IMG/VR virus record: IMGVR_UViG_3300010222_000170
Location: 1 to 43,181 of that record
Length of the DNA stretch: 43,181 nucleotides
Direction: 5' to 3' (one strand)
Source: a virus
Taxonomy: Duplodnaviria > Caudoviricetes
Both the position numbers and the translations under genes were made by a program. The notes under the pieces were generated by a model that did not search any database, had not been told where the DNA came from, and saw nothing but the letters and a program-made list of their open reading frames with translations. Of this stretch, positions 1-43,181 are shown piece after piece (position 1 is the first letter of the stretch; every line of letters starts with the position of its first letter).

Positions 1-1038
1 TCACCCCGACTCACCTCCGTCGGTCGCCGGGACTTCCGGCACCGGTTCGTCGATCCCGAGCTCGTCGTGCAGATCCTCGATCATGTGGATCGCCTGAGTC
101 TCGCTGTGCTCCTCCAAGGCGTCGGTGAGCTGCAGCTTGCCGACCATCGTCTTGAGCTGGCTGCGCGGAATCCGGAGGTCCTGCTGGACCTCATAGAGCG
201 TCCCGTGGGCCGCGACCGACTGCTCGACGTCGGCGATCGAGACGTTCCGCGGCAGATCTTCGCGGACTTGCTCGCGCTGGGCGCGGGCCACCTCGGTTTC
301 GTCGTGGTCGTCGTCGCGATGCGCTCGGATTGCATTGACATCGTCGAAGCTTTCCCCGCAGACCGGACATGAATACTCAGTGTCGGGTAGGTTCCCGCCG
401 CCGTTTCGTGGGTCGTCGTTCACGCGGTCGTCGTCGCCCTTTTGCTCGGAGTTCATCTTCTCGCGCTCGTCGAGTCGCCGACGGAGCGCTGCCGCGCCGG
501 GATCGCCCTCGTCCTCTCCCCCATCCTCGTCTGCCTCCGGTTCCGGGCCGTCCTCGTTCCCTTCGGCGGCCGCCGCTGCGTCGGCATCGTCGTCCCCGTC
601 GGCATCGTCGCCGTGGACCTTTCCGCGGTGGACGGCGACGCCGCGAGCGCTCTTGAACTCCTCGTCACACTCGGGGCAGGTGCGCTCACCGATGCCGTCC
701 TCGCCGCCGGGGACCTCCTCCGCGTCGACCTCGTCTTGGACGTCGTCGTCCGGGTCGCCGCCTTCGTCCTCGTCCTGCTGAGTGTGGTACGCGGGCGAGC
801 CCATCATCTCGCTGGGCGGGTGCCGGTCGACGTCGATCTCGTCGGTCGCCGGCGTGTCGGGCGCGACTCTCCCGCCGTCGAGCAGCGCGAGCTCCTCGTC
901 GATTCGGTCGCGGAGCCACGCCGCCTGTGCCTGCGTCAGCGCCCACTCGTCGTCGCCGCCATACGAATCGGACGCGAACATGACGACGACCGCTTTGCTG
1001 TCGGTCTGGCCGACCATCGCGTCCTCGATCTCGTTCAT
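1..1038 (-). CDS. Acidic protein with two C2H2 zinc fingers and possible C-terminal HTH
   Basis: CPECDEEF...HRGKVH and CPVCGESF...HRDDDH motifs; ATGA overlap with upstream gene. Confidence 0.75.
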   Translation of the reverse strand: MNEIEDAMVGQTDSKAVVVMFASDSYGGDDEWALTQAQAAWLRDRIDEELALLDGGRVAPDTPATDEIDVDRHPPSEMMGSPAYHTQQDEDEGGDPDDDVQDEVDAEEVPGGEDGIGERTCPECDEEFKSARGVAVHRGKVHGDDADGDDDADAAAAAEGNEDGPEPEADEDGGEDEGDPGAAALRRRLDEREKMNSEQKGDDDRVNDDPRNGGGNLPDTEYSCPVCGESFDDVNAIRAHRDDDHDETEVARAQREQVREDLPRNVSIADVEQSVAAHGTLYEVQQDLRIPRSQLKTMVGKLQLTDALEEHSETQAIHMIEDLHDELGIDEPVPEVPATDGGESG

Positions 1039-1484
1039 CGCCGACCACCGCCTGCGAACCGCCGGTTCGGCGTCTTTCGGACCTCGCCGTCGACGACGAT
1101 CGCCCGGCCGTGTCGGATCTCCCCGCCGAGCGCTTCTTCGACTTCCTCGATCGTCGCGCCCGAGAGCTCGGCGACGCGCTCGATCAGGATCTGCCGATCG
1201 ATCCCGCCGGTCACATCGTCGAGGACGTCGGCGATCACCTGCGGGAGTGCTGGCGGGTCGGCCTCGGCCGTGATCGTGCCGCCGTCGGTCGCGACCTCCT
1301 CGGCATCGCCGTGGACGTACACCGACACCACGCTGCCGTCGATCACGACGTGTGCACCCGCCTTCTCGTAGACGCCCTGTGCTCGGTCATCGAGACTGTC
1401 GTCGGCGTTGACTGACTGCGCCTGCTGGACCTTCGATCCGCAAGCCGGACAAAACGAGGTTCCACGATCGGCGAGGTCACTCAT
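1035..1484 (-). CDS. Zinc-ribbon (CPxCG) protein with possible C-terminal winged helix
   Basis: CPACG motif; ATG at 1484 (MSDLADR) overlaps the end of the upstream small ORF. Confidence 0.65.
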   Translation of the reverse strand: MSDLADRGTSFCPACGSKVQQAQSVNADDSLDDRAQGVYEKAGAHVVIDGSVVSVYVHGDAEEVATDGGTITAEADPPALPQVIADVLDDVTGGIDRQILIERVAELSGATIEEVEEALGGEIRHGRAIVVDGEVRKTPNRRFAGGGRR

Positions 1485-1641
1485 ACGAATCACCCGCTCG
1501 GTACACGTCGATGCGACCGCCCGATAGGTCGGTCGTCACGCCGTAGTTGTGGTTTTCGAGCATGTCACAGAACGCTTTTAGCTCAGCTGGCGACGCCACA
1601 TGCTGAACGTTGATCCTGTAGAGCAGCTCATCGTCGCTCAC
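1477..1641 (-). CDS. Small hypothetical protein (54 aa, not in ORF track)
   Basis: Manual translation MSDDELLYRINVQHVASPAELKAFCDMLENHNYGVTTDLSGGRIDVYRAGDSYE; GTGA overlap upstream, fills the gap in the operon. Confidence 0.6.
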   Translation of the reverse strand: MSDDELLYRINVQHVASPAELKAFCDMLENHNYGVTTDLSGGRIDVYRAGDSYE

Positions 1642-2027
1642 GACGAGTCACCTCCCGCGCGTTCGATCGGTACTCTCGCCAGCCGGCCCTCGGGGTAGGC
1701 GTACTCCTTGCCGGCGTTGTGGACGCCCTCGACCGATCGTGGGACGAACACGCAGTTGAGAGCGCGATCGTCCATCCGGACGGGCAGGTACGGATGTGCT
1801 TTGTAGTTCAGCAGGTCGAACTCCTCGCGCTCGTAGTAGTCCGGCAGTGTCGAAGCGGCGACGCCGGTGACGAACAACGGCTGGCGCGTCACCAGGTCGA
1901 TCGCGACGTCGCCCTTTTGCAGGTCGCGATGGTGTTCGGCCGCGGCCTCGGCGAGGACTTCCCGTGGGTCGCGTTCGGCCTCGTCGAAGGAGTTGTCGAT
2001 CGCGCCCTCGGGTTCTTGTTCGCTCAT
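1638..2027 (-). CDS. Hypothetical haloarchaeal protein
   Basis: Acidic 129-aa ORF with 4-nt overlaps on both sides. Confidence 0.7.
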   Translation of the reverse strand: MSEQEPEGAIDNSFDEAERDPREVLAEAAAEHHRDLQKGDVAIDLVTRQPLFVTGVAASTLPDYYEREEFDLLNYKAHPYLPVRMDDRALNCVFVPRSVEGVHNAGKEYAYPEGRLARVPIERAGGDSS

Positions 2028-2269
2028 GCCGACTCACCGCCGTCGGAGACCGGCTCGCCGTCGGTCCGCTCCAGGTCGATGCGCGCGTCGCGCGCGACCG
2101 ACCGCACGGTATCGAGGCTATTGAGCGCGCTTATTTTGGACGAATACCCCTCCGCCGAATCCGCGATGATCTTGCCGTTGCGAGCGAGAAGCCGCCAGCG
2201 CCACTCGCCCGCATCGTCCGTATAGACCTCAAAGGTCGCGAGCCAGTCTCGCTCGTCGGCGTCGCTCAT
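2024..2269 (-). CDS. YegP/DUF1508-family protein
   Basis: FEVYTDDAGEWRWRLLARNGKIIADSAEGYSSK matches the DUF1508 pattern; start reassigned to ATG 2269. Confidence 0.85.
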   Translation of the reverse strand: MSDADERDWLATFEVYTDDAGEWRWRLLARNGKIIADSAEGYSSKISALNSLDTVRSVARDARIDLERTDGEPVSDGGESA

Positions 2270-2397
2270 CGGAACCCTCCTTGTCCGGTGACTTGCTGGA
2301 AAGCCTCGCACAACGTTCCGCGACAGTCGAGACACCATGCGTCGTCGGTCTCGACGGTGTTTTGGCAGTCGTGGTCGGCGCACTCGTCGGCGGTCAT
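2266..2397 (-). CDS. Small Cys-rich protein (43 aa, not in ORF track)
   Basis: MTADECADHDCQNTVETDDAWCLDCRGTLCEAFQQVTGQGGFR; ATGA coupling to the next gene. Confidence 0.55.
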   Translation of the reverse strand: MTADECADHDCQNTVETDDAWCLDCRGTLCEAFQQVTGQGGFR

Positions 2398-2507
2398 CAC
2401 TCCAACCCCCACTTTTCGTCGGCCCTTTCCTTGTTATGAAGCATCGGCCGAACACACCGGCCGTCGCAGTTTCCGCGGTGGCATTCGCGAGCGCTGTCGG
2501 ATGTCAT
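2397..2507 (-). CDS. Possible 36-aa microprotein
   Basis: MTSDSARECHRGNCDGRCVRPMLHNKERADEKWGLE; overlaps both neighbours at start and stop. Confidence 0.35.
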   Translation of the reverse strand: MTSDSARECHRGNCDGRCVRPMLHNKERADEKWGLE

Positions 2508-2692
2508 CCCGCTACCCCGCGGCCGCGGTGATGGTCGTCGTGCTGTGCTTCGTTGTCGTGCTCTTTATTAGAGCGTGGTTCTTCGTTCATAGCAGGTCCA
2601 AAGCCAGTTGGACTCGCGGGCGACAGTCCGACGATGCGCTGCGCATCCAGCGCCGTCGGCGATTCGCTCGCCCGTGCGGTTTCTCGGGTCAT
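2504..2692 (-). CDS. Hypothetical protein
   Basis: 62-aa ORF with ATGA overlaps at both ends. Confidence 0.4.
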   Translation of the reverse strand: MTRETARASESPTALDAQRIVGLSPASPTGFGPAMNEEPRSNKEHDNEAQHDDHHRGRGVAG

Positions 2693-2925
2693 AGCGAAAC
2701 GTCGTTATCCTCCCCATATTCGATCGCTTCGTCGGCGTTCGCGAGCCCGAAAGCGATCAACACCCGCGCCACCTGCGAAACGTTTCGTACTGTCTCGTCG
2801 TTGGCATCAACGAGTTCGCCCACTGCGGATTTCATTTCTGGAGAGACGCGAAACTCGATGCTCACCTTCTCCCGATCGCGCTTCCCCGCGCCGTCGTCTT
2901 CCGCCGCAGCAGCACGGCTTGACAT
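2689..2925 (-). CDS. Ribbon-helix-helix regulator (leftward member of switch)
   Basis: KVSIEFRVSPEMKSAVGELV...NVSQVARVLIAFGL strand-helix-helix pattern. Confidence 0.75.
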   Translation of the reverse strand: MSSRAAAAEDDGAGKRDREKVSIEFRVSPEMKSAVGELVDANDETVRNVSQVARVLIAFGLANADEAIEYGEDNDVSL

Positions 2926-3043
2926 AGCTCATACTACTGTACTACACCAACTAAGTTATTGCGGTCACAACCAGTACCACGGAGACGATAATACTCCGGC
3001 GAGTAGGGGGTTTATTAGTCCATGGGTACTATTGTAGGACATC
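2926..3043. promoter_or_regulatory. Divergent promoter/operator region
   Basis: AT-rich; TTTATTA at 3011-3017 about 30 nt before ATG 3044; five similar heptamers ATACTAC, GTACTAC, GTACCAC, ATACTCC, GTACTAT. Confidence 0.6.
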
Positions 3044-3277
3044 ATGGCACACCAGGGTGGAGGGTCCGGCGACCGCTCGGACGGGACAAAGAACGTATCG
3101 TTTTGGATCGACGAGCAGGTGGTCGAAGAATTCGACAAGGCGATTGGTGCGGCACGGGCGTCGGAGGCGGTCGGACCAAACGCGAACCGCAGTGACGTGC
3201 TCCGCGTGCTAATGAAGGAGTTTATCGCGGAGCACGGTCAGGGAAACCCGAAAACGGCGGCGATGCCGGCTGATTAA
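3044..3277 (+). CDS. Ribbon-helix-helix regulator (putative repressor)
   Basis: KNVSFWIDEQVVEEFDKAI...NRSDVLRVLMKEFI, CopG-like pattern. Confidence 0.8.
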   Translation: MAHQGGGSGDRSDGTKNVSFWIDEQVVEEFDKAIGAARASEAVGPNANRSDVLRVLMKEFIAEHGQGNPKTAAMPAD

Positions 3278-3432
3278 TCGATCGCCGCCTCGTAATTCAA
3301 TAGTCCGTACCGAAGACACTTCCGAGCCATCTCAGTTTCTGTTAGTCCGGCCCCCTCTGCAACAGCAGCTAACCACTCGTCGGTGCTTTCTTTGACCGAT
3401 ACTTCTCGCCCCCCACCCGTCTCTCCATCCAT
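3274..3432 (-). CDS. Third RHH-like protein (52 aa, not in ORF track)
   Basis: MDGETGGGREVSVKESTDEWLAAVAEGAGLTETEMARKCLRYGLLNYEAAID; stop overlaps the convergent RHH stop (TTAA). Confidence 0.6.
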   Translation of the reverse strand: MDGETGGGREVSVKESTDEWLAAVAEGAGLTETEMARKCLRYGLLNYEAAID

Positions 3433-3607
3433 GCCAACAACTTTCATGGATGCTCACCATATACTCTCGGCAACACCACGCCGGAAGTGAAACTACATTT
3501 CCGCTTTTCCACTTCTCCCAGAAGCACCGCCGCTGCCAACCGCCACTCTCCCCTCAGAGAATCTAGAATAGCTATAAGAGAACACCCTGTGTCTTATCCG
3601 CTCGTAT

Positions 3608-4540
3608 ATGGAAGACAGCACCAGAATTCCATGGCGGGCGATCGCGGTCGGGACCGTTGCGCTCGCGGTCGTGATCGGCGCACTGACCGCCGTGCCGATG
3701 GGAGCGATCTCTCAGGACGGCGGCGTAACGACACCGACACCGAGCAACGACGGCGACACGCCCGACCCGTACGACTGCGAGGACTTCGACAGTGCGGCGG
3801 AGGCCCGGGCGGTGTTCGCCGCCGAAGCGCCCGATGACACGTCCGGACTCGACGAGAACGATAACGGGATTCCCTGCGAAAGCGAATTCCCGGACCAATC
3901 CGGCCCGGTGAACGGCGCGCCGGACACGCCGACCACTGAGCCGCCGGCCGAAGCACCGACGGACACTGAGACGCCGACCGAGACGACAACCGCGACGACC
4001 GCCACCGAGACGCAGACGGACACGCCCACTGAAACCGAAACCGAGACCGAAACCGAGACCGCGACGGCAACCCCGACGACCACCGCGACAACGACCGCAG
4101 AACCGACGACCGAAGCCGCAGAGACCGCACAGTCCGAGACCGTCTACTACCAGGTCGACTTCGTGGCCGGCGAGGCGATCGAGAACCTCCGCGGGCCGAA
4201 CGGCACCTACACGAACGACCAGTTGGTTCGGTTCGCCCACGGCTCGACCGACGAGGCGGTGACGCGTCGCTCCGACGGCGAGTTCACGACCGACGACGCG
4301 CTCGCCGAGCGGATCGAGAGCGAGACCATCACCGTCGAGAACGGCACCGCCGCGATCACGTTCACCGTCGCCGAGGGCGAGCCCGTGACACTCACTTTGG
4401 CGAGCTACGAGAAGGTCGGGCCGGGCTGGAGCCCCGAAACCGAGGCCGACCAGGAGTTCATCGACAGCCAGACCGGAACGTTCGAGTCGGGCACCCACAC
4501 CCTGACGGTCGATCTGCCTGACGGCGAGAGCGACGGGTAG
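3608..4540 (+). CDS. Secreted or membrane-anchored surface protein with Excalibur-like Ca-binding motif and Thr/Glu-rich linker
   Basis: Hydrophobic N-terminus; DCEDF..A.A......DDTSGLDENDNGIPCE; TETETET linker; CTATAA promoter-like box at 3572-3577. Confidence 0.8.
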   Translation: MEDSTRIPWRAIAVGTVALAVVIGALTAVPMGAISQDGGVTTPTPSNDGDTPDPYDCEDFDSAAEARAVFAAEAPDDTSGLDENDNGIPCESEFPDQSGPVNGAPDTPTTEPPAEAPTDTETPTETTTATTATETQTDTPTETETETETETATATPTTTATTTAEPTTEAAETAQSETVYYQVDFVAGEAIENLRGPNGTYTNDQLVRFAHGSTDEAVTRRSDGEFTTDDALAERIESETITVENGTAAITFTVAEGEPVTLTLASYEKVGPGWSPETEADQEFIDSQTGTFESGTHTLTVDLPDGESDG

Positions 4541-4554
4541 TCCCGCGACTACCC
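4535..4554. terminator. Hairpin between convergent genes
   Basis: GGGTAGTC-CCGC-GACTACCC, perfect 8-bp inverted repeat over the stop codon. Confidence 0.4.
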
Positions 4555-4622
4555 CTGCTGTCGACGCTCGTACAGCGACAAATCACGTTCGGCCGCGCCG
4601 AACAGTGCGAGGGGCTCCCAGC

Positions 4623-4781
4623 TCACAGCGCCACCAAGTCGCAGTCGCCATCGGAACCACACGCGGCACACTCGAATCCGTCGTTGTTCAGGTCGTCTGC
4701 CGCCCGCTTCGCCACCTCTTTCGAGACCGGGAACCCCGCCACCGCACCGCATTCGGGGCACCCAATATCAAACTCAGCCAT
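4623..4781 (-). CDS. CPxCG zinc-finger microprotein (52 aa, not in ORF track)
   Basis: MAEFDIGCPECGAVAGFPVSKEVAKRAADDLNNDGFECAACGSDGDCDLVAL. Confidence 0.7.
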   Translation of the reverse strand: MAEFDIGCPECGAVAGFPVSKEVAKRAADDLNNDGFECAACGSDGDCDLVAL

Positions 4782-4968
4782 CGCCCTCTCCCTGATACCC
4801 CCGGTGGGCGTCCGCGACGGCCTCGCGCAGCTCGGCGGCGAGTGCGAGCGCGTCCTCGCCGTCGGCCCCTTCCACGGTGATACTGACGTCGACCCTGTTC
4901 TTCTCGTCCGGTTCCGTCGGCGGGTGGTACCGTTTTTCGATTTCGGTGGCGTTGTGCATGATTGTCAT
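4774..4968 (-). CDS. Hypothetical protein
   Basis: Acidic ORF; start set at the ATGA overlap (4968). Confidence 0.55.
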   Translation of the reverse strand: MTIMHNATEIEKRYHPPTEPDEKNRVDVSITVEGADGEDALALAAELREAVADAHRGYQGEGDG

Positions 4969-5357
4969 TCGTCGCCGAAGTTCTCGGCCATACTCTCCGC
5001 CATATCCTGCCGCCACTCGACCAACGGCTGGCAGGCCTCGGCGAGGTCGCTAACGACCGGGGCAAGCGTCTCTTTGAGATCCGCCTGGAACGCCCGAAAC
5101 GCTTCGACGGCTTCGCGAGCGCCAAACGCGTACCGTCTCGCGGCCGCCTCAAGCGTGACGGTCTCACCGGCCTCGAAGTGGGGGGCGGCGATCTCGTTGA
5201 CGACGATCGCGCCCACGTATTGCTCCGCGACGGCCTCGCGCAGCCCGTCGTAGACCGCGCGCTGGTCGTCGTCGAGGTCGCTCGGTTGGAACTGCGGGAT
5301 GAGTATTTTCCTGCCCTGTTCGGTTTCGACTCGGAATGTGGATTCGGTGTCAGTCAT
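4965..5357 (-). CDS. Hypothetical protein
   Basis: Acidic frame starting MTDTESTF. Confidence 0.6.
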   Translation of the reverse strand: MTDTESTFRVETEQGRKILIPQFQPSDLDDDQRAVYDGLREAVAEQYVGAIVVNEIAAPHFEAGETVTLEAAARRYAFGAREAVEAFRAFQADLKETLAPVVSDLAEACQPLVEWRQDMAESMAENFGDE

Positions 5358-5721
5358 TGTTCTCACCCGCCATCGGACCGATCCCTTCGTCCGCGAGCAA
5401 CCCCGCGCTGACGGCATCGGCCGCTGCTCGCAGTTTTTGATAGGACTCCTCGTCTTGGCGATCCAACCGTTCGATCTGGAAGTCGGTGATGTGCTTTCGC
5501 ACGACGTCCCATCCGATGAAGGCATATGGGTTGTCGCTGTCCCACTCCGCCCGCCCGTGCTGCCACGCCTCCTGCTGGCCGTCGCGTTCCTGCTCGGCCC
5601 GTTTCTCGGTTGCGAACGGGCCTCTAAGGTGCACGGAGAGCGGGTTGTCACGGTCGTGTATGACGGTGGCTTCGACGACGAACCACGCCTCGTGGGGTGG
5701 TGTGTCGTTTGTGTCAGTCAT
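5350..5721 (-). CDS. Hypothetical protein
   Basis: Acidic frame starting MTDTNDTP. Confidence 0.6.
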   Translation of the reverse strand: MTDTNDTPPHEAWFVVEATVIHDRDNPLSVHLRGPFATEKRAEQERDGQQEAWQHGRAEWDSDNPYAFIGWDVVRKHITDFQIERLDRQDEESYQKLRAAADAVSAGLLADEGIGPMAGENND

Positions 5722-5920
5722 CGTTGATCCCCTCTTGCGGGCCGTCAAGCCACTCCTCTAACCCCTGATTGCAGTCATCGCAGAGGTCGATGGGTTTGTG
5801 TCGGACAGTGGGGGTCGTGCTGTTCCGAAGCACGTCTCGGTGGACGAGATATTCGCGGGTCACGGCACGCCACCCGTTAAACTGCTCCCCACAACGGTCG
5901 CACAACTTGACATTAGCCAT
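5714..5920 (-). CDS. Zinc-finger protein
   Basis: CDRCG...DLCDDC. Confidence 0.7.
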   Translation of the reverse strand: MANVKLCDRCGEQFNGWRAVTREYLVHRDVLRNSTTPTVRHKPIDLCDDCNQGLEEWLDGPQEGINDD

Positions 5921-6065
5921 CGTCAGCCTCCTCAATCAGTTGCCAGATCACGTCTTCATAGCTCTCTCCACGTCCTTTTCGGGAATAGAGCTCATCGGCA
6001 AGCTCGCTTGTCACGCTGATGCTGGTTCGATCGGCCATTGCAGCCGATTTGGCCTCCTGTGCCAT
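5913..6065 (-). CDS. Small RHH regulator
   Basis: RTSISVTSELADELYSRKGRGESYEDVIWQLIE; minus-strand TTATAC (6089-6094) about 29 nt before ATG 6065. Confidence 0.8.
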   Translation of the reverse strand: MAQEAKSAAMADRTSISVTSELADELYSRKGRGESYEDVIWQLIEEADDG

Positions 6066-6088
6066 ATATCTCCATAATGGCTTCTGTT

Positions 6089-6126
6089 GTATAACTCCGT
6101 CGATGAATAGATGCATAGATTTATAG
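6089..6126. promoter_or_regulatory. Back-to-back TATA boxes with 3x 8-bp tandem repeat (candidate RHH operator)
   Basis: GATGAATA-GATGCATA-GATTTATA at 6102-6125; last copy contains the TTTATA box. Confidence 0.55.
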
Positions 6127-6152
6127 TCGTGGGGCTATGAGCACCTGTATGG

Positions 6153-6223
6153 GCGCAGGAACCGCCGAGAAGCGATTTCGGCCCCGCGTTGCAGCGCGGG
6201 ACCTGCGCTCTGAGAACAGAGCG
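6153..6223 (+). ncRNA. Structured 5' leader (three-way junction plus ATG-proximal alternative hairpin), copy 1
   Basis: GCGCAGG/CCTGCGC encloses CCGAGA-AGCGA-TTTCGG and CCCGCG-TTGCAG-CGCGGG; CGCTCTG-AGAA-CAGAGCG ends at ATG 6224. Confidence 0.6.
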
Positions 6224-6718
6224 ATGGCAACTACGCAATCCAGCGTTGAAAACGCTACCGACGACCGACGCATTGACCTCGAAAGAATTGAACGCGCTTT
6301 GACCGACGACATGACGGTCCGCGACCACGCACCCGCGCAGTATCTCGTCGCCCGCGACGGCGACGACCACGAGGAGCACCTCGTGGATACCGACGCCGCC
6401 GCGTGCGATTGTGAGGACGCGCACTTCAGAAACGTCGTGTGCGTCCACCTCGCCCGCGCGGCGCTCCACCACGCCTACCGCTCGTCGCCGAACACCCGCC
6501 TTGTGGCGCGGGTCCTCGCGGCCCTGAGCGAGCTCGGCTGCCCGCACGACGTCGCCGGCTGCGGCGGTCCGACTGACGCGGGCCAGCGGGGACTCCCCTG
6601 TGAGGGGTGCATCTCCAGCACGTCGCACGGGCATTGGGTCGTCTGGCAGCGACTCGCGAACGCCGCGGTCGTGGAGCCGGACGTGGCGACCGACGGCGGC
6701 TCGGAGGCGAGCCGATGA
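6224..6718 (+). CDS. SWIM zinc-finger protein
   Basis: CDCEDAHFRNVVCVH (CxC...CxH) plus further Cys residues. Confidence 0.8.
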   Translation: MATTQSSVENATDDRRIDLERIERALTDDMTVRDHAPAQYLVARDGDDHEEHLVDTDAAACDCEDAHFRNVVCVHLARAALHHAYRSSPNTRLVARVLAALSELGCPHDVAGCGGPTDAGQRGLPCEGCISSTSHGHWVVWQRLANAAVVEPDVATDGGSEASR

Positions 6719-6975
6719 GCCGACTCGCCGACATCCCCGACGACCGTCACGAGTGCCCGGAGTGCGGTGCGGGCTTCAAACGCCGCGCCGACCGCCGCGA
6801 GCACCTGCGCGACATCCACCCCGAGACGCTGCCCGACGGCGCGGCGGCGTGTTCGTGTGCAGGCAGCGCCGAGGCGGACGTGAGCGTGACGCGGGACTCC
6901 CAGACGGGCCGCGACCGCGAGCTCCACACCTGCCCTCGGTGCGGCGACCGTGTTTCCGGAGGGCGGTTCCGATGA
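6715..6975 (+). CDS. C2H2 plus zinc-ribbon protein
   Basis: CPECGAGF...HLRDIH; CSC...CPRCG. Confidence 0.7.
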   Translation: MSRLADIPDDRHECPECGAGFKRRADRREHLRDIHPETLPDGAAACSCAGSAEADVSVTRDSQTGRDRELHTCPRCGDRVSGGRFR

Positions 6976-7145
6976 CTCGCGCGGAGCGGGAGTTCGGACG
7001 GGAGATCGACGATGCAATCCACGAGGCACGCGGTGCGGGGATGACCGACGACAAGATCGCGGATGTCCTCGCCGATCGGGCGGCCGACGTTAGGGACTCC
7101 GAGCCGCTGTCGGCGTTGTTCGGCGGGGGGGAGGACGGCGGATGA
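6972..7145 (+). CDS. Hypothetical protein
   Basis: MTRAEREFG..., ATGA overlaps on both sides. Confidence 0.6.
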   Translation: MTRAEREFGREIDDAIHEARGAGMTDDKIADVLADRAADVRDSEPLSALFGGGEDGG

Positions 7146-7261
7146 CCTGCGAGCACTGCCATCGCTCCGCGCGGCCGGGCGGGCGGTTGTGCATCCGGTG
7201 TGAAGAGATCGAACACGAGGCGCGGCGCGCGGCCGCAGCGAAGGGTGGTGACGGCGAATGA
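7142..7261 (+). CDS. Zinc-finger microprotein (39 aa, not in ORF track)
   Basis: MTCEHCHRSARPGGRLCIRCEEIEHEARRAAAAKGGDGE; ATGA overlaps. Confidence 0.6.
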   Translation: MTCEHCHRSARPGGRLCIRCEEIEHEARRAAAAKGGDGE

Positions 7262-7446
7262 CCCGCCTCGCCGCGCACGCGTATCCCGTCGACGAACCCG
7301 CGGACGACGAACTCCCAGAGATCACCCAGCACCGGAGCCGGCACGGTCGCTATCTTCGGTGTTCCGGCTGCGGTAGTGAGGTAGTTACGTCTGCGGAGGG
7401 GATGCTGCACGACGAGGGCTGTGCACGTCACAGGAGCTGGCGATGA
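7258..7446 (+). CDS. Small zinc-binding protein
   Basis: CSGCG...H...C; ATGA overlaps. Confidence 0.6.
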   Translation: MTRLAAHAYPVDEPADDELPEITQHRSRHGRYLRCSGCGSEVVTSAEGMLHDEGCARHRSWR

Positions 7447-7787
7447 CCCACGAGACCACCGTCCGCCAGATCCTCAGCGGCCACGAACTGCCGGGCGACA
7501 CGCCGCGCTGTTGTCAGTGCGGGAGTCTGCTGGAAGGCGCACGGGTCGTGGTGTGCGCCCGAAGCATGGACGGCGCTGATACGTGGGGCGTCAACACGGT
7601 GTGGTGTCGCGAACACGCCCCTGCCGACGTGCCCGAGACCCCACACGGCGAGACGGCGCTCGCCGACGCCCGGGTCGGGACGCTCGCGGATGTCGTTGAG
7701 CAGACCCATGTCCACGCGCTGATCGATGTCGTCGTGACGGACGCGGCACTTCGCGAGGGCAACCGCAAGGCGGTGCAGGAGCCATGA
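7443..7787 (+). CDS. Zinc-binding hypothetical protein
   Basis: CCQCG...WCREH; ATGA overlaps. Confidence 0.6.
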   Translation: MTHETTVRQILSGHELPGDTPRCCQCGSLLEGARVVVCARSMDGADTWGVNTVWCREHAPADVPETPHGETALADARVGTLADVVEQTHVHALIDVVVTDAALREGNRKAVQEP

Positions 7788-8026
7788 CCGACGACGAGTG
7801 GCGGTACGGTGCGGTTCACATCGGCCGCTTTGAGACGCGCCATGCGGCGATCGGAGCGGCGGCACGGAACGGCCGCCACCTTCCTGGCGGGTTGTGGGAG
7901 CAAGTCACTGCCGAACGCGAGGACGACCTCTGTTCCGGTATGGAGAGGTACTTCGTCGCTTGCAAACCTTCGACGCCCAACCCGGAGAATCGCTGCCGGT
8001 TCTGCGGCGGGGTGGTCGAACGATGA
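7784..8026 (+). CDS. Hypothetical protein, Cys-containing C-terminus
   Basis: CRFCG; ATGA overlaps. Confidence 0.55.
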   Translation: MTDDEWRYGAVHIGRFETRHAAIGAAARNGRHLPGGLWEQVTAEREDDLCSGMERYFVACKPSTPNPENRCRFCGGVVER

Positions 8027-8145
8027 CCGGCTGCGACCCGATCATCGTGGCCGGCGACGACGCGGTAATCTTGGGCGAGCCCGACGACGCCGAGGACGAC
8101 GAGAGCGAGCGCGCGACGCTCGATGAGTTCGGGGTTGTGCGATGA
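8023..8145 (+). CDS. Acidic microprotein (40 aa) ending in TLDEF
   Basis: MTGCDPIIVAGDDAVILGEPDDAEDDESERATLDEFGVVR; ATGA overlap. Confidence 0.5.
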   Translation: MTGCDPIIVAGDDAVILGEPDDAEDDESERATLDEFGVVR

Positions 8146-8194
8146 TCGGCGGGCTTGACACCCCTGCTGTTTGACAACCCCACCCAGAATCAAA

Positions 8195-8228
8195 GCATTT
8201 ATTACTGTGAGGGTATATAGTGTATATG
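8195..8228 (+). promoter_or_regulatory. Promoter with GTATAT direct repeat (candidate RHH operator)
   Basis: TTTATTA at 8198-8204 followed by GTATAT-AGT-GTATAT. Confidence 0.55.
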
Positions 8229-8263
8229 TGAGCGGGGGAACGAACCCGCCACACCAACCGACC

Positions 8264-8608
8264 ATGAGCGCAACCAACGACGATACGACCGAGCAGAACT
8301 GGACCGACGAAACCGCGAGCGAATCGGAGACGGCGATCAACCGCCATCTCAGCCATCAGGGTGCGACCGACTCCCTCGCCGGGGCGATCGCGGACGCGGC
8401 CGCCGACGCGGGGCTCAACCGGATGGAGATCGGCTACGAGGACCGCGGCTCGTCCAAGACGATTTACGTCCACTCGGGCGACAACGCCGTGCCCGACGTG
8501 CTCCACGAGCGGCTGACCGACATGGGCTTTGCGGTCATGGATCACTTCGATCACACCGAGGGCGTCAACGGCCCCCGCGGGTGCAAGTACGAGGACACCA
8601 AATACTAA
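8264..8608 (+). CDS. Hypothetical protein (first gene of cassette)
   Basis: Acidic ORF starting MSATNDD downstream of promoter. Confidence 0.7.
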   Translation: MSATNDDTTEQNWTDETASESETAINRHLSHQGATDSLAGAIADAAADAGLNRMEIGYEDRGSSKTIYVHSGDNAVPDVLHERLTDMGFAVMDHFDHTEGVNGPRGCKYEDTKY

Positions 8609-8615
8609 CGACGCC

Positions 8616-8689
8616 GGCCGACGCCGAAACGCAGCACCGAGCTGTGTCGGCGGGGGGCTGGCCGCCCCCGTCCTGATGACGGCAGGCCA
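8616..8689 (+). ncRNA. Type II hammerhead ribozyme
   Basis: GCC-GAAAC-GCAGC/GCTGT-GTC, stem I GGCGGGGG/CCCCCGTC, CTGATGA-C-GGC; predicted cleavage after C8648. Confidence 0.85.
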
Positions 8690-8697
8690 CTCAAACC

Positions 8698-9360
8698 ATG
8701 ACAACGACATCCCAAGCGGACGGCGGCGAAGTTGAGGTTGAGTACGATGGACAGGCCGTTACGGTCCCTACGACGATACGGCGCAGCGACCTCGCGGGCT
8801 ACTTCGGCAGTGTCGCCAACACCTGTCCCGTCGAATACATTTACGTCTACGACGGACGGCTCCGTGCCGAAGGACAAGCCGACGAGACGACTCGCGTTAT
8901 CGCAACGTATCGCCCCGACCGTGTGGACTCGGTCGGAGGCGGGTGGGACGGATGGGGAGCCGAACTCGTTGACGGTGCGGCCGAAGGCACGCCCCCGAAC
9001 ACGCTCTGGGAGCGTGGCAGCCAAGAGCCGATGACCGACGGCGGCGTGGACGTGGCCGATGCCGACACCGACGAACGGGACCGCAGCCTGATGGACACGC
9101 TTGCGCCCCTCGCCGGCGAGGGCCGCACCCCCGTCAGGGACCTGAGCCACCGCGATGACCCGCGGTTGCATATCGACACGCCCGCCGGCGAGATCCAGAC
9201 CTCGCGCCAGCCCGATAGCGTTGAGAAGATCGGCAGCGCGACCCAGCGGCGCTGGACTTGGGGCGAGTACCGACTCGAAGAGGAGCGCGACGGCCACCCC
9301 GATCTCGACGATGACGAGCGCCACGCGGTGGTCGTGACGCGCGTCGGGCAAGGGGACTGA
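8698..9360 (+). CDS. Hypothetical protein (possibly two fused modules)
   Basis: Acidic 220-aa ORF with internal MTDGG junction. Confidence 0.7.
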   Translation: MTTTSQADGGEVEVEYDGQAVTVPTTIRRSDLAGYFGSVANTCPVEYIYVYDGRLRAEGQADETTRVIATYRPDRVDSVGGGWDGWGAELVDGAAEGTPPNTLWERGSQEPMTDGGVDVADADTDERDRSLMDTLAPLAGEGRTPVRDLSHRDDPRLHIDTPAGEIQTSRQPDSVEKIGSATQRRWTWGEYRLEEERDGHPDLDDDERHAVVVTRVGQGD

Positions 9361-9363
9361 CCC

Positions 9364-9549
9364 GTGTCCGATACCACTACCGACGGCCGCAAAGCGACGA
9401 CGATCCGGGTGTACAAAGACGAGCTCGAAACGCTGAAGCGAGCGAAGCGCCGCATTGAGTACGAGGTCGACGGCGACCTCGCAATGGGCGAGGCGCTGAC
9501 AATGCTCGCCGAGACGTACCTTGAAATGGCCGGCGAATCGGCCGATTGA
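9364..9549 (+). CDS. RHH-like regulator
   Basis: ATTIRVYKDELETLKRAK...MGEALTMLAETYL. Confidence 0.7.
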   Translation: MSDTTTDGRKATTIRVYKDELETLKRAKRRIEYEVDGDLAMGEALTMLAETYLEMAGESAD

Positions 9550-9551
9550 CG

Positions 9552-9634
9552 TCCATTTTTCGCTAACGTTGCCACTGCTCGTTTTTACGCTGCAGTACCA
9601 TCTCCACGCCCAAAACTCAGGTTAGGCGTGGAGA
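9552..9634. terminator. Termination zone between convergent units
   Basis: T-tracts after the stop and 10-bp inverted repeat TCTCCACGCC/GGCGTGGAGA (9601-9634). Confidence 0.5.
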
Positions 9635-9652
9635 GATCGGCCCCAGAAACAG

Positions 9653-10828
9653 TTATCGACGCACGTCCGCGAACGCACCCTCGTCGATCCCCCGCAGCGC
9701 CTTGTGGGGGTCGTTGATCACGACGAGCGCCTGGTCCCAGCCCGTGTCGGTGAGCGACGCACACGAAACCTCGGTGTCGCTGTGGATGTTGACGGTCCCG
9801 CCACCGGCTCCCGTTGTCGCGAGCGGGCCGTCGACGTCCACCGTCACACCGGGGCCGAAGGTCACGGCCGTGCCCTTGACCAGATTCATCGCCGCCCCGT
9901 CGCCGGTGATCGTCGTGTCGCGGATCTGGTAGTCCCCGCCGTAGGCGTCGAGCGGCACGGCCCCCTCACCGCCCCACCGCTTTCCGGCGTCGAGCCGACA
10001 GCCCCTGATTCCGAGTTCGCCGCCGTAGAGTTGGATGGTGCCCTCAAGCGTGAGCGATTCGAGGCGGGCGTTCTGTGCGGTGCCGGCGTCGAACTGAAAA
10101 TTGGCTTGGTTGACCTGCACCGTGGTCCGGTCGCGACCAGCGCCGCGGAGTCGCCAGTCGGCGGTCTGATGCACGCCGACCTGCCCGGAGTTAAGCGCCG
10201 AGCCCGGTTCGTTGCCGTGAACGCCCTTCGAGACGGCGATCGCACAGTCGTGTTCGATGCTCCGGGGATCGCAGTTGAGCGCGTCCTGGATCGTCCCGAG
10301 CGGCTCGGTCTCGGTTCCTTTGCCGGTGCCGAACTCGCCGTGGCCGACCCGGAGCGTGCGGTCGCCCGACGAGCGCTCCGTGCGACCGAGGACGCCGTTG
10401 GCCGGGTCGGAGGCCTCGCCGGCGCGGGCTTTCCACGGCGCGCGCTTCGCGGAGCTCCCGCCTCGGTCGTCGGGAGCTCCGTTACCCGTCCCGGTCTCGT
10501 CACCGCCACCGCCGCCACCACCGCCACCATCGCCACCGCCGCCGAAGCGATCGGGCCGATACGCGAGCGCTTCCTCGTGGCTCATCGCTTCGCCGTCGAT
10601 CTCGACCTGCACGCCATCGGGGGCCTCAATTGAGGCGATCCACCCGCGGACCCGATATTCGTCCCAGCCGCCCCACACCTCGCCGCTCGCCTGCCAGCCG
10701 CCGCTGATCGAGTCGTTGCCTTCGAGCGATCCGTCCGCTTCGGCGAGCTCGCCGTTGATCTCGATGCTGTACGTCGCCTGTCGACCGTCGGGTGTGCCGA
10801 CCCCGACGATGAAATCTGACTGGTCCAT
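9653..10828 (-). CDS. Two-domain protein with poly-Gly linker and putative parallel beta-helix (pectin-lyase-like) domain
   Basis: GxGT..EPLGTIQDAL...IAVSKGVH...LRGAG...TTV pattern typical of beta-helix N-caps; start (10828 vs 10915) uncertain. Confidence 0.6.
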   Translation of the reverse strand: MDQSDFIVGVGTPDGRQATYSIEINGELAEADGSLEGNDSISGGWQASGEVWGGWDEYRVRGWIASIEAPDGVQVEIDGEAMSHEEALAYRPDRFGGGGDGGGGGGGGGDETGTGNGAPDDRGGSSAKRAPWKARAGEASDPANGVLGRTERSSGDRTLRVGHGEFGTGKGTETEPLGTIQDALNCDPRSIEHDCAIAVSKGVHGNEPGSALNSGQVGVHQTADWRLRGAGRDRTTVQVNQANFQFDAGTAQNARLESLTLEGTIQLYGGELGIRGCRLDAGKRWGGEGAVPLDAYGGDYQIRDTTITGDGAAMNLVKGTAVTFGPGVTVDVDGPLATTGAGGGTVNIHSDTEVSCASLTDTGWDQALVVINDPHKALRGIDEGAFADVRR

Positions 10829-10952
10829 GATTTGAAATTCGGACACGTCTCGCACACCACAGCGGCCGCTGGAGCGGTCGCTGTCGGTCGCGAGCGCCCG
10901 CACAGCGGCCACCACGCCCGCCGTTAGTCAATCGTCGCGCGCGTGCGTCTAC

Positions 10953-11120
10953 TCACGTCCACTGCAGGTCGAAGGCGATCCGAGCGTGGGCGGTGGCGAT
11001 CATGACCCAGAGGAACGCGACGTATTGATCGCCACGGGACAGAAAAACGATGGATGCCGTCACCGCGGTCGCCACCACCGCCTTATCGAAGATGGACAAC
11101 AAATCGTCGGTCTCGACCAT
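10953..11120 (-). CDS. Small two-TM membrane protein (holin-like candidate)
   Basis: Two hydrophobic segments in 55 aa. Confidence 0.55.
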   Translation of the reverse strand: MVETDDLLSIFDKAVVATAVTASIVFLSRGDQYVAFLWVMIATAHARIAFDLQWT

Positions 11121-11224
11121 GCGGGATCGCAACGACGCAGGCACTTCACCGTTTACGTCCGCCGGTCTTACAGGTGGTCAACGCCACCGTCTCGATGTCG
11201 GTGACGGATACTCCACCCTATTCG

Positions 11225-11608
11225 TCACTCGATCCGGAACGCATCGGCCCACTCCGACGGCGTTTTATCGACATCGGGAAAGCGCGCCGAGAGCACCGGC
11301 ACCACGTCGGTTGCGAGGTCGCCCAACGTCCGGGTGTCCCCATTCAGACCGATGGTGTCGAGTGCCTGATAGCCCGTGGTCCCGTCGCCATACAGCCGCG
11401 CGATATACCATTACGCCACGTCGGGATGGGCGTCTGTCAACGCAGGATAGAAATCGGCGACGGTAGCGGGGTCAATCGTCTGGCCCGACCACCCCGTGAT
11501 ACCATCAGCGTCGGTGTATTTTGCCGTCAGAACGTCGTCTTTCGAATCGTCCACAGAACGCGTCACTGCTGGCGTCAGAAACCATCTGTCGTGCGTTTGT
11601 GTGCTCAT
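11225..11608 (-). pseudogene. Tail-associated protein interrupted by in-frame TAA at 11411-11413
   Basis: Frame continues 61 codons after the stop (WYIARLYGDG...WADAFRIE). Confidence 0.65.
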
Positions 11609-11611
11609 CTG

Positions 11612-12214
11612 TCAGACTCCATTCACCGTCAGGTAATCGGATGTGAGAGGGTTCTTAATTTTGATTCCGATACGTCCACTACCATACGTCCCATCCGTCG
11701 TTGATAGCGTATCCTTGACATTCCCATTCAAATCCCTCAGTTCCATCGTCATCGAACCTCCGGATTTCCATTCCGACAGCACTACCCGAAACTCGGTTAG
11801 ATCGGCGGAAGACGTATACCTAAGGGAAGTTCTACTGCCCGAATCATAACGGAAAAAATATAGAGAGCCATAGCCATAACTAACCGCCGAATAGCCGGAA
11901 AATCCACCCCTCCCGTTGCTGTTCTGCCCTCCGAAAGCGATCCCGCCGGGGTTTGTATCGTCTCGATTGTGAATATATACCGAAAACGGAGTGTCAGCTG
12001 GCCCATAATTCGTTCCGTCTTTTGTGATGATGTTGTCACCATAACCGGACTTGGAGAAAACCGAATGGCTTCCCTCGTAGTAATAGAAATCTGCGACTTT
12101 CACGCCGCCGGTGTCGCCGGACCAGTCCGAGAGCGGGGACGAGCCCTCCCAGTCCTCAACGACGGTCGTCCCGCCGCCCGACTCGTTGATGATCCCCGCA
12201 CTGTTGATGCTCAC
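11612..12214 (-). CDS. Putative receptor-binding/tail fibre tip protein, low GC
   Basis: Beta-rich lectin-like sequence, GTGA overlap, visibly AT-richer than flanks. Confidence 0.55.
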   Translation of the reverse strand: MSINSAGIINESGGGTTVVEDWEGSSPLSDWSGDTGGVKVADFYYYEGSHSVFSKSGYGDNIITKDGTNYGPADTPFSVYIHNRDDTNPGGIAFGGQNSNGRGGFSGYSAVSYGYGSLYFFRYDSGSRTSLRYTSSADLTEFRVVLSEWKSGGSMTMELRDLNGNVKDTLSTTDGTYGSGRIGIKIKNPLTSDYLTVNGV

Positions 12215-12984
12215 GGACTGGCCCCCCACAGCACCCAGTCGATGTCCCCGGACGTTATTGCGGTGGTGTTCTGCTCGATGTGGATCTTCCAGGTCCCGCT
12301 CCCGCTCGCGTCCCGATGCGTCGAGACTGCATAATCCATCCCGTCGGGGACTTCGGCAGTCCCGAAAAAGTGGCCGTCGTTGGTCGTCGCGTGTCCCGTG
12401 TCGATCACGGCCTCCTCGGCCCCGCCGAGCGAGACGGGACCGCCACTGGCCGCAACCGAGAACGCTTGGGTGTCGGTCGCACTCACATCGACGGTCACGC
12501 CGCCGGAGCCATCGTCCGAGACCGCTACCGACGCGTCCCCGGACGCGGAGACCGTCATCTCGTCGGGCTCGGAGACGACCACGCCGCCGCTATCGGCGAC
12601 GTCGATCCGCGTATCGGTCGTCCCCGAGGGCAGATCGACCCACGACACGTTCGCGCCGTCCGTCTGGGGCACCTGGTCGGCCGTGCCGTCGGCACCGGAG
12701 AGGTCCGCAACGTCGCTTCCCCCCTCCACGGCGGCCCGGATGTCGGCATCGAGCACGGCGAGCGAGCCGCCATCGTCGGAGATGTTGGCCCCGAGCAACG
12801 ACGTGATCGTGCCGCCGTTGACGAGCGTCGAGGAAATCTCGCTCGCTTCGAGCGTCTGGCCGTCGTCGCTCGCGATCGCGCTCCGTTTCGCGAGCAGTTC
12901 AAGGCCGTCGTTCAACTCGCCGCCTTGCGTCCAGTTCTTCTCGCCGGTCGCCGGAACGTATATATCGTTGTATTGCTGTCCCAT
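12211..12984 (-). CDS. Putative tail fibre protein
   Basis: Starts MGQQYND; G/S/D/T-rich; follows the large tail protein. Confidence 0.6.
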   Translation of the reverse strand: MGQQYNDIYVPATGEKNWTQGGELNDGLELLAKRSAIASDDGQTLEASEISSTLVNGGTITSLLGANISDDGGSLAVLDADIRAAVEGGSDVADLSGADGTADQVPQTDGANVSWVDLPSGTTDTRIDVADSGGVVVSEPDEMTVSASGDASVAVSDDGSGGVTVDVSATDTQAFSVAASGGPVSLGGAEEAVIDTGHATTNDGHFFGTAEVPDGMDYAVSTHRDASGSGTWKIHIEQNTTAITSGDIDWVLWGASP

Positions 12985-12985
12985 T

Positions 12986-15841
12986 TCAGAAGCCTCCCGT
13001 GAATGCGCTAAGGATTCGCGCGCGATCGTCGAAGTCGACGGCCGCCGAGACGTCGCCGGCCGACGCCGAAAACGTCGCGGTCTCGGCCGTCGCGAACGCC
13101 TGTGGCGACCCCCACGCGAACTCGCCCCACGCGCCTTGCCCCCATCCCACCGCGTCGCCCTCCGAGAACTGCTTGACGCCGTAGGGATAGCCGGGTTCGA
13201 CGATGGTCTGGGGGACGATCGAGAGCTTGCCGCCGCGGTCGTCCTCGTCGAGCCGTTTCGCCAGTGCCGACCGCGCGACCACCCGACAGTCGTTCGTGGA
13301 TTCGAGGTCGTCGTTTTCGATGCGGAGTGGCTCGCGACCGAACTCGTCGATCTCGTCGTCGGCCGATTCGGTCCACCGGTACCGATCGCCGCCACCGTCC
13401 GGGATGCGATCGCCGACCACCGTGACCTCGTTCTTGTAGTTCTCGGCGGCCGCCGACTCCGAGGAGTCCATCACGACCGTCCCCGCCGGCAGTTGTCGGC
13501 GAAGCGCGGGGTCGCCGCGTTTGAATATCTCGACGCGGAAGGTGCCGCGTTCGTTGCCGTGTTCGACGACCCAGTTGAAATCGTAATCGCGGCAGAGCGT
13601 CTGCACGGCGTCGAAGGCGGTGGTCTCCGCGAAGCCGCGCTCCTCGATCACCGGGATTGCGTTGCCCGAGATCGTCGTTTGGATCGACTGGAGGGTCTGG
13701 CCCGCGTTGCCGGTCGTCGGCGTCTCCGTGCGGCCGTCCGCATATCGCGACAACTCGACGATCGGCCGGACCCCCGGAACCGTCCCCGAAAAGGATGCGG
13801 TGTGGCTGTCGGTTGTGCCGGCGATCGAGGACGCACTCCCCGTGCCGTCGGGGCCCCGCAGACCGAGGGTACTCGCCGCGCCCGCCGCGTCGACGGTCGC
13901 GGTCGCCGTCGCCGAATCGAGAACGATGCCGGCCGGGGCCGGCTCGAATGCCACTGCAGCGGCGTCGGGATAGAGCTGCGGCCCTTCGAGCGCGTCGTTC
14001 GCGTCCGTCGAATCGTCGAAGTCATACCCGTACCGGTCGTCGTAGAAGGCGACCGCATCCACGTCGAGCTGGAGCGCGCCCGACTGCGTGAGATCGAGCG
14101 TCAGGTCGAACACCTCGGTCCCGGGCTGGAAGTCGACGGTGGTGCGAACCCACGAAAACCCGGTGCCGGCCGCGCCGAAGTCACTCGCCGGCGCCGATAG
14201 CAGTTCCTCGTCGTCGACGCGCGCCCGAAACGTGGTCGTCCCGGTATCGCCCGTCGACTCGGGTTTCGCGCGGATCGCCACGCCGAAGGAGCCTTCCGGG
14301 ATCTCGTGTTCGAACGATGCCGCATAGGTGGCCTCGTCGCCGGCGGCCGCGAATCGCACGACCGAGCCGCCCGACGCCCCCGACGCCCCCGACGGCGACA
14401 CGCCCGACCCCAGCGTGCCGTTCTCGGCCTCGGTGAATCGGAGGGTTTTCGTCACCGCGATGCCGTCGTTCCGCGACCACTCGAAGGGGGCCGTGTCGGG
14501 CCAGCCGTCCGCCGCGGTGCTCTCGTCGGCGAACTGCCCCGACGAGCTATTGCGGGACCGCCCGGACAGGAACTGTGCGAACTCCTCGCGCGTCGTCGCC
14601 GATTGGACGATCTCGTCGGTGACGGGCCGATCCGGCGGGTCGTGGATCGTGACCTGCGGGCCGGGCACGTCCGCGTCGTCAACGAGCAACGTCTCCATTG
14701 CGTCGGTCGCGAGCACCGATCGGAAGTCCCGATCGACGGGACTGGCCTTCAGTTCGCTCGCCGGCCCCACCCCTTTGATCGTGATCGTGCCGTCGTCGGC
14801 CTCGTCACGGTCGATGAGCGTGGGACAGCGCAAGATTAACGCGCCGTCATAGCGCAGCTCCATCGAGCCACCGCGATACGCGTCGGGGTCGATGATCGGT
14901 GGGAGGTCGATCGTGCCGCCCCACGCGGCGGTGTGCTCGGGATTGATGTCGACGCCCATCAACCGCTCCGCGCCGAACGCTTCGGTCGTCCCCTCAAGCG
15001 TCGTCAGTCGTGCGAGCCAGCCCGATTGGCCGGAAAAGTCGGGCAACGAATCGAGCGTCGTTGCGGCCGCGGGCACCCGTCCGGCAGTGACGGTTTCGTC
15101 GATGATCGTCGCGGAACGAGTCCCCGCCGAGACCCCGATCGGCACCGACGCGTTTTCCGTATAGGTATAGCGAAACTGAAAGTCGGCTTTCGCCGAGCCG
15201 CCGATCGTGTGCGAAAACTCGTTCGCGCCGGTCGCAAAGCCGTCGATCAAGGACCACGAGGTGGTTTCGCCGTCGTCGAGCGTCGGGAAGTCGACGGTGC
15301 CCTCGCCGAGCGTCGTTTCTGGGTCCGAACGCTCGGTTGAGGAGACGTCGTACTGCAGCACTATTTCTGCGCTGGCGTTGTGCCCCGTCGATCCACTCCG
15401 ACCCTCGCGCGCGTACGGCGAGACGGTCACTTCGACGTATTGATTGTAATCATACAGCTCGATACCTTCGACAATGAGGCCGCTCGACCGCTGCTTGAAC
15501 TCGCCGCTCGAATTCGCCGCCGAATACTCGATCGTCGCGGTCCCCTCGAAGTCGTCGCGGAGATCCAAGCGCGCGTATTTGTCCTCCGACGCGTCGGGCG
15601 GATACGATGGCGTCCCCACACTCATATCGGCGGTTTCCGACGGCTTGTCGGGGTAGTATTCGAGCGGGCCGTCGAACCGGCTCTTGTTGTATCGTTTTCT
15701 GTCCTCCGTCGATTCGACGGTGATGCCGCGAAAGCGGACCTCGGCGCCGGTGATGTTATGGCTGTCCGGCACCTGATAGTTCGTGCTCGAACCGCTTTCG
15801 ACTTCCGTCCAATTGGAGGTGTAGGTACTCGGCACGATCAA
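12986..15841 (-). CDS. Large tail tip/hub protein
   Basis: 951 aa, beta-rich, downstream of TMP; hub-like C-terminal region. Confidence 0.65.
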   Translation of the reverse strand: MIVPSTYTSNWTEVESGSSTNYQVPDSHNITGAEVRFRGITVESTEDRKRYNKSRFDGPLEYYPDKPSETADMSVGTPSYPPDASEDKYARLDLRDDFEGTATIEYSAANSSGEFKQRSSGLIVEGIELYDYNQYVEVTVSPYAREGRSGSTGHNASAEIVLQYDVSSTERSDPETTLGEGTVDFPTLDDGETTSWSLIDGFATGANEFSHTIGGSAKADFQFRYTYTENASVPIGVSAGTRSATIIDETVTAGRVPAAATTLDSLPDFSGQSGWLARLTTLEGTTEAFGAERLMGVDINPEHTAAWGGTIDLPPIIDPDAYRGGSMELRYDGALILRCPTLIDRDEADDGTITIKGVGPASELKASPVDRDFRSVLATDAMETLLVDDADVPGPQVTIHDPPDRPVTDEIVQSATTREEFAQFLSGRSRNSSSGQFADESTAADGWPDTAPFEWSRNDGIAVTKTLRFTEAENGTLGSGVSPSGASGASGGSVVRFAAAGDEATYAASFEHEIPEGSFGVAIRAKPESTGDTGTTTFRARVDDEELLSAPASDFGAAGTGFSWVRTTVDFQPGTEVFDLTLDLTQSGALQLDVDAVAFYDDRYGYDFDDSTDANDALEGPQLYPDAAAVAFEPAPAGIVLDSATATATVDAAGAASTLGLRGPDGTGSASSIAGTTDSHTASFSGTVPGVRPIVELSRYADGRTETPTTGNAGQTLQSIQTTISGNAIPVIEERGFAETTAFDAVQTLCRDYDFNWVVEHGNERGTFRVEIFKRGDPALRRQLPAGTVVMDSSESAAAENYKNEVTVVGDRIPDGGGDRYRWTESADDEIDEFGREPLRIENDDLESTNDCRVVARSALAKRLDEDDRGGKLSIVPQTIVEPGYPYGVKQFSEGDAVGWGQGAWGEFAWGSPQAFATAETATFSASAGDVSAAVDFDDRARILSAFTGGF

Positions 15842-16275
15842 TCACTGTCGTAGAGGCCGTACTCGGCGATCCCGTACGTTCCCGAGCGCGCCGATAGATC
15901 CGCCGTCTCGCCGAGGTCGAAGGTCCCGAGCAGGTGATCGGTCGCCGATCCGTCGCCGTCGGCCGCGAACTGCACGACGATGAACCCCGAGCGCACCGTC
16001 TGCGAGGAATCCGATACGTCGAAATCCGCATCGGGAAAGGCGACTTGCCACCGGCCGCCCTGAAACGCCGCCGTGATCGCCGACGCGTTCACGGTCTGGC
16101 GCGAATACGTACTGCCGGTGGGTTCGGTGGTGATCTGCGGGAGGTCGCCGTCGCTTTGGATGTCGTCGGCCGCGTCGTCGTACAGTCCGATGTCGAAGGT
16201 CGTTACGGGCGTTTGATCTTGGTAGGCGACGCCGAAGGTGTACTCCCAGCCGTAATCGGTTTTGCCGTATGTCAT
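15838..16275 (-). CDS. Minor tail protein
   Basis: IGLYDD...EPTGSTYSRQTV pattern seen in small phage tail proteins; position. Confidence 0.6.
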   Translation of the reverse strand: MTYGKTDYGWEYTFGVAYQDQTPVTTFDIGLYDDAADDIQSDGDLPQITTEPTGSTYSRQTVNASAITAAFQGGRWQVAFPDADFDVSDSSQTVRSGFIVVQFAADGDGSATDHLLGTFDLGETADLSARSGTYGIAEYGLYDSD

Positions 16276-16308
16276 GATTGGTGTGTTGTGTCGGTCTGTT
16301 GGCGTTCT

Positions 16309-16758
16309 TCAGCTCGGTCCCGTCGCCTCGAACTCGTCCTTGACGGCCGCGCGGTCGGCGTATTCGGCGAGCGGCGCGAGCGCCAGTACGTCGAGATCGA
16401 CGGCCAGCACGGCCCCGGACGGGTCGGCGGCGTCCTCGCCGCCGACGATGAGCCCCCACACGCGGGGGACCGGCGGCGGTCCCGACCCCGTGGCGTCGAT
16501 GGCGACGAGTGGGTCGTGGCCCTCGGGGGACTGGTCGGTATACATCGGCGCGCCCTCCAAGACCGGATGGATGTCGAGGTGCTCGTCGGTCGCGTACTGG
16601 AGGCGTTCGAGCACGTCGGCGTGGCGCGCTTCGGCGTCGCGGGCGTTCGGTCGGCGCGGAGCTCCCCTATTCGTTCGTCTTCAAGCGCCGACCTGAAGCG
16701 TCGGGATCTCGTCGTGACCCGTGGCTCGTACGCCGTCGATCGACCACTGGTAGGGCAT
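16309..16758 (-). pseudogene. Distal tail (Dit-position) gene disrupted by a 27-bp inversion
   Basis: ATG 16758 overlaps the TMP stop; in-frame TGA at 16681-16683 disappears when 16658-16684 is flipped. Confidence 0.75.
16649..16693. repeat. 9-bp perfect inverted repeat flanking a 27-bp segment
   Basis: GGTCGGCGC (16649-16657) / GCGCCGACC (16685-16693). Confidence 0.9.
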
Positions 16759-19700
16759 TAGGTCGAACTCCCGCTCTGTCGCGTCCGGCGGTCGTTGATC
16801 TCGTCGAGGATGGCGTCGGTCGTCGCGCCGCGATCGAAGACCGCATCGAGGATGATCTCCTGGTCGATGTCCATGTTATCGGCGATCGCCTCGCCGAGGG
16901 CCGCCTCGTCGATGTCCGCGGGGTCGGCCGTCGCGGGGGCGGTCGTGGTCGGCGATGCCGTGCGGTTGACCTGTTGCTCGTTGAGGACGTACTCACCCGA
17001 GTGCAACATTGCAAGGCCGTCGTCTTCGATGAACCCGCCCGTGGCGAGTTCGAGCGCGTCAAGCGACTGCCCGCCGATGGTCACCTCCGGGGCGTCGGGC
17101 AGCGGGTCGGGCGTGTTACCGCCGATCGTGATGGAGGGGATTTTGTCGGGCAGCGCGCTGTTGAACGCCGATTTCGCCGCGCCGGCCATCGAATCGAACG
17201 CCGTCGTGGCCGCGCTTTTCAGCGCGCCTTTCGCGCCGTTCTCGCCCGTCAGATACGACGTGATATTACCGATCATGGTTTTGATGATCCCCTCGCCGCC
17301 GATGATGTCCGTCGCGAACGAGGAGAATTCGTCGACGACATCGCTGAGCACGCCGGCCGCGTCTTCGGCGATATCCCAGTCGGTGAACGCCGAAGTCACG
17401 TCCGAGATCAGGGTGGGAATCTCGCCGCCCTCGCCAACGATGTCGGTTACGAGCGACGAGAATTCGTCGAAGACCGACGATAGGATACCCGTGACCGTCT
17501 CGACGATGGACCAGTCCGTGAACGCCGTTGTGATGTCGCTGATGAGAGTGGGGATTTCGCCCGCGTCGCCGATTACGTCGGTCGCGAGCGATACGAACGC
17601 GTCGAACACCGACGACAGAATGTCGGTGATCGTCCCGACGATATCCCAGTTCTCGAAGGCCGCCGTGATGTCCGAGATGAGATCTGGAATGAGCGAGCCG
17701 CCGATTAAGAAGTCATACAGCTTCTCGAACGGGGTTTTGATGGCCGCAATGAGGGTATCAATCGCGGTCGTGAGGATCGCCGCGCCGGTCGATTCCAACC
17801 ACGAGCCGATCTCGCCGAGCGTGCGTTCGACGAACCCCGCGATCGAGTCCCAAGCTCCCTCCCAGTCACCCGAGATAAGGTCAAGAACGACATTGATCGT
17901 CGTGAGAATCGCATCCATCCCGATCTCCAAGACAGAGGAGACGGTGTTGAGCGTCCCTCGGACGACGCCGAGGATTTCGTCACCCCACTTGTCCCACGCT
18001 GCTTGGATGGTGTCGAGCGTCGGCTTGATGATATTATCCCAAAGTGTGTTGAAGGCGTCCCGGGCGTTCGCCACGATGCCGTTGCTCCCCGAGAGGTGGG
18101 TGCGGAACGTCTCGGACATCTCGCTGACATAACGGTTCCACGCCTTCAGCACGACTGCCGTGACCCGCGAAACGACATCGCGGACAAGGCCGAGGCTCTG
18201 GCGGACTTCCGCGACGATCTCGCCGAAGACCCGATTCGTCTCCGTCCCGGCAGTCGTCAGAGGAGTGACGATCTGGGTCTTGACCGCCCCCATGAGCGTC
18301 GAGACGGTCGCCTTCGCTTCGCTCAGATACGTCCGAACTGTCGTTTTGATGAGGCCGAAGTTATCCTTGACCGCTTGGTACATCGAGCCGAGCCCCGGCG
18401 CGAGGACGGTCCCCAGAAGCGTCGCAAGCACGCTGTCCCAGTGTTGCTTCAGCCAGTCGATCGCTCCCCCAGCGACGCGCTTGATGTCCTCTTTGTGTTT
18501 GTCCCACTCGCCCTTCGCTCGCGAAAGTGCCGGCTGAACTACCGCCGAGTTTAGCGTTGACAGTGCGGAGGAGATTTTCGACCGTGCCGTCTGGTAGGCG
18601 GCGCTCGCCTGCTGCCGAACCCGTGGCGCGTGGGTGTTCCACGCCGCTTCAGCGCGCGAGAGTGCGCCGGAAACCGTCTCGCGGACCTTGCCGATGCTCG
18701 ATGAAACGGCGGATTTGGCCTTTGCGTAGGCCGTCCGCGCCTTCGTCTGGATCTGACGCTTGTGGGCGTCCCACCAAGCGAGTATCCCATCGAGTTTCGT
18801 CGAGACCGCCGTCGAAACCTTCGAGAGTGCCGACCGGATCGACTCCGGCAGTGTGATACCCAGCGACCGCGCCGCCGCAAGCATCTCTCCCAGAGCTTCC
18901 TTGAAGAAAAAGGTGAACGAGCCCTCACCCTCGCCTTCGCCTTGGACGGCCGTCGAAATGCCGGCCATCAACTGGATGAACGCCTCTTGGATGTGCGTTG
19001 AAAACTGGTTGACCGTCGATGTGACTGCCGCGCCGTGTTGTTCCCACCAACTCTGGATTTTCGTGAGCCACGACCGGGTGCGAGCCCCCATCCGCTCAAT
19101 CGCCCCCGTCAGGCGAGCGCCGATCGTTTCGGCGAGGCCGGAGGCGACCGACTCTACACGACCGTCCATCGACGCCCACGCCCCCGTGACATCAGAGAGG
19201 ATCGGTAATACGGTGGCGCGGAGAGTTTGGAGTGTCGAGAGGAACTGCTGCCGGAGGACTGAGACGGCACCTTGGACCGCCCCTCCAACTCCGTCGAACT
19301 CGCCGGACATCGCCGCCGCCGCAGTACTGGCCGCCGCCAGTCCGGCAACCACGCCGGCGATCGGACCACCGGCGAGCGTGCCGAGAGCGAGCGCCACCCC
19401 GCCGACGGTCGTGCCGACGAGTGACATCGCACCCACTAGCCCATCGGTACTTTCGTTCAGCTTATTAAAACGATCCATCGCCGAGTTCGTCATTTTGAGG
19501 AGTTTCGTCAATGCGGGCGCGAAGTAACCTCCAATAGCGATACCTGCATTCTGGAGTTTTGTAGTGAGTCTATCAAATTGTTTATTTAAGGTATCGAGTT
19601 GTTTCTCGGCGACGTCCTTCGTGATGCCGCCCATCTCCTTGATTTTCTCCGCCTCTTTGTCGATCGCCTTGCCGCCCTCCTCCAAGAGGACCTGCATCCC

Positions 19701-20549
19701 CGGCCCGGCGCGAGCGCCGAACAGCTCCATGATGTCGGCGGTGTCCGCACCTGCCGATTTCAGGTCGCCGAGAATCGCCGAGAAATCACGCATTTCACCC
19801 GACGAGTCTTTGACGTTCACCCCCAGCTCGGAGAGCTTATCCTGCATCTTCAAGGTGGGATTCGACAGCTTATTGAGCGCTTGTCGAAGTGTGGTCCCTG
19901 CTTTTGAGCCCTTAATCCCAGCGTCCCCGAGCATCCCGATCGCGGCGGAGGTCTCCTCGACCGACATCCCGAGTCCCTTCGCGACGGGCGCGACGTAGGA
20001 CATCGCCGTCCCCATGCCCTCCATCGTCTGGTTGTGACGGGTCACGGCCGCCGTCATGGAGTCCGTGACCCGCGTCATGTTCTCCGTCGGGATTTGAAAC
20101 GCCTTCATCACGTCAGTCGCGTAATCAGTCGCGTCGGCCATCTCCATCTGGCCCGCGGCGGCGAACTCCGCGACCTTCGGCATGGCCTCCATCGACTCGG
20201 TGGCGTCAAGGCCGGCGCTGGCGAGGAAGTAGTACGATTCGGCGGCCTTATCCGAGGACATACCCAGTTGGGCAGCTGTCTCGCGGGCAGTTTTGCCGAG
20301 CTTTTCTTTCATGGACTTCGAAACATCGTCCATGATCGCCGTCGACTCGGTGAGCTTCTTATCGAACGACGCGAACGAACTCACTGCCTTGCCGATCCCT
20401 GCCGCCCCAGCGGCAGCCCCAGCCGCGCCGACTCCGACGAGGGCGGTTTCGAGCCCCGAGAGCGAACTTTTCGCTTTGGAAACGCCGCTCTCCATCTGGT
20501 CCGCGTCTAAGGTGAGCTCGGCGCGCAACTCTTCGAAAGCTCCTGCCAT
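16758..20549 (-). CDS. Tail tape measure protein
   Basis: 1263 aa helical Ala-rich protein, TP901-like core (GIKGSKAGTTLR), periodic Trp, three 45-aa repeats near the C-terminus. Confidence 0.95.
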   Translation of the reverse strand: MAGAFEELRAELTLDADQMESGVSKAKSSLSGLETALVGVGAAGAAAGAAGIGKAVSSFASFDKKLTESTAIMDDVSKSMKEKLGKTARETAAQLGMSSDKAAESYYFLASAGLDATESMEAMPKVAEFAAAGQMEMADATDYATDVMKAFQIPTENMTRVTDSMTAAVTRHNQTMEGMGTAMSYVAPVAKGLGMSVEETSAAIGMLGDAGIKGSKAGTTLRQALNKLSNPTLKMQDKLSELGVNVKDSSGEMRDFSAILGDLKSAGADTADIMELFGARAGPGMQVLLEEGGKAIDKEAEKIKEMGGITKDVAEKQLDTLNKQFDRLTTKLQNAGIAIGGYFAPALTKLLKMTNSAMDRFNKLNESTDGLVGAMSLVGTTVGGVALALGTLAGGPIAGVVAGLAAASTAAAAMSGEFDGVGGAVQGAVSVLRQQFLSTLQTLRATVLPILSDVTGAWASMDGRVESVASGLAETIGARLTGAIERMGARTRSWLTKIQSWWEQHGAAVTSTVNQFSTHIQEAFIQLMAGISTAVQGEGEGEGSFTFFFKEALGEMLAAARSLGITLPESIRSALSKVSTAVSTKLDGILAWWDAHKRQIQTKARTAYAKAKSAVSSSIGKVRETVSGALSRAEAAWNTHAPRVRQQASAAYQTARSKISSALSTLNSAVVQPALSRAKGEWDKHKEDIKRVAGGAIDWLKQHWDSVLATLLGTVLAPGLGSMYQAVKDNFGLIKTTVRTYLSEAKATVSTLMGAVKTQIVTPLTTAGTETNRVFGEIVAEVRQSLGLVRDVVSRVTAVVLKAWNRYVSEMSETFRTHLSGSNGIVANARDAFNTLWDNIIKPTLDTIQAAWDKWGDEILGVVRGTLNTVSSVLEIGMDAILTTINVVLDLISGDWEGAWDSIAGFVERTLGEIGSWLESTGAAILTTAIDTLIAAIKTPFEKLYDFLIGGSLIPDLISDITAAFENWDIVGTITDILSSVFDAFVSLATDVIGDAGEIPTLISDITTAFTDWSIVETVTGILSSVFDEFSSLVTDIVGEGGEIPTLISDVTSAFTDWDIAEDAAGVLSDVVDEFSSFATDIIGGEGIIKTMIGNITSYLTGENGAKGALKSAATTAFDSMAGAAKSAFNSALPDKIPSITIGGNTPDPLPDAPEVTIGGQSLDALELATGGFIEDDGLAMLHSGEYVLNEQQVNRTASPTTTAPATADPADIDEAALGEAIADNMDIDQEIILDAVFDRGATTDAILDEINDRRTRQSGSST

Positions 20550-20597
20550 TGATATGTCTCTAAGGGTTTTATGTCGCTGTGGGTGCTATCGGCTGGT

Positions 20598-20834
20598 ATG
20601 AGCGAGTACGTGTGCTCAGAGTGCCGCGAGCCGATCAACGAAGGCGCTGATGTCTGTCCGAACTGCTCCTATTCACCCGGCAAAGACCACGCCAAGTGGG
20701 GAAAAATCGACGGGGTTCTCGGCGGGCTGCTCATCGCGAGTATTGTCGGCTCTCCCTTCGGGCTATACCTCGTGTGGCGAGCGCTGCGACACAACCGAGC
20801 CGCGAAGAAAACGTCGCCCGCGGTGCCGGCCTAG
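20598..20834 (+). CDS. Antisense moron: zinc ribbon plus transmembrane protein
   Basis: CSEC...CPNC then hydrophobic segment; own TTTATGTCG promoter 30 nt before ATG. Confidence 0.75.
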   Translation: MSEYVCSECREPINEGADVCPNCSYSPGKDHAKWGKIDGVLGGLLIASIVGSPFGLYLVWRALRHNRAAKKTSPAVPA

Positions 20835-21817
20835 TCGTCGCCGAACGTCGTGATTTCTGCCTGTTCCGCCGGTAGCGGTGGGTGGGGAAGGAACGTCATG
20901 AACTGAATCCATGACGGAACCGATTCTAGCGCTGGGCCGTTATGGGTGCAGCAAATTGATACGAGGTTGAACGGGTCGTTGCGGAGTTCGGGGGGCGCGT
21001 CTTGTGAATCGCGCGCCCTGACGATATGATGGACATTAAGTTTCATGCCGTGGTGCTCAAGATGCTCGGCTTGACTTTTTCCACAGATTCGGCATTCGTG
21101 GCCGTCCCGTTCGCGGACAAGTTCCTTTTTACTTTCCACCCATCCCCGACCATACCCAGCTAAGCCACCATCCCATAACGGATGATCTTCGCCGGAGAAG
21201 GCCTCCGACCGCCACGCTTGATCGCACGAATCCGAGCAGACATTGTGTTGATTAACCATTGATGGGTGGCGGGTAATGTCATCATGACACCAAACACACT
21301 CAACAGTGACCATTCCGCCTTGCCAGTTGTTTGTGAGTTCGCCAGTGACATTTTCAGAAACCCACAAGTCCTTGCAATCCTTTGAACAAAACCGGCTGCG
21401 TTCTTCTCGGGATGGGTGCTCTATGTACTCGTCACCGCACTGCTCACAAGTGAGCGTCACCTTATCTTTCAGTTTCTCGCCTTGGCACTTGTGACTACAG
21501 AACCGCTTGTCGTACTTTGAGGGGTAATACTCAAATTCCTCACCACATACCTCACAACCACGCGTTTCGGCGACCAGACTTTCATTATGAACTCGCGTGT
21601 GGTGGCACTTCAATCCTTGTGAGGTGGGGAACGAATCAGCACACGTGGGGCAGTCGTGCTCGGCGTCTTGGTGTCGGGTGTGCTCTTTCAGGCTTTCGTC
21701 GTGTTTGGCCGAATGATGCACCCCCAAGCCTGAACGCGTGTCAAACGACCTACTGCACGTCGGACACTCATGCTCCTCACCGTCACCGCTTTCACCGTTC
21801 GCGTCTTCCGTACTCAT
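20831..21817 (-). CDS. HNH endonuclease with C2H2 and CxxC...FCSxxC zinc-binding repeats
   Basis: VRERDGHECRICG...VHHI...NLVSIC; lower GC than flanks. Confidence 0.85.
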   Translation of the reverse strand: MSTEDANGESGDGEEHECPTCSRSFDTRSGLGVHHSAKHDESLKEHTRHQDAEHDCPTCADSFPTSQGLKCHHTRVHNESLVAETRGCEVCGEEFEYYPSKYDKRFCSHKCQGEKLKDKVTLTCEQCGDEYIEHPSREERSRFCSKDCKDLWVSENVTGELTNNWQGGMVTVECVWCHDDITRHPSMVNQHNVCSDSCDQAWRSEAFSGEDHPLWDGGLAGYGRGWVESKKELVRERDGHECRICGKSQAEHLEHHGMKLNVHHIVRARDSQDAPPELRNDPFNLVSICCTHNGPALESVPSWIQFMTFLPHPPLPAEQAEITTFGDD

Positions 21818-21880
21818 GCTTTGGTCCCGCCAAAGCACGGTCCCGCTCCATCGGGGCCGTTTCAGGCAATACCGTGCTTT
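21818..21880 (-). ncRNA. Structured 5' leader, copy 2
   Basis: AAAGCACGGT/ACCGTGCTTT encloses GCC-TGAAAC-GGC and CCCG-ATGGAG-CGGG; GCTTTGG-CGGGA-CCAAAGC ends at ATG 21817. Confidence 0.6.
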
Positions 21881-21919
21881 AGTTACCTCTCTCTACGGTT
21901 TTCGGCGTCTTAAAACCTC

Positions 21920-22090
21920 CTACTGTCCGTATTCGTCGTTTTTCTCTTTGAGGTCTTTCCACTCCAGCCACGCCATCGTTTCAAGCCACTGGCGCTGGAT
22001 CGGGTGCTGTGCTGCCCATTCATGAGGCAGACAGCGAAATTTATCGGATAAGAGCCAGTAAAGGAACTGCGCGTATTCGCTACCCAGGAA
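21920..22090 (-). CDS. Frameshift extension of tail assembly chaperone (gpGT-like)
   Basis: 56-codon frame FLGSEYAQFLYW...CLPHEW... entered by a +1 shift at TTT-C (22088-22091). Confidence 0.65.
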   Translation of the reverse strand, partial: FLGSEYAQFLYWLLSDKFRCLPHEWAAQHPIQRQWLETMAWLEWKDLKEKNDEYGQ

Positions 22091-22580
22091 ACCGTTCTAT
22101 TTCGTCCTCAGTCATGTCGGCCCGTTTGCTTTTCTCCCTCAGCCGTTGGGCGATCGTGCCCGCCGTCTGGCGGCCGTAGGCTTCGATCCAGAACTCGCGG
22201 TCGAGACTGTCGTCGGTCGCGTGCTTGACGAGGATCTCGACGAAGCGGTCGCGGTAGGCCTCGGCCTGTTCAAGCGCTTCGTCTTCGGTCATGCCGATCG
22301 CGGCTTCGAGCTCGGCGTCGTCCTCGGCGTCCTCGGCCTTACTGGCGAGATCGCGTACTTCCATCTCGATCTCCTCGATCTCGTCGCGAGTCTCGCCCAT
22401 GAGAATGGCAAACTCGACGTCGAGCCCTTCGAGTTCGAGCGTGACGGTCTTTCGTTGCCGTGCCTCCAAGATCTTATCAGCAGTGGAGCGTGCCTCCCGG
22501 TGCTCCTCGGAATCGCGACTATGCTTGTCCTTGAGCGCGTCCAACGATTCATTCGCGGCGTCGGGGTTTTTAACCGCCAT
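22080..22580 (-). CDS. Tail assembly chaperone (gpG-like)
   Basis: Acidic helical ORF between major tail gene and TMP. Confidence 0.75.
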   Translation of the reverse strand: MAVKNPDAANESLDALKDKHSRDSEEHREARSTADKILEARQRKTVTLELEGLDVEFAILMGETRDEIEEIEMEVRDLASKAEDAEDDAELEAAIGMTEDEALEQAEAYRDRFVEILVKHATDDSLDREFWIEAYGRQTAGTIAQRLREKSKRADMTEDEIERFPG

Positions 22581-22583
22581 GCG

Positions 22584-23102
22584 TTAGGCCTCAGAATAAT
22601 TCGGCCATACGCCCCCTTCGACCCACATGGTCAGCGAGACCATCGGCGGGGTCGCACTCGGGTCGAACTCGGGGTTGTGCACTTCGACATCACCGAGGCG
22701 ATGGGTTAGCTCGGCGTCGGCGGGCAGCGAGACCGTCGAGTAGTCCGGTTCGTCGTTGAAGTAATGCACTTCGATATATATGTCCGGACCGAGCGCGCGA
22801 TCGGACGTGTCGAAGGTCATCTTGCCGTTGCTATCCACGATGCCGAGGAGTTCAAGCGCCGACGCGTCCGTGGCGATCGCCGTCGAAGCCTCGAAGTCCA
22901 CGGTGTTGTTCGTGGCGAAGCGCTCCGTTCGCCGTTGTGCTGCCGGGTCGAAGTCCTCGGAACTCTCGTCAACGGGTAGTGAGAGGTCGTCTTTCGTTGC
23001 GTGAAAGAGGACTGTTCGAACGGGATCTGCACCACTGTCGTCGACGTGGACGACCGCGGCAACGGAGCCGTCCACCTTCGTCTGGGCGATGAGGTCAGCC
23101 AT
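22584..23102 (-). CDS. Major tail (tube) protein
   Basis: Position and beta-rich acidic sequence. Confidence 0.7.
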   Translation of the reverse strand: MADLIAQTKVDGSVAAVVHVDDSGADPVRTVLFHATKDDLSLPVDESSEDFDPAAQRRTERFATNNTVDFEASTAIATDASALELLGIVDSNGKMTFDTSDRALGPDIYIEVHYFNDEPDYSTVSLPADAELTHRLGDVEVHNPEFDPSATPPMVSLTMWVEGGVWPNYSEA

Positions 23103-23253
23103 TGTGATGTGTCTCTCTGTTGTTGTGTCGTCGTATCAGCAAGCCGCGCCGCGTCCGGATTCGCCGGATCGACTCACGCTGTACTACCGGCAGCCAGCAA
23201 CGCCGTCATTGCGCCCCGTGTTCGCACGCCCTCCGGAGGGGGTGGCCGCGATT

Positions 23254-23742
23254 TCAGTCGTGCCGCATGATGTCGAAGCGCTGTGCCGAACGGTACCGAT
23301 CGATCTCGTCCGACCACAACACGCCGACGGTCCCCCCGCCATCGCCGCGGGCGATCCACCTCTCCGCATGGGTCGTCAGAACTGCCGACACTTCGTCACG
23401 GATGTCATCGACCCACGGCAGGCCCTGCCACTTGAGGGGCTGTTCGCGGATTTGGACTTCGATCTGTACGACGAAGTTCTTGCGCTCGTGATGGTTCTCG
23501 CGCTGCGAGGAGTCCGTGACGATTCCGACAGCGAGCGCCACGTCCGGGGCGCTCTGGTTGTCCGCGCGGTGTTGGACATCCAAGCGGGGAGTCGGGACGA
23601 TTACCGACGCGGCATCGTCGTCGGCGACGCTTTCGGCGTCGGCGAGCAGGTCGGTGAGGGGGCTGTGCCCACGGAGCCGTCGGAGGACGGACCCCCGCAG
23701 GTCGCGGATTCGTCCGTCGGCGCGCTCGGATTGTGGTGGCAT
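23254..23742 (-). CDS. Tail terminator/completion protein
   Basis: Position before major tail gene; size and pattern. Confidence 0.6.
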   Translation of the reverse strand: MPPQSERADGRIRDLRGSVLRRLRGHSPLTDLLADAESVADDDAASVIVPTPRLDVQHRADNQSAPDVALAVGIVTDSSQRENHHERKNFVVQIEVQIREQPLKWQGLPWVDDIRDEVSAVLTTHAERWIARGDGGGTVGVLWSDEIDRYRSAQRFDIMRHD

Positions 23743-23776
23743 TGTGGTTTATGTCGGTAGGGCGCGTGGCTCAGGC

Positions 23777-24040
23777 ATGGACGCCGATCAATTAGCAGCT
23801 GCCCCTGAAGCGCTTGACCGTGCCACGAAAGAGAAGCATTTCATGGAGATTCGGACACTTCTCAACCCCAGCGAGCGGGAGATGGCGGTGCTCGTCAAAA
23901 CCGTCGAGCACATCGCCGACGAGTCGGATTTCTCCCCCGCCGAGGTCGCCGGATTGGCTCGCGGATTCGCGGTCAAGGGGTTTGACACCTCCGAGATTTG
24001 CGGGGCGTGTAGGGTCGCCACCCAATTCCACAGCGAGTGA
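23777..24040 (+). CDS. Antisense moron, hypothetical protein
   Basis: MDADQLAA..., TTTATGTCG promoter 29 nt before ATG. Confidence 0.6.
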   Translation: MDADQLAAAPEALDRATKEKHFMEIRTLLNPSEREMAVLVKTVEHIADESDFSPAEVAGLARGFAVKGFDTSEICGACRVATQFHSE

Positions 24041-24041
24041 G

Positions 24042-24431
24042 TCATGACGCGATACTCACGGCGTTCTCGAACGCTTCCTTGACGCGCTCTTTGATATAGT
24101 CGCGGTTCTGCTCAAATGCCGGGCGGAGATAGGGTTGTTCGACCTCTTGGATAATCGAGTACTCCACGTTCGTCCCGATGAGTGCCTTGACGGTGTGGGC
24201 CGCAACGCGCTCCACGTCCTGAGCGATCGACGCCCTGAGCGTGCCGGTATCGACGGGGGCGTTCTCCTTGGCGCTCGCCTCGATTTTCAGGCCGATCTCC
24301 TCTGCCGCCTTCGGCAGTTCGCGCTCGAAAAACGCCGCCTCGAACCCTTCGAGCTTCGCGATCATGGCCGCGGGCGACCGTCCCCGCTGCCAATCGATTG
24401 AGATGTCCTCGCTGTTGACTGTCGTCGCCAT
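24042..24431 (-). CDS. HK97 gp10-like tail component
   Basis: AKENAPVDTGTLRASI...GTNVEYS..QE...QPYLRPAF. Confidence 0.85.
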   Translation of the reverse strand: MATTVNSEDISIDWQRGRSPAAMIAKLEGFEAAFFERELPKAAEEIGLKIEASAKENAPVDTGTLRASIAQDVERVAAHTVKALIGTNVEYSIIQEVEQPYLRPAFEQNRDYIKERVKEAFENAVSIAS

Positions 24432-24436
24432 CGACG

Positions 24437-24574
24437 CTACACCTCGATGTCCGATTCCTCAACGAAGCGCTCTTTCGTGCGCTCCATCGCCGCTTTGAGT
24501 TCTTCGTTGAGAATTTCACGGAAGCGATCGGTGCCGGGCGTCCTCACCGCCGCGGTCAGCTCGGGATCGATCAC
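24437..24574 (-). CDS. Small hypothetical protein (45 aa, not in ORF track)
   Basis: MIDPELTAAVRTPGTDRFREILNEELKAAMERTKERFVEESDIEV; GTGA overlap. Confidence 0.5.
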   Translation of the reverse strand: MIDPELTAAVRTPGTDRFREILNEELKAAMERTKERFVEESDIEV

Positions 24575-24813
24575 GCTTCCACGTCCGAGTTGATGATCTC
24601 GTGTTGGTAGCATCGGTCACCTTCTTCGTCGACGACCCGCATGCATGGCCCGCCGTCGGAGGTCGTCCCCGCGCAGGTCGCCTGCGGTTCCATCCGATCG
24701 GGCCAGACACGTTTCTCGTGTGTCGTTGGGACAAACACGTCGCCGCGTTCGATACGGTCGCCGTTTGAACGGATGCGCGGCGTCTCGTGCGTCCATTCGT
24801 ATTCCCCGGTCAT
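24571..24813 (-). CDS. Small protein with CxGxTxxGxxC...CYQH zinc motif
   Basis: CAGTTSDGGPCMR...CYQH. Confidence 0.6.
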   Translation of the reverse strand: MTGEYEWTHETPRIRSNGDRIERGDVFVPTTHEKRVWPDRMEPQATCAGTTSDGGPCMRVVDEEGDRCYQHEIINSDVEA

Positions 24814-24814
24814 G

Positions 24815-25264
24815 TCATACGTCCTCCGTTTCGACGATCGTCTTTTGCGGGCGCGCTCGCTGCGGGCCGTAAATCTCGATCACCGCGTGCGCTTCAAGGC
24901 CGGCATAATCCTCGTGGTCGTCAACGATCGACGCGAGGGTGAGGGTGTCGCCCTCCTCGATGAGCGTGGCGAGCGTCCCCGGCGCTTCGATCATCGGCGA
25001 ACGCTGCACGTCCTCGCCGGACGCCTGCCGGACGAGATCGAGGTTGATCCGCGCGCCCTGTGGATGAAAGCGCACCGCCACGGGATCGCCCGCGGAACCA
25101 CCGATCGAGTCGGTCGGGCCGGTGATGGGGGTGTCGTAGGCGTCGACACACACTCCATCGGAGCCACAGGTCGTGGTGCCCGGACAGTCGCCGTCGCCCG
25201 AGCACGCCACCTCGCCGCTGGTTGTGGCACTCAGGTTGTGAGTGGGGCTAATGCTGGCCGGCAT
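24815..25264 (-). CDS. Putative head closure/head-tail joining protein
   Basis: Position; contains a Cys-rich insert. Confidence 0.5.
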   Translation of the reverse strand: MPASISPTHNLSATTSGEVACSGDGDCPGTTTCGSDGVCVDAYDTPITGPTDSIGGSAGDPVAVRFHPQGARINLDLVRQASGEDVQRSPMIEAPGTLATLIEEGDTLTLASIVDDHEDYAGLEAHAVIEIYGPQRARPQKTIVETEDV

Positions 25265-25267
25265 CGG

Positions 25268-25684
25268 TCAGACACCCCGCACGTCGGGGACGCTAATCGA
25301 CGCTTGCTGCTTGTTCGCGTTCACGAGCGTCCCCGAGTCGTCCTTCGCGATCGCCTTCTGACCGAGGCTCGTCGATCGATAGTCGGCGTGACCACGGTCG
25401 CCCGCGAAGCTCACTTTCGAGCCGTCGGAGTTCGTCTTCGTGTCGGCCTGCCGGAGGTCGTCCACGCCCGAGGCGAGGATATTGTGCCCCGCGAGATACC
25501 GCTCGATCAACGCGAGGCGCTCATCGCTCATGCCAGTGTCCGCGAGATCTTCGTCCACGGTGAGTGACGCCGGGTCAAGGCCGACGACTTCGATTTGAGC
25601 GGGCGTGATCGCTTCGATCTCGTAGCCGTCGGCCTCGATCTCCATACGGACCTTCTCAGTAGTGGTGCGATACTCGCTGGGCAT
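25268..25684 (-). CDS. Head-tail adaptor protein
   Basis: IERYLAGH...YRSTSLGQKA pattern; position after capsid genes. Confidence 0.65.
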   Translation of the reverse strand: MPSEYRTTTEKVRMEIEADGYEIEAITPAQIEVVGLDPASLTVDEDLADTGMSDERLALIERYLAGHNILASGVDDLRQADTKTNSDGSKVSFAGDRGHADYRSTSLGQKAIAKDDSGTLVNANKQQASISVPDVRGV

Positions 25685-25690
25685 GGTTGG

Positions 25691-26065
25691 TTAGTCCTCC
25701 GCGGCGGTCAGTTCGTCGAGCCTCTCGCCGAGTGCATCAGCCGCCCCGTCGCGGTTTTTCTGTTCGGCTTCGACGTTCCGCAGCGCCCGCACCGCTTCGG
25801 GGTCGTCGATATCGGCGGCACGTTCTTCGATCTCGGCGTTGGTGTGGTCCTCGGGGTTGAACGGAAGTGTGCCCGAGGGGCCGTCAGGGAGATCGCTGCC
25901 CCCAGCGGCGCCCTCGTCGGCTTCATCGTCAACCGGCTCAACGAGACGCGGGTTGTTCTCGACGAACTCGCTCTCGATCTCGAACGTTTCCTCGGCGCGG
26001 CGATAGGTGCCCGCACCAGCGTCGTAGAAGTCCGTTAGGACCTCCACCTCAATGGTGTCGGTCAT
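25691..26065 (-). CDS. Small acidic head-associated protein
   Basis: Directly after MCP; C-terminal helical E...KNRDGA motif. Confidence 0.55.
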   Translation of the reverse strand: MTDTIEVEVLTDFYDAGAGTYRRAEETFEIESEFVENNPRLVEPVDDEADEGAAGGSDLPDGPSGTLPFNPEDHTNAEIEERAADIDDPEAVRALRNVEAEQKNRDGAADALGERLDELTAAED

Positions 26066-26066
26066 G

Positions 26067-27215
26067 TTAGGACGAGACGCCGGTGAGCTGCACGATGCCG
26101 TTCACGCCGCCGGGCTGTGCACGGACCCACGGGATGCGCGAGGAGACGAGCCGGTGCTTGCGACTTGCGCCACCGTCGACGTCCCACGCGGTGTTCGTGA
26201 CGCCTTGGGCGTTCACGACGCCGAAGTACCGCGGATCGTTGAGCAGCATGACGACGTGATCCTCGTTGAGCCGCGGCGCGGGAACCCACGTCAGGTAGGG
26301 GTATTTGCGGTTGAGCCGGTCGATGAGCGGCTCGTCGGTCGCGCTGGACTCGTAGTCCTGGCGCATGACGTTGCCCCACAGCGTATAGGGGACCATGACG
26401 AGCCCGCCGATCTCGGAGACGAGCGGCACGTCGTCCTCGTCGACCACGTCGGTCTGCTCTTCGATGGTGTCGTGAAGTGCGTCGATGTCCGAGAGCACGT
26501 TGCTGGGGTCACTCCAACCGTTGGAGTTGGCTGCTTGGAGTACCGCGTCGCTACTGGGATTGTCAAGCCCGCCGATGGTGAACGAAAGCCCCTCCATCTC
26601 GAAAGTGCCGCCCCAGCCGTTGTAGAGGATGCCGTGCTCCTTGCGATTCAGCGCGCGCCGCGCTTCGCGTGCCGGACGCGCTTCGGGGTCCTCGCCGTAG
26701 GCACGTCGGACCTCCATCTCCCGACCCCCGAGCTTGTAGGTGACGTAATTGATCGGCTGGGCCACGCCATCGAGGCCGTTGCGCTCGCGGTCCTGCGTGG
26801 TCGTGCCTTGAACGTCCATCGCCGTCTCGGCCTCCATCCGGCCGGCCTGGAGCGGGCGCGCGTAGACGTAACTCGATAGGTCCGACGAGATGCCAAAGCC
26901 CGACCCGGCGAGCACGTCCATCACCGTCGAGCGGATGAACTGCTCGTCAAGCCCGTCCATCTCGTAGTCGATGCCCATCCGGTAAGGCATCGGCGACGCG
27001 GCCTCGATCTTCTCGCCGTCCTCGTCAGTGGAGGCGATGCCGGCCGCCGCATCGAGTTTCGTCCACACATCCGGCGAATGGCCCGATTCCGCGCGGATTT
27101 TCTTCAGCGCGTTCTCGCGGTGCTTCTTGATCGGGTTGAAAAACGCCGTGATGTGATCGTCCGATGCATCGTCCTGGAAATCGTCGTGCGTAACCGTCCG
27201 TGCAGTTGTGCTCAT
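26067..27215 (-). CDS. Major capsid protein (HK97 fold, encapsulin/linocin-like type)
   Basis: 382 aa after protease and decoration genes; E..ILYNG...IGGL..P pattern. Confidence 0.85.
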   Translation of the reverse strand: MSTTARTVTHDDFQDDASDDHITAFFNPIKKHRENALKKIRAESGHSPDVWTKLDAAAGIASTDEDGEKIEAASPMPYRMGIDYEMDGLDEQFIRSTVMDVLAGSGFGISSDLSSYVYARPLQAGRMEAETAMDVQGTTTQDRERNGLDGVAQPINYVTYKLGGREMEVRRAYGEDPEARPAREARRALNRKEHGILYNGWGGTFEMEGLSFTIGGLDNPSSDAVLQAANSNGWSDPSNVLSDIDALHDTIEEQTDVVDEDDVPLVSEIGGLVMVPYTLWGNVMRQDYESSATDEPLIDRLNRKYPYLTWVPAPRLNEDHVVMLLNDPRYFGVVNAQGVTNTAWDVDGGASRKHRLVSSRIPWVRAQPGGVNGIVQLTGVSS

Positions 27216-27703
27216 TAGTAGAACTCCACCACCGCGATGTCACTGTCAAGCGAGGAGTCCGAGATGGTTTCCCGGAGAACGCCAACGAACGTCGTCAGGG
27301 CGGTCGTTCCGTCCGTCTGAACGTCCGATAACTCGCCGTTGCTGTTCCATCCCACGTCGTCGCCCGCCGCCGCCGTCGAGGAATCCGCGAGCCGGGCGCG
27401 TCCCTTGTGGTAACGACGGAATCCGACCGTCTCGGTGTGGACGTCGGCCGCGATCGTCGCATCCAGTGGGCTCGCGTCAATGCCGTCGGTGGTTGTGACC
27501 CCTTCGGGCGGGTTGCGGGGCTCGCGGACGAGCCGTTTCGTCCGTGAGTTCTGCCCCGCGAGGACGACGGTCGTCTCGGAGCCCGAATCGTCGATCGTAC
27601 AACCCAAGCCGGGGCGGAGCTCCTCGTCGGCGAATCCTTCTTCGTAGTCGGCTTTGACGTCGAAGGTGTCCGCGATGACCGCGTTCGGATTCGAGATCGG
27701 CAT
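27215..27703 (-). CDS. Capsid decoration/stabilisation protein
   Basis: Between protease and MCP; EGFADEELRPG...AGD.V pattern. Confidence 0.65.
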   Translation of the reverse strand: MPISNPNAVIADTFDVKADYEEGFADEELRPGLGCTIDDSGSETTVVLAGQNSRTKRLVREPRNPPEGVTTTDGIDASPLDATIAADVHTETVGFRRYHKGRARLADSSTAAAGDDVGWNSNGELSDVQTDGTTALTTFVGVLRETISDSSLDSDIAVVEFY

Positions 27704-29001
27704 TATTCAGCCACCCCCGTTTCGAAGTCCTCGGCATCGTACTCCCCGTCGCCTCCGACCGACGCTTCGGCAGTTGAGCGCGCGCCACCCACCGCGGGCA
27801 CCGATGCCGCGCCCGGCGATGTCGTCTCGCTGTGGATGCGATCGAGGAACGACGATTCGAGGAGGTCCTCGCGGTCGTCCTCGTCGTACTCGTCGGACGC
27901 CTCGATCACTTCGTCGGCCTTTTCGGCCTTCGACTGGTGCTCAGTCGCCGCTTCGGCGATGTCGCCCACGTCGATGTCGTCCTCGGTCACGAACCCCTGC
28001 TCTCGGAGGGTGTCACCGAGCTGGTCGGGCCTCATCTCGCCGATCCGGGTCGGCGGATCGTCGTCGCCCGTTTCGGTCTCGTCGTCTTCGGTTCCCGCGT
28101 CGGTCGTGCCGTCCGCGCCGTCCTCGGGGTCGTCCTCCGAGTCCACGAGGTCGCGGGTCTGTTCTACTTCGTCGTCGTCCATCTCCGCGAGCACTTCTTC
28201 GTCGAAGTGGCTGTTCGCGGCGATGAACTCGATGTCGTCGTCTCTGTCAGTCATGCTGTTGTCGGAGTTGTCGTCCGCGTTGGGCCCGGATTCGCCGGAT
28301 CGACTGTCGCCCTGTCCGTTCGCGTCGGTGCCTGCGCCGCCGCCGCTCGCCTCAAGCGAGAACCCGAGGCGGTTGGCGAAACCGCGGAGCAGGCCGACGG
28401 CCTCGTCGTCGACGTCCACCGGATCGGCCGGCGAGGTGTCCGAGAGGGCCGCTTCAAGGCCGCCGTCGTCCGCCCACGCCGCCAGGTCCGGCCGGCCGCC
28501 GAGCTGGGCGGTGTTGCTCGGTGAATCCCCGAGACTGACGACGCTCAGATCGTGGAGCACGAGGTTTTCGGCGACGTACGCCCCGGTTTCGGGGTCGCGG
28601 GGGCCTTTTTGGAGGTCGGCGTGAATCGACACGCCGTAGGTCCCGCCGTTGACGCCCGCCGCGATGTCTTCGTCATGGGTTTCCGCCTCGTAGACGATCG
28701 CCTCGCCTTCCGGCGAGTACTGCATCGAGTTGGTCCCGACCGTTGCATCGACTGGCGGCGATCCGTCGTGGTCGGGGTGGTCCTTCGTCAGCTTCGAGGC
28801 GGCCTTCGAATAGCGGGCGTTCTGCAGGCTTTTCTCCGTGATGACGATGCGTTCGCCCTTGTTGTTGCGGAGGACGTCCCCCGCCGCCACGGCCACCCCG
28901 TGGATCGGCCACGGCCCTTCGTCGACCTCGGCCGCCGCTATCGTTTCGCGGACCTCCGGATGGTCGCGGACGTACGTCTCGTGGGTTTCTGGATCTTGCA
29001 T
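27703..29001 (-). CDS. Prohead protease with acidic scaffold C-terminus
   Basis: IHGVA...DH...GVSIH...DLSVVS.G pattern, long acidic tail. Confidence 0.75.
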   Translation of the reverse strand: MQDPETHETYVRDHPEVRETIAAAEVDEGPWPIHGVAVAAGDVLRNNKGERIVITEKSLQNARYSKAASKLTKDHPDHDGSPPVDATVGTNSMQYSPEGEAIVYEAETHDEDIAAGVNGGTYGVSIHADLQKGPRDPETGAYVAENLVLHDLSVVSLGDSPSNTAQLGGRPDLAAWADDGGLEAALSDTSPADPVDVDDEAVGLLRGFANRLGFSLEASGGGAGTDANGQGDSRSGESGPNADDNSDNSMTDRDDDIEFIAANSHFDEEVLAEMDDDEVEQTRDLVDSEDDPEDGADGTTDAGTEDDETETGDDDPPTRIGEMRPDQLGDTLREQGFVTEDDIDVGDIAEAATEHQSKAEKADEVIEASDEYDEDDREDLLESSFLDRIHSETTSPGAASVPAVGGARSTAEASVGGDGEYDAEDFETGVAE

Positions 29002-29055
29002 GGTTGGTATCACTCCTGCGGCGCACCCTGCCCGGCGGCGGTCAAGCCGTGTGGA

Positions 29056-29415
29056 TCAGCCGTGACGGACGATCGCTCGTGTGACGAACTCGCCGCTCGT
29101 CGGCGCGGTCGTCCCCGAAACGGCGACGGTCACCCGCAGCGGTTCGTGATGGCTCGTCACCTCGAACTCCGCGACGTCGCCCGCCGCAATGCTCGTCGCC
29201 GCCATGAGCTCGACCGCATCGTCGAACGCCGTCCCGTCGATGTCGTCAGTCCCGTCGAGCGAGACGTCGACGGCCTGATCGAGGTCGTTGACGAATCGGA
29301 GCAAGCGGTCGGTCGCCGTGAACTCGGGAATGCGGCCGGCTCGGTCCTCCGGGTCGACGGCGTAACGATGGATGTCGGCGTCGCGAATCGCGTCGCTGAA
29401 TAGCTGTTGTGTCAT
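29056..29415 (-). CDS. Hypothetical (possible virion) protein
   Basis: Acidic beta-rich 119-aa ORF within the head operon. Confidence 0.6.
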   Translation of the reverse strand: MTQQLFSDAIRDADIHRYAVDPEDRAGRIPEFTATDRLLRFVNDLDQAVDVSLDGTDDIDGTAFDDAVELMAATSIAAGDVAEFEVTSHHEPLRVTVAVSGTTAPTSGEFVTRAIVRHG

Positions 29416-29418
29416 GGA

Positions 29419-29514
29419 TTACGCTGCGGTCCGAGCGACATCGGTCGCCGACGCATTGAGCGTCAGTTGTTTCGTGTCAGAAACGACAGGGAGCCAGCTG
29501 CACCGGCAGCGAGC
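29419..29514 (-). pseudogene. Orphaned original 3' end of the head morphogenesis gene
   Basis: Encodes ARCRCSWLPVVSDTKQLTLNASATDVARTAA*, 18/22 identical to the current C-terminus at 30285-30350. Confidence 0.8.
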
Positions 29515-29515
29515 G

Positions 29516-30238
29516 TTACGCAATTAGAACAGGGTCGAAAACGTCGCGGAAGTGCCACTCGGCTTCGTGATGGCAGGACTGGCATAGTGACATGAGGTTG
29601 TAGTCTTCATTGGTCCCGCCGCAAAGCAGCGGGACGATATGGTGCAGGTCGGTTGTGGATTCGCCACAGTTCGCGCATGGTTCGCCCGCGTAGCGAGACC
29701 GGATCGTGTTCCACGACGGACCGGGGAGTTGCTTTTTCACGGCGTCGTAGACCGACTTCCCACCACGCCAGTTCGGGTGTTCTTGGCCAGTGACGCCTTT
29801 CATGCCGTTTTCGTCGCGGGCGGATGCTCCGAGCGCACCATGTTTAGCCCGGAGTTTGCTGGCGAGTTCGGGGTTTTCCTCCACCCAGCGTTGCAGCGAC
29901 AGTTCGCCATTCGCTGCAAGTTCGCGGTTCTTCTCATGGGCGGCTTTGACTTGTGCTTCGCGCTCCTCGGGAGTCATCTGGCTCCATTTGAGCTGTTCGG
30001 CTTCGGACTGCCCCCGCCGCTCAATACCCAAATGCCTTAACGCGCCTTGGATCGCCGTCCGGCTAACGCCCAGTTCATTCGCTACTGCATTTTCCGACAT
30101 TTTAGCATACAATTGGCGGATGGTTTCTCCACCCACCCGCTCAACGGTTAGGTGCTTCTCCTCGTGTTTCTTGCCGAAGTGCGATTGCAAACCCGGCTCA
30201 GTATCGAACGGTTCGGAGCAAGCAGGACACTCCACCAT
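29516..30238 (-). CDS. HNH endonuclease with C2H2 finger and HTH
   Basis: CANCG...DLHHIVPLLCGGTNEDYNLMSLCQSCHHEAE. Confidence 0.9.
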   Translation of the reverse strand: MVECPACSEPFDTEPGLQSHFGKKHEEKHLTVERVGGETIRQLYAKMSENAVANELGVSRTAIQGALRHLGIERRGQSEAEQLKWSQMTPEEREAQVKAAHEKNRELAANGELSLQRWVEENPELASKLRAKHGALGASARDENGMKGVTGQEHPNWRGGKSVYDAVKKQLPGPSWNTIRSRYAGEPCANCGESTTDLHHIVPLLCGGTNEDYNLMSLCQSCHHEAEWHFRDVFDPVLIA

Positions 30239-30263
30239 ACCTAACCATACGCACCGACACCGC

Positions 30264-31118
30264 TTAAGCCTTTACGCGCTGTTTTGAAGCATTGAGTGTT
30301 AATTGTTTCGTGTTCCCCACCACAGGAAGGAAAGTGCATCGGCAGCGAGCATGAACGGGGATGAGCCCGCGCGCTTCTTTGATGGTGTACGTGTTCCCGT
30401 TGAGCGATGCACAGATCGGGCAGACACGCTCGTCGCCCGCCGTCGAGAACTCCGCCTCGCCCGCCACTTCGTTGACACCGAGTTCGTCGTACCTGCTCAG
30501 AGTCGCATCCGCATGGCTGCGAATAATCTCGGTGCGGGCGAGTGTGGTTGATCGTGTTTTGCCGATCTTGCCGACTCGGTCGCTGATTCGGCGCGCGATC
30601 TTCGTGGGATTCTCGCCTTGCGCCAAGCCATCCGATAGTTCGCGAGCGATCTGTTGTTCGGTCGCCGAGACAACGCCCTCCCATTCGGTGAGCGTGCGGG
30701 TGTAAAGCGACTGGAGTTGCTCGGCGTGGACCGGGCGGTTGAACATCGCTTGGAGGTCTTGCTCGGGGAGATCCACACCCTGCGCACGGAGTTTTTCGTC
30801 GGCCTGACGAACGCCCCTCCCGTACGCCGACCGAACGTAGGTGTTGTCGTTTCGCGTGAACACTTCCACCCGCCCCTTTCGGGCTTGTTCGTCGAGCCAG
30901 TCGCGAAACTGCTCGACCTTCCGGTCATCGGTCTCGAACGAGAGGTTGTGAACCGGATCGGGCGAGCGGGCGGCCTGGATGCCGTCCGAGCGCAGCCCGA
31001 AGACATCTCGGCCGACGACATCCCGGCGAGCCTGGGCGTTGATCCGCCCCCAAACCCCACGGAGCCGTTCGGAGAACTCGTTGCGGAGCGTGGTCGTCCG
31101 CGTCGGGTCGGCGCTCAT
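30264..31118 (-). CDS. Head morphogenesis protein (SPP1 gp7/MuF family)
   Basis: LARTEI...TAGDERVCPIC..LNG...PVHARCRC. Confidence 0.9.
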   Translation of the reverse strand: MSADPTRTTTLRNEFSERLRGVWGRINAQARRDVVGRDVFGLRSDGIQAARSPDPVHNLSFETDDRKVEQFRDWLDEQARKGRVEVFTRNDNTYVRSAYGRGVRQADEKLRAQGVDLPEQDLQAMFNRPVHAEQLQSLYTRTLTEWEGVVSATEQQIARELSDGLAQGENPTKIARRISDRVGKIGKTRSTTLARTEIIRSHADATLSRYDELGVNEVAGEAEFSTAGDERVCPICASLNGNTYTIKEARGLIPVHARCRCTFLPVVGNTKQLTLNASKQRVKA

Positions 31119-32557
31119 TCATCGCCACCCGCCCCGTTGTCCCCACCGTCGGCGAGTGCGGGCGGCTGTTGACCGCCGTCTTCTATCCGCTGGCGTTCCT
31201 GCTCGACGTCCATCGGGGCGATCTCGGGCGGTGACACTTCGGGGAAGTCCCCCGATTCGACGAACTCCACCCAGTCCTCGCCGCTGTAGCCCGGCACGGC
31301 CGTCGCCAAGTTCTTCGCCGCCTTCGAGCGGGCGAGTTTGACTTCGGCGTGTTCCTGTTCGTCCTTCTCGGCAAGCGGGTCCCACTCGACGTCGAACCCA
31401 CCCCCCGACGGCGGGGCAATAACGCCGAATCGCTGCAACCGGATGACCATCTCGCGGGCGATCTGCGGCCCGAGCGTCTGCACGCGGATCTCGCGGATCC
31501 TGCCGTAGAACTCTTGGAGGTCCTTCGCGCCGGCCACCTCGCCAGTCTCGTTGCCTTTCAGTTTCTTCTGTGGGATCGTGGTCTGAGCGCTCAACGCTTC
31601 AATGAGCGCGTCCTGAACCGGACCAGGGTCAACCGCCTCGCCCTCAATTCGCTCCAAGTTAACGCCTTGCGTCCGAGCGAGCGGCTGGAGTTCGTCGATC
31701 ACAGAGGTCAGCTCGTTGTCGATGGCCTGCTCGTCCTCGGGGGAGACGCTAGCCTCCGGATCGATGTTCGCGTGAAACAGCGGCCGGGCGATCGAGTACG
31801 CTACCTCCGGCGCGCTCCCGAGTGTTTTCTGGAGGTCCGTGAGAATGTTATAGACCGGCTGTTGGGCCGGGGTCCCCCGGACCTCGTCGTCAAGCAGTCC
31901 TTCGGCGATGTGGAGGACGCGGTCGTGATGTACCCACCGCTCGGTCTTCCCGTCTAAATAGTCGTCATCGGTGGCGGCCTGATTCTCGTCGCCAAAGTCG
32001 ATCTTGTACCGCTTCGGTTTCCCGAAGCGTTGGGGCGAGTCGTCGTATTCGATGTCCTTCACGGAAACCTGCGAGAACGGACGGAGCCACCGGACGGCCG
32101 AGTCCACGCTATTGGATTGCAGCGTGCCCTGATCGACCGGATTCGAAAACTGCTGGTCGTCGCCGTCCGCCCATCCGATCATCAATACGCCGAACTGCCC
32201 GATCCGCGCGAGGAGGTGTGCGCGCTGGGCGTAGTGCCACAGCCGCGTCGCCCGCACGAAGTTCTCGACGTCTCGCTCGAACGGCGTCTCTTGGTCGCTC
32301 TCGGAGTCCGCGCGGTCGTTGATCGTAGGTGGGTCGCGCCACGCGGTCTGTGCCGGGATTGACACCACCGCGTTCGCGAAGGGGTTGCGGAGGAACGCCG
32401 CGTAGTAGTCCTTCGCGCTCGGGTCCGGGTCCCAGCCGAAATTCTTGTAGTAATCCCGGCGACCACCGTACGCGTAGCCCATCGCGAACGCGATCGCCGC
32501 GGTGCTGCGGCGGAACGTCCCCGTGCTCGTAACGTCCTCGGTTGGTTCTACCGCCAT
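31115..32557 (-). CDS. Portal protein (DUF1073-like)
   Basis: After TerL; VHHDRVLH, IPQKKL.G...G, F..EW.PL motifs. Confidence 0.85.
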   Translation of the reverse strand: MAVEPTEDVTSTGTFRRSTAAIAFAMGYAYGGRRDYYKNFGWDPDPSAKDYYAAFLRNPFANAVVSIPAQTAWRDPPTINDRADSESDQETPFERDVENFVRATRLWHYAQRAHLLARIGQFGVLMIGWADGDDQQFSNPVDQGTLQSNSVDSAVRWLRPFSQVSVKDIEYDDSPQRFGKPKRYKIDFGDENQAATDDDYLDGKTERWVHHDRVLHIAEGLLDDEVRGTPAQQPVYNILTDLQKTLGSAPEVAYSIARPLFHANIDPEASVSPEDEQAIDNELTSVIDELQPLARTQGVNLERIEGEAVDPGPVQDALIEALSAQTTIPQKKLKGNETGEVAGAKDLQEFYGRIREIRVQTLGPQIAREMVIRLQRFGVIAPPSGGGFDVEWDPLAEKDEQEHAEVKLARSKAAKNLATAVPGYSGEDWVEFVESGDFPEVSPPEIAPMDVEQERQRIEDGGQQPPALADGGDNGAGGDE

Positions 32558-33846
32558 TGGTTGCCTCCACGACGGTTTGCGGGCGTGCCGAACGCTCCGG
32601 CGGAGGGGGCTCCGTCCGGCGTCATGTACGTGAACAGCGCGTAGCGTAAACTATCCATCAAATGATCATTTACCTTCTCCGGCGTGTCCTGACCGTCCTT
32701 GTACTGATACTGCGAAAACTCGTTGCGGAGGTTCTGACACGTTTCGACCACACGAAGTTTCTCGCGCATCGACGAGACGTGCTGGATGCCGGGCGTCACG
32801 TCGTTCTCGGCCTTGCGGGCGTCGAGCCCGTCGCGCTGAAACTGGTCGATGTTCGCCGGTTCGGAGGGGTCACAGTAGACCGCACCCGGTCCCCAGCGAT
32901 CCTGCATATCCTGCATGGCGCGGCTGTGGTCGTTGACCGTCTGACGGGTCTCGTAGTGTTCTTCAACCGCGGTCCACGTTTCGCCGTCGCGGACCAACGC
33001 GAGGATCGTGCTCGGGTTGTTGTGGCCCCAGTCGACGCCGTAGATGACTTCGTCGTACTGTTCGGGCGTTTCGGAAACAAGGTTGCCGTCGTCGAACCAC
33101 GGATAGATGAGGCCCTCGAATCGAGTGAACTGCCCGAGGACCTCCTGTTCGTAGAACTGGCCCTCGTACTGTTCAAGGATTTCGTCGGTGTATATGTCGG
33201 GGAGATGTGGGTTGTCCTTGCTCGAAACGCCGGTGACGAGGTTGGTGTTATCGAGTGCCTCGTCGGGGTCGACGAACGTATCGTACACCCAGTTGAACCC
33301 CTTTGGCGTCCCGGAGACGAACGCGTTGATGTAATCGCCCTCGCGGAGACGGCCGACCATCACGTCCCACGCCGTCTTCGCGATGGTGGAGGGTTCGTCC
33401 ATCCCGAACCACGCGATGTTCGGGCCGCGCAAGCGCTGGATCTTGCGGTCGTTGTCAGCCGACTCGAAAATCACCGTCGAGTCGTTCGGGAGCGTCCATC
33501 GGTTCTTCGAGGGGAACCACTCGCCGATCTGCAGGTAACCCCACTTCCGCAGCTCGGGGATCAAAACGTTGCGGAGCGAGGGGACCGTCGGAACTACGAC
33601 GACGCCAGTCCGGCCGGGGTTCCAAACCTGTGCGTTGAGGGCGATCCGCTGGATGAGGGCCGTCGTCTTGCCCGCACCGATCCCCGTAACGATCGCGTGA
33701 TAGGTCTCGCCGTAGTTGAGATACTCGCGCTGGTACGGGAGCGGGTCAAGAACATCGTCGGCTTGGTCACGTTCGAACTCCGGCGCTGTGGGCTCGGTGA
33801 GCGGTCCGGTCTCGAACGGTTCGTAGCCCCGTGGCGTCGTGCTCAT
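32548..33846 (-). CDS. terL: Terminase large subunit
   Basis: Walker A GIGAGKT, Walker B FGMDE, GTPKG coupling motif, nuclease GVDWG and NDHLMDSLRY. Confidence 0.95.
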   Translation of the reverse strand: MSTTPRGYEPFETGPLTEPTAPEFERDQADDVLDPLPYQREYLNYGETYHAIVTGIGAGKTTALIQRIALNAQVWNPGRTGVVVVPTVPSLRNVLIPELRKWGYLQIGEWFPSKNRWTLPNDSTVIFESADNDRKIQRLRGPNIAWFGMDEPSTIAKTAWDVMVGRLREGDYINAFVSGTPKGFNWVYDTFVDPDEALDNTNLVTGVSSKDNPHLPDIYTDEILEQYEGQFYEQEVLGQFTRFEGLIYPWFDDGNLVSETPEQYDEVIYGVDWGHNNPSTILALVRDGETWTAVEEHYETRQTVNDHSRAMQDMQDRWGPGAVYCDPSEPANIDQFQRDGLDARKAENDVTPGIQHVSSMREKLRVVETCQNLRNEFSQYQYKDGQDTPEKVNDHLMDSLRYALFTYMTPDGAPSAGAFGTPANRRGGNQWR

Positions 33847-34352
33847 GCGTCGTCGGGTACGGCGTTATCCGGGACGACGAGCGGGATCGGCGCTTGGGCT
33901 TCGCCGAGGTCTTGGTCTTGCCACGTCTCGGGGTAGCGCTGTTTGAGGACGGTCTGCATGGCCTGCGGGTCCTGGTCCTCCATCGCCGTCTCCCACATCT
34001 GCTTGCTTTTCTTGGATTCGTCGTAGCCCAACGCGCGCGCAAGCCGTCCAAAATACTCCGTATAGATGTTTTCTTTGCCATCCTTGGCATCGCGCTCACC
34101 ACGGTCGAACCAGTTCTTGTGCGTTTGGTGTGAAATCTCGTTTAACCGGCACGCGGCGACGAGTGGGGTGCCGTCTTCGACCGCGACGGCGATCCCTTCT
34201 TGGCGTTCGTGGGTGAGTTTCGACGGGCGGCCGCCGTCACGGTGCGTTTTGCACGGGCCGTGATCCGTGTCGGTACCCCATCCCGCATCGTGCTGGCAAG
34301 GGTCGCCACTGCTGGTGTCGGTACTCCCGCACTTGTCTCGATCGTCACTCAT
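33843..34352 (-). CDS. terS: Terminase small subunit
   Basis: Directly upstream of TerL; Cys/His N-terminus, GRPSKL and HTH-like segment. Confidence 0.75.
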   Translation of the reverse strand: MSDDRDKCGSTDTSSGDPCQHDAGWGTDTDHGPCKTHRDGGRPSKLTHERQEGIAVAVEDGTPLVAACRLNEISHQTHKNWFDRGERDAKDGKENIYTEYFGRLARALGYDESKKSKQMWETAMEDQDPQAMQTVLKQRYPETWQDQDLGEAQAPIPLVVPDNAVPDDA

Positions 34353-34363
34353 GATTGTAGTAT

Positions 34364-34412
34364 CGCCCGCCCCGAGACTCGAACTCGGGTGCGTCGGCCT
34401 GGCCGAACGGGC
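34364..34412 (-). ncRNA. Mini tRNA-like element (acceptor stem plus T arm)
   Basis: GCCCGTT/GGCGGGC 7-bp stem, CGGC-CAG-GCCG hairpin, CCGAG-TTCGAGT-CTCGG T arm. Confidence 0.6.
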
Positions 34413-34432
34413 ACGACACCGCAACCGCAGCC

Positions 34433-35716
34433 TCACCAGTCCTGCCCGACGACCCAGTGCGCGTAGATATCGCTGCTGTCCTGCGGTTTCGCGGCGACGA
34501 CGCAGATGTCGCCGTCGAGAATCCCGTGCTTGGCGCGGATCTCCCCCGAACGAACCCCCGCCGAGGACCCGAGGCCGGATTCCCGGGTCTGGTCGTAGGC
34601 GATCTGGTAGCCGCCGGGGTCGCCGGCCACGTCCGTGACCGAGCCGCCGACGTAGGGGAACTGCTCGACATCGGTCGAGACCTCAACCGCCGAGTTGGCC
34701 CCGCTGTGAGACTCCGGGGTGACGAAATCGGCGTCAGTCAGTTGCGACCCAGTACCGTCGCGGACGTTAGCGGGATCGCAGGCGATGGCGACGACGGTTG
34801 CCGCCCCCGCCGTGAGGTCGATGTTGCGCAGCTCGACCGAGACGTTGTGGTCGGCGGGGCGGCGGCGAAGCGCGAACAGCGCCTCCCACGCGCCCGTCTG
34901 GTCGGGGGCGAACGGGCCCGCCTCCGAACCCTTCGTCCGGACCACGCTGTCGACATCGCCGAGCGTGACGAAGGACATCGAGCCGGCGTGAACCTCCAAA
35001 TCGGACGTGCTCGGGTCGGCCGCGACCTCGACGACGGCGTGGCCGTTGGCGGCGATGGGGCCGCGTCCGCCCAGGCCCGTGTTGTCGTCGGTTGGCTCGG
35101 AGGAGGTCGTCGCTATCTCGCGGTTGATCTGGTTGCTTCGGTCGCCGGTCCACGTTTCGGTCCACTTCGCTTCGCCGACGTTATACCAGTTATAGTTGAG
35201 CACCCACCGCTGAAACGTCGTCAGCGCGCGGATGACATCGACGGTTTGCTTCGCGCCGATGACCGCACCCCCTCGCTTCTCGTACACGTCGACTGCATCT
35301 GACGCGTGGTCGCCGCGATGTTCGAGGAAGTACCCATCGGCGAGGTCGCCGTCGGGACTCGTATCCAGTCCGAGCGTCACGCGGTCGTCGCCGGCGAGCT
35401 CCTGGTTGACGCCAAGCGCTATCGAGAGTTCGGAGACGAAGTTGACCGTGTACCTGAATCGTTCGGCGGTTTTGAACAGCAGCGTGTCGCCGCCGTCGGG
35501 CTGGAGGACGAAGACGTCCTCGTCGCCGGTTCGTCGGTCGTCGAAGTAGTCGTAGGTGGCGAGGTCCTCGTACTGGAGTAGTTCGCGCGACCCGTTGCGA
35601 TAGAAGCGGTATCGCTCGGGGTTGTAGCGGTAGTGGCTGGCGAGATCGGCGTTGTTTTGGGTCGTTCGCGCCAGTTGGTTCCCAAACGCGTCCTGCCAGC
35701 CGTTGACTGGGTTCAT
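34433..35716 (-). CDS. Hypothetical beta-rich (possible virion) protein
   Basis: 427-aa acidic ORF, TAERFRY and YNWYNVG motifs. Confidence 0.65.
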   Translation of the reverse strand: MNPVNGWQDAFGNQLARTTQNNADLASHYRYNPERYRFYRNGSRELLQYEDLATYDYFDDRRTGDEDVFVLQPDGGDTLLFKTAERFRYTVNFVSELSIALGVNQELAGDDRVTLGLDTSPDGDLADGYFLEHRGDHASDAVDVYEKRGGAVIGAKQTVDVIRALTTFQRWVLNYNWYNVGEAKWTETWTGDRSNQINREIATTSSEPTDDNTGLGGRGPIAANGHAVVEVAADPSTSDLEVHAGSMSFVTLGDVDSVVRTKGSEAGPFAPDQTGAWEALFALRRRPADHNVSVELRNIDLTAGAATVVAIACDPANVRDGTGSQLTDADFVTPESHSGANSAVEVSTDVEQFPYVGGSVTDVAGDPGGYQIAYDQTRESGLGSSAGVRSGEIRAKHGILDGDICVVAAKPQDSSDIYAHWVVGQDW

Positions 35717-35717
35717 G

Positions 35718-35993
35718 TCAGTCCGTTTCTTGCGCTCTGCGGAGAAGTTTCTGCAGCCACACTGCGACCGGGCCGACGAACAGCGACAGTTGCGCGAGCA
35801 GGTCCTCGCGGCCCGTCGCCTCGCCCGTCACGAGGAGGAGGACGCTCACGGCGAACGCGGCGAGGACGGTCGCGGCGGCCTTCGTGGGTCGGAAGGGCTC
35901 GTCGGTGCCGCGACGTTTGGCTGCATAGTACGCAAGCGATGCGACGAGCGCCGATGCGAGCACGGTGCCCGTTTGCGCGAGTGGTTCGTTCAT
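35718..35993 (-). CDS. Membrane protein (about 3 TM)
   Basis: Three hydrophobic segments; ATGA overlap. Confidence 0.7.
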   Translation of the reverse strand: MNEPLAQTGTVLASALVASLAYYAAKRRGTDEPFRPTKAAATVLAAFAVSVLLLVTGEATGREDLLAQLSLFVGPVAVWLQKLLRRAQETD

Positions 35994-36409
35994 GATGGGT
36001 TGTCAGTGATTTCGTCGGCGATATACTGAACGTAGAGGAACCAGACCACCGCCGGGACCAAGCCGAGCGCCGACATCCCGACGACATCGAGCGCGGTCTC
36101 GACGCGCGTGAGCGCGAGGATCGGCGGCGCAACGACGAACAAGAGGCCTGCGCCATAGAGGAAGTACAGCACCATCGTCGCGATGTCCCGAAGGCTCAAC
36201 TCTTGCGGCGTAATGTACGCGAGATAAAGCCCCGAGAGCGTCGACAGCACGCCGATGTGGATCGCGACATCGGTGAGGCTGAGCGTCCCGGCCGCGTATC
36301 CGGCCACCGTGATCGCGGTCCCGCCGACTTGCCAGCTCACGGGCAGCCAGCGCTGTACTGCCGGAGTGAGGATTGACTTCGGCGTTGGGGTGTCCTTGGT
36401 CATTGGCAT
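35990..36409 (-). CDS. Membrane protein (about 4 TM)
   Basis: Four hydrophobic segments. Confidence 0.7.
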   Translation of the reverse strand: MPMTKDTPTPKSILTPAVQRWLPVSWQVGGTAITVAGYAAGTLSLTDVAIHIGVLSTLSGLYLAYITPQELSLRDIATMVLYFLYGAGLLFVVAPPILALTRVETALDVVGMSALGLVPAVVWFLYVQYIADEITDNPS

Positions 36410-36416
36410 AGTTTAC

Positions 36417-36647
36417 TCACTTGAGGAACTCCGCGATCGCCTCCGCGATCACGCGGATCGCCTTCGGACCGCCGAACAGGATGACGCCCACTGAAAAGAC
36501 GATCCGGAGGGTGGAGTCGTTGATCTCGCCGAGGCCGAAGGACTGGGCGGCAACGAGGGCGAGTCCGACGGCGATCGCGAGCGCCGCGACCCACTCCATG
36601 AGCTCTCGCGTCGGCGGGTCGCTGGAGGATTGGTCTTTTGCGGCCAT
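36417..36647 (-). CDS. Membrane protein (2 TM, holin-like candidate)
   Basis: Two hydrophobic segments in 76 aa. Confidence 0.7.
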   Translation of the reverse strand: MAAKDQSSSDPPTRELMEWVAALAIAVGLALVAAQSFGLGEINDSTLRIVFSVGVILFGGPKAIRVIAEAIAEFLK

Positions 36648-36682
36648 TCATGGGGTTGAGTTGCTCATATGTCAGTCCAAAG

Positions 36683-36884
36683 TGGAGGCGGGCCGGGGGC
36701 GAGTTCGAGGGGATGGAACCCTCGCCGGTGGATGACGTTGCGTTGCCGAGGCGCGGCCCGAGCCCGGCCCGCGTGGCCGCGGGTTGGCAGCCGTCGACAG
36801 CGACATGGTGGGGAGCGTCTGTCGCTGCTCGTTGCGTGGCATCACTCCCATCGGACCGCCGCGCCGAGGGAAGCGGCGCGCGGT
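36683..36884 (-). ncRNA. Candidate structured intergenic RNA (hairpin, pseudoknot, degenerate tRNA-like domain)
   Basis: Multiple stems, T-arm-like GAGGG-TTCCATC-CCCTC, 10-bp closing stem followed by CTCCA. Confidence 0.4.
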
Positions 36885-36896
36885 CGTCACCTGGGG

Positions 36897-37124
36897 TTAC
36901 GAACGCACCCGACCCGGCGAGACGGTGAGTTGGCCGTTCGGCGTCTCGACGTGGAGTGCGACCGTCGTGCGGGCGTCCTCGCGGTTGAGTGTGACGCCAC
37001 GGAGCGGGGCCTTGACGATGCGACCGCCGACGAGGACCGTCAAGGTCTCGCCTATGCGGCGCTGGTATTCGCGGTACTCGCGGGTCGGGTGGGCGCGCGA
37101 CGGCGAGGCGGCGTCGGTGCTCAT
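36897..37124 (-). CDS. Hypothetical protein
   Basis: MSTDAAS..., ATGA overlap. Confidence 0.55.
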   Translation of the reverse strand: MSTDAASPSRAHPTREYREYQRRIGETLTVLVGGRIVKAPLRGVTLNREDARTTVALHVETPNGQLTVSPGRVRS

Positions 37125-37831
37125 TCGCCTGCCTCGTGGATGCCGACCGCGAGCGCGTTCCGGAACATCCACTGGTCGCGGCCTTGAAGGTTCGATGCAG
37201 ATTTCGCCTTGCGGATGAAATCAAACAGCGCATCGCGGTCGAACGGCTCGTCGTGCTTGTCCTCGATCGCAAGGGCGTGGAGCGCATCGGCCAACCGCTG
37301 GGTCCGGGCGATCGTCTCGTCCTTTGAGAGGTCTTTGACGAGATAGTCGATCGTCGCGTGGTGGGCGACGCCACACTCACAGACCTTCGTCGATTTTTCG
37401 CCGATGGGTTCGGCCGACCAGTCGCCGTTGACCGGATCGTCGAGCTCGAAGTGCTCACCCATACCCCAGTCGTACCCCGGCCGGGGGTGCTCGCGGCCGG
37501 TGCGGCCGCCGACGCAGACGTCCGAGTGGTGATGGCCGAACTCCGGGGTCGTCGGCGAGACCCGATCTTTTACCGACTGAGCGCCGGTATCGGGCTTCGG
37601 TGGGTCGACGTCCTTCAGTTTGCGAAAGCACGACGAACAGTAGCGATGGTCGCGCCGGAGGGTTTTGAGAATCGACGTTGCGGCATCGCGGGCCGAGCAC
37701 TGCCAGCGACAATACTCTCGTGAGAAACCGATTCGGAGCGGATAATGACCGTCGCAGAACTCACACTGACAGATCTCGTATTCGTTGTCGTCGTCAATGA
37801 CCGGCGCGTGAGGGGTTTGGGCCAAGCTCAT
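37121..37831 (-). CDS. Multi-zinc-finger hypothetical protein
   Basis: CEFC...YCRWQC, YCSSC, CECG..H; start MSLAQTP. Confidence 0.7.
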   Translation of the reverse strand: MSLAQTPHAPVIDDDNEYEICQCEFCDGHYPLRIGFSREYCRWQCSARDAATSILKTLRRDHRYCSSCFRKLKDVDPPKPDTGAQSVKDRVSPTTPEFGHHHSDVCVGGRTGREHPRPGYDWGMGEHFELDDPVNGDWSAEPIGEKSTKVCECGVAHHATIDYLVKDLSKDETIARTQRLADALHALAIEDKHDEPFDRDALFDFIRKAKSASNLQGRDQWMFRNALAVGIHEAGE

Positions 37832-38012
37832 GACTAATGGTTGATGGGTTGCGAAGGAGAGACGGTACGGCGTGGGCGGCTCGCGCCGCACGGGCCGGCC
37901 ACCACACGACGTCATCCCGGCAAGTCGATCGGGTGATGGGCTGCCGGCCTCGTGGTTCGGATGGTTACTCTAACCGAGAGCGGATGGTCGTATTAACATG
38001 TCGGAACCCGTA

Positions 38013-38315
38013 TCACAGTACGGATTTCGAACCGACGGCGTCCGGGTCGATGTAGAACTGTCGGTAGTGGTCCGTTGCCGGCGTGTTGGTCTCGGCCAGC
38101 AACCCTTTCTTGCGCAGCTTCGAAAGGGCCTGTTCGACGGTCCCCCGCTTGTAGCCCGTCGCATCGGCGATTTGGGAGTGCGTGAGCGGGCCAGAAACCC
38201 GCAACACCGAGTAAACGTACCCCGTCGAGTGAGGCGGTAAGTCAAGCGTCACGAGCTCGTCGTAGAGCGGGACCGCGCGGCCGCGGTCGCGGGGGTCGTC
38301 AGAGTCAGTCGGCAC
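38013..38315 (-). CDS. Winged HTH transcription regulator
   Basis: GPLTHSQIADATGYKRGTVEQALSKLRKKGLL; probable GTG start. Confidence 0.8.
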   Translation of the reverse strand: MPTDSDDPRDRGRAVPLYDELVTLDLPPHSTGYVYSVLRVSGPLTHSQIADATGYKRGTVEQALSKLRKKGLLAETNTPATDHYRQFYIDPDAVGSKSVL

Positions 38316-38922
38316 CGGTATCCCCCCGCGAACCCAACCCCCATGCATAAAAGGCTGCGTCGCACTCGCACGGGATCCCACAGTCCGGGCACGAACTCGG
38401 TTCGTCGAAGTGCTCGCTGTAGTAGTTCGGTACCGTCTTCAGCCGGTCGAAGTCGAAGTGCTCGAACAGCGCCGAACTACCGTACCGTCCCTCTCGAACC
38501 CACGAGACGCCGAGCACCGCGTTCGCACCCTGCCGGAGCGCCCACTCGAACCGGGCCTCGAAGATACGCTTACCCAACCCGCGGCCTTGGTAGTTGGACG
38601 TGACACAACCGATGTGCATGACAGCACAGTCGTTCGGCAGGTCCCGCTCTATCAGACTTCGGAAGTACCCACCGACCCACTCTCGGGAGCCAATACCGGA
38701 GAGGCCAAACCCGACCACCTCACCGGCGGCGAGGTCCTCAACGGCCACGCCCCAGACGTCTTGACGGTCGGTGTCCGTTGCGTCTTCGATCCACTCCACC
38801 GCGGCGTCGTCCGCTTCGAGGCCGAACTCGCGGTCCCAAATCCGGAGTGCCGCCCGTGTGTCGTCCGCCTCTATATCGCGGAGGATGGGTTTTGCGGTGG
38901 TGTTGAAAGCTTTACTCATCAT
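38305..38922 (-). CDS. GNAT-family acetyltransferase with C-terminal Cys cluster
   Basis: CVTSNYQGRGLGKRI acetyl-CoA motif; CPDCG..CEC. Confidence 0.85.
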   Translation of the reverse strand: MMSKAFNTTAKPILRDIEADDTRAALRIWDREFGLEADDAAVEWIEDATDTDRQDVWGVAVEDLAAGEVVGFGLSGIGSREWVGGYFRSLIERDLPNDCAVMHIGCVTSNYQGRGLGKRIFEARFEWALRQGANAVLGVSWVREGRYGSSALFEHFDFDRLKTVPNYYSEHFDEPSSCPDCGIPCECDAAFYAWGLGSRGDTGAD

Positions 38923-39679
38923 CGTCCACCTCGCAATCTTGACACAGAACCATCTGCGCGTCGTCGTGTTTGGCGATGAGCGCGCGCAACTCCTCGGGCG
39001 GCATCTCCGAGTGACCCCAAAAGCAGTGGCCGCTATCGGTGCCGATCTCGTCTTGGACCTCCCGCTCCACCTCCATCAACCATTCGTAGTGTTCGGGATA
39101 GTGTGCTTGGAGTTCGACTAACTCCTCGTCCCGGTTCGCGAACGCGCCGCAGTAGCACTCCCCCGACCGATGGATGTTCTCGACGACCGGGTTGTGCGGG
39201 AGTTCGTGGTCGTCGATATAGTCGAGACAGTCCTGTTTTGACCACTCGGCGATCGGCGCGTGCCAGAACCACCGGCCGGTCGCGTCCTCGGTCGTCTCGG
39301 CGTCGGCCGTGCGCATCCGGCGCTCGCTCTCCGATTTGCGAACGCCGGTGTAGTAGTGGGGGGTATCGTCACAGTCGGCAGCCACGCGCTGTAACGAATG
39401 CGCTTTGAAGTACCGATAGGCCCACCCGTGCGCCGCTGATCCGGGAAAGCCCCATTCAAGCGCGAACTCTTTGAGCGACTTGTTCGGCGTCTCGACGCGG
39501 AGCGGCCAGTTGTGACGGTCGCACACGTCCCGGACAAACTGCTCGTTCTCGGGGATGCCCGTGCCGGTATTGAGATGGAGGACGGTATCAGTGCGGCCGC
39601 GCTCCATGCAGAGATGGGTCGAAACGAGCGAATCGTGACCGCCGCTGAAGAGAGCGAAATGGTCGGCGGCGTCGCTCAT
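38912..39679 (-). CDS. PAPS-reductase-family (PP-loop) protein
   Basis: FSGGHDS PP-loop, TGVRKSESERR, PIAEWS, SGECYCG. Confidence 0.85.
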   Translation of the reverse strand: MSDAADHFALFSGGHDSLVSTHLCMERGRTDTVLHLNTGTGIPENEQFVRDVCDRHNWPLRVETPNKSLKEFALEWGFPGSAAHGWAYRYFKAHSLQRVAADCDDTPHYYTGVRKSESERRMRTADAETTEDATGRWFWHAPIAEWSKQDCLDYIDDHELPHNPVVENIHRSGECYCGAFANRDEELVELQAHYPEHYEWLMEVEREVQDEIGTDSGHCFWGHSEMPPEELRALIAKHDDAQMVLCQDCEVDDDE

Positions 39680-39858
39680 GCAAAGTCCTCCAACGTGGTC
39701 GTCGAGTGCCGCTCGAAGAGCTCGCGGACCTCATCGTAGTCCCGCGGCCGACGGCCCACCATGTCCGCGAACTCGTTTTTGTGCTTGCGGGCGTGGGCCG
39801 GCCCGGAGAGCGAGTTCGGGTCAAGTTCTTGGCCGCAGATTGAACAAGTCTTAGGCAT
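39676..39858 (-). CDS. Small C2H2-like zinc protein
   Basis: CSICG...HARKH; ends TLEDFA. Confidence 0.65.
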   Translation of the reverse strand: MPKTCSICGQELDPNSLSGPAHARKHKNEFADMVGRRPRDYDEVRELFERHSTTTLEDFA

Positions 39859-40240
39859 GCCTGGCTACCCCCATCGCCGCCTTTCGCTCATGCTCCAGCG
39901 TCTTGATCGGCTCTCCACACTCGCAAATACGGTACTGGTCGACCGATTCGATTCGCGCGGTCACAGTCTCGAATTTCTCCCACCCGACGCGTCCTTCGTC
40001 GCCGGTTCGCGGCTGCCAAAGCTGAAGGTCCGAGTGTGGCCCCGGCGCTGTCAAAAGCCAGTTCTGGTTGCGTTCTTCGTCGTGGAGCAGTAGCTTCGGG
40101 CCGAAGTATGGCTGTGTCCGTCGGACTACGTTCACGTCACCAAGACCGTGGATATGGATCGTGTCGTGGCGCTCGCCACGAAGCATAACCGTCTTTGACT
40201 GACAGTCGGTCCCTGCCGAGGAGTTGTCACCGTCGCTCAT
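39851..40240 (-). CDS. Hypothetical protein
   Basis: 129-aa ORF coupled to both neighbours. Confidence 0.6.
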   Translation of the reverse strand: MSDGDNSSAGTDCQSKTVMLRGERHDTIHIHGLGDVNVVRRTQPYFGPKLLLHDEERNQNWLLTAPGPHSDLQLWQPRTGDEGRVGWEKFETVTARIESVDQYRICECGEPIKTLEHERKAAMGVARHA

Positions 40241-40449
40241 CCGTCGGCCTCCAGCTCGTCAAGTCCTCCTTCGACGGCCTCAAGTCGCTGCTCTAGCTCG
40301 TCAAGTCCTGCTTCGACGGCCTCAAGTCGCTGCTCCGTCTCGACGAGTCGGGTCGCGTCCGCACAGCCGGGACAGTCCGGCAGGTCGTCGTCGCGGCGCG
40401 GGCCGTGCTCGTCGCAAGTGCGGTTTCGGGGGGTGGAGTGGTCGGTCAT
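40237..40449 (-). CDS. Zinc-binding plus coiled-coil microprotein
   Basis: CDEH...CPGC then duplicated 14-aa coil. Confidence 0.65.
   Translation of the reverse strand: MTDHSTPRNRTCDEHGPRRDDDLPDCPGCADATRLVETEQRLEAVEAGLDELEQRLEAVEGGLDELEADG
40253..40336. repeat. 42-bp tandem duplication
   Basis: Two near-identical units at 40253-40294 and 40295-40336. Confidence 0.9.
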
Positions 40450-40706
40450 GAGTCACTGAAGAAGTCGTCAAGGTCGCGTGGTTGCTGTCCGACTCGTTCG
40501 TCTGCCCACTGCCAGAAGCAGTCCGGACAATCGAACACGCCCCGAACGGTGGTGGTCCGGCGGGCGTTCGCACTGCACAGACGACAGAACCCGATCGCCG
40601 TGGGGGCGGACTTGATCAATCCGAGCGGTCCCCGCGGCCACTCTCGCCGCCAGTCGGACGGCCGTTTTGTGTAGGGGTCGCGGTACGAATCGATTGAATT
40701 AGCCAT
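40446..40706 (-). CDS. Zinc-ribbon protein
   Basis: CRLC...CPDC; start MANSIDS; ends DLDDFFSDS. Confidence 0.65.
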   Translation of the reverse strand: MANSIDSYRDPYTKRPSDWRREWPRGPLGLIKSAPTAIGFCRLCSANARRTTTVRGVFDCPDCFWQWADERVGQQPRDLDDFFSDS

Positions 40707-41181
40707 CGTCCAACACCTCCCGCGGATTGACGACCGCCGGACCGTCGCCCACCCATTCGGCGTACGCGTACCACTCGTCACTGTACTGATAGGCGTAAAA
40801 CTCCCCGCACGATTCGCAGACGAGCGCGCCGTCCGGGTCGCCGACCACGTCCACCGCCGCGCCACAGACCGGGCACTCGCCGCACAGCATCCCCGGCTTG
40901 CCGGCGCTTCGGAGGAACACGTCATCGTCGACGATCCGATCGTGCAGCGCGTCGGCGTCGAACGGCCGCGTCGTCCCGCAGATGTCACACTCCCAGCCGT
41001 CATCAACCCGCATTCGTGCGGCGCACGTCGGACACGGGACTTCGACGGCGTGGGGGAGTCGGGCGTTCTCGAACCGCGGCGGATCGTAGGTCTTGATTTC
41101 GCCGCTGCCCTTACACCGCGGGCACTCGGCAACGCCGAAGCCGGGGGCGTCCGTTATCGGTGTGTTGTCGGCGGGGGTCAT
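40699..41181 (-). CDS. Multi-zinc-ribbon protein
   Basis: Several CxxC pairs. Confidence 0.7.
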   Translation of the reverse strand: MTPADNTPITDAPGFGVAECPRCKGSGEIKTYDPPRFENARLPHAVEVPCPTCAARMRVDDGWECDICGTTRPFDADALHDRIVDDDVFLRSAGKPGMLCGECPVCGAAVDVVGDPDGALVCESCGEFYAYQYSDEWYAYAEWVGDGPAVVNPREVLDDG

Positions 41182-41855
41182 GCCGACCTCCCGAGCGTCA
41201 CCTGTTCGGGCGGCGGGTTCGCGTGCGCCTCCTCGACGGCTTCAAGGATCGCCTCGCTCAGTTCCCGCGGGACCTTCGCGCGTTCGGCGGGGTCGCGGGT
41301 GTACGACTCCAAACCGCTCAGGTTGCCATCGCCACCGTTCGCTCGGTCGGTGTTGTACTCGTGACAAGCCGCACCGTACGAACACGACCGATAGGAGAAT
41401 CCGGGTGGGTGCTCGCCCCACAGATCGGTCGGTTTCATGTAATTCTCCCCGTACTGACAGTACGTGAGCCGGCCGGTGGGCTCGCCGATCACCTGCCGGA
41501 GGTACCCCTGCGGGTTCTCCAGAAACCAGTACTCCGGCGCGAGCGCTTTGATAAGGCCGATGGTATGGTAGACGAGCGCGACCGCCTCGCGTGCGGCGGG
41601 CGTTTGCGGTTCGCCGTCGATGACGCGTTCAAAGCGGCTTGCGGCGATCGTAAACTCGGTGCACGGCGGACTCGCCAGCACCATGTCGGCCTCGGGGAGG
41701 TCGGCGGGTCGCAGGTCCAACACGTCGGCCTGGATGTCCGGCTCGAAGCGCTCGTCGATGTCGACGGTCACGACCTCCCAGCCGTCGGCCTCGGCGAACG
41801 CGGCGCTGAAGCCTCCGAGGCCGGCGAAGAGGTCAATAACTGTCCGTTCACTCAT
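41178..41855 (-). CDS. Short DNA (cytosine-5) methyltransferase
   Basis: DLFAGLGG motif I, ASPPC motif IV, ENP motif VI. Confidence 0.9.
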   Translation of the reverse strand: MSERTVIDLFAGLGGFSAAFAEADGWEVVTVDIDERFEPDIQADVLDLRPADLPEADMVLASPPCTEFTIAASRFERVIDGEPQTPAAREAVALVYHTIGLIKALAPEYWFLENPQGYLRQVIGEPTGRLTYCQYGENYMKPTDLWGEHPPGFSYRSCSYGAACHEYNTDRANGGDGNLSGLESYTRDPAERAKVPRELSEAILEAVEEAHANPPPEQVTLGRSA

Positions 41856-42052
41856 CCCTGACCTCCGTCCGCAAGCCACTCGTCTAAATGGATTATCGCG
41901 TCGCCGCCGGTACCGTGGCCATTCGCCTCAACCACGCACAGTTTGACGAGTTTGGACTCGCCTTCCAGTTCGCCCATGATGGTGCCTGCGTCGGTGAACT
42001 CCTCGTCGCAGACCGGGCAGATGCCGCCGTGGACGAGTTCGTCGTCGGTCAT
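41852..42052 (-). CDS. Small zinc-binding protein
   Basis: MTDDELVHGGICPVC...; ATGA overlaps. Confidence 0.6.
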   Translation of the reverse strand: MTDDELVHGGICPVCDEEFTDAGTIMGELEGESKLVKLCVVEANGHGTGGDAIIHLDEWLADGGQG

Positions 42053-42201
42053 CGGTTGCCTCCATCGGTCGCCGCGTCGGCCTCGGCCAGCCCGTCGACG
42101 CACGGCAAGCACGCCTCCGCGAACTCGGGATGGTCGACGCGCGTGACGCGTGTGTCTCGCCCGCAGCGGGAGCAAATACCATCGTACCAGCTGTCAGTCA
42201 T
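42049..42201 (-). CDS. Zinc-finger microprotein (50 aa, not in ORF track)
   Basis: MTDSWYDGICSRCGRDTRVTRVDHPEFAEACLPCVDGLAEADAATDGGNR. Confidence 0.6.
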   Translation of the reverse strand: MTDSWYDGICSRCGRDTRVTRVDHPEFAEACLPCVDGLAEADAATDGGNR

Positions 42202-42260
42202 CTATACCCCCTGCGCGCTCTCAATGACGCGCTCGGACTGGCGGGCGGCCTCTTTCCAAT

Positions 42261-43046
42261 TCATTTTTCTTCACCATCCGCGAGAGGCTTGACAAGATGG
42301 CGTTCAGTGAATTGTCTCGTGTAGGATTCTACAGTTTGATGGCAAACTGAGCAGAGTAGCATTAACAGTTCGTCTGCGTTGACCCCACCCGCAAGTACGG
42401 GTATGATGTGATGGACATTTTTTCGGGTTGTGATGGCTTTACCGCAGAGCTCGCACTTGCCGTCGTTATCCTCTAAGAAACCTCGGCGTGTCGTTCCCCA
42501 CGGGTGAGGGAGTTGGTGCGTGACCGACCGATGGATTGTTACCCCGCCTGTCCACTGTGGGTGGTTGGGGCCACGGCGATTCTTAGACCGCCATTCGTGC
42601 TGGCAACTCGCTTGGCAGAATGTCGATGACCCCACCTCCGACTCTGGTCGTTCATAGCTATCACCACAGTTTTTACAGGTTAGTTCGACGCGGTTCGTCG
42701 GCTGATCTTGGCCGCGGTGCGCGCACTCAAGTCCACAGAATCGGCGATAGCCGCGGCTAGACCTTACTTCAAACGAGTCGCCGCAATATTCGCAAACCAG
42801 TTCCACGCGATCGCGATTGGCAATCCCCTGACATTCGCGAGAACAGAAATCGTTGGGGTCGTTAACCTCAAAAGACGTGAAAGTGTCCCCGCACTGCTCG
42901 CAGTTCACCTCAACGCCAGCAATGCTTTCGCCATGCGCCATCGCATGGTGTTGTTTCATCGCCGACGTGCAATCGAACTTGTCGACACCGCACGTCGGGC
43001 ACGCTACACCGTCAACGCTAAAGTCGCTAAGCTCTTTTTGTCGCAT
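42261..43046 (-). CDS. HNH endonuclease with C2H2 and CxxC...FCxxxC repeats
   Basis: CELCG...VHHIIPVLAGGVN...LLCSVCHQ; probable start MRQKELSDF. Confidence 0.85.
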   Translation of the reverse strand: MRQKELSDFSVDGVACPTCGVDKFDCTSAMKQHHAMAHGESIAGVEVNCEQCGDTFTSFEVNDPNDFCSRECQGIANRDRVELVCEYCGDSFEVRSSRGYRRFCGLECAHRGQDQPTNRVELTCKNCGDSYERPESEVGSSTFCQASCQHEWRSKNRRGPNHPQWTGGVTIHRSVTHQLPHPWGTTRRGFLEDNDGKCELCGKAITTRKNVHHIIPVLAGGVNADELLMLLCSVCHQTVESYTRQFTERHLVKPLADGEEK

Positions 43047-43124
43047 GCTTCTGGCACTCCCGGAAGCGCTGGGTTCGGTGTCCAACCACCGGACCCCTCT
43101 ACAGTTTTCAAGAGGTCGCGCTTC
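43047..43124 (-). ncRNA. Structured 5' leader, copy 3
   Basis: GAAGCGC/GCGCTTC encloses CCTCT-TGAAAACTGT-AGAGG and GGTCCGGTG-GTTGGA-CACCGAACC; GCTTCCGG-GAGTG-CCAGAAGC ends at ATG 43046. Confidence 0.6.
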
Positions 43125-43181
43125 TTGTGAGTGCATAGCATCCGGATAGGCATAAGCGCTGCGTGTTGCGGTTTTCAGCAT

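Follow-up and report, generated by a model that had tools for sequence, protein, structure and literature searches.

Three 5' leaders (E1-E3) of a haloarchaeal tailed virus (Caudoviricetes) belong to a single family of haloarchaeal leaders. Each is likely, with a probability of roughly three in four, to overlap with an antisense RNA of about 50-65 nt encoded in cis, which would pair with the leader and block translation of the first open reading frame (ORF). The window analysed here is the whole 43,181 nt of IMG/VR record IMGVR_UViG_3300010222_000170.

A family of covarying leaders

Refolding of the sequence recovers the three elements of the initial annotation, at the same coordinates and with the same stems and loops (Table 1). 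In each of them a closing stem (P1) encloses hairpins A and B and shares its 3' strand with a hairpin that abuts the ATG (ATG hairpin). Judged by folding energy alone E1 lies beyond chance (z -4.5) but E2 (z -1.5) and E3 (z -1.9) do not; judged as members of a family all three are far beyond it. A covariance model trained on other genomes only (R1) puts the three elements at ranks 1-3 in the window, their scores being 44.4, 25.9 and 19.4 bits and that of the next hit 16.8, and a model with the corrected structure (R3), also trained without them, again puts them first, with the next hit at 12.4 bits. The junction of E3 is looser than the family consensus. The initial annotation had suggested a covariance search of Halobacteria and a comparison with Rfam as a check of novelty; R3 matches 25 of 41 Halobacteria genomes in addition to E1-E3, named haloviruses are matched as well, members being carried by HRTV-DL1, BJ1 and HJTV-4 among others, and Rfam 15 returns nothing for E1-E3 at E<=5 or for 18 family loci at E<=1. 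Together this supports a widespread, covarying, cis-regulatory family in leadered haloarchaeal transcripts that is absent from Rfam. Hammerhead or HDV-like ribozyme cores were not found in E1-E3 by eye, with which the Rfam search concurs. A type II hammerhead is located elsewhere in the window, at 8622-8691.

The stems keep pairing despite sequence change: with the corrected structure, pairing is kept in 91% of cells and compensatory change is seen at 19 of 20 pairs, in an alignment (A4) that was fitted with R1, so that the P1 and P2 counts lean towards the model, that is not fitted to the true pairs of P3, and that includes one partial reverse-strand row. Hairpin B has a single one-sided change in six pairs across 71 rows, a near-absence that is expected if the fold is needed on both strands, and its loop starts and ends with C..A or T..G in 65 of 80 members. 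Loop A contains AGAA, GAAA, AAAA or AAGA in 71 of 80 members compared with 71 of 274 control windows. The same form of hairpin B precedes genes in Actinobacteria. A false hit (L146) was dropped before counting and a partial hit (L147) was dropped from the promoter count; three others that are weak or partial and lack a TATA box (L161, L204, L207) were kept. A further hit, in coding sequence of pHV4 (L170), was rejected as false; pHV1, pHV3, pHV4 and SNJ1 gave no family member under first-look filters that are lossy, and a strict pattern search of viral contigs returned nothing.

TATA-like boxes had been noted upstream of all three leaders. Those of E1 and E2 are borne out by the promoter matrix; that of E3 is assigned by eye, and here the matrix favours another, weak window. 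The sense transcript of E1 is predicted to start at about 6149-6151.

Table 1. Features of the three loci in the window
Feature	Position	Strand	Basis or detail
E1 leader	6153..6223	+	ATG 6224; R3 model, 47.3 bits
E1 P1	6153-6159/6202-6208	+	closing stem
E1 hairpin A	6164-6182	+	
E1 hairpin B	6183-6200	+	loop TTGCAG
E1 ATG hairpin	6206-6223	+	mirror of antisense 5' hairpin
E1 sense TATA box, TTTATA	6120..6125	+	best promoter-matrix window, score 12.0
E1 predicted antisense RNA	6172..6223	-	two hairpins, pyrimidine tail; predicted fold, ends by analogy with homologous loci
E1 predicted antisense promoter	6244..6263	-	TTTTCA 6252-6247; conserved G at +37 = 6260
E1 gene, 164-aa SWIM-like zinc-finger protein	6224..6718	+	SWIM through homologs only
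67-aa divergent gene	5913..6116	-	weak VAPB_antitox match, E 2e-4, below curated cut-off
E2 leader	21818..21880	-	three-way junction and mirror of antisense 5' hairpin; ATG 21817; R3, 34.7 bits
E2 sense TATA box, TTTTAAG	21909..21915	-	sequence and promoter matrix
E2 predicted antisense RNA	21818..21864	+	two hairpins, UUUCA tail; predicted fold, ends inferred
E2 predicted antisense promoter	21778..21797	+	TTTCAC 21790-21795
E2 gene, 328-aa zinc-finger, HNH-like protein	20831..21817	-	within virion-gene block
E3 leader	43047..43124	-	ATG 43046; R3, 37.9 bits
E3 TATA-like box, CTTATG	43151..43156	-	by eye; 25 nt from window end
E3 predicted antisense RNA	43047..43110	+	two hairpins, tail ending UUUUCA; predicted fold, ends inferred
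E3 predicted antisense promoter	43007..43026	+	CTAAAG 43018-43023
E3 gene, 261-aa zinc-finger HNH endonuclease	42261..43046	-	Pfam HNH, E 8.6e-8

The two strands favour different folds

The non-canonical pairs of the two competing helices differ in kind when read on the mRNA strand. Among 59 non-redundant members the ATG hairpin has 26 A-C and 3 G-U pairs and P1 has 60 G-U and 32 A-C (Fisher p 2e-7), and 21 members found later repeat this with 12 A-C and 2 G-U in the ATG hairpin and 16 G-U and 11 A-C in P1 (p 0.008), although such p-values overstate independence since the members share descent. An A-C mismatch on the mRNA is a U-G pair on the opposite strand, and the ATG hairpin is therefore assigned to an antisense RNA and the junction to the mRNA. 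In 66 of 80 members P1 is the stronger of the two helices on the sense strand; the ATG hairpin gains relative strength on the antisense strand (Wilcoxon p 3e-11, with the same reservation about descent), where in a full-length copy it beats P1 in only 47 of 80. Of the two alternative folds with a common strand that were originally described, the sharing of the strand stands, but a switch within one RNA is not supported, since by wobble bias the folds belong to opposite strands.

A reverse-strand promoter motif within the reading frame

The downstream ORFs of the family are unrelated to each other and have in common a promoter-like motif on the reverse strand at codons 9-13. Of 45 members, 41 have A/T at both +26 and +27 of the ORF, as do 11 of 13 non-redundant ORF starts that were found later, compared with 37 of 274 controls; a G occupies +37 in 87% of members and 42% of controls. 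When a matrix derived from the sense promoters of the members themselves is applied, the reverse strand has its peak between +21 and +40 of the ORF, with a mean of +0.2, compared with -16.2 for the controls and -8.2 for the forward strand of the members. The predicted antisense promoter is strong at E1, where 8 of 274 control ORF starts score equally high or higher, moderate at E3 (22 of 274) and weak at E2 (49 of 274).

Antisense RNA at homologous loci

The read evidence comes from one stranded run (X24) of one study and from two homologous loci, L195 and L225:9925-10001; the strand specificity of the run is seen in a minus-strand tRNA with 8789 minus and 1.4 plus reads. At L195 the member lies on the plus strand (ATG 1585), and the minus strand is covered 570-614x over about 1530-1584 where the plus strand has 0. 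Elsewhere in the 601 nt the depth is at most 2x and the cognate ORF is almost without reads, a low mRNA signal which cannot be taken as an expression ratio because the inserts of X24 are short. Adapter read-through at 1521-1528 coincides with loop A, and the reads indicate an RNA of 57-64 nt with its 3' end in loop A and its 5' end at about -1 of the ATG; the position of the latter is an estimate based on the depth of bins and on a loose-end row of 12 reads, not on a sharp start. The second member is encoded on the minus strand and has 1021 plus and 6 minus reads; all of these reads differ by one letter and the flanks are read-free, which points to a near-identical copy elsewhere as their source.

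RNA runs of the contig type are without strand information and leave the L195 element uncovered. The antisense-start table of PMC6523106, which is confined to starts assigned to coding regions, has no row at the position predicted for the pNRC200 member, which precedes VNG_RS11530, and from the H. volcanii start table (PMC4983044) neither a motif search nor the part covered, one of 72, yielded a usable member.

Proposed mechanism and alternative explanations

It is proposed that the mRNA folds as the three-way junction, in which P1 would sequester the shared strand; the bases before the AUG are consequently predicted to be mostly open and the message by itself to be translatable. The antisense RNA would be transcribed from the predicted promoter within the first dozen codons of the gene, start 1-3 nt before the position of the AUG, and fold into two hairpins, one the mirror of the ATG hairpin and the other an extended hairpin B in which C-A mismatches of the sense strand turn into U-G pairs. 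It would end in loop A, where the conserved AGAA/GAAA corresponds to a pyrimidine tract of the antisense strand and is a likely terminator. Contact between the two RNAs would be made first by the complementary loops of hairpin B or by the 3' tail, the pairing would cover the site where the ribosome lands, and cleavage at the ends of the duplex would be a likely sequel, as is reported for T1/Tant of the virus phiH1.

An unlikely alternative is that convergent transcription itself exerts the control, through collision of polymerases or promoter occlusion, or that the RNA serves another function in trans and pairs with its own leader only secondarily. The sense and predicted antisense promoters do face each other about 110-130 nt apart, and the RNA of L195 is abundant beside an ORF with hardly any reads. 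However, each strand retains a covarying fold of its own and complementary hairpin B loops with fixed classes of mismatch, which collision by itself does not require, and Tant is reported, in parts of PMC4284463 and PMC8707807, to act via hybrid formation.

The initial annotation had instead envisaged a riboswitch- or attenuator-like element, a single mRNA toggling between the junction and the ATG hairpin in response to a ligand, a protein, salt or temperature. This is improbable. The strand is shared (at least 4 bases in 48 of 59 members), the ATG hairpin covaries with it (score at least 14 in 75 of 80 members, compared with 30% when the 3' arms are swapped), and in E1 outer P1 and the ATG hairpin are isoenergetic, while in E2 and E3 the junction is more stable. 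Removal of the first 20 nt lets the ATG hairpin form in the prediction. However, the mismatches of the ATG hairpin suit the opposite strand, the reverse motif in the ORF and the antisense reads are left unexplained, and a short terminated sense leader was not seen among the 0-6 sense reads over the two members in X24. No column is invariant except the G-C closing loop B and the AUG, and thus no ligand pocket is apparent. A refolding step may nevertheless be part of the binding of the antisense RNA.

It is very improbable that the junction imitates a tRNA and is cleaved by RNase P or RNase Z, leaving an mRNA with a short leader, or that hairpin B acts as a DNA cruciform or protein-binding site. 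Loop B presumably resembles a T-loop, the set of loops is closed under reverse complement and P1 measures 7-10 bp; against this, ARAGORN finds no tRNA in the window, Rfam gives no match, tRNA-size sense fragments are absent over the two members in X24, a library that captures tRNA well, and two RNAs account better than double-stranded DNA for wobble biases that run in opposite directions from helix to helix. An in-frame ATG at the predicted start of E1 (6149) recurs in 7 of 23 homologs, but a leader peptide was rejected as the family mechanism as an ATG near the start occurs in only 17 of 80 members.

Downstream and neighbouring genes

The gene behind E1 opens a rightward run of small ORFs and its protein has no Pfam match at E<=0.01; the 67-aa gene that diverges from it likely encodes a small DNA-binding regulator. 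The genes had been described as two HNH and one SWIM gene, of which the HNH assignment of E3 is confirmed by Pfam, that of E2 depends on an alignment to the E3 protein (32%, E 2e-30) as it has no HNH match in Pfam, and SWIM is reached only through homologs of the E1 protein. A search with the E2 protein for further loci gave one unrelated locus only. Pfam assigns 2 HNH, 1 TnpB, 5 SWIM and 2 other zinc-binding proteins among 79 downstream ORFs of the family and no family to the remaining 69. Restraint of toxic nucleases, the role originally suggested, is thus unsupported as a rule, with a nuclease-family match in only 3 of 79, and toxin families are without a Pfam match in this set. The downstream ORFs have a median length of 106 aa and 23 of 80 measure at most 60 aa.

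Wider significance

Tentatively, and with the odds somewhat against it, the observations can be read jointly as a portable switch carried by haloarchaeal viruses, plasmids and integrated elements, made up of three parts: a divergent gene for a repressor, the structured leader, and an antisense RNA that mirrors it and has its promoter in the first codons of the following gene. If so, archaeal mobile elements would have their first known family of structured antisense RNAs, and Tant of phiH1 would belong to it in an expanded form; each virus would have several insulated channels, set by the sequences of the loops, that keep early genes off and provide immunity to related viruses at the RNA level, and hairpin B of Actinobacteria would extend the switch across domains. 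Computed duplexes reach -110 to -147 kcal/mol for cognate pairs and -42 to -56 for cross pairs.

The family would expand the single case of Tant to an alignment of about 80 natural variants whose start, end, fold and promoter position are defined, and would make target finding by archaeal antisense RNAs and the responsible RNase testable with small Haloferax reporters. It also serves as a search model for the switch regions of haloarchaeal mobile elements and could yield orthogonal RNA repressors for haloarchaeal genetics. The promoter in the ORF would account for conserved N-terminal codons in unrelated small proteins.

Comparison with known antisense systems

In the bacterial systems CopA/CopT, hok/Sok and SymE/SymR a short structured antisense RNA lies over the translation start and has complementary hairpin loops, and the SymR promoter is located inside symE. 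The haloarchaeal family is like these plasmid and type I toxin-antitoxin loci in its short structured RNA over the start and in its complementary loops, and unlike them in its archaeal promoters and pyrimidine-tract end. A preprint mentions hok/Sok and SymE/SymR (bioRxiv 10.1101/2025.10.28.685009). The targets in the haloarchaeal family are diverse first genes rather than one family of toxins; at the two homologous loci an antisense RNA covers the site where translation of the partner gene begins.

The C4/CI antisense RNAs of phages P1, P7 and P4 arise by processing of the sense strand, and the sites with which they pair are separate. They share with the family a three-way-junction RNA linked to early-gene control in temperate elements, but in the haloarchaeal case the junction would be what is targeted, by a regulator encoded on the opposite strand. 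The C4 model of Rfam has no match in E1-E3 or the 18 family loci, and the abundant RNA is that of the opposite strand.

The closest known system is T1/Tant of Halobacterium virus phiH1, an antisense pair reportedly described by Stolt and Zillig in 1993. As in the family, the start of Tant is annotated at -1 of the PhiH1_295 ATG (GenBank MK002701), and the start of this ORF exceeds all but 4 of 274 controls in its promoter-motif score. Both phiH1 and phiCh1 have a reverse-strand TATA-like box at +25..+30, and phiH1 has, by eye, a closing stem whose 3' strand alternatively pairs with the bases abutting the ATG, the phiCh1 counterpart being GAGCAAGCG/CGCTTGCTC (by eye). A small divergent regulator gene (imm) in phiH1 is comparable to the 67-aa gene at E1. 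The first gene of phiH1 encodes PadR, and in BJ1 and Humcor1 the PadR gene is preceded by a leader of the family; that of BJ1 has a canonical P1-A-B junction at a greater distance from the ATG, and that of Humcor1 resembles it. The T1 leader of phiH1 differs from the family in its length of 151 nt, with a long inserted domain and without a canonical hairpin B, and R1 and R3 find no match in phiH1 or phiCh1. Tant is annotated as longer than 151 nt, whereas the RNAs seen in the family measure about 52-64 nt and end in loop A. PMC8707807 cites Tant as the first archaeal example of antisense RNA control, and the phiH1 genome paper regards such control in phiH1 as still to be fully explored (PMC6210493); the sections covered of PMC4284463, PMC8707807 and PMC6210493 describe Tant as a single case, without a structure or a family. 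The arrangement of T1/Tant, an antisense RNA adjacent to the start codon and overlapping the leader, is seen at L195 and L225:9925-10001 and is predicted for E1-E3.

Leader family and distribution

Leaders of the type found at three places in the window (E1, E2 and E3, Table) are a real and widespread RNA family. The three elements fold as described in the initial annotation, with a closing stem (P1) around hairpins A and B in a three-way junction and an ATG-abutting hairpin (ATG hairpin) that overlaps the 3' strand of P1. Compared with shuffled sequences their folding energies have z-scores of -4.5 (E1), -1.5 (E2) and -1.9 (E3), and E1 alone beats the shuffles. The suspicion that this is not a named Rfam family is borne out, since none of the three has an Rfam match. 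On one plasmid and a further two viral contigs, relatives of the E1 protein show the same layout with a different sequence.

A hairpin B pattern run over GTDB genomes gave 96 loci, 26 of which match on one strand only: 18 haloarchaeal loci with the full layout and eight bacterial ones. The shared architecture is upheld by a covariance model from 16 non-window loci, which ranks E1, E2 and E3 at the top of the window and has a match in 41 of the 101 Halobacteria genomes scanned, with 46 candidates being scored in each. The stems do keep pairing despite sequence change: across 71 rows on a corrected structure 91.2% of cells are paired and both sides change in 19 of 20 pairs, with a covariation score of 0.515 as against 0.174 when shuffled and at most 0.098 when slid. 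The model rebuilt on this structure with window sequences excluded (R3) reaches 12.4 bits at the next site in the window. It matches 25 of 41 genomes in a sample that is largely the source of its training rows, as well as pNRC200 and the viruses HJTV-4, HRTV-DL1 and BJ1, and has no match in phiH1 or SNJ1. No description of the structure turned up in Rfam or in the papers searched, a set with few subscription titles that includes passages of PMC4284463, PMC8707807, PMC6210493, PMC11431627, PMC10544981, PMC3088659 and bioRxiv 10.1101/2025.10.28.685009; the start-table supplements of PMC6523106, PMC4983044 and PMC10134880 were covered in part, and other rows could hold starts of family members.

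In bacteria, mostly Actinobacteria, hairpin B occurs with the C..A / T..G loop ends of the family (L021, L026, L035, L043, L090, L095, L096, L099), in several cases about 30-45 nt upstream of an SD and start codon. These loci, chosen by the hairpin pattern itself, score 16-33 bits with R3, mostly as partial matches, and a bacterial antisense counterpart of the family is possible.

Features of the window
Feature	Position	Strand	Remark
Leader E1	6153-6223	+	R3 47.3 bits
Leader E2	21818-21880	-	R3 34.7 bits
Leader E3	43047-43124	-	R3 37.9 bits
Type II hammerhead ribozyme	8622-8691	+	Rfam RF02276, 46.2 bits, cut-off 37
Third zinc-finger HNH gene, HTH-like part	29516-30238 (ATG 30238)	-	after head-morphogenesis gene
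PAPS-reductase-domain gene and C5 cytosine methylase gene	38912-39679 and 41178-41879	-	downstream of E3

Two strands and two folds

Non-Watson-Crick pairs were counted with a score blind to G-U versus A-C, after one false match and redundant copies had been dropped (81 to 59 members). The ATG hairpin holds 26 A-C and 3 G-U pairs and P1 32 A-C and 60 G-U (Fisher p 2e-7), and 21 later-found members give 12/2 and 11/16, respectively (p 0.008). As an A-C pair on one strand is a U-G pair on the other, P1 is the better fit to the mRNA and the ATG hairpin to the antisense strand. Hairpin A has G-U pairs on the mRNA too, and the stem of hairpin B is nearly all Watson-Crick. The ATG hairpin scores at least 14 in 75 of 80 members versus 30% with swapped 3' arms, which argues that it is no artefact of the search, and in 55/59 its distance from the ATG is 0-1 nt. 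In folding ensembles of the mRNA strand P1 outweighs the ATG hairpin in 66/80; the latter gains on the antisense strand but wins in only 47/80 on a full-length antisense copy. All of these counts are phylogenetically non-independent.

A predicted antisense promoter, and antisense RNA at homologous loci

Downstream ORFs that are unrelated to one another have a DNA motif in common, with A/T at +26 in 45/45, at both +26 and +27 in 41/45, and G at +37 in 87%. The combination of A/T at +26 and +27 is present in 37 of 274 control starts, taken from ORFs at these loci, and in 29 of 31 later-found members (11 of 13 when non-redundant, p 6e-8). With a matrix built from the sense promoters of the members, scores reach a sharp maximum at +21..+40 of the reverse strand, which predicts an antisense start at about -1 to -3. 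The predicted antisense promoter score is matched or exceeded by 8 (E1), 49 (E2) and 22 (E3) of the 274 controls; at L195, a homologous locus where the RNA is seen, 24/274 are as high, much like E3.

The reads come from the stranded run X24 (one run of one study, short inserts), the one raw-read run that a search of RNA runs with L195 yielded, and from homologous loci rather than the window virus. L195 has 674 reads, with antisense depth of 570-614x over the 3' two-thirds of the leader, where the gene strand has 0 (at most 2x elsewhere). Adapter read-through places the 3' ends of this RNA at 1521-1528, in loop A. Judged by the depth of bins and a loose end of 12 reads, its 5' end is at about 1583-1584, the ATG being at 1585. 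X24 reads follow the RNA strand, as a minus-strand tRNA of L225 has 8789 minus versus 1.4 plus reads. L225 also carries a second family member, on its minus strand, which has 1021 plus versus 6 minus reads and an end near 9980-9983, again loop A; these reads all differ from the locus by the same one letter and none falls on the flanks, so that their source is a near-identical copy. The predicted fold of both antisense RNAs consists of two hairpins with a short tail, like that of the RNAs predicted for E1-E3. Loop A contains a purine run in 71/80 members versus 71/274 control windows, and hence RNAs ending there carry a pyrimidine tract at the 3' end. Archaeal termination follows a U-tract rule, by which this tract is probably the antisense terminator.

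Genes around the leaders

The window, which is the complete 43,181-nt record, belongs to a tailed virus and has genes for terminase, portal, head morphogenesis and tape measure, a G+C content of 64% and acidic proteins; megablast with bases 1-25,000 has a single match, to a Halorubrum virus, and the host is presumably haloarchaeal. Pfam assigns the 79 ORFs 3' of leaders (median 106 aa) to SWIM (5), HNH (2), TnpB (1), other zinc-binding domains (2) or none (69). A divergent ORF was chosen for 68/80 members, and 27 of 67 scanned have an HTH, ribbon-helix-helix or antitoxin-like match (E<=0.001, mostly under curated cut-offs). The L225 member is flanked by a tRNA with an integrase on one side and a partial tRNA on the other. 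At L158:1560-1660 (-) the leader precedes a TnpB gene of 377 aa.

In the R3 scan of the window no family leader precedes the third HNH gene. The PAPS-reductase-domain and methylase genes possibly act in DNA modification. The hammerhead, with a predicted cut after C8648, lies between an ORF end at 8608 and an ATG at 8698 in the ORF run downstream of E1; passages of PMC3088659 place hammerheads of the haloviruses HF1/HF2 directly upstream of a start codon. At E1, an ATG at the predicted start (6149, +) is in frame with the ORF across the entire leader (6149-6223, 25 codons). An N-terminal extension resembling that of E1 occurs in 7/23 homologs, and a leaderless start at 6149 could bypass or unfold the leader.

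Proposed mode of action

The family itself, its covariation, the strand bias, the in-ORF motif and antisense RNA at homologous sites are directly supported. The initial annotation had proposed a riboswitch- or attenuator-like switch ahead of two HNH genes and a SWIM gene, but the strand-specific wobble bias, the in-ORF motif and the antisense reads are better accommodated by a leader plus a cis-antisense RNA, which is the best reading of the family. The mRNA alone would form the three-way junction, in which P1 would keep the start from being masked by a mirror image of the 5' hairpin of the antisense RNA. This RNA may meet the leader via loop B or its own tail and would then mask the bases up to the AUG, thereby blocking initiation. 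The predicted antisense RNAs of E1-E3 are computed to pair much better with their own leader than with the others, and thus would be three separate channels.

Comparison with phiH1 T1/Tant

In GenBank annotation the phiH1 antisense RNA Tant lies at -1 of PhiH1_295, the first ORF, and the leader transcript T1 starts 151 nt before this ORF, opposite imm. According to the covered parts of two reviews, T1 and Tant form a hybrid that is then cleaved by RNase (PMC4284463, PMC8707807); cleavage perhaps follows pairing in the family as well. By inspection the T1 leader has P1, an ATG-abutting hairpin and a reverse box; a canonical hairpin B is missing, and the covariance models have no match. In BJ1 and Humcor1 the family leader precedes a PadR gene that shares a domain with PhiH1_295, and here (L222:1501-1605 and L217:937-1041) the ATG hairpin is lengthened by an inserted stem-loop. 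This leader is intermediate in form between the compact members of the family and the 151-nt leader of phiH1. The family thus likely works like T1/Tant.

Follow-up and report, generated by a model that had tools for sequence, protein, structure and literature searches.

Type II hammerhead ribozymes with a pseudoknot between loop I and the 3' tail (Rfam RF02276) were described together with ribozyme clusters of prophages and with hammerheads of saltern viruses (Perreault 2011, PMC3088659). In that paper, mutation demonstrated that speed depends on the pseudoknot, polycistronic RNA was cut in vitro by clustered prophage hammerheads, one set of which cuts in E. coli, and one saltern hammerhead had the typical consensus core. 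In the haloviruses HF1 and HF2, the same paper places a ribozyme termed HHphage 13 nt before a helicase gene and the 5' end of an HF2 transcript within 3 nt of the cut; an insertion of the kind found in HF2 slowed the related HHmeta at low Mg2+ (PMC3088659). GenBank AF222060.2 annotates the HF2 copy as ncRNA 10292-10359 (locus tag HrrHF2_135). The hammerhead of the HF1 group was named as needing study (PMC7230728), and the purpose of self-cleaving ribozymes between phage or halovirus genes was called undefined (PMC6765202). In VIPR arrays, hammerheads separate GGY/NN guide segments from one another, and a vipr gene lies next to them (bioRxiv 10.64898/2026.04.26.720920).

The window analysed here is the whole stretch of 43,181 bases, an IMG/VR provirus record with an estimated completeness of 52%. 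Using cmscan (Infernal), RF02276 Hammerhead_II was found at 8622-8691 with 46.2 bits (gathering cut-off 37, E 1.8e-6) as the sole Rfam match of the window, and none of 14 control genomes reached the cut-off for this family. The ribozyme is composed of the following elements.

8623-8689, plus strand: type II hammerhead ribozyme (RF02276), 67 bases, predicted cut between C8648 and G8649
8623-8625 with 8681-8683, plus strand: stem II, three G-C pairs, open-ended
8626-8629, plus strand: GAAA of the core
8629-8635 with 8641-8647, plus strand: stem III, 7 bp with one G.U, loop-closed
8646-8648, plus strand: GUC, the NUH triplet of the core
8649-8656 with 8665-8672, plus strand: stem I, 8 bp with one G.U, loop-closed
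8657-8664, plus strand: loop I, 8 nt
8673-8679, plus strand: CUGAUGA of the core (consensus CUGANGA)
8680, plus strand: extra nucleotide C after A9 of the core, seen in the sequence
8659-8663 with 8685-8689, plus strand: pseudoknot of UGGCC in loop I with GGCCA in the 3' tail, five Watson-Crick pairs

All invariant core bases of the hammerhead are present, and 8623-8689 is a complete type II hammerhead motif. The original prediction had placed core elements, stems and GUC exactly where they were found, and its assignment to type II agrees with the stems of 8, 7 and 3 bp and with the Rfam search, which it had proposed as a check. The extra C before stem II and the pairing of loop I with the downstream GGCCA were likewise recovered. 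Its extent of 8616-8689 was right at the end and wrong at the start, as the segment 8613-8619 is a competing strand outside the motif, and the TGGCC it had taken for loop I pairs as proposed while forming only part of that loop. When both strands were scanned with descriptors of all three hammerhead types (I, II and III), this site (7+8 bp) and two further, weak minus-strand matches with stems of 3-4 bp were returned. With a single RF02276 match in a record of about half the estimated genome, no array was found, and one ribozyme in an 89-nt spacer therefore leaves no room for an array of the VIPR type.

Pattern scans uncovered a large phage subfamily, comprising 159 distinct hammerheads besides this one. 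Of these, 143 have GUC as the triplet, and GCC precedes GAAA in 157, although it lay outside the search pattern. Compared with the RF02276 type described in PMC3088659, the locus has the same topology, core, triplet, short stem II, 5-bp pseudoknot and position at a gene junction, and nothing essential differs. The extra C was considered as a novelty and rejected. Of the 159 relatives, 103 have a nucleotide in the slot after A9 (94 U, 5 A, 3 C and 1 G) and 56 have none, so an extra nucleotide there is a common variant, C itself being rare. The plus-strand hammerhead of CChMVd, reportedly studied by De la Pena and Flores in 2001, is said to tolerate one extra core nucleotide, between A9 and G10.1; that ribozyme belongs to a viroid, is permuted differently and uses loop-loop contacts rather than a pseudoknot.

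HHphage of HF2 is a close halovirus counterpart. Both ribozymes belong to tailed viruses of haloarchaea, are of type II, follow a stop codon and precede an ATG by about 10 nt, and share a 7-bp stem III with a 5-nt ACCG(A/U) loop; 47 identities were counted in a 69-column alignment. Next to C3, where stem I meets the CUGANGA core, HF2 has the short insertion of the saltern variants; the present copy lacks it, stem I running directly into C8673 with a consensus core. The two viruses are of different lineages, and the HF2 ribozyme precedes a helicase gene while this one precedes ORF-B. The original prediction had implied that such ribozymes are rare in archaeal viruses, which overstates the case given the annotated HF2 copy of the same layout. 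The hammerhead of this virus is a well-supported further example of a ribozyme type whose occurrence in haloviruses has been on record since 2011.

Terminase, portal, capsid and tape-measure proteins are encoded on the minus strand of the window. The capsid protein shares 48% identity with its counterparts in HJTV-4 and Humcor1, the nearest two cultured viruses by this protein, so that the host is a haloarchaeon. Three HNH endonuclease genes were also found on the minus strand (20831-21838, 29516-30238, 42261-43181), two of them inside the virion module. A PAPS-reductase-like gene (38912-39679) and a DNA cytosine methyltransferase gene (41178-41879), the latter with 61% identity to a counterpart on a Halobacterium plasmid, lie on the same strand and possibly form a DNA-modification module. 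Around the ribozyme, the plus strand has the following features.

8192-8204, plus strand: predicted promoter-like site in which a TATA-like run comes after a purine-rich BRE; the unit probably starts at about 8225-8232
8227-8253, plus strand: predicted leader hairpin before ORF-A (ViennaRNA, -15.4 kcal/mol)
8264-8608, plus strand: ORF-A, 114 aa, acidic (D+E 19%), its stop ending 14 nt before stem II
8698-9360, plus strand: ORF-B, 220 aa and acidic, with a TDGG motif at the junction of its two modules and its ATG 8 nt after the pseudoknot
9364-9549, plus strand: ORF-C, 61 aa, acidic, for which only a near-identical record was found
9556-9586, plus strand: two T5 runs in the sequence, a likely archaeal terminator

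As the original prediction had it, the ribozyme lies between genes, flanked by the ORF-A stop and the co-oriented ORF-B start; its distance of 49 nt from cut site to ATG 8698 was also correct. Homologues of ORF-A were found at 95% and 56% identity, and no PHROG, Pfam or usable Atlas match was obtained for it. When related loci were sought with the ORF-A protein, a single weak one turned up (33% identity, E 6e-4), in a record without an RF02276 match; none were found with the ORF-A alignment, with ORF-B or, in metagenomes, with the alignment of the ORF-B N-terminus. ORF-B gave no family match in PHROGs or Pfam and nothing usable in the Atlas. Its N-terminal half matches the stand-alone proteins P0004 and P0005 and its C-terminal half P0006, so that ORF-B unites two modules found apart in other sequences. 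Motifs related to TDGG recur as QADGG near the ORF-B start, as ATDGG at the end of ORF 6137-6718 and as TTDG near the ORF-C start. ORF-C, for which Pfam and PHROG gave no match, resembles by eye a ribbon-helix-helix DNA binder, a putative assignment. No Shine-Dalgarno-like (SD) pattern was found before ORF-B.

On the plus strand of the window, a BRE/TATA pattern written after the haloarchaeal consensus matches at 8192-8204 only, and 8188-8227 is the second most AT-rich 40-mer of the window (72% versus 36% overall). At the other end, the minus-strand ORF 9653-10915 converges on the T5 runs; it encodes 420 aa with a glycine-rich linker, ends the minus-strand block with the tail genes and gave no PHROG or Pfam match. 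A sigma-70 promoter scan, a method which does not cover archaeal promoters, returned one terminator match (minus strand, 8626-8609) at chance level. Since promoter-like site and T5 runs bracket the three genes, one plus-strand transcript of about 8228-9586 is suggested.

We consider it probable, judging from the sequence, that the ribozyme cuts its own RNA after C8648 and splits this three-gene transcript into an ORF-A message and an ORF-B/ORF-C message. The hammerhead would fold on the nascent transcript and then cleave. Hammerhead cleavage leaves a 2',3'-cyclic phosphate on the 5' piece and a 5'-OH on the 3' piece. The ORF-A RNA would thus have the stem III hairpin directly before its terminal cyclic phosphate. 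The ORF-B/ORF-C RNA would start with 5'-OH and a 49-nt leader retaining stem I and the pseudoknot. Such a cut would uncouple stability and translation of the two pieces, which we infer to be its purpose, and the ribozyme would act as portable punctuation between small and probably early viral genes. Cutting of a polycistronic RNA is supported by the HF2 precedent, where a transcript end was mapped near the cut.

The motif might instead be an inert passenger or arise by chance, without transcription of the plus strand. It is present in a single copy and is absent from HJTV-4, Humcor1 and nine of ten other cultured haloviruses tested, HF2 being the only carrier of RF02276; the lack of a match in HJTV-4 and Humcor1 therefore marks the ribozyme as an accessory feature. 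The E value and the complete core speak against an inert motif, however, and the ribozyme is kept with a compensatory change while its neighbours differ. The plus-strand ORFs flanking it are acidic and have homologues, whereas the minus-strand ORFs overlapping them are arginine-rich (12-17%) and not acidic (D+E 6-8%). We regard an inert passenger as very improbable.

Whether the ribozyme is fast is a separate matter. In the inactive fold predicted by ViennaRNA, the cut site is covered by pairing of 8622-8627, and the following strand invades stem I.

8613-8619, plus strand: competing strand pairing with 8656-8662 over 7 bp in the minimum-energy fold, pair probability 0.81

Part of it, 8616-8619, can alternatively pair with 8685-8688, against the pseudoknot. 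The hammerhead was never the lowest-energy fold in these calculations. With the native flank, the inactive fold was favoured over the hammerhead secondary structure by 15.9 kcal/mol, compared with a median of 6.0 in the relatives; a gap as large was reached by one of 158 with a 30-nt flank and by none of 158 with a 12-nt flank. With a flank of 3 nt it fell to 8.1 kcal/mol, close to the nearest relatives and as large in 9 of 158. The original prediction of fast cleavage is thus not assured, since the native 5' flank tilts folding towards an inactive structure more strongly than those of nearly all relatives. We are aware that the folding model ignores the pseudoknot, core and tertiary contacts and molar salt; the gap is therefore to be taken as a warning about rate and not as a refutation. 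Because of the competing fold, partial cleavage is possible, and going by the model this copy may be slow or cleave only in part. Inactive metastable folds, an extra nucleotide and GUC as the usual triplet are treated in PMC3376415 and PMC1636495.

The same fold could mean that a change at 8617 traps this copy, so that it cuts slowly or hardly at all while its relatives cut well. Its folding gap is near the largest in the family, and the inactive fold was the predicted minimum from the synthesis of 8660 onwards, before stem I is complete, up to full length. When pairing was forbidden at 8617, the probability of the 8613-8619 helix dropped from 0.81 to 0.10, and both halite contigs that cover this position read A instead of G, which breaks a central pair of the helix. 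Yet core, stems and pseudoknot are all intact, the deep run X1, from which this DNA may come, lists no variant at 8613-8689, and nearest-neighbour energies place the hammerhead above another fold in most relatives too. A weakened allele is for these reasons unlikely in our view, and a working ribozyme, possibly a slow one, is preferred.

A regulated version was modelled as well. A ribosome ending ORF-A at 8606-8608 would cover 8609 to about 8620 and free stem I, and cutting would take place only during translation of ORF-A. The competing strand lies 5-11 nt after the ORF-A stop, inside the ribosome footprint, and masking to 8617 or 8620 removed the 8613-8619 helix and lowered the gap to about 8-9 kcal/mol, near the range of the closest relatives. 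Under masking to 8620, however, the second inactive helix (8622-8627 with 8647-8652) persisted at 0.91, and in the relative that shares the upstream gene the competing strand is not conserved. Among relatives with enough flank, 134 of 154 have an upstream stop, at a median of 2 nt before stem II; as the stop abuts stem II in most of them, a shared switch design is not indicated. Coupling to translation is quite improbable, more so than a weakened allele, and splitting of the transcript remains our preferred reading.

The pseudoknot was followed through viral sequences by its two halves. Matched UGGCC/GGCCA occurred in at least 128 viral stretches (estimated about 130) and matched UGCCC/GGGCA in 87, whereas mismatched UGGCC/GGGCA occurred in one; a full hammerhead was present at 116 of 128 (among the matches listed), 83 of 87 and 1 of 1 of these loci, the counts being sequences and not independent events. 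The single mismatched hammerhead (L482, 201-234, minus strand) is a natural exception. Among 33 hammerheads at loci fetched without a pseudoknot term, 27 had at least four loop-tail pairs, in 17 different sequences. By these counts the pseudoknot covaries, as the pairing in the original prediction would have it.

The ribozyme was also found in six contigs from three halite-metagenome runs other than X1 (X2, X3, X4, all of one study); these are 105-588 nt long, and their viral nature is putative. In one contig it follows a relative of ORF-A and differs in a loop and in the extra slot, where it has U; in two it follows a different sequence ending in TGA. Five contigs carry G8661C, and the partner change C8687G, which is compensatory, is directly visible in one of them (X4). 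Comparison over window positions 8623-8706 gave four different downstream sequences after the ribozyme. Judged from these neighbours, the ribozyme behaves as an accessory cassette that is reused beside other sequences. Its occurrence before at least four downstream sequences also makes cassettes or arrays conceivable in mobile elements of halite. The locus makes a tidy test case, with one ribozyme, a three-gene unit and natural alleles differing in pseudoknot and competing strand; this copy alone does not settle why phages and haloviruses place such ribozymes between genes.

In a BLAST search of the region against 50,697 phage records the ribozyme alone was matched, in seven Streptomyces phage records with 93% identity over 44 nt. 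Plasmid BLAST gave weak matches only (best E 2e-3). An exact-pattern scan of 185,579 species genomes, a set that may lack close relatives of the present one, yielded 122 stretches, 121 bacterial and one from Nitrososphaerota, where no hammerhead was found at the pattern match. An acidity screen for halovirus loci among the relatives was uninformative, as it scored the ribozyme's own region at only 0.11. A start codon follows in 145 of 152 relatives at a median of 19 nt after the pseudoknot, and an SD-like pattern was counted in 140 of 159 with a loose pattern and no control, but not in the present copy.

Over the 44-nt module running from GUC through the pseudoknot, the seven best matches have 41 identities, most relatives having 30-36. 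They are unannotated and come from Streptomyces phages (Salutena, Marav and relatives) or actinophage-like contigs (L090, L091, L377, L378). Salutena-type copies share the rare extra C, and the Streptomyces-phage hammerheads share the order of stop, ribozyme and start. They differ in stem III, in an SD site that follows and in their arrays (12 in G002, 6 in G003), whereas this virus has one copy and no SD site; its stem III resembles that of HF2, unlike the core-plus-stem-I module. The earlier search patterns were biased towards Streptomyces-type hammerheads. On the less biased UGGCC/GGCCA set, the best match out of 77 modules had p = 0.005 under column shuffling; with the comparison confined to the 23 modules from loci with 60% GC or more, p was 0.034, values to be read with features picked after the fact and columns that are not independent. 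The second-best match was not significant (about 0.2), and an unweighted test found two modules, both from one contig, that match at 11 or more of 13 positions, against an expectation of 0.3. It is conceivable, and we put it forward tentatively as the less probable reading, that viruses of haloarchaea and Streptomyces-type phages exchanged the module, which lost its SD tail and is now shuffled between genes in halite virus populations. If so, a non-coding RNA cassette would have been transferred between bacterial and archaeal viruses; otherwise the likeness would reflect convergence and the locus is an ordinary new example.

For hammerhead arrays in Streptomyces phages no paper was found in a search that covered few subscription journals; Dataset S1 of PMC3088659, which lay outside its scope, may hold such sequences. 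G002, taken as MT708548.1 (Streptomyces phage Salutena), has 12 RF02276 matches at 37,921-47,357, 11 over the cut-off and all within 9.4 kb of one arm (loci L001, L002, L483-L494). In the annotated stretch of it that was read, the three hammerheads carry no RNA annotation, and two of these occupy gaps between annotated genes. In Marav, hammerheads lie near an OCR-like antirestriction gene. The 60-kb viral contig G003 (loci L090, L091, L144) has six near-identical type II hammerheads at 37,175-44,684, and the metagenome contig L377 holds a pair similar to them. In the stretch of G003 that was read, each hammerhead lies between a stop codon and a short gene led by an SD site.
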